Shown here one piece after another: positions 1 through 64,000 of a stretch of 64,000 nt of DNA. A model generated the notes under the pieces. It did not search any database. It saw only the letters and a program-made list of their open reading frames with translations, and was not told the origin of the DNA. Positions within the stretch are counted from its first letter, which is position 1, and the number at the start of each line of letters is the position of its first letter. A program made the position numbers and the translations under genes. The DNA comes from Cyanobacteriota bacterium. Its GTDB lineage: Bacteria > Cyanobacteriota > Cyanobacteriia > PCC-6307 > Cyanobiaceae. The stretch lies in the NCBI GenBank assembly GCA_046342815.1, contig JBKDOV010000078.1, forward strand, positions 2,675-66,674. Reading direction: 5' to 3'.

Positions 1-10
1 CGTCTGGATC

Positions 11-3000
11 ATGACCGGCCTTGTCGGCAGCACCAACTTTGGAGCAGGCTCGACCGTTGTGAATTTCTCGAAATTTGAACGGGGTCGAGTAAAACGTGGC
101 GGCTCTATCCTAAGCCTGGCTGGAGGAGGAGTAAGTGTGCTGGGAGATGCGGGAAAAGAACTTAAAAATACTGACGCCAACGCTTTACCTGATGAACTTA
201 GGCCGAATCAAGAGTTCACGGCAGCCGCCGTAGGGGGGACACAGAAGTCGGTTTTCCAATATCAGAATGGTTTCACCCAGAACCAGGCGACATTGAAGGG
301 CTATGAGGCCAGGCAGTCAGTCGGCGCCAGCTGGGTCAAGCGAAAGAGCATTGTGAAAATTGGCTCATTTTCCAGTCAAAGCTGGGTAGCGGCCGTGAAT
401 ACAGGGATTTTGTTTGAGGAAACCTACACCCCAGACCTACGTGCTGATGGTCGCCCGATGCCTCAGTGGCTCACCGATGTCGGCTATTCCCTCGCAGCTG
501 AAGGCGCTTTGCTGACCATGGGGGGGCCACTGTTCGGCGTGCTTAAAAGGAATAGAGTATCGCCGGTAGTCACGCAAGAAAATGCTCTGACGAACACGAG
601 ATACGATGTAAGCGGGGTGAAGACTCAGGCTTTGAAGTTTAAATCTTACTTTAATATGATTCTCGGCATCGGCAATGGATTTGTGGTCCCCGCCGTGGCC
701 GATACAGTGATGGCCAGTACTTATGGCACAAGCGCCGGTGGAATCGGCATCAATATGGGGCTGTCCGCAGACTTCATCAGGATCTCGCCGTGGATAGTTG
801 GTGTCAAGGGGATAGCAACGTCGCAGACCTCGATGTTCTTCACCGGCAGTGATCCATGGAAGGTGAAGGAGCTGGCGTACGCCTCAATCGGCGCCGCGGC
901 TCCGTTCGGAATCTATGTGCCGATCCTGTCGTTTCACTACACCAGCCAGCCAGCAGACACCACAACCGCCGCCCCCCTCTCCGGCATTGTCGACGGTGAC
1001 GCCAGCGGCGCCATGGCCGCCGACACTGCGCCAGCGCAAACCAGCTCGGGGTTCTACCAGGCCGCTCCCTCCGGCGTCGACTATCCGCTCCTCTACAACC
1101 CCCCGCACGCCAGCAACAACGGCATCAGCAACCTCTCCACCAACCCCTCCAGCACCACCGTTCTCGGCACCACCGCCTCGCCTCTTTTCCTCTTCACGCT
1201 CCAGCCCGGCGCCTCCACCTCCTCACCAAGCCCAGGCACACGCATCTCGATCCGACGGCCAGGCTCCGGCCTCAAACCGACTGAGGCTCCCGTTCAAGTT
1301 GACGTCCTCGGCACCTACCTCGATCCAACGAGCAGCAGCAATCGCGCCACCGCGTCCGTCACCGTCGACGCCAGCGGCCAACTCGCTTCTGTGGTCATCA
1401 ACAACCCTGGACGCTACAGCTATCTCCCGGAAACCGGCAACAACAGCGGCGAATACATCCTCCAGCTCGATCTCGCCGCCGCTGGCCTCAGCACGCCAGC
1501 CTCCAAGCTGCCGCTCGTCACCCTCCCCGCCAGCAGCAGCGCCCTGGCCAGCGAGGGGCTCCTCACCTCTCCCGTCCTCCGCATCTCCAATCAGCCGATT
1601 GCGGCCACGGACTCCAACCTCCAGACCGCACCAGATTCTTCCTACCCCATCTACGACAGCAAAACCAATACCGCCGTCGATCCCCAGCCCAACTCCCTCG
1701 CCTCCTACAGCTACCAGAACGTCCCGATTCAGCTTTTCGCGCGCAACGCCGATGGCAGCAGCGGATCTCCCATCTCACTCATCAACCCCAACGCCTCCGC
1801 TCGGGTCTTCTTCAGTGAAGGGAGCATCAAGGCCATTCGACCTGAACAAAACCTCTACTTCCCCGTCAACCAGAAGGCCACAAACGGCTACAACCTCGTC
1901 GTCAACTTCGGGGCCTACGGCGCCCAAGTAGACAACCCCACCCTCGCGGATCTTCCCTCCGCCTCCATCAGCCTTCCACTCGCTGAAAGTGTCGCCTACA
2001 ACAACGCCGTCGCCGAGGAGCAGTTCTCGCCCCAGGCCGGCGCCATCCATGCAGGCGTCTATCTCGCCGATGGCATGTCCGATGCCATTCCCCTCTTCCC
2101 GGCCTACGGCAATCAAGCTGTCTACAACCGCGTTGTCCATCTCGCCTACGACAAAAACACCGGCACAACAACGCGCTTTTTCCTCAATGCCGATGACGGC
2201 AATGTCTACGAGCCCAATTATATCAACCAGGCGCTGAACTCCAACACGCCTCTCCCCTCGTTCTCCGCCGCCTCCCAGCCCGTCGCCCTCACCATCGCCG
2301 ATGCCGGCAACGGCAGCAACGACCGCTTCGGTGGTGACACCTTCGTGGCCTGGGTGGAAGCCACGCAACCGGTTGTCCCGCTCACCAGCGCCGATGGAGA
2401 GCAAAACTACCAGGCCTTCCTTCAGGCCCTCTACGGCTCCCAGCGCATCAACTACCGCATCAAGCAGTCGATCAGCGGCTGGGCCCCGATGGATGACGTC
2501 AAGCTCGACGCTCTCTACAAGCCCGACAACGCGATGATCCGGCAGCTGCGCGCCTTCAACGCAGCCAATCCCTTCACCAGCGATTCCAACGATCAACTCA
2601 GCCTGCTCGCCTGGGTGGAGGTTCCCCTACCCGGCCAGGAGAACCAGGCCGCCAGCCTCAAGGTCGCCATTCTCAATCCCACCGCCAGCAACTACAGCTG
2701 GGAGGCCCTCACCAGCAACGCCGAGGGCGCATCGACGATCAGCACCATCCCCTGGCAGATCGACAGGCATGGCGAAGCGCTCGCCATCGATGATCTCTCG
2801 ATCGGCTCGATGCCGCTGGAGCTCGCCGATGGCGATGGCGGCAGCACGTTGGTGCAGACACCGGTACTCAGCTTCAGCCGCGATGTGCGCACCCCTTACC
2901 GCCAGCGGGTCCTCAACGACAGCCCCCTGCTGTACCTGCCCTTCGACGGCCTCACCGCAGGGCTGAACGAGCTCAACCTCGGCACCACTCAGGGCTCCAT

Positions 3001-6000
3001 CACCCCGACCTTCGCCTCCTCCACCGGCCTGGATTTCAGCGTCAAACCAGCCCTCACAAAATCCCAGGGAACCGCGGTTCAGAACACCAATGGCACCGGG
3101 GTGCTGACCACCGGGCTGGGCACGAGCAATCGGCCGATGCTGGATCTGCTCGACAGCGCCACCTCAGACGAGCTGGCCGTCAACCTCGGCAGCCAGATCT
3201 CCGCCTTCACCGGCGAGTTCAGCAATCGCGTTGTCGATGACAACGCAGCGGTGCTCACACCTGCGATCCTCACGGTCAGCGATCTGCGCTACGGCGGCCT
3301 CTCGGTTGGCGACACGCTCACCGGGCCAGGCATTACACCCGGCACCAGGATCCTGGCGGTGAAGCAGGTCTACGACGACACCACGAAAACCGGCATCTAC
3401 GAAATCAGCGCCGATCAGACGGTGCTTGGCACCGCAATCGATATCCAGTCTTATCCCGATCCCACCACGATCGCCTATCTGAGCTTTGCGATTGATGCGG
3501 TCAGCAACAGCAGCGATCCCGACACCGCACCAAGCGCGACGCTGACCCTCTCGGACCTCAGCGGCGTCCCCAGGGTCGGCGACAGGTTGGCGGGTCTGGG
3601 CATCACACCCGGCACGACGATCACCGCCGTCAACGGCCTGGATCTCAACCAGGGCACCGCCACGGTGACGGTCAATCGCACGCAGGACGAAGCGGCCGCC
3701 ACCGGCGCCGCTGTCGTGGCGGCACCGGGTGGCTCATCGCCCTACACCATCGAGTTCTGGGCCAAACTCACCCCCAACACCAACTCCGATGGCGGCGGTC
3801 TGGTGGCCTTTGGCCAACCCTCCGCCACCGCCGTCGGGGACATGGAGCTTCCCAATGGCTGGTTGCTCACCTCCAGCTTTGTGGTGGATTTCATCTCCTA
3901 CAAACAGGCGGCCGAGCGCGGGCTGATCGAAAGCATCCCCGACAACGTCACCAACAACGCCGATCTCTACGCCTGGGGGTGGAGTGTGGTCGCCGATGGC
4001 GCCAACACCACGGCGATGAATGGCAGCGGCGGCAACAATCTCTACAGCAATGGTCTGCGCCTCAACAACCTGCAGGCCGGCAACAGACTCAATGGCGTCG
4101 CCTCCTTCCTGCAGGCCAATGGTCTCCAGCCCGACGACCTGATCGGGAAGAGCCAGGCGCCCGCCGACGTGATGGCCTCCATCCCGAAGACCGAGCTGCA
4201 GTTCGCCCATTTCATCGATCCCGCCCCGGGCAAGGCCACCTCGAACCTCAACACCGTCGCGATCAACACCAGCAGCTCGACCGCCCTCAATCAGGGCCTG
4301 GTGGTTCTCAATCCCGCCAGCACCGATAGCGGTGGTGCCACCTATCCCGATTGGGCGCAGGTGATCAACGACACCGCCAAGGGTGATCAGATCAACACCC
4401 TCTTCAAGCATCTCTGGAACTTCCAGCAGGCCACCGGCGATCCCAAGGTGACATTCACCCAGGCGCCGCTGGGCTACCGGATGCTGCTGGCGATTCAGGC
4501 CGCCTGGCCGTCTCTATCCGTCGAGGCGATTAAGGATAAGCTCAGCGATCCGGGGGCGCTGGCGCAGTTCATCGCCGATTCCGGCGTCGTGGCGACACCC
4601 GCCGAGGCCGCCGCGTGGCTGGAGGCCAAGGAGCTGGAGCTCAATCAGACCCGCGCCAGTGCCGCCAATCCGCTGAGCGTCGATCGGTTCGCCGGCTACG
4701 AACTGGGCTACACCCTCAACTACGGCCCTGCGGTGTCGGTGAACACAAGCGGGCAGCTCGTCTTTGACGTCGGCGCTGATGCCTCCCTGGTGTCCGACGT
4801 GGCCGGTGGTCTGGAGGATGACCAATGGCATTACGTCGTCGCCTCCTATCTGCCCGACTACGTCGACTACACCACAGACGCTGGCACCACCTTCCAGCTG
4901 CCCAGCAATGTCGGCACCGCAACGCTCTACATCGACAACAAACAGGCGAGTCAGAGCACCATCGTCAACGCCTACGACCCCAGCAACATCAACGATGCGT
5001 TGGTGCTGCTCGCCAACAATGCCGGTGCGGCGATCGATCATCTGGCGCTCTACGACAACGCCCTGACAGCCCAGACGCTCCCGCCGGCCAGTGACGACTG
5101 GCCCATGCCCAACAACGCGGAAGCCCTGCTCGCCCTGCGCGAGCTGGGCATGGTGATCGACACCAAAACCCCCGATCCCGGCGCCATTCCCGGGGCTGTC
5201 ACCGCCCACTGGGATGGTCGCAATGTCAATCCCAACAACGCTGTTCTCAATACCTTCTATTCGATCTTCTCTCCCGCGACAAACGGCAGCCAGAGCGGCA
5301 GCTGGAGCGAAGCCTCCCCGCTCAATCCCCTCCTGGCGGTCGCACCCACCACGCCCAGTGCCGTGCAGCCCGATGCCGGCAGGAACAGCCTGCTGCTGTC
5401 CATCACCCCCGAACTGTGGTCCTCCAACAGTTGGGCGGTGACCACCGCCACCAATCCAACCCCGCAGACCGACAAACCCTTCAATCCCTCCGGACTCGAG
5501 CTGGATTCCGTTCAGCTGCAGATCAACGGCGCTCCAGTCACGCTCACATCCGATCAGATCCTGATCGGCAACGCCACCCTCGCGAGCCTGCAGCCCGACA
5601 GCAGAAGCAGCCAACTTAATTACACGATCCTCTCGTCAACGCCGGAGCTGACGCTCGTGCCCCCGCTCGATCGCTCCACTGTAGAGGCGGTCAGCAGCGA
5701 ACCCACAACCGCCACGTTGGTCTACAGCAACGGCACCAGCGTCAGCATCGCGCTGACGCCTGCCCTGACCAGTAACGCCAATACGCAGCCGCTCGCCAGC
5801 GCCGTTCGCGTCGCCAAGCTCAACAACAAACCCCTACTCACGGAGATCGAAACCTCAAACGAGGCTCTTGGCACCTCCGCCATCATCGAACAAGCGCCGC
5901 TGCAACTGAAATACATCGACAGCGGCGAGGTATTCCGCAGCACCACCAGTGCGGCCACCGCCAATGAAACCGCCGCCAGCACCCCGGCCCAGAGCTTCGG

Positions 6001-9000
6001 CTATTCCCAGGTGAGTGGATCCTTTGCCAACAGTACAGAGGGGACCTCCAGCGGCTGGCTGGCCATCGCCCAGCCCTACACCACGAATGCCACCAGTGAT
6101 CCATCCGGTCGCATCTGGATCCAGTACACCGGCCAGTTCAAGGTCGACGGCGAGATCCGCACCGCGGTACTCGATGTCGACGAAGCGCCGGCCACCTGGC
6201 TGAATGCCCTGGCTGATTCCAACTTCTCACCAGAAGAACCCAACCTTCCCCTGCTCGATTCCGCCGTCCATCGCAGCAGCAGCGGCGGTCTGTTGATCCA
6301 GGCCGATCCAACGGTGGGTCTGGATCAGAACTTCGGCTTCACGATGCTCACGGCGCGGATCAATGGCAGTGACCGTGATGATCTGATCATCGCCGCGCCG
6401 CAGGCCGATGGTGGCGGCAAAGTCTACATCATTGATGGCAACTGGATTGCCAACAATCTCACCACCGCCAACGGCGCCACCATCCTCAATCTGGCCAATC
6501 CCTCCGATCTCGGTGATTTCGTCAAGGTGCTGAAGCCCGGCATCCAGACCGACACCACCGGCAAGCCGCTCAAGAGCGATGTAATCACGGACGCCGGATT
6601 CGGCACCGCCCTGGCCTATGACGACGTGAGCAAAACGCTGTGGATCGGTGCCCCCAATTACCTGCGGAACCTCAGCGATCCCACCTCGACCGATGGCCCG
6701 CTGAATCCCATTGGTGCTCTCTACAGCTACAACCTGGCCTCCGGCAGCGGCGACAGTGGTACCGCCACACCGGTGAAGCTCGAGCCGATCGTCGGCATGG
6801 GCGGCACCCTGATCCGCCCCGGCCCGGTCGGCACGCCGGTGACGAGCTACTGGGGTTCCCAGTTCGGCAGCGCCCTCGCGGTCTCCGGTGGTCGCCTGGC
6901 CGTCTCCGCGCCAGGGATGCTGGCGGCAACGCTCGCCATCGGTTCGGAAGCAGCCCAGCAGATCTTCGTGGATGGCATGGACGCTGACACGACCTATTCC
7001 GGTGTCATTGCAGGCGTGCAACTGCCCGATCTGGACACCGGCATCATCAACATCAGCCAGGGCATCAACAGTGACTTTGCCGGTATTGGCAGCGGCGACC
7101 CCTTCACAGACGGCGAGAAGGCCTATTTCGATCAGATGCGGACGCTGGTGAGCGATGCCGTGGCCGAGCCAACGATCTACAACAACCAGGCCGTCCAGGC
7201 CGACGCCGCTGGCGCCGTGTTCTACCTCGGCAAAGGCGATGCACTGCTGGCTGCACCATCGCTGCAGACCTTTGCCGAGCAAGGCAGCATCTACTACGGA
7301 CCAAACACGCTCAACACCCTTGGCGCCGCAGGCTTTGGCAGCAGTGTGGCCTTTATTGATCTCAGCAATGTCAAAACGCCATCTCTGGCGGTCGGTGCTG
7401 ATGCCACCGGTGGAGCCGGCGCGGTGTATCTTATTGATCCGAATGTTTCCGCGACCAATCTGCCCGTAAAAGGGCTGAATCCATATCAAAAGTTGGCCGC
7501 CAACGAGGCCTATCTCACCCTCACCGGCGCCGCTTCCCGCGATCTATTTGGCAATGGTCTTGTGAACCTGGGCGATGTAAACCAGGATTCGTTTGATGAC
7601 CTGCTGATTCAGGCCAAGAACGCTGCTGAAGGCGCTGGCACCGGCTACGTGCTATTCGGTTCAGACCAGTTCAGCTCCGATCCGGGCAAGTCGGCGACCG
7701 GATCGGTGGCTCCCGGTTCCATCACACAGTTCACACGAACCGATGGGACTCCCTTCCGCCAAGCCATCCTGGTGGAGCAGGGATACGGGTCCGGCTTCAC
7801 CGGAGCCGGCAGCTTTGGCAGCGGCGACATCGATGCCGATGGTCTCAATGACATTCAGCTCGGCTCTGGTCCCAATGGCAACGCCTATCTCACTTGGGGC
7901 AAACCCTACCTGGAAGCCATCGGCGACCTCAGCCTCAGCAAGCTCGCCAGCGATACCGGCTATCTCCTCAGTGGCCTGGCCACCACCACCGAGGGCTCGC
8001 TTCGCTCCATCGGTGACTTCAATGCCGATGGCTATGACGATTTCATCTCCATTCAGCCAGGCCAGGCCCTCAGCTCCGTTCGTATCGAGCTGGGCGCTGA
8101 CACCCAGACTATTCTTGCCGATTACCGCTACAACTATTACACCTTCTCAATTCTCAACGGCACGCAGGTGATCAGTGCCGGCGATGTCAACGGCGATGGG
8201 TACGCCGACATCGCCCTCTTCTCCCATAAGAACCTCAGCAGTGCCGCTGAGGGCAATCAGGGCGCCGGCAGCACCACCGGCATCCTCTACGGCCGCAGCT
8301 CCACCGACCTGCCGATCGGCTCCGGCTTCGGGTTGCTGGCTCCGGTGAATCCAACCAGCGGCGCTCCGCTCACGGCGCTGCCCGGTCTGCTAGTGGAGGG
8401 GAGCAACCAACTCAAGGGCCTCACCAGTGCCACCCCGGCCCTGATCGCAGACGGCACCACCCTCTACACCGCCGTCAAAGGCGCCACCGACAACACCATC
8501 TGGTTCAACATCAGCAGCGATGGCGGCGCCACCTGGGCGAACTGGACCAATCTGAGCGCTGTGTCTTTCGCCTTCAATGCCGCTGACGGTGCAGGGCCCT
8601 CGCTGGCACTCCACAACGGCAAGCTTTATCTCAGCTTCCTCAACCGCACGGGCAAGTTACTGCTCTCCAGCTGGGATCCCAGCAGTGAAGACAACAGCGC
8701 CTGGACGCAGCCAACGCTGCTCACCTCCGCGGCGGCCGCCAGCACGGAAGGCACCAGCGCGATTCCCTTCAGCAGTTCCTACAGCCCCCAGCTGATCGAT
8801 CGCGGGGATGCCCTCGGCATCCTCTGGGTAGATCCGACGACCAGCACCCTTTACGCCGCCGCCTCCACCGATCCGCAGGACTCCGTTTCCCTCGGCTGGA
8901 ACGGTGACATCGGCGGCTCCACACCGACGACTCCGGCACTGGCCCAGATCGGCGACACGATCTACATGGCCGTGCAGGGCAACGGACCGGCGAACAACGA

Positions 9001-12000
9001 GATCTACTGGAACTCCAGCCAGGATGGTGGCACCACCTGGGCCGGTTGGCGGGCGCTCGACAGCGGCCTTGGCTTCCGCAGCTCGAATGCGCCATCGCTG
9101 GCAGTCTTCAAGGGCGAGCTCTACCTGAGCTGCATCGATGCCTCGACGAACCAGATCAGGATCGCCAACCTCGATCGCAGCAGCAACAGCTGGGCTGCAG
9201 CGGGCACGGTGGGCAATGAGCAGGCGCAGAAGTACGCCAGCCTGATCAGCGAAACCGTCGACGGCGTCGAGCAGCTCGCTGTTTACTTCGTCGCCAACAA
9301 CGCCGGCTCCACTCTGCTCAAGAGCCACAGCTCGGATCCCGGCAGTCCCTCTGGCTGGACCGGTAATCAAGTGATTGATTACAACAATGGCAGCAACCAG
9401 CAAACGGCTTCCGGTCCACTTGCTGTCTCCAGCATCAACGGCACCACCGTGATCGCCTACCAGGGCGGCACCGTCGCCGCCCCCAGCGACACCATCTTCC
9501 TGGCCAGCAGCGCGACACCCAACAGCAGTGCATCTTGGCGCGCTCAGTCCTACATCGATCCGAAACAACGCACCACGCCCTCCCTCACCACCAGCCCGGA
9601 GGGTCTGCTCCTCGGCTACACCACCGCCAACTCCGCCAACCTGGAGCTCGCCCTGCTGGCCAATGCCTCCGGCACCTGGCAGTCCGCGAACACCTACAGC
9701 GTCACCAGGGACAACGGCGATCTCAATGACGTGGCTCTGCTGGCCATTCCAGACAGCGACCCAGACAGCAGCGATGACAACACGCTCCTGCTCGCCGGTG
9801 TGAACACGACCTCCGGCAATGCGATCGAAACCAATCGGCTGAGAACGGTGGATGACAGCTCGGTGGATGACAGCTGGACCCCAGCCAGCCAGTTGCTCGA
9901 GCGCATCGAAGCCAATGGTGAAATTAGCTTCTCCGGCATCGCCGCCACCGCCGCTCCCACCGCCACCTGGCTGGGTGATGTGCCGATCGTGGCCGTCAAC
10001 AACACGGTGGACGCCACCAGCACCATCAACGTCTACAGCGTGGGCGGCAGCACCCAGAGCTGGACCCTGGCCTCCTCCTTCACCGCAAGCGGTGATCAAC
10101 CAGCGATCAGTGCCGCGGCTCCCGGCCTCACCACCACCGACTCCGGCATCGCGCTCACCTACATCAACAGCGATCGTTCCATCACCGTCAACCAGCTCAA
10201 CCTGCTCAACCTGAACGGCACCCCGGTGGATGGGCTGCAGTTCAATGCAGACGGCAGTCTCACCCCCAGCCCAGGCCAACCTGCTGATCTGCGGTGGAGC
10301 GGCAGCACTTATACCGCAGCCAACAGCGGCATCAGCAGCAACCTCTCCAGCACACCCATCGACATCAACGGCACGCTTCTGCTCGCCAATGTCCGCCCAG
10401 ATGGCACCCCTGAAGAAACACAATTCTGGCTCAATGCCCTGCCGGCCGCCCAGGATCCAGACAGCACCACCTGGCTAAATACCACGCTGCAGCTCAGCGA
10501 CGGCAGCGGTGGCTGGCTGGTGCAGCAGCAGGGCGGCGCTGACCATCCCGTCGCAATCGGCGTGGTGGATCCCACCTGGCAGCAGCCCAACGGGGGGCTC
10601 TCACCCTGGGCGCCCTCCTTCGCGGAAGTGGACGGTGTGCTCTATTCCGCCGTGCGCGGCTGGAGCGGCTCCAACGACACCAACAAGACCCTCTACTGGA
10701 ACCGCAGCACCGACAACGGCAGCACCTGGAGTGCGTGGCAGCAGCTTCCCGGAGACATGACCTCCGACCGGCCGCCCACGATCGCCAGCTATGACGGCAC
10801 GCTGTATCTCGTCTACATCGGCCAGGACAACAGTCACACCCTGAATCTCACCAAGCTTGAGAACGCCGACACCAACCAGTGGGCCGATCAGATCCCGATC
10901 CGTGCAGGTGCCAGTGGCGCATCCAACCAGACGGCCGAGTTCGCCACCCTGGTCAGCGAGGGTGATCAACTGGCGCTTTATTACGTGGGCACCGACAAGA
11001 ATGAGCTCTACAGCACCAGCTCCACCGATCCTTACAACACGGGCAATTTCACCACCTCCACGCTGATCAAGTACAACAACAACAATGACAACCAGACCGC
11101 TTCAGGGCCGCTGGCGGCAACCCGGCTGAACGGGCAGACCTATCTGGCCTACCAGGGAGGCACCTATCAGTCGGGCAACAACAAGCCGGGGAAGTCCAAT
11201 CAGATCTTCCTCACTACCGGCAGCGCCAACGACAACGACTGGACGCTGATCAATGGCATTCCCCAGCCTGCCAACTCCAGCCACACCGGCGTGGGTCTGG
11301 CGGCCAACCACACGGGGCTTGTTCTCAGCTACAGCGATGTGGCCGACGGCAAGAACGTCGTCGCGCTGCAGCAGGGCAGGGGCTCCGGCCCCAGCTGGAG
11401 CTTCTCGCCCTACACCATGCTTGAGCGCCCCGCTGATGGCCAGGCGCTCTACGACGGAGCCAACAGCCTCTTCGCGCGCACCGGCAGCGAAGGGGTGCTC
11501 GTCTCCACGATCGATTCCATAGCCAACGAAGCGATCGTCAACGCCCAGGTCACGCCCCTTCCTCCCTCGCTGGTGCTTACTCCTGAGCAGACACGCTCTA
11601 CGCTCACAGCCGTCGGCGATCTCACCGGCGACGGTCTGGACGACCTGCTGATCAGCGCCGCCAACGTGGTGCGCACAGGCAACGGCAGCACGGCGCCACA
11701 GCTGCACACCGGCATCCGGCTGCTCAGTGGCGCCGCCACCAGCGAGGCCCTGCTGGCGGCCAACAATGCCGACGCCACCAATCAGACCCTGCAGCTCGCT
11801 CCAGCCCTGTCCCTCAACAGCGGCACCCCCAGCACCAGCCTCACCGCCACAGGCGCTCCGGGCGACCTGCCCCAGCTGAGCATCAGCGGCCGCGAAGGCG
11901 ACGTCGTCACGCGGATCACCAGCAAGAACGACCAGACCCTCACCAAGTTCAGCGCCAACGCCAGCAATCCGGACTCGCTCCTGCAGCTGTTCCAGAACGC

Positions 12001-15000
12001 CGAGCAAGACCAGCAGACCCTCAACCAAGGCCAAGGCTGGGGGCAGGCGGCATTGAACAGCAGCGGTGCCTTCGGCGATCTCAACGGCGACGGCTGGATC
12101 GATCTGTTCGATCCAGCCGGCAACAACACCATCGCCTCCGTCCAGGGAGCCGGTTACTACAGCCTCTGGAGCATCCGCGCCGCCGGGGATGCCAACGGCA
12201 ATGGTGTCGATGACGTGCTGCTGGCGCTCAGCCCCAATGGCCCTGCCTACGGCCAGATTGTCAGCGGTCAGCCCAGTGCGCTGCAGGCGGTGCTGGTGGA
12301 TGGCTCGCTGTTCAAGGTCGACAAGGACACCAACAGCTTCCGCCTGGATCAACTCTGGGTTCCGCTCAATCCCTACAACACCAGCCAGCTTTACGACATC
12401 AACAGCACCACCCCCGATGTCTATCTGCCGTCGCTGCAGAACTGGTTCGATCCGATCCTCAGCTTCCAGCCGGGTTCACTCACCGCCGCCTCCACAACAA
12501 ACCCCATCAACCCCCGTGGCGCCATGTCCTACTCACCGCCCAGCGCGGTGGTGAGTCCCGAGGGCCAGACCTATCTCTTCTTCTCCGGTGCCGACTTCTC
12601 CGGCACCGATGACGCCAGCGGTCTGTGGATGGCGTACAAGGACGATGCAGGCAGCTGGCAACAGATGGTCCTGGACATCGACCTGGACATCGGCAGCAAC
12701 TGCAACAACACAACCCCCAGCGCCGCTTATTTCAAGGGCAAGCTCTACGTTGCCTACACTGATACCAACCAGAACATCAACATTGCCGTCTGCTCAGGAT
12801 CCCCGGACGATACCAAGAACTGGAGCGGCTACCAGGTGGTCACCACCACCAATGAGTCCACGATCTACTCGCCAACCCTGCTGGAGGAAGCGGGGCGACT
12901 GGCGCTTTACTTCCCCACCAACAACAAGGATGGCTTACTGATCAATGCACAATCCCAGAGAGTTCGCTATCTCTACAGTCTTGATCCTGGCGACAAGTCG
13001 GCCCATGGCCACTGGGGTGCATCGCTTGATTCCAGCACGGGCCAGTACAGCGGCATCAGCGGCCAGCTGGACTATGAGGTCACCTCGGCGATTGCCGCCA
13101 CTCGTTTCCAGGGGCAGACGGTGCTTGCATTCAGAAGCTTTGCCTCCGGCGGTGGTTATGACGCAGGCAACGGCACAATCAAGCTGCTCACCAGTGGGAC
13201 GACCGCGCCTACAGCCACCGCCCCGGCTCCCACGCTCAGCTGGAAAGAGTTCGATACCGCTGTCAGCAACGTCAACGGCGTGGGGCTGTCCACCGACCAG
13301 GCTCTGCTTTATCTGACGACCAGCAAGAACTTCAACGACCCCAATCCCACCTCAAAGATCTGGGGCCTGGCCCCCAATGATCTGGCGTCCGGCACCTGGA
13401 CCATGGGCGGCCAGACAACGCTGAGCAATCCCAGCCTATTCAACGAAAATTCAGCCGAGAGTACATTTTCCGATGATGTGTACTTTGGCGCCACCGTTGT
13501 TCCGTTCATGGAAAACGGGTCCCTCATGGCGGCCTGGACAGATCACGACAAAAAAGTCCAGGTGGCCGACCTCAGTACTACCGTCTCGCTCCCCCGCCAG
13601 TCCTCCCTGGTCGGTTTCTCCCTCGATGGCAACAGCGACATCAATGGCGATGGCTTCATGGATGTGCTGGTCAGCGATCCCAGCGATCCCAGTCAATCCG
13701 TCAACAATCAATACGCTCTCTTCGGCGGCGACTATCTCAACATCGCCTCGCAGGTCGGCACGCCCGGTGACGACGCCCTGATCGGCACCCCCCTCGCTGA
13801 TGTCATCTACACCCTTGGCGGCACTGACGTGGTGCAAAGCCTGGGTGGTGCCGATGTGATCCTCACCGGGTCCGGTGATGATCAGATCGCCATCACAGGC
13901 CCCGGCTTCCTGCGCATCGATGCCGGCGGCGGCACCGACCAACTGCTGCTGGCAGGCCTGGCGAATCAGGACTACGACTTCTCGTTGAACGTTCCGGAGC
14001 CGGAGTATTTCGCGGGCACCAAACTCCGCAACATCGAGCTGATCAGCTCTGTGGACTATGGCTCGAACACCATCAGCCTCGATGCCGCGGCCGTCAGCGC
14101 GTTCAATCCGGCCCGCATACTCTTCCTCACGCCCGACAGCAGCGACCACATCGCCCTCAGCACCGAGTTCCAGCGCAACAGCGCCCTCGACAGCAGCTAT
14201 GGCGGAGTGGTCTGGAGTGCCTACAGCGCCGATGCCGACGCCGCAAAGGCCTCGGACAGCGCCAGCACGCCTGCTCTGGTGTACGTGCTTAATCCCGATG
14301 ACGGAACCGCAGACGTTGACTGGCTGTCCAGCCACGTACGCACGGACAACACCTCAACAACCACCCGATCGATCGCCCCCACCAACCCGCTGTCGGCGAG
14401 CGAGCCGGTGGAGCCCGCTCTGCCCAGCCCCCGCTCCAGCACACAGGGCTTCGGCAAGGGACTCAGCCTGGTGGCCTACCCCACCACCAACCAGAGCACC
14501 GCGGCGCGCTTCCTGATTCAGCGCAACGATTCATCGTCCATCCAGGCGGTCGCCTACAACACCACCTCCCAGAACGCCACCGCAGATGCCGGGCCCAATT
14601 ACACGCCTGCAACGGGCCTTGTGGTGTTCCAGCCAGGCGAATGGGAACGAGAGATCGCGATTCCGTTGAACCCCCAATCCCTGAGCTCCCAGCGGGCAAG
14701 CTCCATCTCGCTGAACGTCATCGAAATCCCCGCATACCCAGGCATGCGGGAGCTCCACTCGCTTCTTTCGCCCACCCCTAATCCCTCCACGGGCATCACA
14801 CCAGTGGTCTCCAATCTGCAGCTGGGCATCGACGAGTCCAGCGCGGCCGCACGCCTCTCCTTCCGCGTCGACACCAATGACGACGGTGCCGATGAGCTGC
14901 GGCTATTTATCGCCAGTCGCGACTCCGCCACCGACCTCATCCCCTCCCGCAGCCAGGAGGTGGTGCTCCGTGATTTCAAGCCCGACAGCAACTTCACCGT

Positions 15001-16024
15001 TCCGGTGAACTCCTTCAACAACCTGCCGCTAGACCACGACGCCCGTCACAATCGACAGGTCAGCGGTGCCCTGGGGCTCAACCTCATCCCCAGGGAACAG
15101 CAGAACAAGCACATCGTCTCCCTGCTTGGCCCCGCCTTCCGCCCCACCCCTTCCGTGGAAACGGTGGGCACCATGCAACTCCGCTTCCAGCAGGACACTC
15201 CCCTCACCACCTGGCGCTCCGACACCGCCGGCGGACAGGTGACCTTCGCTCTCCAGGCAGGAGCCACCAAACAACTCCTGCTCTCAGACGCCACCGGCGG
15301 CAGCGCCGGCTCGATCAACCCCGCCAGCGCCCTCGACAACAACCCCACCAGCGGCTGGCAGAGCACTGAGAGCCGGGCGGTCGGCAGCCGATCGATCACC
15401 ACCGTCCCCAACCTCACCGCCCAGACCTGGGCACCCACCGCCACCCGCGACGGCATCGAGCTCGCCCTGCTCGAACTCACCGTCATCGGCAACCAGATCA
15501 CCGCCCTCTTCCAGGGCGGCGTCAGCGCCGAGTTCTGGCAGGCCAGCGGCACCGCACCCGCTCTGGTGCCCGTGGCAACCTCGCTGGAGGTGCAACGCCT
15601 AGCCGGTTACGACAACACCATCGGTCTCTATTCGATCGATAACATCACCGGCATGGTCGACGGCCGCAGCCCCGGCGACGCCGGTTATCTCCAAGCCGCC
15701 CTCGCACGCAGCGAGGCTGAGGATCTTTTGCTCACAGCCGCCGAACTGCCAGCCTTTGGACAGTCCGCCATCTTCAACTCCCTACCGATCGACAGCAAAA
15801 AGCGCTACGGCGTTCTCCTCCTCCCCAACAGCGATCCCAACACCATCTTCTCCTGCTTCAGCGCCGCCAACCCCGGCGCTGAAACCCAGATGGTCCGCCT
15901 CAGCACCGGTGCCAATCGCTACGCGCTCGGCATCGAAGACATCGCCGTCGCCTCAGGTCGCAGCGACAAGGACTTCAACGACAACATCCTCTCCCTCAGC
16001 GGTGTGTCGTTGGGGATCTTCTGA
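11..16024 (+). CDS. giant multidomain cell-surface/secreted protein (5,337 aa; 5' end may lie beyond the window)
   Basis: Uninterrupted 16,014-nt ORF. ATG at 11, but the frame is also open back to nt 2. Motifs read from the translation: FG-GAP-like Ca loops (GDVNGDGYADIAL, GDFNADGYDDFIS, GDIDADGLNDIQL); Asp-boxes (SSDGGATW, SQDGGTTW, STDNGSTW); LamG-like (YTIEFWAKL...WHYVVASY...LYIDNKQ...IDHLALYDNALT); RTX-like run (LGGTDVV..LGGADVILTGSGDDQI..AGGGTDQLLL); Calx-beta-like (ATADAGPNYTPATGLVVFQPGEWEREIAIPL); DUF4114-like C-terminus (GLYSID...DKDFNDNILSL). Confidence 0.9.
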   Translation: MTGLVGSTNFGAGSTVVNFSKFERGRVKRGGSILSLAGGGVSVLGDAGKELKNTDANALPDELRPNQEFTAAAVGGTQKSVFQYQNGFTQNQATLKGYEARQSVGASWVKRKSIVKIGSFSSQSWVAAVNTGILFEETYTPDLRADGRPMPQWLTDVGYSLAAEGALLTMGGPLFGVLKRNRVSPVVTQENALTNTRYDVSGVKTQALKFKSYFNMILGIGNGFVVPAVADTVMASTYGTSAGGIGINMGLSADFIRISPWIVGVKGIATSQTSMFFTGSDPWKVKELAYASIGAAAPFGIYVPILSFHYTSQPADTTTAAPLSGIVDGDASGAMAADTAPAQTSSGFYQAAPSGVDYPLLYNPPHASNNGISNLSTNPSSTTVLGTTASPLFLFTLQPGASTSSPSPGTRISIRRPGSGLKPTEAPVQVDVLGTYLDPTSSSNRATASVTVDASGQLASVVINNPGRYSYLPETGNNSGEYILQLDLAAAGLSTPASKLPLVTLPASSSALASEGLLTSPVLRISNQPIAATDSNLQTAPDSSYPIYDSKTNTAVDPQPNSLASYSYQNVPIQLFARNADGSSGSPISLINPNASARVFFSEGSIKAIRPEQNLYFPVNQKATNGYNLVVNFGAYGAQVDNPTLADLPSASISLPLAESVAYNNAVAEEQFSPQAGAIHAGVYLADGMSDAIPLFPAYGNQAVYNRVVHLAYDKNTGTTTRFFLNADDGNVYEPNYINQALNSNTPLPSFSAASQPVALTIADAGNGSNDRFGGDTFVAWVEATQPVVPLTSADGEQNYQAFLQALYGSQRINYRIKQSISGWAPMDDVKLDALYKPDNAMIRQLRAFNAANPFTSDSNDQLSLLAWVEVPLPGQENQAASLKVAILNPTASNYSWEALTSNAEGASTISTIPWQIDRHGEALAIDDLSIGSMPLELADGDGGSTLVQTPVLSFSRDVRTPYRQRVLNDSPLLYLPFDGLTAGLNELNLGTTQGSITPTFASSTGLDFSVKPALTKSQGTAVQNTNGTGVLTTGLGTSNRPMLDLLDSATSDELAVNLGSQISAFTGEFSNRVVDDNAAVLTPAILTVSDLRYGGLSVGDTLTGPGITPGTRILAVKQVYDDTTKTGIYEISADQTVLGTAIDIQSYPDPTTIAYLSFAIDAVSNSSDPDTAPSATLTLSDLSGVPRVGDRLAGLGITPGTTITAVNGLDLNQGTATVTVNRTQDEAAATGAAVVAAPGGSSPYTIEFWAKLTPNTNSDGGGLVAFGQPSATAVGDMELPNGWLLTSSFVVDFISYKQAAERGLIESIPDNVTNNADLYAWGWSVVADGANTTAMNGSGGNNLYSNGLRLNNLQAGNRLNGVASFLQANGLQPDDLIGKSQAPADVMASIPKTELQFAHFIDPAPGKATSNLNTVAINTSSSTALNQGLVVLNPASTDSGGATYPDWAQVINDTAKGDQINTLFKHLWNFQQATGDPKVTFTQAPLGYRMLLAIQAAWPSLSVEAIKDKLSDPGALAQFIADSGVVATPAEAAAWLEAKELELNQTRASAANPLSVDRFAGYELGYTLNYGPAVSVNTSGQLVFDVGADASLVSDVAGGLEDDQWHYVVASYLPDYVDYTTDAGTTFQLPSNVGTATLYIDNKQASQSTIVNAYDPSNINDALVLLANNAGAAIDHLALYDNALTAQTLPPASDDWPMPNNAEALLALRELGMVIDTKTPDPGAIPGAVTAHWDGRNVNPNNAVLNTFYSIFSPATNGSQSGSWSEASPLNPLLAVAPTTPSAVQPDAGRNSLLLSITPELWSSNSWAVTTATNPTPQTDKPFNPSGLELDSVQLQINGAPVTLTSDQILIGNATLASLQPDSRSSQLNYTILSSTPELTLVPPLDRSTVEAVSSEPTTATLVYSNGTSVSIALTPALTSNANTQPLASAVRVAKLNNKPLLTEIETSNEALGTSAIIEQAPLQLKYIDSGEVFRSTTSAATANETAASTPAQSFGYSQVSGSFANSTEGTSSGWLAIAQPYTTNATSDPSGRIWIQYTGQFKVDGEIRTAVLDVDEAPATWLNALADSNFSPEEPNLPLLDSAVHRSSSGGLLIQADPTVGLDQNFGFTMLTARINGSDRDDLIIAAPQADGGGKVYIIDGNWIANNLTTANGATILNLANPSDLGDFVKVLKPGIQTDTTGKPLKSDVITDAGFGTALAYDDVSKTLWIGAPNYLRNLSDPTSTDGPLNPIGALYSYNLASGSGDSGTATPVKLEPIVGMGGTLIRPGPVGTPVTSYWGSQFGSALAVSGGRLAVSAPGMLAATLAIGSEAAQQIFVDGMDADTTYSGVIAGVQLPDLDTGIINISQGINSDFAGIGSGDPFTDGEKAYFDQMRTLVSDAVAEPTIYNNQAVQADAAGAVFYLGKGDALLAAPSLQTFAEQGSIYYGPNTLNTLGAAGFGSSVAFIDLSNVKTPSLAVGADATGGAGAVYLIDPNVSATNLPVKGLNPYQKLAANEAYLTLTGAASRDLFGNGLVNLGDVNQDSFDDLLIQAKNAAEGAGTGYVLFGSDQFSSDPGKSATGSVAPGSITQFTRTDGTPFRQAILVEQGYGSGFTGAGSFGSGDIDADGLNDIQLGSGPNGNAYLTWGKPYLEAIGDLSLSKLASDTGYLLSGLATTTEGSLRSIGDFNADGYDDFISIQPGQALSSVRIELGADTQTILADYRYNYYTFSILNGTQVISAGDVNGDGYADIALFSHKNLSSAAEGNQGAGSTTGILYGRSSTDLPIGSGFGLLAPVNPTSGAPLTALPGLLVEGSNQLKGLTSATPALIADGTTLYTAVKGATDNTIWFNISSDGGATWANWTNLSAVSFAFNAADGAGPSLALHNGKLYLSFLNRTGKLLLSSWDPSSEDNSAWTQPTLLTSAAAASTEGTSAIPFSSSYSPQLIDRGDALGILWVDPTTSTLYAAASTDPQDSVSLGWNGDIGGSTPTTPALAQIGDTIYMAVQGNGPANNEIYWNSSQDGGTTWAGWRALDSGLGFRSSNAPSLAVFKGELYLSCIDASTNQIRIANLDRSSNSWAAAGTVGNEQAQKYASLISETVDGVEQLAVYFVANNAGSTLLKSHSSDPGSPSGWTGNQVIDYNNGSNQQTASGPLAVSSINGTTVIAYQGGTVAAPSDTIFLASSATPNSSASWRAQSYIDPKQRTTPSLTTSPEGLLLGYTTANSANLELALLANASGTWQSANTYSVTRDNGDLNDVALLAIPDSDPDSSDDNTLLLAGVNTTSGNAIETNRLRTVDDSSVDDSWTPASQLLERIEANGEISFSGIAATAAPTATWLGDVPIVAVNNTVDATSTINVYSVGGSTQSWTLASSFTASGDQPAISAAAPGLTTTDSGIALTYINSDRSITVNQLNLLNLNGTPVDGLQFNADGSLTPSPGQPADLRWSGSTYTAANSGISSNLSSTPIDINGTLLLANVRPDGTPEETQFWLNALPAAQDPDSTTWLNTTLQLSDGSGGWLVQQQGGADHPVAIGVVDPTWQQPNGGLSPWAPSFAEVDGVLYSAVRGWSGSNDTNKTLYWNRSTDNGSTWSAWQQLPGDMTSDRPPTIASYDGTLYLVYIGQDNSHTLNLTKLENADTNQWADQIPIRAGASGASNQTAEFATLVSEGDQLALYYVGTDKNELYSTSSTDPYNTGNFTTSTLIKYNNNNDNQTASGPLAATRLNGQTYLAYQGGTYQSGNNKPGKSNQIFLTTGSANDNDWTLINGIPQPANSSHTGVGLAANHTGLVLSYSDVADGKNVVALQQGRGSGPSWSFSPYTMLERPADGQALYDGANSLFARTGSEGVLVSTIDSIANEAIVNAQVTPLPPSLVLTPEQTRSTLTAVGDLTGDGLDDLLISAANVVRTGNGSTAPQLHTGIRLLSGAATSEALLAANNADATNQTLQLAPALSLNSGTPSTSLTATGAPGDLPQLSISGREGDVVTRITSKNDQTLTKFSANASNPDSLLQLFQNAEQDQQTLNQGQGWGQAALNSSGAFGDLNGDGWIDLFDPAGNNTIASVQGAGYYSLWSIRAAGDANGNGVDDVLLALSPNGPAYGQIVSGQPSALQAVLVDGSLFKVDKDTNSFRLDQLWVPLNPYNTSQLYDINSTTPDVYLPSLQNWFDPILSFQPGSLTAASTTNPINPRGAMSYSPPSAVVSPEGQTYLFFSGADFSGTDDASGLWMAYKDDAGSWQQMVLDIDLDIGSNCNNTTPSAAYFKGKLYVAYTDTNQNINIAVCSGSPDDTKNWSGYQVVTTTNESTIYSPTLLEEAGRLALYFPTNNKDGLLINAQSQRVRYLYSLDPGDKSAHGHWGASLDSSTGQYSGISGQLDYEVTSAIAATRFQGQTVLAFRSFASGGGYDAGNGTIKLLTSGTTAPTATAPAPTLSWKEFDTAVSNVNGVGLSTDQALLYLTTSKNFNDPNPTSKIWGLAPNDLASGTWTMGGQTTLSNPSLFNENSAESTFSDDVYFGATVVPFMENGSLMAAWTDHDKKVQVADLSTTVSLPRQSSLVGFSLDGNSDINGDGFMDVLVSDPSDPSQSVNNQYALFGGDYLNIASQVGTPGDDALIGTPLADVIYTLGGTDVVQSLGGADVILTGSGDDQIAITGPGFLRIDAGGGTDQLLLAGLANQDYDFSLNVPEPEYFAGTKLRNIELISSVDYGSNTISLDAAAVSAFNPARILFLTPDSSDHIALSTEFQRNSALDSSYGGVVWSAYSADADAAKASDSASTPALVYVLNPDDGTADVDWLSSHVRTDNTSTTTRSIAPTNPLSASEPVEPALPSPRSSTQGFGKGLSLVAYPTTNQSTAARFLIQRNDSSSIQAVAYNTTSQNATADAGPNYTPATGLVVFQPGEWEREIAIPLNPQSLSSQRASSISLNVIEIPAYPGMRELHSLLSPTPNPSTGITPVVSNLQLGIDESSAAARLSFRVDTNDDGADELRLFIASRDSATDLIPSRSQEVVLRDFKPDSNFTVPVNSFNNLPLDHDARHNRQVSGALGLNLIPREQQNKHIVSLLGPAFRPTPSVETVGTMQLRFQQDTPLTTWRSDTAGGQVTFALQAGATKQLLLSDATGGSAGSINPASALDNNPTSGWQSTESRAVGSRSITTVPNLTAQTWAPTATRDGIELALLELTVIGNQITALFQGGVSAEFWQASGTAPALVPVATSLEVQRLAGYDNTIGLYSIDNITGMVDGRSPGDAGYLQAALARSEAEDLLLTAAELPAFGQSAIFNSLPIDSKKRYGVLLLPNSDPNTIFSCFSAANPGAETQMVRLSTGANRYALGIEDIAVASGRSDKDFNDNILSLSGVSLGIF

Positions 16025-16035
16025 GCGGTGAAAAA

Positions 16036-16362
16036 TCAGGCAATGGCCTGGAGTCGCTCAACGATCTGATGCCGCAGAGCAAGGCCATCCACTTGGATGG
16101 CCTCTGCATCCAGGGTGGTCAGCCGGCGATCACGCAGCAACACCTGGCCATCCACCATCAGATCGCGCACATCGCTGGCCTTGGTGGCGTAGACCAGCGC
16201 CGAGTAGATGCTGCTCGCCTGCTGGAAGTGCTTGCCTGCATCCGCGGATTGCTGGGCTTCCAGCCCTGTTTCAGTCGGAAACCGACAATTCCCCGCAATG
16301 CCAGTCAGGCACGGGGCTTGATCAACTGCAACACCTGTGGTCCCAACCCGCCGACACGTCGT
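16036..16362 (-). pseudogene. C-terminal remnant of an amidohydrolase-superfamily gene (MtaD/chlorohydrolase-like), no start codon
   Basis: My own translation of the minus strand gives ...SSIYSALVYATKASDVRDLMVDGQVLLRDRRLTTLDAEAIQVDGLALRHQIVERLQAIA*, with the stop at 16036-16038. This is the typical C-terminal signature of metal-dependent amidohydrolases. The frame is closed by a stop at 16363-16365 and has no usable start. Only about 90 of the roughly 430 expected codons are present. Confidence 0.4.
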
Positions 16363-16550
16363 TCACAATCGAGAGCTGCCAAGATCAATCGGGCTGATTC
16401 CTCAATGTCTCCCCGCTCAGCCGCAAGGCGGGCCTGCAGGTTGAGGGAGGAGGCCCGGTCACCGAGCTGCTGGCGGGCCTCCTCCCCTTGGCCGAGCCTG
16501 GGAGAGGGGAGTGTGGCGGTGGAACTGCTACTGGTCATGAACACGCTCAT
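16305..16550 (-). CDS. small hypothetical protein with UVR-like helical motif
   Basis: ATG at 16550 (alternative 16538) inside the 112-aa track ORF. High GC3 in this frame. Motif LQARLAAERGDIEESARLILAAL. The overlapping + strand ORF translates to low-complexity R/S/P junk. Confidence 0.4.
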   Translation of the reverse strand: MSVFMTSSSSTATLPSPRLGQGEEARQQLGDRASSLNLQARLAAERGDIEESARLILAALDCERRVGGLGPQVLQLIKPRA

Positions 16551-16708
16551 ACATAAGTCGCCAGAGCCGGCGAAGGACGCCACAAATAAGCATCCCCACC
16601 CCCGAAGGTCGCCATGGATTTCCAGGCAACAGTGAGGCATCAACTTTCAGAGTCTATTCATTTGCGGCAGGGTGTCATCGCCAGAAGCAACGATTTGCTG
16701 CTGACCTC

Positions 16709-16972
16709 TCAGGTTCCGGGCTCTTCCTGATTCCCCCCCAGCGCCGCTATCCGTTCCCGAAGCTGGAGCGAACGCTCCGTATCGCCATGGGTGAGGGCGA
16801 CAGCCAGCGCGAATTCGAGCTTCTCGAGCTCATGCTCGCCCTCGCTTTCCCTGTCCTGCTGGCAGCGGGGCGTGGAGCCCTGAGGCCGGGGCGGCACAGG
16901 AGAGCGGCCCGCCATTCCGGGACCCCCACCTTGGGACAGACCCGAACCATGCGACGAAGGGGGATAAGCCAT
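16709..16972 (-). CDS. small acidic hypothetical protein with UVR-domain-like motif
   Basis: ORF 16709..16990, probable ATG at 16972 (MAYPPSS...). C-terminal ELEKLEFALAVALTHGDTERSLQLRERIAAL resembles the UvrB/UvrC UVR motif. Confidence 0.4.
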   Translation of the reverse strand: MAYPPSSHGSGLSQGGGPGMAGRSPVPPRPQGSTPRCQQDRESEGEHELEKLEFALAVALTHGDTERSLQLRERIAALGGNQEEPGT

Positions 16973-17023
16973 GTCACACTTTCTTTCCATCTTGCCACAG
17001 GCCGCCAGGGCTCTGGCTGGAAA

Positions 17024-17299
17024 TCAGGCCGCCCGCGCGAAATCCTGACCGTTGGGGTCGAGCTGGTCTTCCTCCGGTGCCTCGATTTCCAGCAGATCCC
17101 GGCAATCCCGCAGCAGCCTTTCCACCTGGTCAAGGCTGGCCAACTCCTCCGGATCCGCTTCCTGCCGGTGCGAAAGCTGCCTCTCCATCGCCGCCAGCCG
17201 CTGCTCCATGCGCACGAGACGCTCGGAAAGGGCGTGAATCGTCTCCGCCAGATTCTCGGCGCTGCGGGTGATCCGGAACGACACCGAAGGGGTGGACAT
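17024..17299 (-). CDS. small acidic coiled-coil hypothetical protein
   Basis: Internal ATG at 17299 (MSTPSVSFRITRSAENLAETIHALSERLVRMEQRLAAMERQL...) within the 128-aa track ORF. Heptad-like helical sequence and an acidic C-terminus. Confidence 0.45.
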   Translation of the reverse strand: MSTPSVSFRITRSAENLAETIHALSERLVRMEQRLAAMERQLSHRQEADPEELASLDQVERLLRDCRDLLEIEAPEEDQLDPNGQDFARAA

Positions 17300-17393
17300 G
17301 GCAGAGGGACTCCGTTTCGTGGCATGACAGCACACAAATCCTCCGGCCTCAACCACCCGGCCAACGCTTCTTCCAGACTGATCCGATCTGCCG

Positions 17394-17930
17394 ATGGATG
17401 GGCCGCCCATGAGTTTCCCCTGGCCCCTTCTCCTCTACCTTCTGGCCGGCATCGGCGGGGGCCTGCTGGCGATGCGCACCGGCATACCCGCCGCTCCCCT
17501 GGCGGGAGCGCTGCTGGGGGCCGGAGCCCTAAGCATGAGCGGAAGGCTGGAAACCGCCCACTGGCCGCCAGGCACCCGCACGATTCTGGAGATCGCCATC
17601 GGCACCGTGATCGGCACCTCCCTCACCAGCGCAGCCCTGGGAGAACTGCGTCAGCTGTGGCGACCGGCCCTGCTGATCACCCTCACCCTGGTGCTCACCG
17701 GAGTGGTGGTGGGTCTCTGGTGCAGCCGACTGCTCGGGATCGACCCTGTGGTGGCCCTGCTCGGGGCCGCCCCCGGGGGCATCAGCGGCATGAGCCTGGT
17801 GGGGGCCGAATTCGGGGTGGGGGCCGCCGTGGCCGCCCTGCACGCCGTGCGCCTGATCACGGTGCTGCTGGTGCTGCCCCTGGTGGTGAAGCTGGTGCTG
17901 CCTGCCACCGGCTCCCCCCCCGGTGGCTGA
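17394..17930 (+). CDS. AbrB-family (PF05145-like) integral membrane protein, half-size
   Basis: 178 aa and almost entirely hydrophobic or glycine-rich helices (LLYLLAGIGGGLLA, GAAPGGISGMSLVGAEFG, RLITVLLVLPLVVKL), typical of putative AbrB-duplication transporters. Confidence 0.6.
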   Translation: MDGPPMSFPWPLLLYLLAGIGGGLLAMRTGIPAAPLAGALLGAGALSMSGRLETAHWPPGTRTILEIAIGTVIGTSLTSAALGELRQLWRPALLITLTLVLTGVVVGLWCSRLLGIDPVVALLGAAPGGISGMSLVGAEFGVGAAVAALHAVRLITVLLVLPLVVKLVLPATGSPPGG

Positions 17931-18016
17931 TCAGCGGCAGCCTTGCCAGGCCATCCACCCTGGACAGCCCGGCCCGGGTCGATACGTTGGGCCTCATCGC
18001 CTTGCCGCTCCGCCCG

Positions 18017-18484
18017 ATGGCCCCTCGTCTGCGTCGCCGCCCCTCCCTATTTTTGCTGGCGGCCTGTGCCGCAGGCCTGAGCAGCCTGTCGGCAACGATC
18101 ACGCTCCAGCCTGCCCTTGCCGAATCCGGAAGTCCCGGTGGCAAAGGGGCGCAGGTGTACTGCTTCATGCGCGGCAACGGCAACGATCACGCCACCAGCT
18201 GGTCGGCTGCCTATGCCCTGATCAAACGCCAGAGCGGCAGCATGTTCAAGACCTCCCCTGAACACGCTGCGGTGATGATCACCGAGGCAGTGGTGCAGAA
18301 CCCTGCTTCCTTTCCGGATTGCGGCCGCTACCTGGGCGACCTCTACACCCGCACCAAGGGCACGGCGACCAGCGGTCGCGCCCCCGTGGAAACGAACCTG
18401 GCTCCCACCGTGAATCCGGCTCCGGGTGGCGCCGGTGGTAGTGCTGGTGGCGGAGGCCTGACCCGCAGTGAGCGCTACAACTGA
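18017..18484 (+). CDS. secreted hypothetical protein (signal peptide, Gly-rich tail)
   Basis: ATG at 18017, in the frame of the artefactual 565-aa track ORF. MAPRLRRRPSLFLLAACAAGLSSLSA is a classic signal peptide. It is followed by a Cys-containing globular part and a GGAGGSAGGGG tail. Confidence 0.6.
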   Translation: MAPRLRRRPSLFLLAACAAGLSSLSATITLQPALAESGSPGGKGAQVYCFMRGNGNDHATSWSAAYALIKRQSGSMFKTSPEHAAVMITEAVVQNPASFPDCGRYLGDLYTRTKGTATSGRAPVETNLAPTVNPAPGGAGGSAGGGGLTRSERYN

Positions 18485-18872
18485 TCACACCCGGAACCGG
18501 ACCCGAGCGCAGGCCAGGCTGGCTGGGCTGTTCCTGGCGAGCCTGGTTCTGCTGGGGGGCTGCGCCGAAGAGGCCTTGCCCGAACGCAAGACCACCCACG
18601 ATGACTGCCTTCGGCAGGTGGACCTGAAGCAGCTGCGGGATGCGATCGCAGCCTGTGACAAGGTCGTGGCGGCCTTCCCCCAGGACCCCTGGCCCCTGAA
18701 CGAGCGCTATCTGCTCCACAGCCTTGCGGGAGACATGGAGGCCGCCTGCCGCGACAATCGCCAGGCGGTGGCCCTGGCCCGGCGCCTTTCCCCCAAGCAG
18801 CTCGACCGGCTGCTGCGCAACGACCTGCAACTGCGCGAACAGAGCTGCCGCCCGGCAGCGATCGGTCGATGA
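18468..18872 (+). CDS. putative lipoprotein, Cys-rich
   Basis: 134 aa. RLAGLFLASLVLLGGC is a lipobox-type signal. Overlaps the previous gene by 17 nt, which suggests an operon. Confidence 0.6.
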   Translation: MSATTDHTRNRTRAQARLAGLFLASLVLLGGCAEEALPERKTTHDDCLRQVDLKQLRDAIAACDKVVAAFPQDPWPLNERYLLHSLAGDMEAACRDNRQAVALARRLSPKQLDRLLRNDLQLREQSCRPAAIGR

Positions 18873-18885
18873 ACCAGGGGGCGGT

Positions 18886-20517
18886 TCACCAGCCCTCCAG
18901 CATCCTGCGCACCAGGTCGGGCAGCGCCCGACGCCCTTCCTGCGGGCTGCGGGACATCAACAGGGAAATCCGCTCGGCCTTGGCCGCGATCAGATCATCC
19001 ACCAGCTGATCGGCCACCCCCAGCTGGAGCCAGTGGCTGGTGAGACTGGCCCCCATGCCGATCCGATGGCATCGGTCCTCCGCCTGCTCGGCGTCCCCCG
19101 GCGTCCAGGGTCTCTCCACAAGCACCACATGGCGGGCCCGGTGCAGGGTGAATCCGAGCCCGGCGGTGCCGTACGTGGCCACCAGCAGGTGGCGCCGTCC
19201 CGCCTGAAACCCATCCACCAGCTGCTGCCTGCGGGGAGGGGGCACCTGCCCGGTGAGCAGAACGCCCCGCTCAGGACCGCCGAAATGGGCCAGCAACAGC
19301 CGGGCGGTGGCCACGAAGGCCGTGAAGACCACCACTGCCTCGCCCGCCCCCAGCAGATTGGCCACCAGGGCAGCAGTGGCCGGCAGCTTGTACTGGGAAC
19401 CGATCTGTCGAAGGGCCGTGAGCAGCGCCAGGGCCTCGGCGTCCCGCCGCACCTCCCCCCTGGCGGCACGGCGCCGGTACTCCTCGACACGCAGATCCAG
19501 CTGGTGCTGAAATCCCTTGGCTGCCGCCGCATCGAGCCGCACCGGCTGGATCCGCCGCTGCTTGGGCGGCAGGTCGAGGCACTGCTGCTTGCGGCGATGC
19601 AGCAACAGCGGCCGCACCAGCCGCTGCAGTTCCTCCAGATGACTGGCACCACTGGCCTGCCACAGGCGACGCCCCCCCTGCTCCCGCCAGTGCCCCTGGC
19701 AGTAGCGCTCCTCAAAGGCCCCCTGATCCCGACCGAGGGGATGGCCGATCGCCGCCAGCAGGGGAAAGAGCTGGGCCGGCCGGCCGTTCTTCATCGGCGT
19801 GCCGGTGAGCAGCCAGATCGCGCGCAGGCGGGGGTGCCGCGCCAGGCGCAGAAACGCCCGAGTGCGGGCCGCGGCCATCGACTGGGCGAAATGGGCCTCA
19901 TCGGCGATCAGCACCGTGCCGGCCTCCGGAAGGGCGACCGGAATCCGGGCCCAGCTGTGCAGCTCCAGCTGCACCCCAACGGCCAGCGCCTCCTGCTGCC
20001 AGTGGCGGTGCAGGCCCGCCGGAGCAAGAACCACGAGGCGACAGTCGGCACAGCGAACCATGGCGCGGCCAGCCAGCAGGGCCGAGAGGGTCTTGCCGAG
20101 GCCCATCGCATCGGCAAGGACCGCCCCCCTCCGCGCCAGCAACCACCGGGCCGCCGCCCGCTGGTGGGCATAGGCCCGTCGACCATCGGCAAGGGGTTGC
20201 TCCAGGTCGGCACTGGCCAGCAGCTGGCGATGGGTCGGCAGGGGGGGCAGGGGCTGCCGCAGCCAGGCGAACCAACGGGCCAACTCCGCCTCGATGGGGA
20301 AGCGGCCCGCCAGCTGGGCCTGGAGCACAACCGCCGCCTCCAGCGGGAACTCCCAGCAGCTGCGGCGAGGCAACCATCGGCCGGCGGGACGAATGGCCCG
20401 GAGCTGGGCCTGGGTGACCGCATCAAACGGACAGACCACCTCAATCAGACCGGTGGGCCCGAGGCGCATCTGCACGAGCGATCCGGCCAATCCGCCAAAG
20501 TGCAGTTCACGACACAT
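18886..20517 (-). CDS. SNF2-family helicase with N-terminal HARP-like domain (SMARCAL1/ZRANB3-like annealing helicase)
   Basis: Motif I DAMGLGKT, motif II DEAH, motif III LTGTPMKN, motif VI QAEDRCHRIG. N-terminal VVCPFDAVTQAQLRAIRPAGRWLPRRSCWEFPL resembles a HARP repeat. ATG at 20517 chosen; the track ORF extends to 20652. Confidence 0.85.
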   Translation of the reverse strand: MCRELHFGGLAGSLVQMRLGPTGLIEVVCPFDAVTQAQLRAIRPAGRWLPRRSCWEFPLEAAVVLQAQLAGRFPIEAELARWFAWLRQPLPPLPTHRQLLASADLEQPLADGRRAYAHQRAAARWLLARRGAVLADAMGLGKTLSALLAGRAMVRCADCRLVVLAPAGLHRHWQQEALAVGVQLELHSWARIPVALPEAGTVLIADEAHFAQSMAAARTRAFLRLARHPRLRAIWLLTGTPMKNGRPAQLFPLLAAIGHPLGRDQGAFEERYCQGHWREQGGRRLWQASGASHLEELQRLVRPLLLHRRKQQCLDLPPKQRRIQPVRLDAAAAKGFQHQLDLRVEEYRRRAARGEVRRDAEALALLTALRQIGSQYKLPATAALVANLLGAGEAVVVFTAFVATARLLLAHFGGPERGVLLTGQVPPPRRQQLVDGFQAGRRHLLVATYGTAGLGFTLHRARHVVLVERPWTPGDAEQAEDRCHRIGMGASLTSHWLQLGVADQLVDDLIAAKAERISLLMSRSPQEGRRALPDLVRRMLEGW

Positions 20518-20566
20518 TGACAGCCGGCACGACCTGGGCAGACTGCCGCCAACCGAGGCGCGCTCC

Positions 20567-21001
20567 ATGCTGGCCAGGGATGGAGTTTTCCTAGAAGACC
20601 TCTGCCCCAAGCTGCGCGTTCGACGATGGCGCCAGACGCTGCATGGCCTCACGGGCAGCCGCTGTCTCTATTGCGGTGCCTCCTCCGAGTCGATCGACCA
20701 CATCCACCCCCTCAGCCGTGGCGGCCTGAGTGTGACCGAAAACTGCGTTCCGGCATGCCTCGCCTGCAATGGCAGCAAGGGCGACAGCGATGCCTTCGTC
20801 TGGTACCGGCGGCAACCTTTCTACGACCCAAGGCGGGCCATGGCCCTGCGAGCCTGGACGGAGGGAGACATGCGCCTGGCCCTGCGGCTGCTGGAATGGA
20901 CCCAGCCGGAACCCGAAGCAGGGGCTGATCATCGCCAGAGCGACGATCACCAGACCCGGCAGGCCGCCACGCCGTTGTGGCGATGGCAGATGGCCTCCTG
21001 A
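20567..21001 (+). CDS. HNH endonuclease
   Basis: ATG at 20567. CLYCGASSESIDHIHPLSRGGLSVTENCVPACLACNGSKGD is a canonical HNH/CxxC pattern. Divergent from the SNF2 gene. Confidence 0.85.
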   Translation: MLARDGVFLEDLCPKLRVRRWRQTLHGLTGSRCLYCGASSESIDHIHPLSRGGLSVTENCVPACLACNGSKGDSDAFVWYRRQPFYDPRRAMALRAWTEGDMRLALRLLEWTQPEPEAGADHRQSDDHQTRQAATPLWRWQMAS

Positions 21002-21261
21002 TCCCGGGGGTGTTCGGGAGCCACCACCATGGCCAGCAGAATCAGCACGGTGACAAAGGCCAAGGGGATCGCCGGGGCCGCCAGGGGCCTGCGGACGGCA
21101 GCCCCCTGCCCCGCCCGTCCCCCGGCGACCCTTGACAACGCGGGGGTGGGAAGAACGGAGGGGTACGGGAAGAGAATCGAGCTGGTGAGCCTGGGAGCGG
21201 AGAAATCGGGAGCGGAGAGATCGGGGGTGGAGAAAACTGGAGAGGAGAAAGAGGCCGCCAC
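20947..21261 (-). CDS. possible small membrane protein with N-terminal FS(T/A)PD pentapeptide repeats
   Basis: 104-aa ORF with high GC3 by hand count. One hydrophobic helix (AIPLAFVTVLILLAMVVA). The N-terminus is encoded by the 15-bp tandem repeat. No family recognised. Confidence 0.3.
   Translation of the reverse strand: MAASFSSPVFSTPDLSAPDFSAPRLTSSILFPYPSVLPTPALSRVAGGRAGQGAAVRRPLAAPAIPLAFVTVLILLAMVVAPEHPRDQEAICHRHNGVAACRVW
21193..21252. repeat. degenerate 15-bp tandem repeat x4
   Basis: GGGAGCGGAGAAATC / GGGAGCGGAGAGATC / GGGGGTGGAGAAAAC / TGGAGAGGAGAAAGA, read directly from the sequence. Confidence 0.8.
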
Positions 21262-21270
21262 GACGAACCC

Positions 21271-22212
21271 ATGGAGAGCAATACAAATGTACTCATGGAC
21301 TCGGATGCTGGCAACCTTTCCCGCCTGGGGGGCGTGCTGGTGCTGGGAGCCGGCTACACGGGGCGACGCTTCGCCACGGCCCTCTCAGACCTCGGCGTAC
21401 CCACCCTGATCACCCGGCGCCGCCGGCCCGAAGAACCCGAAGCCACGGAATCCCTGCCCTGGCTTCCCTTCGATGGCGCCGCAGGAATCCTGCCCTCCGC
21501 CAAGGAGCTGGCCGGAATCACCCATGTGCTGGTGACGATCCCCCCGCAATCCGAAGGATCGGATCCGGTGCTTGAGCACCTGGGGGACGTGCTGGCGACG
21601 CTGCCGCTGCAATGGGTGGGCTACCTCTCCACCACCGGCGTCTACGGAGACCAGGGCGGCGCCTGGGTGAACGAGGACACGCCCACCGGGCCAGGCCTGC
21701 AGCGAAGCCGCTCCCGCCTGGATTGCGAAGCGGCGTGGGGAAACACGGGACTGCCCTTGCAGATCTTCCGACTGCCGGCGATCTACGGACCCGGGCGAAC
21801 CCCCTTCGAAAGCCTGCGCAATGGCAACGCCCGCCTGATTCACAAACCGGGGCAGGTCTTCTCCCGGGTGCATGTGGACGACATCGTGGGGGCACTGCTG
21901 CACTGCCTCGCCCTGCCGCCGGAATGCCGACCCGAAACGCTGATCGTGGCCGATGAAGTCCCCTGTCCCTCCAGTGAAACCATGGGGTATGCCGCCCATC
22001 TGCTGGGATGTCGCTTGCCGGAGGTGCAGCCCTACGCCCGCATCGCCGAGATGATGAGCCCGATGGCCCGCAGCTTCTGGAGCGAAAACCGCCGCGCCAG
22101 CAGCAGGCTGCTGCGCCAGGAGCTCGGCTACCGCCTGCGCTACCCCAGTTACCGCGAGGGGTTCTGTGCCTGCCTGGAGCAGGAGGGAGGATTCAGCGAC
22201 TCAGCACCTTGA
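21271..22212 (+). CDS. NAD(P)-binding SDR / epimerase-dehydratase family protein
   Basis: Rossmann motif VLVLGAGYTGRRF. Also YLSTTGVYGD and RVHVDDIVGALL, typical of atypical SDR epimerases. Confidence 0.75.
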   Translation: MESNTNVLMDSDAGNLSRLGGVLVLGAGYTGRRFATALSDLGVPTLITRRRRPEEPEATESLPWLPFDGAAGILPSAKELAGITHVLVTIPPQSEGSDPVLEHLGDVLATLPLQWVGYLSTTGVYGDQGGAWVNEDTPTGPGLQRSRSRLDCEAAWGNTGLPLQIFRLPAIYGPGRTPFESLRNGNARLIHKPGQVFSRVHVDDIVGALLHCLALPPECRPETLIVADEVPCPSSETMGYAAHLLGCRLPEVQPYARIAEMMSPMARSFWSENRRASSRLLRQELGYRLRYPSYREGFCACLEQEGGFSDSAP

Positions 22213-22345
22213 TGGGTTCCGGTTCCGCCAGAAAGGGGACCTTGAGATCGGTGGCCATTTTGGTCCACTGGATCACGATCCAGCCGTTCTGAAGGCCCAC
22301 CCCGAGACCCGCGACCATCGCCCCCACCAGCAACCAGCGCAGCAT
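22193..22345 (-). CDS. 50-aa membrane micro-protein
   Basis: ATG at 22345 gives MLRWLLVGAMVAGLGVGLQNGWIVIQWTKMATDLKVPFLAEPEPIKVLSR. Nearly every third position is G/C. One TM helix. Confidence 0.45.
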   Translation of the reverse strand: MLRWLLVGAMVAGLGVGLQNGWIVIQWTKMATDLKVPFLAEPEPIKVLSR

Positions 22346-23369
22346 GGGTGACCATTCACACAACTCACCTCCATCGAAACCCAGCCCGGGCCGGATTGCC
22401 ATCTCCCTCGGCGATCCTGCCGGCATCGGCGCTGAAGTGACCCTCAAGGCCCTGGCCAGACCCTGGCCGGAGCCGCTGGAGGTGGTGCTGGTGGGCTGTC
22501 GGCGCTGGCTGGAAGACACCTACTGGCAGCTCCGCCAGAACGGAAGCCCGGCGCTCGCGGATCCAGCCGGCTTCGCCCTGGTGGATCTGCCGCTGGATGG
22601 GGCCGTGGTGCCTGGTCAGAGCGATGTCGCAGCCGGAGCTGCCAGCTTCGCCTGGTTGAGCCGGGCCACCCAGCTGGTGCAGGAGGGAGACTGCAGGAGC
22701 CTGGTGACGGCACCGATCGCCAAGGCGAGCTGGCACGCGGCGGGACACAACTACCCCGGCCAGACGGAGCGGCTGGCGGAACTGGCCGGCGTGCCCTCGG
22801 CCTCAATGCTGTTCACCGCGAAAGCGACCACCGGCCAATGGCGGTTGAACACCCTGCTGGCCACCACCCATATCCCCCTGGCGGAGGTGCCGCAACGGCT
22901 GGATCCCGCGCTGATCAACCATCAGCTGGAGATGCTGCTGGCCTTCTGCCGCCGCTTCTCACCGCACCCCCAGCTGGTGGTGGCGGGCCTCAATCCCCAT
23001 GCCGGCGAGGAGGGTCGTCTCGGCCGCGAAGAGCAGGACTGGTTGATCCCCTGCCTGGAGCAATGGCGTCAGTGCCATGAGGGGGTGGGACTGAGCGGGC
23101 CCGTGCCCCCGGACACCTGCTGGCTGGATGCGGCCGCTGCCTGGCGGGGAGAAGGGGCAGGACCCGACGGCTATCTGGCCCTGTACCACGACCAGGGATT
23201 GATCCCGGTGAAACTGCTGGCCTTCGATGCGGCCGTGAACACAACCCTGGGATTGCCGTTTCTACGCACCTCCCCGGACCACGGCACCGCCTTCGGGATC
23301 GCAGGGCGGGGGATCGCCCGCGAGGCGAGCATGGTGGCAGCCCTGGAAACGGCCTGGGAGCTTGGTTAG
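22344..23369 (+). CDS. pdxA: 4-hydroxythreonine-4-phosphate dehydrogenase
   Basis: IAISLGDPAGIGAEV, NPHAGEEGRLGREE, SPDHGTAFGIAGRGIA. Confidence 0.93.
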   Translation: MGDHSHNSPPSKPSPGRIAISLGDPAGIGAEVTLKALARPWPEPLEVVLVGCRRWLEDTYWQLRQNGSPALADPAGFALVDLPLDGAVVPGQSDVAAGAASFAWLSRATQLVQEGDCRSLVTAPIAKASWHAAGHNYPGQTERLAELAGVPSASMLFTAKATTGQWRLNTLLATTHIPLAEVPQRLDPALINHQLEMLLAFCRRFSPHPQLVVAGLNPHAGEEGRLGREEQDWLIPCLEQWRQCHEGVGLSGPVPPDTCWLDAAAAWRGEGAGPDGYLALYHDQGLIPVKLLAFDAAVNTTLGLPFLRTSPDHGTAFGIAGRGIAREASMVAALETAWELG

Positions 23370-23851
23370 GCCGGCTTGATCCGCATCAGCACCTGGCCGA
23401 ATTCCACCGGCGTGCCGTTCTCCACCAGGATCTCGATCACCTCACCGCTTATCTCCGCCTCCAGTTCGTTCATCAGCTTCATGGCTTCGAGGATGCAGAC
23501 CGTCTGCCCCACGGCGATGCGGCTGCCGACCTCAACAAACGCCGGTTCCCCTGGCGCGGGAGCGCTGTAGAAGGTGCCGACCATCGGAGCGGTGATCGCC
23601 TGGAGGTCGCCGCGCAAGGCAGGGGCCGCCGGGGGAGGCGCCGATGGGGTGACCACCGGAGCCGCAGGGGTAGCGGGCGCAGGAGCGGCGGCAGCGGGGG
23701 CCGCTGCCTGCAGCACCGTGACCGGAGCCGCGCCCGGAAGATTGCGACGCACTTCCAGGCGGAAATCATCGCCCTCGAGCTTGAGCTCCTGAATGTCGCT
23801 GTCGCCGAGCAGGGCCAGCAACTGGCGCAGTTGATCGTGATCGAGCTGCAT
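23366..23851 (-). CDS. accB: acetyl-CoA carboxylase biotin carboxyl carrier protein
   Basis: Biotinylation motif EAMKLMNELEAE, a Pro/Ala linker, 161 aa. Confidence 0.95.
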   Translation of the reverse strand: MQLDHDQLRQLLALLGDSDIQELKLEGDDFRLEVRRNLPGAAPVTVLQAAAPAAAAPAPATPAAPVVTPSAPPPAAPALRGDLQAITAPMVGTFYSAPAPGEPAFVEVGSRIAVGQTVCILEAMKLMNELEAEISGEVIEILVENGTPVEFGQVLMRIKPA

Positions 23852-23856
23852 GGCGA

Positions 23857-24417
23857 TCAGGACTCCCTACCCAGGTAGCTGTCGCTGCGGGTGTCGATCT
23901 TGATCTTCTCGCCGATCGAGATGAACAGGGGCACCATCACCTGGGCGCCGGTCTCCACGATCGCCGGCTTGGTGCCGCCGGTGGCGGTGTCGCCCTTGAC
24001 GCCGGGGTCGGTCTGGATGACTTCCAGCACCACCGAATTGGGCAGTTCCACTTCCAGGGGCTTGCCGTTCCAGGAAACGACACTCACCTCCATTCCCTCC
24101 TTCAGATACTTGCGCCCATCGCCGATCTGCTTGGCGGTGAGGCGCGTCTCCTCGTAGGAGGCCATGTCCATGAAGACGAAGTCATCGCCTTCCATGTAGG
24201 TGTGCTGGAGGGTGGCTTTCTCGAGCAGCGCCTGGGGCATGGTTTCGCCGGCCCGGAAGGTCTTTTCCACCACGTTGCCGCTCTGCACGGCCTTGAGCTT
24301 GGTGCGCACGAAAGCCGAGCCCTTGCCAGGCTTGACATGCAGAAACTCGACGACCCGCCAGACCTGGCCATCCAGCTCGATCGTGGTACCGGTACGAAAG
24401 TCGTTGCTGGAGATCAT
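23857..24417 (-). CDS. efp: elongation factor P
   Basis: [42 protein letters not shown]; 186 aa. Confidence 0.96.
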
Positions 24418-24530
24418 TCCGGCGGTTCGGATCCGGTGGATTGTACGTCTGGCTACCTGCGCACTTCTGCCCCAGCAGCCCTCGAAGCGGCGAGGAGTTG
24501 TGCCAAAGTCCAGCCAGTCACAGGAAAGAC

Positions 24531-25637
24531 ATGGGCTGGAGGCACGCGTTTCCCGGTAGCTGGAACGCCCATGTCGGCATGTTGCTGCGGCTGCTGCCGG
24601 CGCTGATGGTGTCGTTGCTGCTGGCGGTACCCCCCTGCTGGGCCGCCCTTCCCCGCGGCAATGCGGTGACCGATCCCAGCGCCCTGCTGCGCAATGCCCT
24701 GCCGATCAGCCAGAACGACCTCCAGGAACTGCAGCATCGGCTCGAGGACACCAGCGACGACCTACGAGCCAAGCGCTGGAGTGCCCTGACCGGCACGGCG
24801 CGGCGCACCCAGTCGTTGTTCGCCGGCAAACGCGAAGCGATTCTCGCCAGCTTCTCCGAAGCCAACCGAGCCACCGCCGAAGGGCTGCTCAACGATCTCG
24901 ATGGCCAGTTGCAGGAGCTGGCCACTGCCGCAGACTCCCAGCAACGGGATGAATTCCTCTCGGCCCGGCGCCTCGCCCTCAGCAGCATCGGCAACGCGGA
25001 ATCCCTGCTGGTGGGTGCCTTCCCGTTCGAGATCCCCGAGGAGTTCGCCTCCCTGCCGCGGTTGCTGGGCCGGGCCACCGTGCTGCTGCGCACCACCAAG
25101 GGGGACCTGACCGCCGTTGTGGATGGCTACAACGCGCCGCTCACGGCCGGCGCCTTCGTGGATCTGGTGCAGCGAGGCTTCTATGACGGCCTGCCGTTCG
25201 TGCGCGCGGAGGATTTCTACGTGCTGCAGACCGGGGATCCGGAGGGTCCGGCCGATGGCTACGTCGACCCGAAAACCAAGCAGACGCGCCGGGTGCCGCT
25301 GGAGATCCGGGTGCCCGGCAAGGGTGGCCCGTTCTACAACCAGACCTTCGAAGACCTCGGCCTGTTCAAGGCCGAGCCGGTGCTCCCCTTCAACGCCAAG
25401 GGCACCCTGGGATGGGCCCACTCCGATGAAGCCCTCGATGACGGCTCCTCCCAGTTCTTCCTGTTCCTGTTCGAACCCGAACTCACCCCCGCCGGCCTCA
25501 ATCTGATCGACGGCCGCTACGCCGCTTTCGGCTACGTGGTGGAGGGCCTGGACGTTCTCGAGGAGCTCACGGCTGAGGACGGAATCGTAAGCGCCAAGGT
25601 GATCGAGGGGGCAGCCAATCTCCAACCCCATGGCTGA
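24531..25637 (+). CDS. cyclophilin-type peptidyl-prolyl isomerase, thylakoid-lumen TLP40/CYP38-like
   Basis: Signal-like [22 protein letters not shown], a helical N-domain, and a C-terminal cyclophilin core ([21 protein letters not shown]...SQFFLFL). Start is ATG 24531 or 24579; the track ORF starts at 24441. Confidence 0.85.
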
Positions 25638-26682
25638 GGGGCCACGCCTCTGCGACCTGGGGGAATGGGAGCTGATCCGACGACTCGGGGCCTTCGCCCC
25701 ACCGGGTCAATTCCACGATGATGCCGCCCTGGTGCCGGTCGATGCTCCGACCGGCACCTCCGGCAGCCTGGTGGTGAACACGGATGTGCTGGTGGAGGGA
25801 ATCCACTTCAGCGAGGCCACCACCGGCCCCAACGATGTGGGCTGGCGCGCGGCGGCGGCGAATCTTTCCGATCTGGCGGCGATGGGCTGCACCGAGGTGG
25901 TGGGACTGACCGTGGGCCTGGTGGCCCCACCACAGACACCCTGGCAGTGGGTGGAAGGGGTCTACGAAGGGCTGGGCGAGGCCCTGGGGCGCCACGGCGG
26001 GGTGTTGCTGGGCGGAGACTGCAGCAGCGGCAGCCAGAGGATGCTGGCCATCACCGCCCTGGGGCGGCTTCCTGGGCCCCAGGGCGGTGATGGCCAGGGC
26101 CAGGCAGCGATCCGTCGCTGTGATGGACGTCCTGGCGATGTGCTGGTGAGCACCGGCCCCCATGGCCTCAGCAGGCTGGGGCTGGCCCTGCTGCAGAACG
26201 ACCCCGGCCTCAAGGTGTTCGAACCGGATCCCGACCTGCGCCAGCGGGCGATCGCGGCCCACCGCCGGCCCCAGCCCCGCCTGGATGTGGTGAAGGCCCT
26301 GGTGGCCTGTCGACCCATCGGCATGCCCTGGCGGGTGGCGGGCTGCGACAGCAGCGACGGCCTGCTGGCGGCAGTTGCCGCGATCACTGCGGCCAGCGGA
26401 GAGAGCGCCCGGCTGGAGCAGGGAGACCTGCCCCTCGATCCGGCGATGGCCCTGGTCCCCCAGGCCCGGTCGTGGTGCCTGGGGGGCGGCGAAGACTTCG
26501 AACTGGTGCTTGCCCTGGAGCCCAGCTGGGCGAGCGCCCTGATCTCGGCACTGCCCACCGCCCGAGCCTTCGGCACTCTGATGGCGAGCCCGGCTCCAGG
26601 AAGCCTGAGCTGGAGCGATGGAACACCGATCGAAACCGCGGCGCTGGGGTTCTGCCACTTTTCGGAACCGAACGCAGACTGA
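25630..26682 (+). CDS. thiL: thiamine-monophosphate kinase
   Basis: GEWELIRRL, DDAALV, NTDVLVEGIHF, GWRAAAANLSDLAAMG. The start overlaps the upstream stop (ATGGCTGA). Confidence 0.9.
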   Translation: MAEGPRLCDLGEWELIRRLGAFAPPGQFHDDAALVPVDAPTGTSGSLVVNTDVLVEGIHFSEATTGPNDVGWRAAAANLSDLAAMGCTEVVGLTVGLVAPPQTPWQWVEGVYEGLGEALGRHGGVLLGGDCSSGSQRMLAITALGRLPGPQGGDGQGQAAIRRCDGRPGDVLVSTGPHGLSRLGLALLQNDPGLKVFEPDPDLRQRAIAAHRRPQPRLDVVKALVACRPIGMPWRVAGCDSSDGLLAAVAAITAASGESARLEQGDLPLDPAMALVPQARSWCLGGGEDFELVLALEPSWASALISALPTARAFGTLMASPAPGSLSWSDGTPIETAALGFCHFSEPNAD

Positions 26683-26724
26683 CCCCGCCGCAACGGATCC
26701 CTACCCAGAAAAAGTCAATAAAAA

Positions 26725-26742
26725 GGCCGCCCGAAGGCGGCC
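26725..26742 (-). terminator. intrinsic terminator downstream of gap2
   Basis: GGCCGCC-CGAA-GGCGGCC hairpin. On the minus strand it is followed by TTTTTATTG. It lies between the convergent thiL and gap2 genes. Confidence 0.7.
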
Positions 26743-26790
26743 TGAAGGAGATATCGCTGATTCAAGAGAAACGGCGGGAGCAGAAACCGC

Positions 26791-27813
26791 TCACTTCCAG
26801 TTCTTGGCCACCACCTCGGCCAGATCGACAACGCGCTGGCTGTAGCCCCACTCGTTGTCGTACCAGGCAATCACCTTGACCATGTTGTCGCCCATCACCA
26901 GGGTGAGGTCGGAGTCCACGATCGTCGACTCATTGGTGCCGGCATGGTCGGAGGAGACCAGGGGCAGATCGGAATACTTGATGATGCCCTTCATGGCACC
27001 CTCGGAAGCAGCCTTGAGAACCGAGTTCACCTCGTCGCGATTGGTGCCGCGGCTCACTTCCAGCACCATGTCCACCACCGAGACGTTGGGGGTGGGCACG
27101 CGCATGGCGATGCCGTTGAGCTTGCCCTTGACCGGGGGATAGACCAGGGCCACAGCCTGGGCGGCACCGGTGCTGGTGGGCACGATATTCACTGCCGCAG
27201 CACGGGCCCGGCGCAGATCGCGGTGGGAGGCATCCAGGATGCGCTGGTCACCCGTATAGCTATGGGTGGTGGTCATCGTGCCCTTGACGATGCCGAAGGT
27301 CTCATCGAGCACCTTCACGATCGGGGCCATGCAGTTGGTGGTGCAGCTGGCGTTGCTGAGGATGTCGAAATCCTCGTGGCGATACTGGTCCGCATTCACG
27401 CCCACCACAAAAGTGCCCACTCCGGCGCCCTTGCCAGGAGCGGTGAGGATCACTTTCTTGGCACCGGCCTGGAGGTGCTTGCTGGCCCCCACATCGTCGT
27501 TGAAAACACCGGTGGATTCGATGACCAGATCCACACCCCACTCCTTCCAGGGGAGGTTGAGGGGGTTGCGGTCGGAGAAGCACTTGATCGACTTCCCGTT
27601 GACGATGATCGTGTCATCGGTGTAGCTCACCTCGGCGTCGCGAATGCGACCCAGCATCGAGTCGTACTGCAGAAGGTGGGAGTTGGTCTTCGGATCCGAG
27701 GTGTCGTTCAGGCCCACAACCTCGATGCCCGTGCTGGCCCCGCGGCTCAGCCAGCAGCGCATGAAGTTGCGGCCAATCCGTCCAAATCCATTGATCGCAA
27801 CGCGCAAGGTCAT
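26791..27813 (-). CDS. gap2: glyceraldehyde-3-phosphate dehydrogenase (Calvin-cycle Gap2 type)
   Basis: ATG at 27813 gives [25 protein letters not shown]. Active site SNASCTTNC. 340 aa. Confidence 0.95.
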
Positions 27814-27907
27814 GGCGGAAAGCGGAGAAACCCGCTGGCAAGGGTGATTTCGGCTGCCGATCATACAGAGATCGGTTCCCGCCCCTTGACCCGGCCCCGG
27901 GTTCGCC

Positions 27908-29446
27908 TTGGGGCCCGGGCAGTTCGCCGCCACGAAGGCGAAGCAAGTCGTAAAGGAAAGCGGCCCCCTGCGGGCCTATTTTCCATTGGTTCCGGAGTCG
28001 CCCTTGGCCCTGCAGCTCGATCGCCAACAGTCGCTTCACTTCGTCGGAGTCGGCGGCATCGGCATGTCTGCCCTGGCCGGGATCCTGGCGGAACGTGGAT
28101 TCGTGGTGAGCGGTTCCGATCGGCGCGACACCCCGGTGCTGGAACGGCTGCGGCAAAGCGGCGTACGGGTGTTCCTGGAGCAACAGGCCGCAACGATCAC
28201 CAGCGTGCGGGAGGCCCATGGCGACCCCCTGGTGGTGATCAGCTCGGCCGTACCGGAATCGAATCCCGAACTGGCGGAGGCCCGGCGTGTGGGGCTGACG
28301 GTGGTGCACCGCTCCGATGTTCTGGCAGCCCTGATCAACGACCAACCGTCGATCGCCGTGGCCGGCAGCCACGGCAAGACCACCACCAGCACCCTGATCG
28401 CCACCCTGCTGGAGGCGGCCGGCCACGACCCCACCGCGGTGATCGGGGGCATCGTGCCGGCATTCGGCAGCAATGGCCGCCACGGGGAAGGCCGCCTGCT
28501 GGTGGCCGAAGCCGACGAATCGGACGGCTCCCTGGTGAAATTTCATTCCGCCCTCGGCGTGATCACCAACATCGAGCTGGATCACACCGACCACTACCCC
28601 AACCTCGCCGCCCTGATCGAAACCCTGCAGTGCTTCGCCGGGCACTCAGAGCGGCTGCTGGCCAACCGCGACTGCCCGATCCTGAGCGAGCACTTCGAAG
28701 CCCGCCATTGGTGGTCAATCGAGACCTCCGAAGGGGTGGACTTCGCAGCCCTGCCCGTGGAGGAGAGGGGGGACGGCACCAGAGCCGACTTCTACGAAGG
28801 GGGGGTGCTGGTCGGCCAGCTGGAGCTTCCCCTCCCCGGTCGTCACAATCTGAGCAATGCCACGGCGGCCCTGGCTGCCTGCCGCCTGCAGGAGATCCCT
28901 TTCGCCGCGCTGCAGACGGCGATGGCCCAGCTCAAGCCGCCGGGGCGTCGGTTCGACTGCCGGGGCATCTGGCAGGAGCGGATCGTCGTGGACGACTACG
29001 CCCACCACCCCAGCGAAGTGGCCGCCACCTTGACCATGGCCCGCCTGATGGTGCAGAGCGGCCGCAGCCCCCTGCCCCAGCCGCCGCAACGGCTGCTCGC
29101 GGTGTTCCAACCCCATCGCTACAGCCGCACCGCCCAGTTCCTGGAGGGCTTCGCCGACGCCCTCAGCCAGGCCGACGTGGTGCTGGTGGCCCCCCTCTAC
29201 AGCGCCGGCGAAACCCCGATCGAAGGCATCTCCAGTGCCGCTCTGGCCGAGGCGGTACGTCGCATCGCCCCGGATCTGGAGGTGGGTGTGGCCGACAGCC
29301 TCGACGAACTGGCCCGCCAGGTGATGGCCACCAGCCTGCCGGGAGATCTGGTGCTGGCCATGGGGGCCGGTGATGTCAACAGCCTGTGGGAACGCCTGGG
29401 CAGCCAGGACAATCTCGACCGGCCGGCCGCGGCCCTGGCGGCCTAA
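27908..29446 (+). CDS. murC: UDP-N-acetylmuramate--L-alanine ligase
   Basis: [33 protein letters not shown]. There is no in-frame ATG before the GIGMS motif. Start is TTG 27908 or TTG 27986. Confidence 0.92.
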
Positions 29447-29448
29447 CC

Positions 29449-30348
29449 ATGGCCGCGGCCCCGACCCAGCCCAGCGGACTGCGACAGGGCGTCTCCCTGC
29501 AGGAGTTCACCACCTGGAAGGTGGGAGGACCGGCCGAGTGGTTTGCCGAGCCGGCCAGTGAGGAGGAGCTGATTGCCCTGGCGGCCTGGGCGGCAGCCAA
29601 CGGTCATCCGTTCCGCTGCATCGGTGCCGGATCCAACCTGCTGATCGCCGATGCGGGCCTTCCGGGGCTGACGGTGTGCAACCGCAAGCTCCAGGGGAGC
29701 GCGTTGGACGCCACCACAGGCCGGGTGGAGGCGGAAGCGGGGGAGCCGATCCCCACCCTGGCCCGCAAGGCGGCCAGGGCCGGCCTGCAGGGCCTCGAGT
29801 GGGCCGTGGGCATCCCTGGCACCGTGGGTGGGGCCGTGGTGATGAACGCCGGCGCCCAGGGGGGCTGCACCGCTGATTGCCTCCACTCCGTGAAGCTGCT
29901 GGATCCATCCCGACCCGACGCGCCCTTCAGCCTCACCGCCGAACAGCTCTCCTTCGCCTACCGCCACAGCCGACTGCAGCAGGAAACCCTGCTGGTTCTC
30001 TCCGCCCGGTTCCAGCTCGATCCCGGCCATGATCCGGCCGAGGTCACCGCCCGGACCAGCGCCAATCTGCACAGCCGGACCAGCACCCAGCCCTACCAAC
30101 AACCCAGTTGCGGCAGCGTCTTCCGCAATCCCGAACCGCGCAAGGCCGGCCGCTTGATCGAGGAGCTGGGCCTGAAGGGCCTCAGCCTGGGGGGCGCCCA
30201 GGTGTCTCCGATCCATGCCAATTTCATCGTCAACACCGGAGAAGCCCGGGCCTCAGAGATCGATGCCCTGATCCGCCTGGTGCAGGAGCGGGTCGAAGCC
30301 GAAACCGGAATCGTTCTGCATCCGGAAGTGAAAAGGCTGGGGTTCTGA
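29449..30348 (+). CDS. murB: UDP-N-acetylenolpyruvoylglucosamine reductase
   Basis: ATG 2 nt after the murC stop. [28 protein letters not shown]. Confidence 0.93.
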
Positions 30349-30393
30349 ACAGCGCCCGGGGAATTAGCCTGGATTCAATCCTTTTTGCAGCGC

Positions 30394-30735
30394 ATGGCCG
30401 GTTTCGGACTTCCCAACTTCGGTCAGCTCACCGAAGCCTTCCGCAAGGCCCAGCAGATCCAGCAGGATGCCCAGAAACTGCAGGAGGACCTCGATGCCAT
30501 GGAGCTCGAAGGCACGAGCAGTGATGGGCTGGCCAGCGTGTGGCTGACGGGGAATCAGCAACCCCTGAAGGTGCGATTGGCCCCGGAATTGCTCAGCTCC
30601 GGCCAGGAGGCCGTGGAGACGGCGGTGCTCGAGGCCCTGAAGAGCGCCTACGAAATTTCCACCGGCACGATGCGGGAACGGATGGAAGACCTCACCGGGG
30701 GTCTGGACCTCAATCTGCCGGGTCTGGGAGGCTGA
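30394..30735 (+). CDS. ybaB: YbaB/EbfC nucleoid-associated protein
   Basis: [33 protein letters not shown]... Confidence 0.9.
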
Positions 30736-31759
30736 TTCCGGCGGAAAGATCGTCTTCCAGCTCCTGCCGCCTTCTCCTGCGGGATTCACGGCGGAGCTGG
30801 GGATCGAGGCGGGGTTCGAGCCGACTGCCCCGCTGCCTCAGGCCCACGAGGCGCTGACCGGCCATGGCCAGAGCCTCCGCCCGCTGCTCCACCTCGCGCA
30901 GGCACTGCCCGTAAAGGGCATGACGATCCCAGTCGCTGCCCATGGCACAGCCGGGATCCCCCTGATGGCGGCAGTTGCTGAACCGGCAGGAGCTTTCGGC
31001 CAGGCGGCGCCGCAGTTCCGGAAACGCCTGGGAGAGCACCCCGGGATCGTCGGGCAGTTCGGGGCGATTAAATCCCGGCGAATCGGCCAGCAGGGCCTTG
31101 GGGCCCAGCGGAAACAGCTCCACATGGCGGGTGGTGTGACGACCCCGCTGCAGACGACCGGAGACATTGCCCACCCGCAGCTCCAGGTCCGGCAGGAGGG
31201 CATTGAGCAGGCTGCTCTTGCCCACGCCGGAAGGACCGCAGAGAACGGCAATGCCCGCCTCCACCAGACCAGCGCGCAGCGACTCCAGACCCTGGCCGTT
31301 GAGGGTGGAGATCGCATTCACGGGGTAGCCCCAGCCGCTCACCCGCTCACACCAGGCTGCGAGCTCGGTCTCCGGCAGAAGATCCGCCTTGGTGAGCACC
31401 AGCTGCACGGACTGGCCTGTGGCTTCGGCGGTGACCAGAAAGCGGGTCAGCAACAACGGATCCAGGCTGGGTTCGCGCACGGCCACCACCACCACCACCC
31501 GGCTCACATTGGCGACGGCCGGCCGCTCCAGCAGGCTGGAGCGCGGCTCCAGGGCCGAAATCGCAGCGCGGGCTGACGGCCAGTCGATGCCATCGACGTC
31601 CACCCGATCGCCGACGCAGATCCGCTGCCCGCTCTTGCCCAACCGGGTCCGCCGGGTGCAGAGCAGCCGCTGCTGACCGTCCGGTCCCGGCCGATCGAGC
31701 ACCACCAGGCAGTAATTGGCCTGGAGAGCCACCACCCGGCCGGCACGGCGTTCAACCAC
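30710..31759 (-). CDS. rsgA: ribosome small-subunit-dependent GTPase A
   Basis: [33 protein letters not shown], Zn knuckle [14 protein letters not shown]. Confidence 0.93.
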
Positions 31760-31991
31760 GCTGGATCAGCAAGCGCACGCCCTCGCCCTGCGCAGGTTCG
31801 CCAGCCTGGCCCTCGGGCTGGGGCTGCACGATATGGCCCTCGCCGCGCAACCCCTCGGCCACGGTCTGCTCGGGCTCCCCCGCATCCAGCAACACCAGCA
31901 GCTGGCCTCCCGGGGGCAGCTTCTCCAGCGCCAGTCGGCAGCGCACGTAATTGAGGGGGCAGGGGGTTCCCCGCAGATCGAGCGTGGTCAC
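31752..31991 (-). CDS. TusA/SirA-like sulfur-carrier protein
   Basis: 79 aa. [18 protein letters not shown] contains the CPxP motif. Confidence 0.8.
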
Positions 31992-33106
31992 CCCTTGCCG
32001 AACAGACCGCCGAACAGGCCGCTCTTGTGCTGGGAACGCTGTTCCTTGCGGGTGTGGTGGCCGGCCAACTGCTCGAGCAGCTCCCGTTCATCGTTGGTCA
32101 GCTTGGTGGGGAGCTGCACCTTGATGGTGAAGAGATGGTTGCCGCGGGCCACCGGATTGCCCAGTTTCGGCACCCCCTTGCCCTTGAGGGTGATCACCGC
32201 ACCGGGCTGGGTGCCGGCGGGAATCTCCAGCGACTCCTGGCCATCCACGCCCTCCACCTCGATGGTGTCGCCGAGGATCGCCTGGAGATAGTTGAGCGCT
32301 ACGTCGGAATGGACGTTGATGCCGTCTCGGCGCAGCTGGGGGTGGGGCTTGACGCTGAGGAACACGTACAGATCCCCTGGGCCACCACCGCGCTGACCGG
32401 CATTGCCCTCACTTGCGACCCGCAGGCGGGTGCCGGAATCGACACCGGCGGGGATGTTGATCCGCAGTTTCTTGGCCACCTGCTGCAGGCCGGCGCCGTT
32501 GCAGGCCGTGCAGGGATCGGCGATCACCTGGCCCGTGCCTTCGCAGGTCGGACAGGGCGCCACCTGGGTGAAGCTGCCGAAAGGGGTGCGGGTGGCTCGC
32601 CGCACCTGACCAGCGCCGCTGCAGGTGCCGCAGGTGGTAGGTCCGCTGCCGGCCTTGGCTCCCGAACCACTGCAGGTGCCACAGGTTTCGAGATGGCGGA
32701 TCTGCACCTCCTTCTCGATGCCGGAAACGGCTTCGCTGAAGCTGATCGTGAGATCAAGACGCAGATCATCCCCCTGACGGGGACCCCGACGCCTGGGCCC
32801 TGCTGCTGAAGCCCCACCGAAGCCGCTGAAGAACGTCTCGAACAGGTCGGCGAAGCCCCCCATGTCGCCCATGTCGGGCATGCCACCGCCGCCAACCCCG
32901 GCCTCCCCGAACTGGTCGTAGCGAGAACGGGTCTGGGGATCACTCAGGACCTCATAGGCGCGACCGATCTCCTTGAACTTGTCCTCGGCCCCGGGATCCT
33001 TGTTGATGTCCGGGTGATATTGGCGGGCCAGGCGTCGGTAGGCCCGCTTGAGGGTTTCGGGGTCGGCATCCCTGGCAACGCCGAGCAGGTCGTAGAAGTC
33101 GGCCAT
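31988..33106 (-). CDS. dnaJ: molecular chaperone DnaJ
   Basis: J-domain DFYDLLGV...YHPD, a G/F region, and four CxxCxGxG zinc motifs. Confidence 0.96.
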
Positions 33107-33810
33107 CAGCCGGCCTGCTCCTCACGGGGCGCTTCAGCCCCGCCGACCGGACCGGGGCCCATCGACACCTTGACCAGGGCATGGCGCAGAACACGGCCAT
33201 GCAGGTGATAACCGCGTTGCAGCTCCTCGATCACCACATCCTCCGGGTGCTCATGGCTGGGTTCGCGCAGCACGGCTTCATGGAGGGTGGGGTCGAACGC
33301 CTCCCCTTCCACCCGCATCGGCGAGACCCCGAGCTGCTTGAACACGTCGACCAGCTGTTTGTAGAGCCCCTGATAGCTGCGGTGGAGGGCCTGGGCCTCC
33401 TCGCTCTCGGGGTTGAGCTGCTGGCGGGCGCGGTCGAAGTTGTCGACCACCGGCAGGATCTCGCTGAGGGTGCTGCAGGCGATCTGGATGCGCGTATCTT
33501 CCTGATCCCGACTCTGGCGCTTGCGGAAGTTGTCGAAATCGGCGGCCATCCGCATGTATTGCCCGCGCAGACTTTCGTGCTCCGCCTGAAGGGCGGCCAG
33601 ACGGGCCTCCAGTTCGGACACGCGATCCGTGCCCCCAGCCACCGAATCGCCGCCAGCTTCCTGCTCGGTTGGCTCGGCAACGGGTTCGGGACCGGCTGAG
33701 GTGGGCCCATCGATCCCGGAAACGCCAGGCGCCTGAGCCTCTCCCTCCGGCTGCGCTTCAAACAGCTGTTCGGAAGGGTCGGTACTGGCCGCAGTGGTGT
33801 CGCCGCTCAT
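33106..33810 (-). CDS. grpE: nucleotide exchange factor GrpE
   Basis: ATG at 33810. [12 protein letters not shown] and a typical GrpE C-terminus. The stop overlaps the dnaJ ATG (TGATG). Confidence 0.92.
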
Positions 33811-33998
33811 GCTCCCTGACACGGAATTCAGATGGGGCCATGTTGATGGTCGGAGCCCACCCTCCACAAGCGGCGGAAGCCCGCACCTTTGCGAAGCCAC
33901 CGAATCCATGCCGAAGGCTGCGCCATTGAGAATTCTCGGTCAGAATCCAATCCCGGGTGTAACGCCCGATCTGCTGTACGCCAAAAGGATCCAGCTCG

Positions 33999-35426
33999 AT
34001 GAATTCCGACGTGGGGGCTTCCCTGTTCGGCGACCTTGACCTCAGTGGCCCGGCGGTTGCCCAGCAGATCAATCCCGAGACCACGGCCGAAGATCTCGAA
34101 CAGAGCAGCCGGGGCGCCAGCCTCTCCCCGGTGATGAGTCTGGTGGACAGGATTCTGATCGAAGCCCTCACCAGTGGTGCCAGCGATATTCACGTGGAAC
34201 CGCAGGAAGACGGCCTGCTGGTGCGGCTGCGGCAGGACGGGGTCCTGCGCAAGCTGGACAAGCTGCCGAAGACCCTGACCCCTGCGGTCACGTCCCGTTT
34301 CAAGATCATGGCCGACCTGGACATCGCCGAACGGCGAATGCCCCAGGACGGGCGGATCCGCCGCAATTTCCGGGGCAGGACCATGGATTTCCGGGTCAGC
34401 ACCCTGCCCAGTCGCCACGGCGAGAAGGTGGTGCTGCGACTGCTGGACAGCGGCTCCACCCAGCTCGGGCTCGACACCCTGATCGGCGATCCACCGTCCC
34501 GGGCGATGCTGCGGGACATGGGGGCCAAACCCTTCGGGATGATCCTGGTGACCGGTCCCACCGGCTCGGGCAAATCCACCACCCTCTATGCCCTGCTTTC
34601 CGAACGCAACGACCCGGGCATCAACATCTCCACGGTGGAGGATCCGATCGAATACACCCTCAAGGGCATCACCCAGACCCAGGTGAACCGGGAGAAGGGA
34701 CTCGATTTCAGCACCGCCCTGCGGGCCTTCATGCGGCAGGATCCGGACGTGCTGCTGGTGGGGGAAACCCGCGACCTCGAAACGGCCCGCACCGCCATCG
34801 AAGCCGCCCTCACGGGCCACCTGGTGCTCACCACCCTGCACTGCAACGACGCCGCCAGTGCCTTCGCCCGACTGGACGAGATGGGGGTGGAACCGTTTCT
34901 GGTCAGTGCCTCCCTGCTCGGGGTGGTTTCCCAGCGGCTGGTGCGCCGCCTCTGCCCGGAGTGCCGGGTTCCGTACCACCCAGACAGCGAGGAACTCTCC
35001 CGGTTCGGCCTGATTGCCAGCGACGAGAACACGATCACCTTTTACAAGGCGAAGATTCACTATGCGCAGGAGGAGGAAACCTGCAGCTCCTGCCAGGGAC
35101 GCGGCTATTCCGGCCGGGCCGGGGTGTACGAGATCCTGCACATGAATGAAACCCTCTCCTCCGCGGTGGCCAAGCGGGCCAGCACCGACATGCTGCGGCG
35201 CCTGGCCCTCGAAAGCGGCATGAAGACCCTTCTGGGCTACGGCCTCGATCTGGTGCGGCAGGGTCACACCACCCTCGATGAGGTGGAACGCATGCTGCTG
35301 ACGGATACCGGCCTGGAATCGGAGCGCAGGGCGAGGGCCCTCAGCTCGCTCACCTGCCGCAGCTGTGGGGCCGGCCTTCAGGACGAATGGCTGGAATGTC
35401 CATATTGTCTACGGGTACGGAAGTAA
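33999..35426 (+). CDS. pilB: type IV pilus / GspE-family assembly ATPase (short form, extra C-terminal zinc ribbon)
   Basis: Walker A VTGPTGSGKSTTLYA. Asp and His boxes. Tetracysteine CPEC...CSSCQGRGYSGR. No long N-terminal GSPII_E_N region. C-terminal CRSCGAGLQDEWLECPYC. Confidence 0.88.
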   Translation: MNSDVGASLFGDLDLSGPAVAQQINPETTAEDLEQSSRGASLSPVMSLVDRILIEALTSGASDIHVEPQEDGLLVRLRQDGVLRKLDKLPKTLTPAVTSRFKIMADLDIAERRMPQDGRIRRNFRGRTMDFRVSTLPSRHGEKVVLRLLDSGSTQLGLDTLIGDPPSRAMLRDMGAKPFGMILVTGPTGSGKSTTLYALLSERNDPGINISTVEDPIEYTLKGITQTQVNREKGLDFSTALRAFMRQDPDVLLVGETRDLETARTAIEAALTGHLVLTTLHCNDAASAFARLDEMGVEPFLVSASLLGVVSQRLVRRLCPECRVPYHPDSEELSRFGLIASDENTITFYKAKIHYAQEEETCSSCQGRGYSGRAGVYEILHMNETLSSAVAKRASTDMLRRLALESGMKTLLGYGLDLVRQGHTTLDEVERMLLTDTGLESERRARALSSLTCRSCGAGLQDEWLECPYCLRVRK

Positions 35427-35431
35427 GCGAC

Positions 35432-36511
35432 ATGGATCTTCTGATCGAAGACCTGATGGAAGAGCTGGTCAAGGGAGGGGGCAGCGACCTGCACATCGCC
35501 TGCGGCCATCCTCCCTATGGGCGCTTCAACGGCCAGCTGCGACCGATCCTCCATGACATGAAGCTGGATGAGGAAACCTGCAACCGTCTGATCTTCTCCC
35601 TGCTCAACAATTCCCAACGCAAGCAACTGGAGCAGAACTGGGACATCGACTGTTCCTACGGCCTCAAAGGCGTAGCCCGCTTCCGGGTGAATGTCTATCG
35701 GCAACGCGGCACCTACGCCGCCTGCATGCGGGCCCTCGGCAACACGATTCCGCCGATGGACAAGCTCGGCATGCCACCGATCGTGGAGGAGATCAGCCGC
35801 AAACCCAAGGGACTCGTGCTGGTGACAGGACCGACCGGATCAGGCAAAACGACCACCCTGGCCTCCCTGCTTGATTACATCAACCACACCAGGGCCGAAC
35901 ACATCATCACGATCGAGGATCCGATCGAATTCACCTACCGCAACGACAAATCACTGATTCACCAACGGGAACTCAACGAAGATACCCGTAGCTTCTCCAA
36001 TGCCCTGCGGGCCGCGCTCCGGGAAGATCCCGACGTGATTCTGGTGGGAGAGATGCGGGACCTGGAAACCATCCAGCTGGCCATCACCGCCGCCGAAACC
36101 GGCCACCTTGTGTTCGGCACCCTGCACACCAGTTCGGCCTCCCAGACGGTGGACCGGATGGTGGATGTCTTCCCCCCTGCCCAACAGACCCAGATCCGGG
36201 TACAGCTGAGCAGCAGCCTGCTGGCCGTGTTCTCCCAGACCCTCTGCAAGGCCAGTGCTGTGGCCTCCGGTCAGTTCGGCAGGGTGATGGCCCAGGAAAT
36301 CATGGTGAACACTCCTGCCATCGCCAACCTGATCCGGGAAGGCAAGACAGCCCAGCTGTACTCCCAGATCCAGACGGGTGCCCAGTTCGGCATGCAGACG
36401 CTGGAGCGCAACCTGGCCAACCTGGTGAATGAGGGTCGGGTGGCCCGGGCCGAAGCGATGTTCAAGACCACCAAGCCGGAAGAACTCGAACGCCTGCTCG
36501 ACCCCTCCTGA
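35432..36511 (+). CDS. pilT: twitching-motility retraction ATPase
   Basis: ATG at 35432. GGSDLHI, VTGPTGSGKTTTLASL, DPDVILVGEMRDLETI, GHLVFGTLHTSSA. Confidence 0.92.
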   Translation: MDLLIEDLMEELVKGGGSDLHIACGHPPYGRFNGQLRPILHDMKLDEETCNRLIFSLLNNSQRKQLEQNWDIDCSYGLKGVARFRVNVYRQRGTYAACMRALGNTIPPMDKLGMPPIVEEISRKPKGLVLVTGPTGSGKTTTLASLLDYINHTRAEHIITIEDPIEFTYRNDKSLIHQRELNEDTRSFSNALRAALREDPDVILVGEMRDLETIQLAITAAETGHLVFGTLHTSSASQTVDRMVDVFPPAQQTQIRVQLSSSLLAVFSQTLCKASAVASGQFGRVMAQEIMVNTPAIANLIREGKTAQLYSQIQTGAQFGMQTLERNLANLVNEGRVARAEAMFKTTKPEELERLLDPS

Positions 36512-36517
36512 TTCCTG

Positions 36518-37759
36518 ATGACCGCCTTCCTCGTCACCTACACCACCCGCTCGGGAACCAAACGGGAACTCACCCTCGAAGCCGACAGCCCGGCAGCGGC
36601 CCGGCGGGACCTGCGACGACGCGGCATCCTGCCCAACACCCTGGTGCGCAAGGAAGTCACGGTCGCCCAGCCCACCGCGGCGACCATGGCCTCCAACCGC
36701 CTGAATGAACTGTTGGAGGCAAGGGTGTCCGTGAAGGACAAGGCCCTGTTCGCCAACAAGCTGTCTGCCCTGGTCGATGCGGGAGTGCCGATCCTGCGCA
36801 GCCTCGACCTGATGCGGATGCAGCAGAAATCGCCGAAGCTCAAACGGGCCCTGACGGCGATGTTCCAGGAGGTGAACCAGGGGGACAGTCTCGGCAATGC
36901 GATGCGCCGCTGGCCGCAGGTGTTTGACAACCTCTGCGTCGCCATGGTGGAAGCAGGGGAGGCCGGTGGGGTGCTCGACGAAACCCTCACCCGTCTGGCC
37001 AAACTTCTGGAGGATAATTCCAAACTCCAGAACCAGATCAAGGGGGCGATGGGCTATCCGGTCACCGTTCTGGTGATCGCCATCCTGGTCTTTCTGGGCA
37101 TGACGATCTTCCTGATTCCCACCTTTGCCAACATCTTCGAAGAACTGGGGGCGGAACTTCCCTGGTTCACCCAGTTGATGCTCGATTTAAGCAATCTGCT
37201 GCGCTCCAGCTTCTCCCTGGTGCTGGTTGGTGGATTGCTGATCGGCTCCTACATGTTCGCTCGCTACTACGCCACACCGGCCGGTCGCCGCCAGGTGGAT
37301 GGCGTGATGCTGAAACTTCCCATGTTTGGGGACCTGCTCCAGAAAACCGCCACCGCCCAGTTCTGCCGCACCCTCAGCTCCCTCTCCAAAGCAGGAGTTC
37401 CGATTCTGCAATCGCTGGAGATCGTGCGTGAAACCACCACCAATACCGTGATCGGTGATGCCCTGCTCTCCTCCCGGAATGAGGTGAGCGAAGGGCTGCC
37501 TCTGAGCGCCGCCCTGGCCATGAAGAATGTCTTCCCCGACATGGCCATCAGCATGCTGGCCATCGGCGAGGAAACCGGCGAAATGGACGCAATGCTCTCC
37601 AAAGTGGCCGACTTTTATGAAGACGAAGTGACCGCGACCGTGAAAGTGATGACCTCGATGCTTGAGCCGGTGATGATTGTGCTCGTGGGCGGCATCGTGG
37701 CTTCAATTCTGGTGGCGATGTATCTACCGATGTTCTCCGTGTTCGAAAACATCCGATAG
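36518..37759 (+). CDS. pilC: type IV pilus platform protein (GspF family)
   Basis: 413 aa. Two GspF repeats (FANKLSALVDAGVPILRSL; FCRTLSSLSKAGVPILQSL) and three hydrophobic helices. Confidence 0.9.
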   Translation: MTAFLVTYTTRSGTKRELTLEADSPAAARRDLRRRGILPNTLVRKEVTVAQPTAATMASNRLNELLEARVSVKDKALFANKLSALVDAGVPILRSLDLMRMQQKSPKLKRALTAMFQEVNQGDSLGNAMRRWPQVFDNLCVAMVEAGEAGGVLDETLTRLAKLLEDNSKLQNQIKGAMGYPVTVLVIAILVFLGMTIFLIPTFANIFEELGAELPWFTQLMLDLSNLLRSSFSLVLVGGLLIGSYMFARYYATPAGRRQVDGVMLKLPMFGDLLQKTATAQFCRTLSSLSKAGVPILQSLEIVRETTTNTVIGDALLSSRNEVSEGLPLSAALAMKNVFPDMAISMLAIGEETGEMDAMLSKVADFYEDEVTATVKVMTSMLEPVMIVLVGGIVASILVAMYLPMFSVFENIR

Positions 37760-39031
37760 CCGGATCTCTGCCAGCGCCGAGCCGGCCATCCAACCGGAAC
37801 TCCAGCAGTGCTGGAAGTTGAAACCACCGGTGACCCCATCGATATCAAGCAGCTCCCCCACCAGGAACAAGCCGGGCTGCAGACGGCTCTCCATCGTGGC
37901 CATGTTCACTTCCCCCAGCGGGATCCCTCCGGCGGTCACGAATTCCTCCCCGAAGGGTCCCCTTCCGGCGATCACATAGCGGCTGTCCCGCAGGGCCGTG
38001 ATCAGGCGTTGCTGGGCCCGACGCGGCAGATCGGCCCAGCGCTGCTCGGAGTCGATCGATGCCTCGGCAAGCAGATGCAGCCAGAGCCGCCGGCTGAGTT
38101 CTGGCCACGGCCGCCCGTTGGCCAGCTGCCTGCGGGCCTGAGCCACCCGGGCCTCGGCAAAGCGGCTCTCCAGATCCGCCTGGGAGCATCCGCCGCTCCA
38201 GTCGACCCGCAGCTCACCGCGATACCCCCGATCCCGCAGATCGCGGGCCGCGAAGGCGGTCAACCGCAGAATCGCGGGCCCACTCAGGCCTCGATGGGTG
38301 ATCAGCACGGCCCCCCGCTGCCGCTGAACAGAACCACGGGAGGGGCCGCCGGCCCCTGGGGCAGCCCCGGCGGGAGGCAGCAACTCCAGGGCCACCGGAT
38401 CCATGGCGACCCCGGCCAGATCCTGCAGCGGGTGGTGCTCCAAAGCCAGGCTGAACAAGGAAGGTACAGGCGCCACCAGCCCATGGCCCAGGGAAGTCGC
38501 CAGCCGATGGCCACTCGGGTGGCTGCCGGTGGCCAGCACCAACTGATCACAGGCGAGCACGGCCCCATCCCGGAGGGTGAGCAGGAAGCCGCCCTCGGGC
38601 CTCCTGCAGGCAGTTCGCAACGACTGGCCGGTGCAGAGGCTGACACCGGCGGCAGCGGCCGCCCGCCGGAGGGTGGCCACCACGGCCGTGGATCGGTTGG
38701 CACGGGGAAACATGCGGCCATCGGGCTCCTCCACCAGTTCGAGCCCATGGGCGTCGAACCAGGCCACGGTGTCGCCGCTGGCGAAGCGGGAGAAGGGACC
38801 CCGCAGGGCCTTGCCTCCGCGGGGATAGTGACCCACGAGCGCCCTGGGATCCCAGCAGGCATGGGTCACATTGCATCGGCCGCCGCCGCTGATCAGCACC
38901 TTGTGCAGGGGCTCGGCGGTGGCCTCCAGCACCAGGATGTCCCGCACCCCGGCCTCAGCCGCCGTGATCGCCGCCATGAACCCGGCCGGTCCACCTCCGG
39001 CCACAACCACGGACGCATGGCTCGGCAGCAT
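37724..39031 (-). CDS. HI0933/BaiN-family NAD(P)/FAD-dependent oxidoreductase
   Basis: ATG at 39031 gives MLPSHASVVVAGGGPAGFMAAITAAEAG...ISGGGRCNVTH. The track ORF upstream of this point is antisense to dusA. Confidence 0.85.
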   Translation of the reverse strand: MLPSHASVVVAGGGPAGFMAAITAAEAGVRDILVLEATAEPLHKVLISGGGRCNVTHACWDPRALVGHYPRGGKALRGPFSRFASGDTVAWFDAHGLELVEEPDGRMFPRANRSTAVVATLRRAAAAAGVSLCTGQSLRTACRRPEGGFLLTLRDGAVLACDQLVLATGSHPSGHRLATSLGHGLVAPVPSLFSLALEHHPLQDLAGVAMDPVALELLPPAGAAPGAGGPSRGSVQRQRGAVLITHRGLSGPAILRLTAFAARDLRDRGYRGELRVDWSGGCSQADLESRFAEARVAQARRQLANGRPWPELSRRLWLHLLAEASIDSEQRWADLPRRAQQRLITALRDSRYVIAGRGPFGEEFVTAGGIPLGEVNMATMESRLQPGLFLVGELLDIDGVTGGFNFQHCWSSGWMAGSALAEIRLSDVFEHGEHR

Positions 39032-39037
39032 GGGGGA

Positions 39038-40060
39038 ATGACGCACAGCTACCGCTTCAGTGTGGCGCCCATGCTGGACTGCACGGATCGGCACTTCCGG
39101 GTGCTGATGCGCCAGGTCAGCCGGCATTGCCTGCTCTACAGCGAGATGGTGGTGGCCCGCGCCCTCCACCACATCTGCCAGGAGGGTCCGACCACGGGCA
39201 GCAGCGAACGTCAACGGCGCCTGGAGCGTTTGCTGGGCTTCGATGCAGAGGAGAAGCCCCTGGCCCTGCAGCTCGGCGGTGACGACCCGCAGCTGCTGGC
39301 CAGGGCTGCCCGGCTGGGCCACGAATGGGGCTACGACGAAATCAACCTCAACGTGGGTTGTCCGAGTGAGAAGGTGCAGCAGGGGAGGTTCGGTGCCTGC
39401 CTGATGGCGGAACCGGATCAGGTGGCCCGCTGCGTAGAGGCGATGGGGAACGCCAGCCCGCTGCCGGTGACGGTGAAGCACAGGATCGGAATCGACGACC
39501 GCGATTCCTTCGAGGAGCTGCGGGCCTTCGTGGACACCGTGGCGGCGGCGGGCTGCCATCGGTTTGCGGTTCACGCCCGCAAGGCCTGGCTGGAGGGACT
39601 CGATCCCAAGCAGAACCGCACCATCCCACCGCTGCGCTGGGACCTCGTGCATCAGCTCAAACGGGAGCGGCCCGCCCTGATCGTGGAGCTCAATGGGGGC
39701 CTGGAAGATCTTTCGGACTGCCTGAATCAGCTCCAGCTTGTGGACGGCGTGATGGTGGGCCGGGCCGCCTATGCCCACCCCCTGCGCTGGCGGAGCGTGG
39801 ATGGGGCCATCTTCGGGGACGAAAGCTCCCAGCCCGTGACCGCCTCCGCTGTGCTGCGGGGCTTGCTGCCCCACGCGGAGCGCTGGTGCTCAGGCGGCGG
39901 CAGGCTGTGGGCCATCGGCCGCCACCTGGTGCATGTGGTGGAAGGGGTGAGCGGAGCCCGTCACTGGCGCGCCAACCTGACGCGCAACGCCGGAATGCGC
40001 ACGGCAGGCCCGGAGGTGCTGGAGGCTGCCGCGCGCCAGCTGGAAGAAAGGGGGTACTGA
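39038..40060 (+). CDS. dusA: tRNA-dihydrouridine synthase A
   Basis: ATG at 39038 gives MTHSYRFSVAPMLDCTDRHFRVL. NLNVGCPS, VKHRIG. Confidence 0.92.
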   Translation: MTHSYRFSVAPMLDCTDRHFRVLMRQVSRHCLLYSEMVVARALHHICQEGPTTGSSERQRRLERLLGFDAEEKPLALQLGGDDPQLLARAARLGHEWGYDEINLNVGCPSEKVQQGRFGACLMAEPDQVARCVEAMGNASPLPVTVKHRIGIDDRDSFEELRAFVDTVAAAGCHRFAVHARKAWLEGLDPKQNRTIPPLRWDLVHQLKRERPALIVELNGGLEDLSDCLNQLQLVDGVMVGRAAYAHPLRWRSVDGAIFGDESSQPVTASAVLRGLLPHAERWCSGGGRLWAIGRHLVHVVEGVSGARHWRANLTRNAGMRTAGPEVLEAAARQLEERGY

Positions 40061-40067
40061 GGGGAGC

Positions 40068-40604
40068 TCAGCCTTCGGCGCCGCCGTAGTCGGCGCCGTA
40101 CTCCCCACCACCGCCACTGCGCCGGCGCCGGGCCCGGCCGGCATCGAAGCTGTCGCCACCGCCATAGCTGCGATCTTCCCAATCGCGGGCACCGGAGCCC
40201 CGTTCGCCACCGGCGGCAGCACCGCCATACCCGCCGCCGCCGCCATAGCCACCACCATCTCCACCGCCGCCATAGCCACCGCCACGGCTGTAGCCGCCAC
40301 CACCGCCACCGCCGCCGTAACCGCCGCGACGGGGACCACCGCCCCCACCACCGCCACCGCCGGTGCGTGGTTCCGCCTTATTGATGCGCAGCGGACGACC
40401 CATCAACTCAGCCCCCTGCAGGGCATCGATCGCCCGGGTTTCCATCTCGGGGTCGGCCATCTCGACGAAAGCGAAGCCACGCTTGCGCCCCGTATCCCGC
40501 TCCAGGGGCAGGGAGCAGTTCACCACTTCACCGTATGCGGTGAATAACTCAGCCACGTCTTCCTGCTCAGCACGGAAGGGGAGATTGCCAACAAAAATGC
40601 TCAC
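40068..40604 (-). CDS. RRM-type RNA-binding protein with long Gly-rich tail
   Basis: A probable GTG start at 40604 gives (M)SIFVGNLPF (RNP2) and KRGFAFVEM (RNP1). The C-terminal ~95 aa are GGY/GGR repeats. Confidence 0.88.
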   Translation of the reverse strand: MSIFVGNLPFRAEQEDVAELFTAYGEVVNCSLPLERDTGRKRGFAFVEMADPEMETRAIDALQGAELMGRPLRINKAEPRTGGGGGGGGGPRRGGYGGGGGGGGYSRGGGYGGGGDGGGYGGGGGYGGAAAGGERGSGARDWEDRSYGGGDSFDAGRARRRRSGGGGEYGADYGGAEG

Positions 40605-40691
40605 TGACCGACAAGGGTGATGGACCGATGTGATGGGACCGGATAAATCCTCTGGACCCACTCTTCAAAGGTTAAACCGGTCTCCGGGTTT

Positions 40692-42191
40692 TCACAGGTT
40701 TGTCGGGCCCCCGCTTGCCTGTTTGTTGTCGGATACGGGCAACCGGCGCCGGGCGGTGTCGAGCTGCTGACGCACCTGCTCGAAGCCGGTGCCCCCCTCA
40801 CTGCGGCGTGCCGCCACCACCTGTCTTGGGGCAAGGGCGGCGGTGATGTCGGCCTCGAAGGCAGGATGCAGCTGCTTCCAGCGGTCCAGGGGCAACTCCC
40901 GCAGCAGAACCCCTTCCTGCAGGCAGCGTTTCACCAGCCCCCCCACCAACTGGTAGGCCTCCCGGAAGGGAACCCCACGGGCCACGAGGTAATCGGCCAC
41001 ATCCGTGGCATTGGAGAAATCGGTCTCCACCGCCTGCTCCAGCCGTTCGGTGCGGAAGGAAAGACCCTCCTCGAACAGGATCGCCATCGCCTCGAGGCTG
41101 TCGAGACAGGTACGCACCCCATCGAACAGGGCTTCCTTGTCCTCCTGGAAGTCCTTGTTGTAGGCAAGCGGCAACCCCTTGATCATCGTCAGCAACCCCA
41201 TCAGATGGCCGAACACCCGGCCGCTCTTGCCACGCACCAGCTCGGGCACGTCAGGGTTCTTCTTCTGGGGCATCAGGCTGCTGCCGGTGGCGCAGCGATC
41301 GGTGAGGGAAACGAACCGGAACTCCTCGCTCGCCCAGAGGATCACCTCCTCGCTCAGCCGGCTGAGATGGGCCATCACCAGGCTGGCGGCGGCCATGAAT
41401 TCCACGGTGAAATCCCTGTCGCTGACGGCATCGAGGCTGTTGGCATAGATGCGCTCAAAACCGAGTTCCTGGGCGGTCTGGCGGCGATCGATCGGCACCG
41501 GTGTGCCCGCCAGGGCGGCGGCACCCAGGGGACAGATGTTGACCCGCCGCCGCAGATCGGTGAGGCGCTCACGGTCCCGTTCGGCCATCTCGATGTAGGC
41601 CAGCAGATGGTGGGCCAGGCAGATGGGCTGGGCCCGCTGCAGATGGGTGTAACCGGGAATCAGGGTTTCCGCATGGGCTTCGGCCTGAGCCAGCAGAGCA
41701 GCCTCAAACCGGATCAGGGCGGCGTCGAGCTCATCGATGCGGCGCCGCAACCAGAGCCGCAGATCGGTGCCCACCTGGTCGTTGCGGCTGCGGCCGGTGT
41801 GGAGCTTCTTGCCCAGGGGGCCCAACAACGCAATCAGCCGCCGCTCCACGGCGAAATGCACGTCCTCGTCCTCGAGGCCGGGATGGAAGGCCCCGGCAGC
41901 CGCCTCGGCCCGCACCTGCTCGAGACCCTCGATCAGCTGGAGCGCCTCCGCTTCGGAGATCACGCCGCAGCTTCCCAGCATGCGGGCATGGGCGATCGAA
42001 CCATCCAGATCCTCCTGCAACAGGGCGAGATCAAACCCGATCGAGGCATTGAAACGCTCGATCGCCGGGTGAAGCCCCTGCTCAAAGCGATCACTCCAGC
42101 TGCCCGCGGTGCCGCCTGTCACTCCCGGGGAAGCAGAGGAAGGGGACGCGAACGGGGAATCGGCGGCCATCACGGGCATTGCGCAGCCCAT
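40692..42191 (-). CDS. argH: argininosuccinate lyase
   Basis: [12 protein letters not shown] signature, [19 protein letters not shown]. Start is ATG 42191 or 42179. Confidence 0.95.
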
Positions 42192-42220
42192 CAGCTTGCC
42201 ACTCGGAACCCGGGGGATCG

Positions 42221-43642
42221 CTAGAGCGAGGGCAGCATCACCTCCTCACGAACTTTGAGCACCACCATCGAAGCGTCGTCCTCCAGATGGCGATCCGCCC
42301 CCACGAACCGATCCAACCGGGTGAACAGCTGATCCAGGATCTCCTGCGCGCCGCTGCCGGCACGACACGCCCCCTGAAAGGCCCTCTCCAGCCGCTGCTC
42401 ATCGAAGCGCTCACCACTGAAACCGGTGGCTTCGGTCACCCCATCGGTGTAATAGAGGAGCACGTCACCGGCCTCCAGCACGACTTCGCCCCGGCCATAC
42501 TCCGCCTCGCTCTGGAGACCGATCAGCAGGCCCGGAGCATCGAGCCGCTCCATCCTGGCCGCTGCCCGCCGCCAGATCAGGGGTGGATTGTGGGCGGCGT
42601 TGGCGAAACGGAGCCTGCGGGTGCGGGGATCGAAATCGGAATAGAAGAGCGTGACGAAGCGATGGGAATGGGCGAGATCCTCCTGGGCCAACTGATTGAG
42701 ATCGTGGAGGATGCGATCGGGCGAAAGGCCACTGAGCACCTCCGCCCGCAGCATGCCGCGCAGCAGGGTCATCAGCAGTCCGGCGGGCACTCCCTTTCCC
42801 ATCACATCCCCGATCACCAGGGCCCATTGCCCCTGCTCCCGCTGCCGGCCCGTGGCTTCGGGTCGGGTGGGGATGAAGTCGTAGGAGTCGCCGCCCCCCT
42901 GGTACGCTGGTCGGCAACGGGCCGCCAGCTCCACCCCGTCAATCACCGGGCAGCGATCCGGCAGCAACTGGGCCTGGATCTCGGCACCGATGCTGAGCTG
43001 GCGATCCAGGCGTTCATGGCGGCGCATGTCCTGCTGGAGCAGCTCGTTCTCGAGCGCCACTCCGGTGAGATCCGCCACCAGCTGCAGGTGACGCCGATGC
43101 ACATCACTCCAGCTGTAGCCGCGCCGACCGCTGAACACGTACATCCGACCCAACGGACGGTTGCGCGCCACCACCGACGTGGCGAACAGTTCCACGCCGC
43201 CCAACAGACGACGGATCAGGGGATCGAGAAAGGCGGCGACCGCCTCATCGCCGGCATGGGCCTGCAGCTGGCTGTCGGGCAGCACAGCCAGCTGACGCAG
43301 CAGCTCGGCACACCGTTCGCCGGGAGAGGCCTGCAGCTGGTCGCGGCGGAGGCGACCATCGGGATGGAACACCAGCAACACGCTGCCTTCGGCCTCCACC
43401 AGGCGACCGATGACCACCGGCACCAGCTCAAGAAATCGGCTGAGGTTGGTGAAACTGCGCAGGGCAAACGCCAGCGAGGCGAGCAGTTCCTGATTGCGGC
43501 GCTGCTCGCGGCTGAGGCTGTCGAGCAGCTGACGCAGGGAAGCTGTCACCGAAAGGCCCTGCCCGGTCCGGGGGGGCAACGGTGGCTTCGAAGACCGGGA
43601 AGGCGGCATGCTGCTCAAGGAGCGGCCGCAAGGGACCCGCAA
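42221..43642 (-). CDS. PP2C/SpoIIE-family serine phosphatase with GAF-like sensor (RsbU-like)
   Basis: [29 protein letters not shown]. An N-terminal GAF-like region. Confidence 0.88.
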
Positions 43643-43678
43643 GGTAGCAGCGTTGAGGCGATCCTGGAGACAGGGACC

Positions 43679-43888
43679 TCAGGGCCGTGGAGCCGTCAGC
43701 CTTCCCGCCACGAAGCCGACCGCCAGCCCCAGGGCCGCACCCTGCAGCTGCAGGATCTGCCGATGGAGGCGCCAGCGCAGTCCCCCCAGGCTGATCCCCA
43801 GCATCAGGGTGATGGCAAGCAGGATCCAGAGGACCGTTCCCTTCGAAGCGGGAAGCAGGCCCCGGCGATCCGCGCTCTCGGAAACCAC
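43679..43888 (-). CDS. possible 69-aa two-helix membrane protein (GTG start)
   Basis: Open frame downstream of ftsY with high GC3: (V)VSESADRRGLLPASKGTVLWILLAITLMLGISLGGLRW...GAALGLAVGFVAG. No ATG is available. Confidence 0.3.
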   Translation of the reverse strand: MVSESADRRGLLPASKGTVLWILLAITLMLGISLGGLRWRLHRQILQLQGAALGLAVGFVAGRLTAPRP

Positions 43889-43955
43889 TTCGGAGACCTC
43901 AGGAGTCCGATCGTTCAAGGGACCAGAACCGGAATCCAGCCATCCTGGCGGAAAA

Positions 43956-45572
43956 TCAACCCGCCAGCAGGGCCTCGACGAACTCAAAGCTATTGAAGGG
44001 CCGCAGGTCGCGGATGCCTTCGCCGGCGCCCACAAACCGGATCGGCAGCCCGGCCTCGGAAGCCACCGCCAGGGCCACCCCCCCGCGGGCACTGCCATCG
44101 AGCTTGGTGAGCACCACCCCCGTGAGCCCGGCGGCACTGGCGAAGGCCATGGCCTGTCGCAGGCCGTTCTGGCCCTGGCTGGCATCCAGCACCAGCAGCG
44201 ACTCCACCACCGCTTCGGGCGCCAGCTTGTCAATGATGCGCCTCACCTTGCTGAGCTCCTCCATCAGGTTGTGCTTGGTCTGGAGTCGACCGGCCGTATC
44301 GACAAGCACCAGGTCGGTGCCCTTGGCCCTGGCGGCACCGATGGCGTCGTAGACGACGGCGGCGGGATCGGCGTTGGAACTTGGATTGGCGATCACGGGC
44401 ACACCACTGCGCTCCCCCCAGACGGTGACCTGCTGGACCGCCGCCGCCCGGAAGGTGTCAGCCGCGGCGATCAGACAGCTGTAACCGCTGCGCACGGCCA
44501 GGTTGGCGAGCTTGCCGAGGGTGGTGGTCTTGCCGACGCCGTTAACCCCCACCATCAGCCACACATTGAGGCGATCGCGCTGGGGTGCCAGCAGGGGTTC
44601 GCCGCTGGCGGTGATCGGCGCATCCAGAAGACCGCGCAGCTGCTGCTTGAGGAAACGGATGCCCTCGGTGGGATCCACCACTTCCTCGTTGAGCCGGCGC
44701 CGCAGGGCCTCCAACACCTGATCGGTGGCCTGAACCCCCACGTCCGCCCGCAGCAGCGTGGTTTCCAGATCATCGAGCACCTCAGGCGTGAGCGGATCCT
44801 CTCCGAGGTTGTCGAGCAACTGGGTGACGAAGCCGCGACGCGTCTTCTCCAGGCCGCGCCGCAAGCGGCCGAGCCAGTCGATCTCCTCGACCGACATCTC
44901 CTCAACGCTGCGCCCCTGGGCAGCGAGCACCTCAGCCGACCAGGTGAAATCCTCATCGAAGGCGCCGAGCTGGGGCTCCGCCTCATCTCCGGCAAGGGGC
45001 TCGGGTCTGACGGCGGGGATGGGCTCCGGTTCGGGCGTGGGGACGACCAGTTCCTCCAGGCGTTGAAGCCGCTGGGCCGCGGCCTGCTCCAGCAGGGAGG
45101 GGGCGGAGGCCGCCACAGGCGGGGCAGGAGGGGCGGGGGGCTGCGGAAGGGGAGCGGGCGCCGCCTGGGGGACAACGGCAGGAGGCTCCGCAGGAGCCTC
45201 GACGGGAGATTCGGAAGGAGGCTCGAGAGAAGGCTCGATGGCCGGCTCGGCGGGGAGAACTTCCGAAGCGGTGGGTTGGGGAGGGGTGGGTTGCGCCTGC
45301 TGGGCCTTGAGGCGGGCGTAGGCCTGGCGCGCCCAGGCAAGGGCGTCCTCATCCACAGCCCCGGGCGCGGGCCCGGCAGTGGAGGCAGGGACAGCGGCTT
45401 CCGGAGTGGAGTCCGGTTGCGGAGTGGAATCCGGTTGCAGTTCCGGTTCCGGTTCCGGCGGCTGGCCGGCGGAACCGGCTGGGGCTTGCTGTTCTTCCCC
45501 GGGTACTGAGCCCCCGTCGGAGTCTCCGCTGGAGCCGCTGGCGGTGGCGCGCTTGAACCAGTCGAACACCAT
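43956..45572 (-). CDS. ftsY: signal recognition particle receptor
   Basis: ATG at 45572 gives MVFDWFKR. GVNGVGKTTTLGKLA, DTAGRLQTK, LTKLDGSARGG. A long acidic, Pro-rich N-terminal linker. Confidence 0.95.
   Translation of the reverse strand: MVFDWFKRATASGSSGDSDGGSVPGEEQQAPAGSAGQPPEPEPELQPDSTPQPDSTPEAAVPASTAGPAPGAVDEDALAWARQAYARLKAQQAQPTPPQPTASEVLPAEPAIEPSLEPPSESPVEAPAEPPAVVPQAAPAPLPQPPAPPAPPVAASAPSLLEQAAAQRLQRLEELVVPTPEPEPIPAVRPEPLAGDEAEPQLGAFDEDFTWSAEVLAAQGRSVEEMSVEEIDWLGRLRRGLEKTRRGFVTQLLDNLGEDPLTPEVLDDLETTLLRADVGVQATDQVLEALRRRLNEEVVDPTEGIRFLKQQLRGLLDAPITASGEPLLAPQRDRLNVWLMVGVNGVGKTTTLGKLANLAVRSGYSCLIAAADTFRAAAVQQVTVWGERSGVPVIANPSSNADPAAVVYDAIGAARAKGTDLVLVDTAGRLQTKHNLMEELSKVRRIIDKLAPEAVVESLLVLDASQGQNGLRQAMAFASAAGLTGVVLTKLDGSARGGVALAVASEAGLPIRFVGAGEGIRDLRPFNSFEFVEALLAG
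45403..45457. repeat. 18-bp x2 and 6-bp x3 tandem repeats inside the ftsY linker
   Basis: GGAGTGGAGTCCGGTTGC / GGAGTGGAATCCGGTTGC, then A, then GTTCCG x3. On the minus strand this encodes PEPEPELQPDSTPQPDSTPE. Confidence 0.85.
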
Positions 45573-45576
45573 CGAA

Positions 45577-46194
45577 TTACACCTTCGCGGCCGTGAACCG
45601 GCGCAGAACGCCATTGATCATGCGGCGACCCTGCTCGTCGCTGTAGCGATTGGCCAGCTCCACCGCCTCATTGCAGGCCACGGCAGAGGGGGTGCGGAAC
45701 ACATCAAGGTCCACCACGGCCAGCCGCAGGATGTCGCGATCGATGCGCGGCAGCCTGGTGAGACGCCATCCCTCCATCACGGCATCGAGGCGGCCATCGA
45801 TGGCAGTGCGGTCCTGAAACACGGCCCGGGCACGATCCACGGCACCGCGCCGCACCTCTTCCTGGTCGGCAAGCAGCAGCAGGCGCGGCAGCTCCAGGCT
45901 GGCGGAGAGGCGATTGAGGGCGGCTTCGCCATGGGCCAGGCCTTCCTGGAGATGCTGGCGCACCCGGGGAAGCCCCTGCTCGCCGTTTTCCTGAAGCTCG
46001 CTCTCGAGCAGCTGCTGCTGGGCCTGTTGAAGATCCTCGGCCGAACGGTCCAGGGCATCCCGCACGTGCTGGCTGAGGCTGGCGAGGGCCTGCTGCAGCA
46101 GAACATCAAGCGGAAGTTCCGCCACGGGAACTCGATCGCTGATCTGACCGAGCATCAGCAGGGCCAGTTCACGGGAAAGGGTGCGACTCTGCAT
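45577..46194 (-). CDS. nusB: transcription antitermination factor NusB
   Basis: ATG at 46194 gives MQSRTLSRELALLMLGQ. The C-terminus is AVELANRYSDEQGRRMINGVLRR. Confidence 0.9.
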   Translation of the reverse strand: MQSRTLSRELALLMLGQISDRVPVAELPLDVLLQQALASLSQHVRDALDRSAEDLQQAQQQLLESELQENGEQGLPRVRQHLQEGLAHGEAALNRLSASLELPRLLLLADQEEVRRGAVDRARAVFQDRTAIDGRLDAVMEGWRLTRLPRIDRDILRLAVVDLDVFRTPSAVACNEAVELANRYSDEQGRRMINGVLRRFTAAKV

Positions 46195-46202
46195 CGGATC
46201 AA

Positions 46203-46958
46203 TCAGGACAGCTGGGGGGTGCGCAGCTGGGCCAGAAGACTGGAAAAACTGCGGTTGGAAGGGGGTCCCTTTTCGTCGGGACTGACGATGCCGGCCGAGA
46301 TGATCGTGCGGAAGGCATCCTCCACGCTGAGGTCGATGTCCTTCACCGATCCCTCCGGCACCACGGCGTACCAACCGGTGGTGGGATTGGGAGCCGTAGG
46401 GATGAACACGCTCAGCATCGTTTCGGGGAAATCAGCCTGGAGGGAACGTCCGAGGGTGCCGGTGACGAAGCCGAGGGCATAGAGGCCAGGCCTTGGATAC
46501 TCCACCAGAACCACCCTGCGGAAGCGGGTGGAGTTGTCCCGCAGAAAGGTTTCCAGCAGCTGCTTGAGGGTCTTGTAGACCGACCCGGCCAGGGGGATCC
46601 GCAGCAGGGTGCCCTCTCCGAACTCCAGCAACCAGCGACCGACGATGTTGCGGGCCATCAGGCCGATCAGCAGGATGCCCAGCAGGGGGACCAGCAGACC
46701 GACCCCCACGTTGATCAGCTCCTGCAGAAGCGGATTGAGGTTGTTGAAGGGGTTGAACTGCTTCGGGATCGTGGTGAGGAACGCGAGCACGAAGCGGCTC
46801 ACGGTGGTGGCAAGCCAGATCGTGGTGGCGAGCGGGATCACCACAAGAAGACCCGCGATCAGGTCGTTCTTGAGATCCTGCTGAAGACGGTTGCCCAGCG
46901 GCTGATCAGGTCTGGGACTGGAAGGCACCAAGGCCAGGGATTCGTGGGCTCTGATCAA
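46203..46958 (-). CDS. DUF502-family membrane protein
   Basis: LKNDLIAGLLVVIPLATTIWL followed by a second TM helix and a soluble C-domain. Confidence 0.75.
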   Translation of the reverse strand: MIRAHESLALVPSSPRPDQPLGNRLQQDLKNDLIAGLLVVIPLATTIWLATTVSRFVLAFLTTIPKQFNPFNNLNPLLQELINVGVGLLVPLLGILLIGLMARNIVGRWLLEFGEGTLLRIPLAGSVYKTLKQLLETFLRDNSTRFRRVVLVEYPRPGLYALGFVTGTLGRSLQADFPETMLSVFIPTAPNPTTGWYAVVPEGSVKDIDLSVEDAFRTIISAGIVSPDEKGPPSNRSFSSLLAQLRTPQLS

Positions 46959-46982
46959 CGGTAACCATCAATGCGCCTTTGG

Positions 46983-47669
46983 TCAGAGCACGCTGCCCAG
47001 GCAGAGGATGGTGAAGGCGATGGTGAGCAGGATCGCTCCACCGGTGCCGGCGAAACGGCGCTGATTGAGGCTCACCTTGCTGGTCTGCTCAGCCCGCTTG
47101 AACTGCTTCTCGAACTGCTCCAGCTGGCGATCCACGAAGGCCCGGGCGCTCTGGGTCTTCTGGGCGTCGCTGGCGCCGGCCGGCACCTGGCCGGAGGCCT
47201 CGGCCTGCTTGATCAGCTGCTGGAGCAGGGCAGGATCCCGGCTCTGCTGCCGCGCCATCTCGAGTTGACCGCGCTTGGCGGAAAGCTCCTGATCCGCCTG
47301 CTGCTGCATCAGTTGATCCCCTCCCATCGCCACCGGCAGCGAAGCGGTAAGCAGCACGGCAAGAAGACCGCTCAGAATGCAGACAGCCCACTGCAGCGGG
47401 GTGCGGCGCTCGGAAGCATCATCGATGCGGGAGGAGAGATACATCAGCACCAGACCCACCAGGGCCATCGGCGCCTGGTTGATCAGCCGCTCCACCACCA
47501 GCTGACGGAATGCCTCCTCCTTCCAGTCCCAGAGGGTGACGAGACCCAGCATCTGGAGGAGCAGCATCGCCACCAGCGTGATCCCGATCCAGCGAAGCAA
47601 CGGGCTGTAACGGGGGGAGGAAGCGAACGCCACGCAACGGGACACAACTTCGCCGACTGTACCGACCAC
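46983..47669 (-). CDS. hypothetical membrane protein (possibly HpsJ-like)
   Basis: Three or four TM helices flank a Q/E-rich coiled segment. The track start at 47669 is a GTG. GTGs at 47645 and 47633 are alternatives. Confidence 0.6.
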   Translation of the reverse strand: MVGTVGEVVSRCVAFASSPRYSPLLRWIGITLVAMLLLQMLGLVTLWDWKEEAFRQLVVERLINQAPMALVGLVLMYLSSRIDDASERRTPLQWAVCILSGLLAVLLTASLPVAMGGDQLMQQQADQELSAKRGQLEMARQQSRDPALLQQLIKQAEASGQVPAGASDAQKTQSARAFVDRQLEQFEKQFKRAEQTSKVSLNQRRFAGTGGAILLTIAFTILCLGSVL

Positions 47670-47672
47670 CCC

Positions 47673-48665
47673 GTGGATTCACACCATCCTGCCGACCTCG
47701 CCGCAGCCCTGAAGGACGAGGCCCGGGCCCTGGGCTTCGATCCGGTGGGCATTGCCGCCGTACCCGGCGGCGAACGGATCCCCTTGCGTACGGCGGCGCT
47801 GGAACGGTGGCTGGCGGCGGGGCACCAGGCCTCGATGGGCTGGATGGCTGACCCAAGACGAAGGGCCGTGGAGGAATTGCTGCCCGGAGTGAGAAGTCTT
47901 CTGGCTGTGGGTCTCAACTACCACGTGGAGGCCACCCCACAGCCGGGAAGCCTTCGGGTGGCCCGATACGGCTGGGGGCGGGACTACCACCGGGTGATCG
48001 ATGGTCGCCTGCGGCAGCTGGGAAGGTGGCTGGAGCAGAGGGTGCCAGGGCTGGCCTGGCGCGCCTGCGTGGACAGTGCCCCCCTGATGGACAAGGCCTG
48101 GGCCGAGGAAGCTGGCCTGGGCTGGATCGGCAAGAACGGCAACCTGATCCACCGGCAGCGGGGCTCCTGGCTGCTGATCGGCCACCTGCTGATCGGCCTC
48201 GAGCTGCCGGCCGATCAGCCCGCCCAATCGCTCTGTGGCCGCTGCAACCTCTGCCTGCAGGCCTGCCCCACCGGCGCCCTACCGGAACCCTTCGTGGTGG
48301 ATGCCCGCCGCTGCATCGCGTTCCACACCATCGAAAACCGCGACCCGGAGCTGCCGGAAGCGATCGGCAAGCAGCTGCATGGCTGGGTGGCCGGCTGCGA
48401 TCTGTGCCAGGAGGTGTGCCCCTGGAACCGCCAACCGCTCGAACCGACCAGCGATCCGGATCTGCAGCCGCGGCCCTGGCTGCTGAACCTGCAGGCCCAG
48501 GAAGCCCTGGCGTGGAGCGATCAGGACTGGGAGGAAAGGCTGCGGGCTTCGGCCCTGCGCCGCATCAAACCCTGGATGTGGCGCCGCAACCTGCAGGCCG
48601 CAAGCGGCGGAACGGATTCGATGGCGCCGCCGGGCAGCGAAGGGAGCGGCCCAACCGGTGGGTGA
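47673..48665 (+). CDS. queG: epoxyqueuosine reductase
   Basis: There is no ATG near the conserved N-terminus, so GTG at 47673 is chosen. Ferredoxin motifs CGRCNLCLQACPTGAL and CDLCQEVCPWN. Confidence 0.85.
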   Translation: MDSHHPADLAAALKDEARALGFDPVGIAAVPGGERIPLRTAALERWLAAGHQASMGWMADPRRRAVEELLPGVRSLLAVGLNYHVEATPQPGSLRVARYGWGRDYHRVIDGRLRQLGRWLEQRVPGLAWRACVDSAPLMDKAWAEEAGLGWIGKNGNLIHRQRGSWLLIGHLLIGLELPADQPAQSLCGRCNLCLQACPTGALPEPFVVDARRCIAFHTIENRDPELPEAIGKQLHGWVAGCDLCQEVCPWNRQPLEPTSDPDLQPRPWLLNLQAQEALAWSDQDWEERLRASALRRIKPWMWRRNLQAASGGTDSMAPPGSEGSGPTGG

Positions 48666-48709
48666 AGCGCAGAGAGATCCCTAGGCTGTTCGGATTGCGT
48701 GGTGATTCC

Positions 48710-49615
48710 GTGGGTCGGCGTTGGTGGCAATTGCTCTCGTGTGTACCACTCGCCTTGACCCTGACCAGCGGATTGCTGCTGACGGAAACCAGAGCGGCCA
48801 AGGCCATGGTGCCCTACGTCTATCTCCCCCAGTCGAAGGAGCTGGAGGGAGCCGGCATCGGCATCGCCCAGGCAGCAGCTCGACTGCTCCGGCTCGGCCA
48901 GGCTGAGGAAGCGGCCCGGCTGGCCGAACTGACGGTGCGGCTGCTGCCGGAGAACCCCCAGGGCTGGGTTCTGCTGGCTGAAGCGCACCTGCGCAACAAC
49001 CAGATCGACAAGGCCCTGGTGGACCTCGGCCGGGCCAAACAACTCGATCCCAACAATCCAGGCATCTGGTTCGCGGAAGGCTCCCTGGCCCTGCGCAACG
49101 GCAAACCTCAGGAGGCCCTCAGCCTGCTGAAGAAAGGTCTGCAGCTCGACAGCCGCAATGCCGGCGCCTATTTCGACATGGGCAACGCCCAGATCCTGCT
49201 GCAGGAGCCCGTGGCGGCCCTGGGATCCTTTGAGCGGGCAGCCAAGCTGCGCAAGGACTTCTGGGAAGCGATCAACAACCAGGGGTTGGTGCTCTACGAA
49301 ACGAACCGACCGGCCGAGGCGATCGACCGCTGGAGGCGAGTCCTGAAGATCCGACCCGATGCCGCTGAAACGATGCTGGCCCTGGCCGCCACCCTGTTCG
49401 AACGCGGACCACAGGAACGGGGGGAAGCCCTGCGGCTTGCGGAGACTGCCCTGGCCGATGAGCCCAACTATGTGCGCGATTCGTACCAGAAGGAGCAGCT
49501 CTGGGGTACCCGACTGCGCTCCTCCACCAAACGCCTGCTCAGCCAGCCGGAGCTGAAACCGGCCGTGGAAAGGGCCACAGCCAACGCCACCGCCGGCAGC
49601 GACCAGGGCGAATGA
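48710..49615 (+). CDS. TPR-repeat protein with signal peptide
   Basis: Several TPR units (AEAHLRNNQIDKALVDLGRAKQLDPNN, GNAQILLQEPVAALGSFERAAKL). The start is uncertain: GTG 48710 gives (M)GRRWWQLLSCVPLALTL, and GTG 48662 overlaps the queG stop. Confidence 0.75.
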   Translation: MGRRWWQLLSCVPLALTLTSGLLLTETRAAKAMVPYVYLPQSKELEGAGIGIAQAAARLLRLGQAEEAARLAELTVRLLPENPQGWVLLAEAHLRNNQIDKALVDLGRAKQLDPNNPGIWFAEGSLALRNGKPQEALSLLKKGLQLDSRNAGAYFDMGNAQILLQEPVAALGSFERAAKLRKDFWEAINNQGLVLYETNRPAEAIDRWRRVLKIRPDAAETMLALAATLFERGPQERGEALRLAETALADEPNYVRDSYQKEQLWGTRLRSSTKRLLSQPELKPAVERATANATAGSDQGE

Positions 49616-49678
49616 GCCGATGATTCCCGACCACGATCTGTAGGCTTCTCCCTCTGAACCGAAAGATCGCAGGTCCGG

Positions 49679-52153
49679 ATGGCCGAGGAGCGTCCCGAGC
49701 AACGGATCCAGCCGATCGCCCTGCATCAGGAGATGCAGCGTTCCTACCTCGAATACGCGATGAGCGTGATCGTGGGGCGGGCGCTGCCCGACGTTCGTGA
49801 CGGGCTCAAACCCGTGCAGCGGCGCATCCTGTTCGCCATGCATGAGCTGGGCCTCACCCCGGATCGGCCCTACCGCAAATGCGCGCGTGTGGTGGGAGAC
49901 GTACTCGGCAAGTACCACCCCCATGGCGACCAGGCGGTCTACGACGCGCTCGTACGACTGGTACAGACCTTCTCCAGCCGCAACCCCCTGCTGGATGGCC
50001 ACGGCAACTTCGGCTCGGTGGACGACGACCCACCGGCGGCGATGCGCTACACGGAAACGCGGCTGGCCCCGATCGCCAACGAGGGGATGCTCGATGAGAT
50101 CGGGAGCGACACCGTTGATTTCGCCCCCAACTTCGATGGCTCCCAGCAGGAGCCCACGGTGCTGCCGGCCCAGCTCCCCTTCCTGCTGCTCAACGGCTGC
50201 ACCGGGATCGCCGTGGGGATGGCCACCAACATCCCTCCCCACAACCTCGGGGAAGTGGTGGATGCCCTGATCGCCCTGATCCGCAAACCCGACCTCAGCG
50301 ACGAAAAGCTGCTGAGCCTGATTCCCGGGCCTGATTTCCCCACCGGTGGCGAGGTGCTGATCGGCAGCGGTGTGCGCGACACCTATCTCAGTGGCCGCGG
50401 CAGCATTCCGATGCGAGGCGTGGCCCATCTCGAGGAGATCCAGCCCGGCAAGGGTCGCCACCGCCGCGGTGCCGTGGTGATCACCGAACTTCCCTACCAG
50501 CTCAGCAAGGCGGGCTGGATCGAGAAACTCGCCGATCAGGTAAACGAAGGCAAGATCGGCGGCATCGCCGACATCCGCGACGAAAGCGACCGCGAAGGCA
50601 TGCGGGTGGTGGTGGAACTGCGTCGCGATGCCAATCCGGAGGCTGTGCTGGCCGAATTGCAGCGCCGCACGGCCTTGCAGAGCAATTTCGGCGCCATCCT
50701 GCTGGCGCTGGTGGATGGCCAGCCCGTGCAGCTGAGTCTGCGGGAGATGTTGCAGCGGTTCCTGGAATACCGGGAACTGACCCTGATCCGGCGCACCACC
50801 CACGCCCTGCGGCGTTGTGAAGACCGCCTGGAGGTGGTGGAAGGTCTGATCAAGGCCCTCAACCGCCTGCGCGAAGTGATCGAGATGATCACGGCCGCGG
50901 CCGATGCCGCCAGCGCCAAGGCGAGCCTGCAGGTCCATCTGGACCTCACCGAACGCCAGGCGGATGCGGTGCTGGCGATGCCCCTGCGCAGACTCACCGG
51001 CCTCGAACAGGAAAGCCTGCGCAAGGAAGCGGAGGACCTCAAACGGGAACGCACCGAACTGCGACTCTTACTGGACGAGCGCGACGCCCTGCTCGACACG
51101 TTGGTCAGCGAACTGAAGACGCTGCGCAAGCGCTACGCAACGCCACGGCGCACCCGGTTGATCGAGGGAGGCGATGAACTTGTGGCCCAGCGGGCGGCCG
51201 CTGTGCGGCCAAACACCGAGCTGCAACGCCAGCAGGCCTTCGAGGCTCTCGCCCCCGACAGCCGGCTGCTGATCCAGGCCGATGGCCAGGTGCGGATCGT
51301 GACCCCCCAGAGCCTGGGACGTCTGCACCTGGAGGAGGCGATCAGCCCTGGGGAACACCCGGCACCGGCCCGCCTGCTGCTGCCGGTGGCGGAAGAACCC
51401 TCCCTGCTCGCCTTCAGTGCCAACGGCAAGGTGGCCTTGCTGCGATGGGAATACGCAGGTCAGCAGAACGGTTCCCTGGAAAAATTCCTGCCGGAAAGCC
51501 TGGCGGGGGATCCGGTGGTGCAGGTGGTGCGCCTCCCGAAAGAACCCAGCGGCAGCCTGGGCCTGCTCAGCACCGATGGTCGTTTCAAACGCCTGCCGAT
51601 CGAGGATTTCCTGGAACTCTCGGGCCGGGCAGCCACCGTGCTCAAGCTCAGGGACGGCGTGAAACTGCAGCGGGTGGTTCCCTGCGACACGGGCCGCGAA
51701 CTGGTGGTGGCCAGCAGTACGGGACGCCTGCTGCGACTGGAGGTGAATGAGGCCAATCTGCCGGTCATGGGCCGCACCGCCCAGGGTCCGGTGCTGCTGC
51801 GGTTGCTGCCCGGCGAAAGCGTGGTGGGGGCAAGTTGCGTGGCCGCCGGCGACACCGTGCTGCTGGCCACCCGATTGGGCAGGGTGAAAAGGCTGGCTCT
51901 GAGTGAGCTGCGGCTGTGTCAGCGGGGAGACCTGGGCCAGATCGGCCTGCGCTTCCTGGAACGGGACGATCGGGTCGTCGACCTGCAGGGCGGCGGCAGT
52001 GGGGTGGTGGGGGTGCTGCTGTCGGGAACCCCATCCCGCAGTCTGCGGCTTCTGGCCGGCGACCTACCTGCGGAGGATGTGGGCGGCTCCGGCCTGAATC
52101 TCCCCCTTCCCCAGGGCAGCACGATCGAGGAACTGATTCCGCTCAATGGCTGA
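49679..52153 (+). CDS. DNA gyrase/topoisomerase IV subunit A family protein (GyrA paralogue, no recognisable GyrA-box)
   Basis: [25 protein letters not shown] (catalytic Tyr). I do not see QRRGGKG in the C-terminal domain. Confidence 0.9.
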
Positions 52154-53024
52154 ATCTGCAAGGCCATGCCACCAGCGCCGCAGAAGCGGCGGCCACAAGC
52201 TGGTGACTGGCCTGCTGATCGCGGGAGGGATGGTCTGCCAGAGCGCCCTCTCGCCGGCGAGGGCCGCCGGGGAGCCCGGCTCGCAGGCAACCCCGCCCCT
52301 TCCTCTCACCTCAGCTGCCGGCCAGAACCTACTGATGAGGCCGGGAACCCGCCGGGCCGATTACGGCAGCCTGAGCCAATGGTTTGAAACCCAGGCGAAT
52401 CTGGCTTACTGCGGCGTGGCCAGCAGTGTGATGGTGCTCAACAGCCTGGCCCTGCCGGCCCCGAAGGCCGAGAACCATGGCAACTACCGGTTCTGGACCC
52501 AGACGAATGTTTTCGCTGCACCGGCCACCACCTCCTTCGTGCAGGCGGCGGCGGTGGCCCGCGCAGGCATGACCCTGGAACAACTGCATGGCCTTCTCGC
52601 CAGCCAGGGCGCCGTGGTGCGTCGCTTCCACGGCGATCAGCTCAGCCTGGAGCAGTTCCGGCGGATGGTGCGTCGCAACCTGGAGGATCCGCGCGACCGC
52701 CTGCTGGCCAACTACGACCGCAGGGCCGTCGGGCAGACCGGGGGTGGCCACATCTCCCCCCTCGCCGCTTACGACCCCCGCAGCGACCGCGTGCTGATCC
52801 TTGATGTGGCCCGCTACCGCTATCCAGCGGTCTGGGTGACCATGGCCGACCTGTGGCGCGCGGTGGCGAGCGTGGATCGCAGCTCAGGTCGCAGCCGCGG
52901 CCTGCTGATCATCCAGGCAACGACACAGCCGCCAGAAACAGTGCCGCCACCCGGTCCCAGTGGTAACGGGAGGCATGCTCACGCCCGAACTGCCGAAAGC
53001 GTTCCTGCAGCGCGGAATCCCTGA
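52146..53024 (+). CDS. phytochelatin-synthase-like papain-fold protein, secreted (half-size prokaryotic PCS type)
   Basis: Signal-like [24 protein letters not shown]. Catalytic-triad contexts YCGVAS (Cys), [12 protein letters not shown] (His) and [12 protein letters not shown] (Asp). Confidence 0.8.
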
Positions 53025-53994
53025 GCAGGGCCAGCAGGGCCTCCGCCAGGGCCTGCGGATCCCGCGGCGGCACCAGCAGGCCGGCCCTGCCATCGGGCAC
53101 CACCTCAGGAATCGCGGCGGCCGTGGTGCTGACCACAGGCAGACCACTGGCCATGGCCTCGAGAAACACGATCCCGAATCCTTCCTGAATCGAAGGCAGA
53201 CAGAAAATCGAAGCGCGGCGATACCAGGCCCGCACCTCCTGATCCGAAGCAAGGGCTCCGAGCAGGCTCACGGCGGAGCCAAGCCCCAGCTCAGCCACCT
53301 GCCTGCCTAGGGCCCCATGTTCAGGTCCATCCCCGATCACCACCAGCCGGGCCTGGGGAAGCTGGGCCAGCACCAAGGGAAAAGCGGCGATCAGATCGGT
53401 GATGCGCTTGCGCGGGTACTGACGGGCAACGCAAAGCACGGTGTAGGGCTGGCGATCGGGTTCCGGTTCAGGCCCCCAGGCCACCGGATCGATGCCCTCC
53501 GGCACCACCGCCTGGCGCGAGCCGGGCACGCCGTAATGGGCGGTGATGCGATCCCGGCAATAGACACTGGTGGTGACCACCCGGGGAGCCCGGCGGGCAT
53601 GGAGCCGCTCCAGCAGGGAAAGGCCGCCGAGCATCAGGCGGGGCAGCCCCCGCTCACAACGGGCCTCTTCAGCCAGCACCCCCTTGATGCTGCACACATA
53701 GGGCACGGGGGAACGATGGGCCAGGCGAAAGCCATCGATGTCGAAACCCACCAGCAGGTCGTAGGGCAGGGAACCGCCGGCCCCCAGTAGCCGGCGCGGC
53801 AGCGTGAGGTTGAACCAGAGGCGCCGGAGCAGCAGATTGCGGGGCCAGGTGCCCCGCGGCACGACCCGCTCCACCTGATGCCCCCGTTTCTGAAGCGCTT
53901 CGGCCAGGCCACCGATCGCCACCGCCGTGCCGCTGCCTTCGGCCGAATCCTGCAGCCAGGAATCGAGAAATCCGATGCGCAGCCGGGAAGTCAC
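52909..53994 (-). CDS. GT4-family (GT-B) glycosyltransferase
   Basis: EGFGIVFLEAMASGLPVVST. The GTG start overlaps the purF stop (GTGA). Confidence 0.85.
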   Translation of the reverse strand: MTSRLRIGFLDSWLQDSAEGSGTAVAIGGLAEALQKRGHQVERVVPRGTWPRNLLLRRLWFNLTLPRRLLGAGGSLPYDLLVGFDIDGFRLAHRSPVPYVCSIKGVLAEEARCERGLPRLMLGGLSLLERLHARRAPRVVTTSVYCRDRITAHYGVPGSRQAVVPEGIDPVAWGPEPEPDRQPYTVLCVARQYPRKRITDLIAAFPLVLAQLPQARLVVIGDGPEHGALGRQVAELGLGSAVSLLGALASDQEVRAWYRRASIFCLPSIQEGFGIVFLEAMASGLPVVSTTAAAIPEVVPDGRAGLLVPPRDPQALAEALLALLRDSALQERFRQFGREHASRYHWDRVAALFLAAVSLPG

Positions 53995-55544
53995 GACACA
54001 GTGGCGGCCAGACCCGAGGGCTCCAGCATCAACTTGCTGCGGCGCACCTCCTCATCCATGGCGATCGGATAGCTGCCATCGAAACAGGCGGTACAGAAAT
54101 GATTGGAATGGGTATGGGCCGCATCAACCATCCCCTGCTTGCTCAGGTAGGCAAGCGAATCCACCCCCAGATGCTGCTCGATTTCGAGAAGGGTCAAGCG
54201 GGCGGCGATCAGGTGGTCCTGGGTGTCGGTATCGATGCCGTAAAAGCAGGGATGGGTGACGGGCGGGGAACTGATCCGCATGTGCACCTCCGTGGCGCCG
54301 GCATCCCGCAAGGCCTGCACCAGCTTGCGACTGGTGGTGCCACGCACGATCGAATCATCGATCACCACCACACGCTTGCCCGCCAGCACATCCGGAAGCG
54401 GATTGAGCTTGACGCGGATGCCCGCCTCCCGCATCGCCCGGGTGGGCTGAATGAAGGTGCGCCCCACATAACGGTTCTTGATCAGACCGTCCCCGAAGGG
54501 GATGCCACTGGCCTGGGAATACCCGATGGCGGCAGGAATGCCGGAATCCGGCACACCGATCACGATGTCTGCCTCCACCGGCGTTTCACGGGCCAGCACC
54601 TCGCCGATCCGCACCCGATAGCTGTAGAGGGATTCGCCGAAGAAGCGGCTGTCGGGACGGGCGAAGTAGATCATCTCAAACACACACAGCTTCGCCGGCT
54701 CCTCACACCACTGTTGACGTTCGGGAATCGGATCTCCCAAGCGGAAATGCACCAGTTCGCCGGGCTGGATGTCATCGAGAAAACGGGCTCCGATGATGTC
54801 GAGCCCACAGGTTTCACTGCTCACCACCCAGTGACCCAGTTCGGAATCCCCAAGGGAGCCGTACACCAGGGGGCGGATGCCATGGCCATCGCGGAGGGCG
54901 AACAGCCCCTCGGGGGTACCGATCACCAGACTGAAGGCACCGCGACAGCGGGCGGCAGCGGCACGGATCGCCTGATTCCAGCCCATGCCCCCATCCACGG
55001 CCTGCTGGAGGGCAAAGGCAATCAGCTCCGAATCGGTGGTGGAGGTGAATTCGCCGGCCAGATGGGCCAGGGAGGCGCGCAGCTCTGCCGCATTGACCAG
55101 ATTGCCGTTGTGGGCGAGGGCCAGGGGACCCAGCCGGGTCATCAGGACCACGGGCTGGGCATTGCAGACCTTGCTGCTGCCGGTGGTGGAATAGCGGTTG
55201 TGACCGATCGCCAGGTCGCCAGGCATGCGCTCGAGCACGTCCTGATCGAACACCTGACTCACCAGGCCCATGTCCTTGTGGAGCCGCACCCTGGCCTCCT
55301 GAAAGACGGCGATCCCCGCCGACTCCTGACCGCGGTGCTGCAGGGCGTACAGACCGAAATAGGTGAGGTTGGCCACCGCCTGACCGCTGGCCAGGACCGC
55401 GTAGACGCCGCAGGCCTCCTCCGGCTTGTCGGGGCGTTCCGCCGGATCACAGGCTCCGGCAGCGGAATCCCGGTTGGGCAGGGAATCGGGCTCGGCAAAG
55501 GGCACGGAACTCGCCAGCATCGGGCCGCAAGCATCATTGCGCAC
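53991..55544 (-). CDS. purF: amidophosphoribosyltransferase
   Basis: Propeptide followed by the catalytic CGVYAV. PRPP loop VVIDDSIVRGTT. Start is GTG 55544 or ATG 55520. Confidence 0.94.
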   Translation of the reverse strand: MRNDACGPMLASSVPFAEPDSLPNRDSAAGACDPAERPDKPEEACGVYAVLASGQAVANLTYFGLYALQHRGQESAGIAVFQEARVRLHKDMGLVSQVFDQDVLERMPGDLAIGHNRYSTTGSSKVCNAQPVVLMTRLGPLALAHNGNLVNAAELRASLAHLAGEFTSTTDSELIAFALQQAVDGGMGWNQAIRAAAARCRGAFSLVIGTPEGLFALRDGHGIRPLVYGSLGDSELGHWVVSSETCGLDIIGARFLDDIQPGELVHFRLGDPIPERQQWCEEPAKLCVFEMIYFARPDSRFFGESLYSYRVRIGEVLARETPVEADIVIGVPDSGIPAAIGYSQASGIPFGDGLIKNRYVGRTFIQPTRAMREAGIRVKLNPLPDVLAGKRVVVIDDSIVRGTTSRKLVQALRDAGATEVHMRISSPPVTHPCFYGIDTDTQDHLIAARLTLLEIEQHLGVDSLAYLSKQGMVDAAHTHSNHFCTACFDGSYPIAMDEEVRRSKLMLEPSGLAATVS

Positions 55545-55550
55545 GGGGGA

Positions 55551-57962
55551 TCAGTGCTCCGGCGGAGGACCGGCCTGGGCGAGGCGCCGCGGAATGCCCT
55601 GCTCGAAACTGCTACGCAGGGCCTCCAGGGAAACCTCCAGCAGGGGGGAACCGGCCTGCACGATGGTCAGGCGGTCTTCCGGCTCCACCACCCCGAGGCA
55701 GCGGGCCGGAACGGAAGCCTCGACGGCATCGAGGGCCTGCTGCCAGGCCACGGTGGCGGCCGGGGGCACACTCACCAGCACCCGGGCACCGCCTTCAGCA
55801 AACAGCTGACGATCAAGCCGGGCGGCACCGGAAGGAATCTCGAGATGGGCACCGAAGCCGGAGGCGATGCAGGCTTCGGCCACCGCCACCGCCAGGCCGC
55901 CATCGCTGAGGTCGTGGGCGGAAGCCACCAGTCCAGCGGCGATCGCCTGGCGCAGGAAGGCCTGCACGGAGCGCTCGAGCTCCAGATCCGGCAGGGGTGG
56001 GCGGCCGGTGAGGCAACCGTGCACCACCTGCAGATAGCTGCTGCCCGCCAGACCGATCCGCGGATCCGCCGGAGCCTCCCCGGCCTCCAGGGGTACCCCG
56101 AGCATCCAGATGGCATCCCCCGGCTCCCGCCAGGCGAGGCCCCGCACATGGGCCAGATCGTGCACCAGCCCCACCATCCCCACCACGGGCGTGGGATGGA
56201 TCGGCTGCATGCGGCCATCCGGCAGCCGGGTCTCGTTGTAGAGCGAGACGTTGCCGCCGGTGACCGGGGTATCAAGGGCGGAGCAGGCCTGCGACAGGCC
56301 CCGGCAGGCCATGGCCAGCTGCCAGTACCCGATGGGGGTTTCGGGGGAAGGGAAGTTGAGGTTGTCGGTGACCGCCAGGGGCTCGGCACCCACACAGCTG
56401 AGGTTGCGGGCGGCTTCGGCCACGGCGGCCATGCCCCCGCGTTCGGGATCCAGGGCCACCCAGCGGTTGGGGCAATCGACCACCGCCGCCACCCCCCGCT
56501 GGGAAGGGGCCATCGCCCCGCTTCCCTGCTGGGGCCGCAGCCGCACCACGGCCGCATCGGCGCCGCCGGGCGGCACGACGGTATTGGCCTGCACCTGGTG
56601 GTCGTACTGGCGGTAGACCCAGCGCTTGGAGGCGATGGTGGGATCGTCGAGCAACCGGAGCAGAACCTCCCCCCAGCTGAGGGGCGAATGGGCGGCAGCC
56701 GCGGTGGCGGGAACGATGCCGGCGGCGGCAGCGGGCGGCAGCTGGTCCTCGCGCCAGAGCCAGTGGGCCTGGATCTCGGCGGGGGGTTCCGAGAGCAGTT
56801 CGTGGTGGTTGATCGGCGTGTCGTCCGCCAGGGCACTGGCCGGCACCTCGGCCGCCACCGCACCGTGCTGGAGCACCCGCACCACGTTCTCCTGCAGCAC
56901 CCGACCCACCACGGCCGCCTGCAGACCCCAACGGGTGAAGCGGGCCATCAGGTCCGTCTCCGTGCCGGGCTTGACCACAAACAGCATCCGCTCCTGCGAT
57001 TCGCTCAGCAGAAACTCATAGGGGGTCATGCCGGTCTCACGGGCCGGGACCCGGTCGAGATCCAGTTCGATGCCCAGGCCCCCCTTGGCGGCCATCTCCG
57101 AGCAGCTGCAGGTGAGGCCGGCGGCGCCCATGTCCTGGGCGGCCACCACATCCCCGCTCTGGAAGGCCTCGAGGCAGGCCTCGATCAGCCCCTTCTCCAG
57201 AAAAGGGTCGCCCACCTGCACGGCGGGGCGATCGTCGAGGGAAGCCTCGGTGAGCTCGGCACTGGCGAAGCTGGCGCCCCCCATGCCGTCGCGGCCGGTG
57301 GTACTGCCCACGTACACCACCGGATAGCCCACGCCCTCGGCACCGGAGCAGACGATCTCTTCGGTTTCCATCAGCCCCAGGGCCATGGCGTTCACCAGGG
57401 GGTTGCCGGAATAGCTGGGGTCGAAGGCCACCTCTCCGCCCACGGTGGGCACGCCCACGCAGTTGCCGTAGTGGGCGATGCCGGCCACCACGCCCTCCAG
57501 CAGACCCACGTTGCGCTCCTCCTCCAGGGGGCCGAAGCGCAGGGCATTGAGCAGGGCGATCGGCCGGGCGCCCATGGTGAAGATGTCGCGCAGAATGCCG
57601 CCCACGCCCGTGGCAGCGCCCTGGAACGGCTCCACCGCCGAGGGGTGGTTATGGCTCTCGATCTTGAAGGCGAGGCGCTGCCCTTCCCCCAGATCCACCA
57701 CGCCGGCGTTCTCCCCGGGGCCCACCAGGATGCGCGGACCGGTGGTGGGGAAGCCCTGCAGCAGCGGCCGAGAGTTGCGGTAGCAGCAGTGCTCCGACCA
57801 CATCACCCCGAACATGCCCAGCTCGGCCCGGTTGGGGACGCGGCCGAGACGGCGGCAGATCTCGTCGTAATCGGCCTGGCTGAGGTTCTCCTTCTTCAGC
57901 GCCTCGGGCACCGGGTAGTCGGGGGCCTCGAAGGGGGAGCCAGAAGAGGGGGAGGCCACCAC
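55551..57962 (-). CDS. purL: phosphoribosylformylglycinamidine synthase subunit II
   Basis: [36 protein letters not shown]. There is no ATG near the N-terminus, so GTG 57962 (or 57959) is chosen. The rest of the 986-aa track ORF is upstream read-through. Confidence 0.92.
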
Positions 57963-58041
57963 GGCGCCGTTGCAACACCTTCCCAGTATCCGATCCGGGG
58001 GGCTCCGACCCGGCGCGCCGGCAGGCCAGGCGGCGAAGGAA

Positions 58042-58941
58042 TCAGATCCAGGGATCGTCGTCGTCGCGGCCGCGGTAGCGATCCGCAGCCGGAGGAGCCT
58101 GCCTGGACTCGCGCCGGGCGGCCCGCGGTGCCGGGCGGTCATACGGGAGCGACGTCTCCGGTTCGTCCTCGGATTCATCCACCCAGTGGTCCCGCGATCT
58201 ACCAGGGGGTCGGCTGAGGTCTTCGTCCTCCTCCCTGTCATCGGCAGTTGCTGCTTCGGGATCGTCCTCCCAGGCGGAGCGGCGGGAGAACTGGTCCTGC
58301 CAGGGGGGTTCCTCGAGCCACCCCTCCAACCGATCCTCCAGTCGCCCTCCCGCCTGCTGAAACTGGTCCCGCAGACGCGAGGTCTCCTCCCCCACCTGCT
58401 CGCGCCAACGGCGCGATCTGCGCAGAAATTCCTGCCGCACACTGGCCTTGGCCAGTGGCAGGTCATCGAGACCCTGGAGAGCGGTGAACACCCGCCCAGG
58501 CTGCTGATCAACGATCCGATCCGGACTCAGCCGCCAGCGACTGGTGCCGGGCAGGCGCGGATCACTGCGGGAGACCAGGTAATGGCGGATCCGGCCGGTG
58601 CGCAGCTCCACGGCGGCATCGGCGACGCTGCCGAGCGGCTGCCCCTCCCCACCCAGCAGGGTGGCTTCGATCAGCGTGGGCAGGCGCTGGAGGGTCTCGG
58701 GATCGGTTTCCACCGCTTCCCCCCGCACAAAAGCCTCCTGCTCACTGAGGCCCCGCAATTGATCGAGGCGCCAGACCGTGCGGAGCTGCCCGAAGGCCGA
58801 AGGGCGGCTGGCCCAACCGAGCACGCGGTGGACAGGAGGGTGCATCCAGGCGATCACGCCGGGGCCATGGTCGAGGCCCTGATCACATCGCACCCTGAGG
58901 CGCAGAAGATCGCTCAGCAGCAGTTGCTCGGGAAGATTCAA
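58042..58941 (-). CDS. PRC-barrel-domain protein with acidic C-terminal tail
   Basis: 299 aa. The N-terminal half resembles PRC barrels ([16 protein letters not shown]..., [17 protein letters not shown]). The tail is rich in D/E/R. Confidence 0.7.
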
Positions 58942-58960
58942 CGCTTCAGGTGCGGACGCG

Positions 58961-60112
58961 TCAGTTGCGGATCTGAACCGGCATCACCAGATAGGTGAAC
59001 GCCCCATCCTCGCCGACCGGAGAGAGCACCGCAGGAGTGGTGGGGGCATTGCTCTGGAGCACGACCCGGTCGGAAGCCATCGCCTTGAGACCATCGAGCA
59101 GGTACCGCACATTGAAGGCGATCTGGATCTCCTCGCCCTCGATTTCGGCGGCCAGGGCCTCGGAGCCACTGCCCACATCCTGGGCGTCGGCACGGATCGT
59201 GACCTTGCCCGTCGCCGGATCGCTGCTCAGCTTCACCACGTTGTTGTGCTGATCGGCCAGCACCGCCACCCGCTCCAGCGCCGAGACAAAGGCGCGACGA
59301 TCCAGAAGGATCCGACGGTTGAAGGAAGGGGGAATCAGCTGTCCGTAGTTGGGGTAGGTGCCATCGAGGCTGCGACTGGTGAGCACCTGATCGGCCCAGA
59401 CCACCACCACCTGGCCCCGCTCGCAGAAGAGGCTGAGCGGTTCGGTGGAGGGGCGGCCGGTGAGCAGCCGCTCCAGTTCCCGCAGCGAGCGGGCGGGCAC
59501 GGTCACATCAAACGGTTCCCCTTCTTCCGAACCTTCTCCGCCATGGAGGGCGTGCTCGATCCGCAGCACCGCCAGACGATGGCCGTCGGTGGCGGCACAT
59601 TCCAGGCCTTCTCCCGCCAGCTGCAGATGCACGCCTGTGAGCAGCTGCTTGGCTTCATCCCCACTGCTGGCGAACAGAGTGGCCCGCAACCCCTTCACAA
59701 GGGCTTCGGAATCGATCCGGATCGGAGCACCGCTCTGCACCAGCGGCAGATCGGGAAAATCATCGGCGGGCATGCCACGCATCTGGTAGCTGCCGGAAAG
59801 GCTGGTGAGTTCCACCTGCTCCTCCCCCTCCGGACAGCTCAGCGTGATCGGGCTGTCGGACGACAGCCGCGAAACGATTTCGCCGAACAGACGGGCCGGC
59901 AGGGTGATGGCTCCGCTGCTCTCCACGGCGGCGGGAAGGCTGGTCTGAATGCCGAGGCTGAGGTCGTAGCCCGTGAGGCTGAGTCGACCGGTGGCGGCGT
60001 CGGCGGTGAGCAACACATTGGCCAGCACCGGATGGGTGGGGCGACCGGCCACAGCTCGACTGACCAGCTGAAGGCTGCTTGAGAGTTCCGCCTGGGAGCA
60101 GACCAGCTTCAT
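58961..60112 (-). CDS. dnaN: DNA polymerase III beta sliding clamp
   Basis: ATG at 60112 gives MKLVCSQAELSSSLQLVSRAV. Length (383 aa) and C-terminus (YLVMPVQIRN) are typical. Confidence 0.94.
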   Translation of the reverse strand: MKLVCSQAELSSSLQLVSRAVAGRPTHPVLANVLLTADAATGRLSLTGYDLSLGIQTSLPAAVESSGAITLPARLFGEIVSRLSSDSPITLSCPEGEEQVELTSLSGSYQMRGMPADDFPDLPLVQSGAPIRIDSEALVKGLRATLFASSGDEAKQLLTGVHLQLAGEGLECAATDGHRLAVLRIEHALHGGEGSEEGEPFDVTVPARSLRELERLLTGRPSTEPLSLFCERGQVVVVWADQVLTSRSLDGTYPNYGQLIPPSFNRRILLDRRAFVSALERVAVLADQHNNVVKLSSDPATGKVTIRADAQDVGSGSEALAAEIEGEEIQIAFNVRYLLDGLKAMASDRVVLQSNAPTTPAVLSPVGEDGAFTYLVMPVQIRN

Positions 60113-60525
60113 GGGAGTCCGACCGGACAATGGCGAGCGGGCCCCACGGTTTCACAGCACGGACGAAAGCGCAACGGCTGGAAATCCGATGAAGCTGGCT
60201 TCTGCGTTTTTCCTCCATCACGATCGCTAAACGGATTAAAAGTTTTAAGAAAAAAAGAAAACCCGTAGTCGTAGGGGCAGGGGAAATCCGGAAAACCCGG
60301 CCGAAATGCCCATCCCCACTGGGTTTATCTACCACAGCCCCTGGGGAATCCCGCGCGGGATCTCCTCCGTTGAAGCACTTTCCCCCCGATTCCCCGGCCT
60401 GGGGAAAACAACACGAATCCAACGGCCGAATACGCCCTCCGCCCTCCCCGGCGGGAATGGGGTCTTTCCCCAGGATTTCCCTGGGCCGGATTGTCCACTG
60501 GACGGCCGATCAACGCCATCGAAAA
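60113..60525. other. candidate chromosomal replication origin / dnaN upstream control region
   Basis: A 410-bp non-coding spacer upstream of dnaN. A 34-nt island at 60228-60261 has 6 G/C (18 % GC). Degenerate DnaA-box-like 9-mers: TTGTCCACT at 60491 and TTTTCCTCC at 60208. Dense GGGGAAA/TTTCCCC motifs. Confidence 0.45.
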
Positions 60526-60553
60526 CCCCCCGGAAGGCAGGCCTTCCGGGGGG
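60526..60553 (-). terminator. intrinsic terminator of thrC
   Basis: CCCCCCGGAAGGC-AG-GCCTTCCGGGGGG, a perfect 13-bp stem. On the minus strand it is followed by TTTTC. It lies 33 nt downstream of the thrC stop. Confidence 0.85.
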
Positions 60554-60585
60554 CAGGAGAGAAAGGAAAGGGGGCTTGAACGATC

Positions 60586-61689
60586 TCAGAAGCCCATCAC
60601 CTTCGCCACCGTGGCCGTGTCGGGATCGAGGCCGGTATGGAAGGTGGAATCGTTGTGTTCGATCGCGGTGGTGGGGTCCTTGAGGCCATTGCCGGTGAGT
60701 ACACACACGACCGTGGCGCCGGAGGGCACCTCGTCGCGGCGCTTGATCAGCCCCGCCACCGAAGCCGCACTGGCGGGTTCACAGAACACCCCCTCGCCGC
60801 GGCCCAGCAGTTTGTAGGCCTCGATGATCTCGGCATCAGTCACGGCCATGAAATCGCCGTTGCTCTCGGCCCTGGCCTTGAGGGCGTTTTCCTTGTTCAC
60901 CGGATTGCCGATCCGAATCGCGGTGGCGATCGTGTCGGGCTGTTCCACCGTGTGACCGAGCACCAACGGCGCGGCTCCGGCTGCCTGGAAGCCCATCATT
61001 CGGGGAAGCCGACGGCAGTGGCCGGCGCTTTTGTATTCGTTGAAGCCCATCCAGTAGGCGCTGATGTTGCCGGCGTTGCCGACCGGGATGCACAGCCAGT
61101 CGGGGGCATCCCCCAGAGCATCCACCACCTCGAAGGCGGCCGTCTTCTGCCCCTGCAGGCGATAGGGGTTGAGGGAGTTCACCAGGGTGACCGGGTATTG
61201 TTCCGCCACTTCGCGCACGATCGCCAGGGCGCGGTCGAAGTTGCCCTTCACCGCCAGCACCTCGGCGCCGTAGAGCAGGGCCTGGGCCAGCTTGCCCTGG
61301 GCCACGTAGCCATCGGGAATCAGCACGAAGGCGCGCATGCCGCCGCGACGGGCGTAGGCGGCGGCAGCGGCGGAGGTGTTGCCGGTGCTGGCGCAGATCA
61401 CGGCCTCCGAGCCCGCTTCCCGGGCCTTGGAGATGGCCATGGTCATGCCCCGATCCTTGAAGGATCCCGTGGGGTTGAGGCCGTCGTACTTAAGGAAGAC
61501 CTTCACTCCCTTGCCGATGCGCTCGGCGATCACCGGGGCGGGGATGAGCGGCGTGGCCCCTTCCCGCAGGGTGATCACCGGGGTGGCGGCGGAGACGGGC
61601 AGCCAGGACCGATAGGCCTCGATCAGTCCCGGCCAGTCCTGCATGGTGGGTCGTTGACCCAGACGCCGCAGAGCATCAAGCACAGCCAA
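60586..61689 (-). CDS. thrC: threonine synthase
   Basis: PLP-lysine motif NPTGSFKDRGMTMAISKA, CASTGNTSAAAAAY. Confidence 0.95.
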   Translation of the reverse strand: MAVLDALRRLGQRPTMQDWPGLIEAYRSWLPVSAATPVITLREGATPLIPAPVIAERIGKGVKVFLKYDGLNPTGSFKDRGMTMAISKAREAGSEAVICASTGNTSAAAAAYARRGGMRAFVLIPDGYVAQGKLAQALLYGAEVLAVKGNFDRALAIVREVAEQYPVTLVNSLNPYRLQGQKTAAFEVVDALGDAPDWLCIPVGNAGNISAYWMGFNEYKSAGHCRRLPRMMGFQAAGAAPLVLGHTVEQPDTIATAIRIGNPVNKENALKARAESNGDFMAVTDAEIIEAYKLLGRGEGVFCEPASAASVAGLIKRRDEVPSGATVVCVLTGNGLKDPTTAIEHNDSTFHTGLDPDTATVAKVMGF

Positions 61690-61737
61690 AGGGTCGGCTC
61701 AGGTCTGGGGTGAATCTACGCCTTTAGGGAAACGCCT

Positions 61738-62376
61738 TCAGGGAGCGGTGGAAGTGGCCGAACCGGGTGCCGTGGCAGGGGCGCTGCTGCTGCCGGTGGA
61801 TTCTCCCCGCAGGCCATCCAGCGGTGATTCCGAGAAGAAGCGCACCAGATCGGAGATGGAGGAGGCTTTGCTCATCAGCGCCATCAGCGCCGGCACGTTC
61901 ACTTCCAGTTCCTTGTTGGGGTAGGCCCGCAGAAAGGAGATGGCCGAAATGGATCCATTCCCTTCGGCGATCCCGAGCACCACGGCGGAGCGCATCGCGG
62001 GGATCCCAGCATCGGCGACCTTGAGGGGATAGAAGATCCGGGCCAGTCGATCGAGGATCGCTTCACCGATGCGGGTGTTGAGCAGGCGGCTCACCAGCAC
62101 CACAGGCAGGCTCACGGATTCATTGAGCAGCTTCGCCACCTCCTGGGGTTGCTGCTTTGAGAGCTTCAGCATGTCGCTGAGCAGTCCCCGGGCCTGGCCG
62201 GTGCTGGCCAGGTGTTCCAGGTCGGCCACGGGAAGGGAGCGCCGGAAGGCTCCGCTCACGAACACCAGGTTTTCGGCAGCCAGGGCCGAACTTCCCGAGC
62301 AGCAGAGGCCCAGGCCGAGAAGGGCTGCCAGGAGCCGTTGCCGCTTGCGCACAGAAGGAAGGAAGAGGACCTTCAA
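61738..62376 (-). CDS. DUF1400-domain secreted protein
   Basis: Signal peptide LLAALLGLGLCCSGSSALA. The body (FVSGAFRRSLPVADLEHLASTG...LLNTRIG) matches what I remember of cyanobacterial DUF1400. Confidence 0.65.
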   Translation of the reverse strand: MKVLFLPSVRKRQRLLAALLGLGLCCSGSSALAAENLVFVSGAFRRSLPVADLEHLASTGQARGLLSDMLKLSKQQPQEVAKLLNESVSLPVVLVSRLLNTRIGEAILDRLARIFYPLKVADAGIPAMRSAVVLGIAEGNGSISAISFLRAYPNKELEVNVPALMALMSKASSISDLVRFFSESPLDGLRGESTGSSSAPATAPGSATSTAP

Positions 62377-62406
62377 TCTAGGCTGTCCTCCCGTGAGTCT
62401 CGTGGT

Positions 62407-64000
62407 TCACCGCCGGGCGGGAGTCACCAGAACGTCGCGCAGCAGGCGGACCACTCCCCGTTCGGCCAGGCCGCGCGCCACATCCAGCCCCATGCGGCGC
62501 AGGTCCGGTTCCCCCAGCACCCGTGGCAATCTCCGCAGCAGCACCTGGGGTTCAAAGCCTGGCAGGTCCTTGAGGATCGTCACCAGCTGACGCACCGGTT
62601 CGAGATCGAGCAGCGGTTCCCCTGGCAGTGGTTCCAGCAGTTCCACCCGCTCCCGCAGGCCCGGAGGCTGGAGGGGCCGCGGCAGGCGCTTGCCCAGTTG
62701 GAGGGTGGTGCGCCAGGCCAGGGCATCCATCTGTTCGACCACGCCATCCACCAGCTGCTGGCGCAGCAGGCCGCCATTGGGCGAAAACAGAAAATCGAGC
62801 ACCTGATCCAGCAGGCCCTCGAGATCCAGCTGTTCCTGCAGGGAGGCACTGCCGATCAGGTTTTCGAGGCGCTGCCAGCGGAAATCGTCTCCATCGAACA
62901 GCATCTCCCGCAGGCTGCGGCGCAACTCCGGATCGGAATCCTCCATCAGACGCCGGGCGAAGTAGGGATAGGCAGCGCCCAGGATCTTGAATTCGGGGTC
63001 GACACTGAGGGCAATCCCTTCCAGGGTCACCAGGGAGCGGATGATCAGGGCGTAGTAAGGAGGAACCTGGAAGGGAAACTTGTACATCACGCCCGAAAGA
63101 TCATCGGTCACCGCCTTGAAGTCGAGCTTGCTCACTCCCATCTCCAGTGCCTGCCCGAATACGGATTCAAAGGCCGGCACAATCGGTTCGAGATTCACCT
63201 CCTCACCCAGGAAGCCGAGCTTCACGAAGTCCTTTGAAAGGGCGGGGAAATTGCGATTGACCAAATGCACAACTGCCTGGATCAGGCCGGTCCGTGATTC
63301 CCGTGAAACCTCGCTCATCATCCCGAAATCGAGATAGGCAAGCCGACCATCGGGCAGGGCCAGCAGATTTCCTGGATGGGGATCGGCATGGAAGAAGCCA
63401 TGCTCGAGCAGTTGCTGGAGGCTGCAGTTCACCCCCACCTCCACCATTTCATCGGGATCGATACCCAGGGCCTTCACCGCTTCGAGGTTGGTGAGCTTCA
63501 CGCCATCGATCCACTCCATCGTCAGCACCCTTCGACTGGTGGCGTGGCGGTGGATGGCGGGAACGGCGATGCGAGGATTGTGCTGATGAAGCGTGGCAAA
63601 TTTTTCGGCATTGCTGGCTTCATTGCAATAGTCCATTTCCTCGAAAACACGTCTTCCCAGCTCGTCGATCAGTCCTACGAGGTCGCTGCGGATCAGGCCG
63701 ATGTTCTGGTTGAGCCAGGCTGCGATATTGCGTACGATGTAGAGATCGAGGGTGATCTGTTCGCGCAGTCCGGGGCGCTGCACTTTCACCGCCACCTTCT
63801 GCCCACCCTTGAGTACACCACGGTGCACCTGGCCGAGGGAGGCAGCCGAGATCGGTTCGCGGTCCAGCTGTTCGTAGATCTCGTGCACCGGAGCCCCGAG
63901 ATCCTCTTCGATGCAGGCCATGGCCAGGGCGCTGTCGAAGCCGGGCAGCTGGTCCTGCAGGGCGGCCAGTTCCTCCAGCAGCACTGGCGGAATGATGTCC
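62407..64000 (-). CDS. ABC1/UbiB-family atypical kinase (N-terminus beyond window)
   Basis: AASLGQVHRGVLKGGQKVAVKVQRPG, FFHADPHPGNLL, YLDFGMM. The frame stays open to the window edge. Confidence 0.9.
   Translation of the reverse strand, partial: DIIPPVLLEELAALQDQLPGFDSALAMACIEEDLGAPVHEIYEQLDREPISAASLGQVHRGVLKGGQKVAVKVQRPGLREQITLDLYIVRNIAAWLNQNIGLIRSDLVGLIDELGRRVFEEMDYCNEASNAEKFATLHQHNPRIAVPAIHRHATSRRVLTMEWIDGVKLTNLEAVKALGIDPDEMVEVGVNCSLQQLLEHGFFHADPHPGNLLALPDGRLAYLDFGMMSEVSRESRTGLIQAVVHLVNRNFPALSKDFVKLGFLGEEVNLEPIVPAFESVFGQALEMGVSKLDFKAVTDDLSGVMYKFPFQVPPYYALIIRSLVTLEGIALSVDPEFKILGAAYPYFARRLMEDSDPELRRSLREMLFDGDDFRWQRLENLIGSASLQEQLDLEGLLDQVLDFLFSPNGGLLRQQLVDGVVEQMDALAWRTTLQLGKRLPRPLQPPGLRERVELLEPLPGEPLLDLEPVRQLVTILKDLPGFEPQVLLRRLPRVLGEPDLRRMGLDVARGLAERGVVRLLRDVLVTPARR

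What the first reader, a model, noticed from the sequence alone, without database searches (positions are those of the whole stretch)
11..16024. Single 16-kb ORF encoding a 5,337-aa multi-propeller surface protein
Seen: one uninterrupted reading frame fills a quarter of the window. It strings together at least seven recognisable module types:
- a hydrophobic N-terminus
- a P/S/T-rich linker
- a LamG-like fold
- an FG-GAP block of about 8 repeats
- four Asp-box propeller modules
- RTX-like repeats
- a Calx-beta domain
- a DUF4114 tail

Established: FG-GAP, Calx-beta, RTX and DUF4114 modules are typical of Ca-dependent extracellular adhesins. Marine Synechococcus are known to carry megadalton surface proteins (for example SwmB) in variable regions.

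Inference: this is a strain-variable cell-surface or exoprotein involved in adhesion, motility or escape from grazers and phage. I do not recognise the particular module order (LamG, then FG-GAP, then 4x Asp-box propeller, then RTX/Calx/DUF4114) from any characterised protein.
Basis: partly seen in the sequence, partly recalled or inferred. Interest (0 to 1): 0.8.

Follow-up and report, generated by a model that had tools for sequence, protein, structure and literature searches.

The report
Giant lectin-tipped propeller surface protein
The window holds most of a real 5,750-residue (600 kDa) gene of a freshwater picocyanobacterium that strings calcium-binding beta-propellers between a family-specific head and a sugar-binding tail; it is most likely a giant cell-surface adhesin of an uncharacterised family.

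Summary
The ORF is real but cut by the window edge. The frame is open to base 2, and the gene starts 1,239 nt upstream, giving 5,750 aa, 600 kDa, pI 4.3 and 5 Cys.

Twelve other assemblies cover most of it without frameshift, and seven species-level genomes carry collinear intact orthologues at about 40% identity.

The host is a freshwater Cyanobium-type picocyanobacterium, not marine Synechococcus.

- **Domain calls that pass Pfam here:** FG-GAP, BNR_2 and DUF4114.
- **Weak here but confirmed through relatives:** LamG, RTX and Calx-beta, which pass in distant family members that keep the same module order.

New findings:
- The true N-terminus (MPY...) is conserved and has no signal peptide. 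It heads only 78 of 1.84 billion representative proteins, always at residue 1.
- The DUF4114 tail always ends the protein and resembles LecB-type calcium lectins.
- One relative swaps this tail for a canonical RTX/serralysin type I secretion tail.

Best reading (confidence 0.5): a calcium-dependent, lectin-tipped surface adhesin, exported without Sec, probably by type I secretion, and held by its N-terminal module.

It is a new variant of a known kind. Interest is moderate.

The parts
2..16024 (+). 3' 16 kb of the giant gene. The frame is open from the window edge, and the stop is TGA at 16022-16024. The real gene starts 1,239 nt upstream of base 11 and encodes 5,750 aa.
11..946 (+). Window aa 1-312 (full 414-725). 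A K/R-richer, Gly-rich region with three weakly hydrophobic segments. In the orthologue model it forms about 10 long beta-strands plus two long Gly/Ala-rich helices.
947..1690 (+). P/S/T-rich linker (aa 313-560; 36% S+T+P).
1688..3211 (+). Conserved region of unknown fold (aa 560-1067; 64% mean column identity among 9 orthologues). It has no Pfam, NCBIfam or PDB sequence match.
3233..3685 (+). Two copies of a ~45-aa FeoA/SH3-like repeat (VGDxLxGxGIxxGTxI). Copy number is 0-5 in other family members.
3653..5170 (+). Split LamG/concanavalin-like domain (aa 1215-1720) with a large insertion. Inside it, nt 4472-4774 is a ~100-aa helical insert absent from all orthologues except the 96% twin.
5108..6310 (+). 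S/T/P-rich region followed by a conserved region of unknown fold (aa 1700-2100).
6308..8380 (+). Integrin-alpha-like FG-GAP propeller block, about 8 repeats. DxDxDG-type Ca motifs are at aa 2606, 2669 and 2725. It is among the most conserved parts (64% identity).
8378..11425 (+). Array of BNR/Asp-box-type beta-propeller modules (aa 2790-3805). The model shows about 17-18 blades, roughly three six-bladed propellers. Asp-boxes are at aa 2835, 3003 and 3566, and the BNR_2 hit covers 3548-3714. There is no FRIP motif.
11798..12310 (+). Second FG-GAP segment (aa 3930-4100; Ca motifs at 4023 and 4060).
12512..13630 (+). Fourth BNR-like propeller module (aa 4168-4540). It is homologous to 3526-3723 and has no exact Asp-box.
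13628..14170 (+). One FG-GAP repeat (aa 4543) followed by an RTX-like beta-roll (aa 4583-4640) and a conserved block. This is the most conserved stretch of the protein (72% identity).
14438..14770 (+). Calx-beta domain (Pfam match aa 4826-4887). It is borderline here and clear in relatives.
14768..15571 (+). Conserved region of unknown fold between Calx-beta and the tail (aa 4920-5187).
15572..16021 (+). C-terminal DUF4114 domain with invariant E-D...D-x-D-(F/Y)-(N/D)-D acidic motif 13 residues from the C-terminus. PA-IIL/LecB-like; putative Ca-dependent sugar-binding tip.

Best explanation
The gene encodes a 600-kDa, acidic, calcium-dependent protein that is displayed on the cell surface. It belongs to an uncharacterised family confined, as far as seen, to Cyanobium-type picocyanobacteria.

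**Proposed working.**
- The protein has no Sec signal. It is exported unfolded and C-terminus first, most likely by a type I secretion system encoded elsewhere in the genome.
- Outside the cell, calcium folds the RTX-like roll, the Calx-beta domain, the FG-GAP propellers and the tail.
- The family-specific N-terminal module keeps the protein attached to the envelope. This module is a conserved 145-residue beta head followed by a long-stranded beta/Gly-rich region.
- A rod of one split LamG, two FG-GAP blocks and four BNR-type non-catalytic propellers projects outward.
- It presents a LecB-like, calcium-dependent sugar-binding DUF4114 domain at the very tip.
- Likely roles are binding of glycans on other cells, particles or the cell's own envelope. 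That would mean aggregation or adhesion, with shielding as a side effect.
- A conserved upstream LuxR/GerE regulator probably controls expression.

**Shown:** gene integrity, true start, absence of a signal peptide, domain content and order, family distribution, conservation pattern.

**Inferred:** export route, retention, orientation, sugar binding, biological role.
For: **Integrity and true ends.**

**No signal peptide.**
- The start MPY... is conserved in 16 homologues.
- The highest 12-residue hydropathy in the first 60 aa is 0.85, and there is no K/R in the first 10.

**Typical composition of type I substrates.** pI 4.3 and 5 Cys in 5,750 aa.

**Calcium modules.** FG-GAP at 56 bits, with DxDxDG motifs. 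The RTX-like block is the most conserved segment, at 72% identity. Calx-beta.

**Same module order with Pfam-passing scores in distant members.** P0114 shows Laminin_G_3 63.7, FG-GAP 159.7, HemolysinCabind 27, Calx-beta 55.7 and DUF4114 49.2 bits.

**Link to type I secretion.** Family member P0079 has the same head. It ends in canonical RTX repeats (52.6 bits) plus the serralysin C-terminal domain (22.4 bits against a cut-off of 20.7) at residues 4683-4786 of 4801.

**The head domain.**
- It is the second most conserved part (62% identity).
- It is found in only 78 of 1.84 billion representatives, always at residue 1, and mostly on proteins of 3,300-6,100 aa.
- This is as expected for a module that interacts with conserved machinery.

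**The tail.**
- DUF4114 ends every family member that was read through to its C-terminus, apart from P0079, which ends in RTX repeats and a serralysin-type domain; the acidic residues of the tail are invariant.
- Ten of its 12 PDB hits are PA-IIL-family lectins: LecB, PA-IIL and thrombocorticin. They align up to their own C-termini.
- DUF4114 is reported as a Ca-dependent adhesion or mannose-binding domain (PMC9109919, PMC11934332).

**Propellers.** The AF2 model is all-beta. Foldseek gives 433 hits at E<=1e-3, led by multi-propeller receptors and GH74. There is no FRIP motif.

**Precedent.** Giant proteins are found in Synechococcus exoproteomes and on the cell surface (PMC4949707, PMC9387257).
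Against: - The RTX-like block scores below Pfam's cut-off here (21.4 against 23).
- The RTX-like block lies about 700 residues from the C-terminus. Classical type I substrates carry RTX repeats and the signal at the very end. Here the end is a folded lectin-like domain.
- No ABC transporter, membrane-fusion or TolC gene lies in the 48 kb downstream, in the 3 kb upstream (L001), or next to the orthologues.
- The N-terminal module has no similarity to the known retention modules of LapA-type adhesins. No Pfam or NCBIfam hit was found. Its model is of low to moderate confidence (pLDDT 57).
- The PDB matches of the tail are individually non-significant (E 0.4-3).
- No experimental datum on localisation, calcium or sugar binding exists for any member.
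Confidence: 0.5

Rival explanations
1. It is a released or loosely attached exoprotein or surface coat. Its main role would be a passive shield or decoy against grazers and phages, as proposed for other picocyanobacterial giant proteins, rather than a tethered adhesin.
For: - Giant proteins are detected in Synechococcus exoproteomes and are thought to shield cells (PMC4949707; PMC9387257).
- Divergence is fast, about 40% identity between species, against 69-75% for the neighbouring regulator.
- Module number is variable.
- Relatives carry nonsense alleles.
- All of this fits antagonistic selection on an exposed protein.
Against: - The strongly conserved N-terminal head and the strictly terminal lectin-like domain suggest a polar anchor-to-tip design.
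- A pure shield would not need a conserved sugar-binding tip.
- No localisation data are available either way.
Confidence: 0.2
2. The N-terminal long-stranded beta region is a genuine outer-membrane beta-barrel, and the protein is displayed like an inverse autotransporter (intimin/invasin): barrel at the N-terminus, passenger outside, lectin at the tip. It would be a new signal-less variant.
For: - The AF2 model of the orthologous N-terminus has about 10 antiparallel strands of 13-23 residues and two Gly/Ala-rich helices, at pLDDT 60-86.
- The weak Foldseek hits to that part are outer-membrane barrels: Pla, BamA, FimD, an autotransporter and RagA.
- The overall polarity (N-terminal anchor, C-terminal lectin) mimics intimin and invasin.
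Against: - There is no Sec signal peptide, which every known type V protein needs.
- 413 residues precede the region.
- The barrel hits have probability <=0.14 and E>=0.05.
- Sequence conservation in this region is the lowest of the protein, at 15-29%.
- There are no Big or LysM domains.
Confidence: 0.1
3. It is an extracellular enzyme: a sialidase or another glycoside hydrolase built on the BNR propellers, with carbohydrate-binding accessory modules.
For: - The BNR_2 hit has E=9.8e-12.
- Foldseek hits include the GH74, GH43 and NanA/NanC sialidase folds.
- LamG and DUF4114 could act as carbohydrate-binding modules.
Against: - There is no FRIP or (F/Y/W)R(I/V/L)P motif anywhere.
- There is one Asp-box per roughly 165-560 residues rather than one per blade.
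- There are no glycoside-hydrolase family hits in Pfam or NCBIfam.
- The structural matches are generic propeller matches, led by non-enzymatic receptors.
Confidence: 0.05
4. The long ORF is an assembly artefact, or a decaying pseudogene that happens to be open in this assembly.
For: - Two related metagenome contigs (L002, L003) carry in-frame TAG codons.
- One (L005) carries a frameshift.
- All the data come from assemblies whose read type is unknown to me.
Against: - Ten other assemblies (L006-L015) match the window over their overlap, each differing by 2-5 mismatches; two of them also carry one 3-base gap.
- The 96% twin and seven species-level orthologues keep >4,700-6,000 codons open.
- GC3 is 0.79, like the neighbouring genes.
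- Conservation is domain-structured.
Confidence: 0.02

Closest known systems
Type I-secreted giant RTX adhesins (LapA of Pseudomonas fluorescens, MpIBP of Marinomonas primoryensis, SiiE, FrhA) - from my own knowledge of the class
   Same: - Megadalton size, acidic and nearly Cys-free.
- No N-terminal signal peptide.
- Calcium-dependent modules.
- Polar design: an N-terminal cell-proximal module, a long extender, and ligand- or sugar-binding modules near the C-terminus.
- One family member (P0079) ends in a canonical RTX/serralysin-type tail.
   Different: - The extender is made of beta-propellers, LamG and unknown domains, not tandem Ig-like repeats.
- The RTX-like roll is short, sub-threshold and 700 residues from the end.
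- The extreme C-terminus is a DUF4114 lectin-like domain.
- The N-terminal module is unrelated in sequence to known retention modules.
- No cognate exporter, LapG or LapD genes lie nearby.
SwmB and other giant cell-surface proteins of marine Synechococcus (PMC7522525, PMC9387257, PMC4949707)
   Same: - A picocyanobacterial host and a single multi-kb gene.
- Lower G+C than the flanking genes.
- Surface or exoproteome location is expected.
- Roles in interaction with or defence against grazers are discussed.
   Different: - The host here is a freshwater Cyanobium-type lineage.
- There are no long tandem arrays, and no cadherin, VCBS or Big repeats.
- There is no swmA or motility context.
- The architecture (head, LamG, FG-GAP, BNR propellers, RTX, Calx-beta, DUF4114) is not reported for those proteins.
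- Direct sequence comparison with SwmB was not done.
PA-IIL / LecB family calcium-dependent lectins, and DUF4114 adhesion domains (Myxococcus PilY1.1, Acanthamoeba mannose-binding protein)
   Same: - The acidic E-D...D-x-D-(F/Y)-N-D motif lies close to the chain's C-terminus.
- The Pfam DUF4114 match is above its cut-off.
- The best PDB sequence hits are LecB, PA-IIL and thrombocorticin.
   Different: - Here the domain is the last 150 residues of a 5,750-residue protein, not a free tetrameric lectin or an N-terminal pilus-tip domain.
- The PDB hits are statistically weak.
- Sugar specificity is unknown.
Inverse autotransporters (intimin, invasin)
   Same: An N-terminal beta-rich putative anchor, an extended passenger, and a lectin-type domain at the C-terminal tip.
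   Different: No signal peptide, no LysM or Big domains. The barrel is not established.

Membership tests
Type I-secreted RTX adhesins (LapA/MpIBP class) | No cleavable N-terminal Sec signal; acidic, Cys-poor polypeptide | tested here: met
   The conserved start MPYSSNIQ... has no hydrophobic core. pI is 4.3, with 5 Cys in 5,750 aa.
Type I-secreted RTX adhesins (LapA/MpIBP class) | RTX nonapeptide repeats followed by the secretion signal at the extreme C-terminus | tested here: not met
   HemolysinCabind scores 21.4 bits (<23) at aa 4592-4626, about 700 aa from the end, and the end is DUF4114. The feature is met in relative P0079: 52.6 bits plus Peptidase_M10_C at the C-terminus.
Type I-secreted RTX adhesins (LapA/MpIBP class) | Extender of tandem Ig-like (BIg/cadherin-like) repeats | tested here: not met
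   There are no Big, cadherin or VCBS hits in Pfam or NCBIfam. Self-comparison shows only four propeller modules and two short repeats.
Type I-secreted RTX adhesins (LapA/MpIBP class) | N-terminal retention module related to known ones | tested here: inconclusive
   No Pfam domain is recorded on any N-terminal homologue. The model shows a 3-blade propeller-like beta domain. A functional analogy is possible, but homology was not found.
Type I-secreted RTX adhesins (LapA/MpIBP class) | Cognate ABC transporter, membrane-fusion protein and TolC-like genes | tested here: inconclusive
   None lies in the window, in L001, or beside the orthologues. The rest of the genome could not be searched.
SwmB-type Synechococcus motility protein | Sequence homology to SwmB, long tandem repeat arrays, swmA/clade III island context | not tested
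   No SwmB sequence was compared. Indirectly: the host is freshwater, self-comparison shows no long tandem arrays, and the neighbours are housekeeping genes.
Integrin-alpha-type FG-GAP beta-propeller | Repeated FG-GAP units with DxDxDG-type calcium loops | tested here: met
   PF01839 scores 56.3 bits and PF13517 36.9 bits. Motifs lie at aa 2606, 2669, 2725, 4023, 4060 and 4543. The best PDB sequence hit is the integrin alpha-V propeller.
Sialidase / GH33 (BNR propeller enzymes) | Asp-boxes plus the FRIP motif and catalytic residues | tested here: not met
   There are three Asp-boxes, and BNR_2 scores 45 bits. No RIP or (F/Y/W)R(I/V/L)P motif is present anywhere. So these are BNR-type propellers, not a sialidase.
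LamG / concanavalin A-like lectin fold | Match to LamG/Laminin_G_3 profiles | tested here: met
   There is no direct Pfam hit. The 9-orthologue profile hits laminin alpha-1 LG4-5 at E=5.2e-5. Laminin_G_3 scores 62.8 and 63.7 bits at the equivalent position in P0100 and P0114. The domain is split by a ~250-aa insertion.
DUF4114 / PA-IIL (LecB)-like calcium lectin | PF13448 match above cut-off; conserved acidic calcium-loop motif near the chain end | tested here: met
   The Pfam scores are 29.3-30.9 bits against a cut-off of 27. E122, D123, D132, D134 and D137 are invariant in 9 family tails. PDB hits are LecB, PA-IIL and thrombocorticin at E 0.4-3.
DUF4114 / PA-IIL (LecB)-like calcium lectin | Calcium-dependent sugar binding | not testable with these tools
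   This rests only on literature for other DUF4114 proteins.
Inverse autotransporter (type Ve secretion) | Sec signal peptide, N-terminal 12-stranded outer-membrane barrel, Big-domain passenger | tested here: not met
   There is no signal peptide and no Big domains. Barrel-like strands are only modelled, at moderate confidence, with weak barrel hits.

The most novel reading that the evidence does not exclude
The family-specific N-terminal module may be a previously undescribed device for exporting megadalton proteins and anchoring them in the cyanobacterial envelope without a Sec signal. The module consists of a conserved 145-residue three-blade head, a disordered linker, and then about 10 long amphipathic beta-strands with two Gly/Ala-rich helices. 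One possibility is a barrel or sheet that inserts into the outer membrane from outside after C-terminus-first export. If so, the family would define a new class of propeller-based, lectin-tipped 'megadhesins' specific to freshwater picocyanobacteria, possibly behind their grazer-induced microcolony formation.
Probability: 0.15. Interest if true: 0.7.

Novelty: new variant of a known kind. Interest (0 to 1): 0.42.

Why it matters
Freshwater picocyanobacteria are major lake primary producers. Their surface biology is almost unstudied, including aggregation, microcolony formation, grazer and phage avoidance, and attachment to particles or partners.

This work defines a retained, regulator-linked family of 600-kDa proteins with a testable polarity: a conserved head, a propeller rod and a calcium-lectin tip. 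That gives concrete experimental targets:
- glycan binding by the tail;
- the role of the head in retention;
- control by the GerE regulator.

It also offers a comparison point for the better-known marine Synechococcus giant proteins and for proteobacterial RTX adhesins. The extender here is built from beta-propellers instead of Ig-like repeats, which broadens the known design space of bacterial megaproteins.

It is not a new principle. Giant calcium-dependent surface adhesins are well known.

Tried and rejected
1. **Homologue search with the whole protein.** A search with window aa 1-1200 returned only the protein itself. I first read that as 'orphan'. It was a sensitivity limit of the word index: a focused N-terminal query found 15 homologues, and the exhaustive profile search found 78.

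2. **Self-BLAST of the whole protein.** It gave nothing; tiling was needed.

3. **In-frame TAG codons in relatives as recoding or readthrough.** Rejected as unsupported.
   - Each is a single-base change from an E, Y, Q or W codon.
   - TAG is expected for about 50-56% of nonsense changes in these genes.
   - Four of four therefore has p about 0.06-0.1.

4. **Secretion or accessory genes next to the gene.** None was found in the window, in L001 or in five orthologous loci.

5. **PDB sequence and profile searches.** The unknown regions (aa 560-1067 and the last 420 aa as a whole) gave no hits.

6. **NCBIfam on all tiles.** Essentially empty.

7. **Structure prediction of this protein's own N-terminus.** The orthologue P0043 was modelled instead.

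8. **First exhaustive search job.** It failed because the profile was too long, and was rerun with shorter sequences.

9. **Internal copies of the head domain.** None was found.

10. **Sialidase activity.** Rejected because no FRIP motif is present.

11. **tRNA genes as island landmarks.** None lies in the window.
Full report

A + strand frame runs without a stop from the ATG at base 11 to a TGA at 16022-16024, 5,337 codons. Its third-position G+C (0.79) matches that of the neighbouring genes.

The ORF is not complete. Translating from base 2 gives V-W-I before the Met, with no stop, so the frame runs off the window. The evidence for the true start is:
- A search with the first 1,200 residues returned one protein, P0001. 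It is a partial 1,560-aa product of a Cyanobacteriota MAG contig and extends 298 residues further upstream.
- On that contig (L001; 1 mismatch to window 1-3796) the frame stays open to a TAG. An ATG there adds another 115 residues.
- A JGI assembly calls the same gene at exactly 5,750 aa on a 23-kb contig.
- The resulting N-terminus, MPYSSNIQVVNDANGTAYAFLADNG..., is shared by all 15 homologues found with an N-terminal query. Each begins at this point.

The true product is therefore 5,750 aa, 600 kDa, pI 4.3, with 5 Cys. The window misses its first 413 residues. Below, 'aa' means window numbering; add 413 for the full protein.

**2. Is it an assembly artefact?** No.
- Ten further assemblies from other samples match window 6069-19404 at 99.91-99.98% identity. 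Two differ by one 3-nt indel only.
- A 96%-identical MAG, Cyanobium sp. EUL_250 (L016), aligns to residues 679-5750 of the full protein in a single HSP and is syntenic downstream.
- Six more species-level MAGs carry collinear orthologues at 37-45% identity, with 4,758 to more than 6,068 codons open. They are labelled Synechococcus sp. UW140, Lake Loclat and Lac Pavin, plus one titled Pimelobacter simplex that is almost certainly mislabelled.

**3. Whose gene is it?**
- EF-P, AccB and PdxA encoded downstream are identical to proteins of Cyanobacteriota MAGs. They cluster at >=90% identity with Cyanobium sp. FGCU-6, Cyanobium sp. ATX 6F1 and Synechococcus sp. HJ21-Hayes.
- The window's G+C is 62-71% outside the gene.
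- This is a freshwater Cyanobium-type picocyanobacterium, not a marine Synechococcus.
- The rest of the window is core metabolism: pdxA, accB, efp, murC, dus, argH, ftsY, queG, gyrA, purF, purL and an ABC1 kinase.
- The gene itself is 2-8 points lower in G+C, with a strong C-over-G skew on the coding strand.

**4. Domain anatomy.**

Directly, Pfam supports FG-GAP (56 bits), FG-GAP_3, BNR_2 (E=9.8e-12) and DUF4114 (29-31 bits against a cut-off of 27). Calx-beta is borderline (24-27 against 27). HemolysinCabind is sub-threshold (21.4 against 23). LamG gives nothing, and nothing at all is found in the first 2,100 residues. NCBIfam adds nothing.

I tested the weak calls through relatives:
- A profile of nine orthologues over aa 1215-1720 hits the laminin alpha-1 LG4-5 domain at E=5.2e-5.
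- The distant member P0114 (3,745 aa) shows the same order with clear scores. These are Laminin_G_3 63.7, FG-GAP 159.7, HemolysinCabind 27, Calx-beta 55.7 and DUF4114 49.2 bits, the last at its final residues.
- P0100, P0119, P0111 and P0078 agree.

- LamG is split by an insertion of about 250 aa. That insertion carries a further ~100-aa helical insert unique to this lineage.
- FG-GAP repeats also occur between the BNR modules, at aa ~4016-4090 and 4543.
- Only three exact Asp-boxes exist (aa 2835, 3003, 3566). Four ~170-370-aa modules are nevertheless mutually homologous.

An AF2 model of aa 2790-3930 (6-sequence alignment, pLDDT 56, best over the BNR_2 module) is all-beta, with about 17-18 blade-like strand groups. 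Foldseek returns 433 hits at E<=1e-3. They are led by multi-propeller proteins (LRP2, DDB1, GH74, LRP6) and a propeller lectin. There is no FRIP motif, so the propellers are not sialidases.

**5. The two ends are the informative parts.**

*N-terminus.* There is no signal peptide.
- The first 100 residues are far better conserved (62%) than the protein's average of about 40%.
- An exhaustive profile search of 1.84 billion representative proteins finds this head in only 78. It always starts at residue 1, and many of these proteins are giants of 3,300-6,100 aa.
- No Pfam family is recorded on any of them.
- The head has no copy inside the protein.

An AF2 model of the orthologous N-terminus (P0043, 16 sequences, pLDDT 57) shows the following:
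- Residues 7-144 form a beta domain. Foldseek aligns it with about three blades of sialidase-type propellers (E~1e-3, rmsd 3.3-3.9 A over ~145 columns).
- Two helices follow, then a ~200-residue disordered stretch.
- About ten strands of 13-23 residues and two long Gly/Ala-rich helices come next.

Its hydropathy peaks (1.3-1.56) fall short of a classical transmembrane helix. Its only structural neighbours are outer-membrane barrels, at very low probability.

*C-terminus.*
- Every family member whose C-terminus was read ends in DUF4114, including the divergent UW140-type orthologues and P0114, with the single exception of P0079, described next.
- In nine tails E, D, D, D and D of the motif E-D...D-x-D-(F/Y)-(N/D)-D are invariant, 8-14 residues from the last residue.
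- The profile's 12 PDB hits are individually weak (E 0.4-3). Ten of them are PA-IIL-family calcium lectins (LecB, PA-IIL, thrombocorticin), aligned to their own C-terminal ends.
- Published work treats DUF4114 as a calcium-dependent adhesion or mannose-binding domain (PMC9109919, PMC11934332).

One member, P0079 (4,801 aa), keeps the head but replaces the tail. In its place are canonical RTX repeats (52.6 bits) and a serralysin-type C-terminal domain at residues 4683-4786. That is the standard signal-bearing end of type I secretion substrates.

**6. Context.**
- The only conserved neighbour is a LuxR/GerE-type regulator immediately upstream on the same strand. It is 69-75% identical in L001, L003 and L019, and its 160-aa N-terminal part is unassigned.
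- Downstream genes differ between lineages.
- No exporter genes lie nearby.
- A more distant paralogous subfamily (P0111) also sits in a Cyanobium-like genome.

**7. Mechanism.**

The best-supported reading, at confidence 0.5, has three steps:
- The protein is exported independently of Sec and C-terminus first, probably by type I secretion.
- Calcium drives folding outside the cell.
- The N-terminal module retains the protein, and a propeller rod presents a LecB-like lectin at the tip. The result is a giant adhesin.

The steps that are shown and those that are inferred are listed under Best explanation.

The main weaknesses are these:
- The RTX block is sub-threshold and lies far from the C-terminus.
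- No exporter genes are in view.
- The models are of moderate quality.
- There are no experimental data for any family member.

The rivals are:
- a released shield or decoy protein (0.2);
- an inverse-autotransporter-like barrel anchor (0.1);
- an enzyme (0.05);
- an artefact or pseudogene (0.02).

**8. Comparison and novelty.**

The class is known. It includes the giant calcium-dependent surface proteins of picocyanobacteria and the RTX adhesins of proteobacteria (PMC7522525, PMC9387257, PMC4949707).

This family differs in four ways:
- a private N-terminal module;
- a propeller-based rod instead of an Ig-repeat rod;
- an RTX-like roll that is internal rather than terminal;
- a strictly terminal DUF4114 lectin.

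I found no paper describing it. Full-text searches for DUF4114, and for giant proteins in Cyanobium or picocyanobacteria, gave nothing relevant.

I file it as a new variant of a known kind. Interest is moderate, at 0.42. It is a solid and useful family definition with testable parts, not a surprise of principle.

Noticed in passing
L002 nt 948 and 5220; L003 nt 2641 and 8245 (= L004 nt 632); L005 nt ~5600: Orthologues on three metagenome contigs are interrupted by in-frame TAG codons. These sit at positions where relatives have E, Y, Q or W, and the frame is otherwise open for thousands of codons. L005 has a frameshift. The TAGs are single-base changes, and TAG is the expected commonest nonsense codon here (about 50-56%). 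This therefore looks like recent loss-of-function alleles, or population variants, of an exposed surface protein rather than recoding.
   Followed up: yes
window 4472-4774 (aa ~1488-1588): A ~100-residue insert that looks helical lies inside the LamG insertion. It is absent from all nine more distant orthologues and present only in this lineage and its 96% twin L016.
   Followed up: partly
L001 2274-2969 (+), just upstream of the window; also L003 316-1092 and L019 11-463: A LuxR/GerE-type regulator sits directly upstream on the same strand in three lineages. It is 231 aa, with the HTH at 167-219 and an unassigned N-terminal part. It is 69-75% identical across lineages while the giant gene is about 40% identical. 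It is a likely dedicated regulator.
   Followed up: partly
window 18886-20652 (-); L001 504-1117: An SNF2-family helicase lies 3 kb downstream. It has sub-threshold similarity to defence-system helicases (ZorD, DrmD, DpdE). A PIN/PhdYeFM toxin-antitoxin pair lies upstream of the regulator. Together with the G+C dip, this suggests that the giant gene sits in a small flexible region next to core genes.
   Followed up: no
window 16069-16635 (+): The 188-aa ORF right after the giant gene is called as a gene in JGI and Logan assemblies. Its translation is R/P/S-rich and looks like an off-frame artefact of high-G+C DNA. Other assemblies call small genes on the opposite strand (16709-16915 and 17024-17299).
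   Followed up: partly
window 3233-3685; family proteins P0058, P0061, P0062, P0067: A ~45-aa FeoA/SH3-like repeat (VGDxLxGxGIxxGTxI) is present twice here. Other family members have 0 to 5 copies at different positions, which points to module shuffling within the family.
   Followed up: partly
P0079 (family member, 4,801 aa), residues ~4660-4801: This member has the same N-terminal head and passenger, but the DUF4114 tail is replaced by canonical RTX repeats plus a serralysin-type C-terminal domain. This is a natural tail swap that links the family to type I secretion.
   Followed up: yes
L017 (CALRIS020000003.1): The record is titled as a Pimelobacter simplex MAG. The locus is collinear with, and very similar to, the Synechococcus sp. 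UW140 loci (L018, L022), and is followed by cyanobacterial-type housekeeping genes. It is probably a mislabelled or contaminated bin.
   Followed up: no
L026 22158-22841: In the distant paralogue P0111 (4,007 aa, Cyanobium-like contig, flanked by several transposases) the DUF4114 tail is called as a separate 227-aa gene just after the giant gene. Either a frame break has occurred or the tail is genuinely split off.
   Followed up: no
window 37808-40060 (+) and 46971-48665 (+): The longest ORFs for dus (750 aa, Dus domain only at 419-744) and queG (564 aa, domains from residue 297) carry long unassigned N-terminal extensions. These are probably over-extended starts in high-G+C DNA rather than real fusions.
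   Followed up: no
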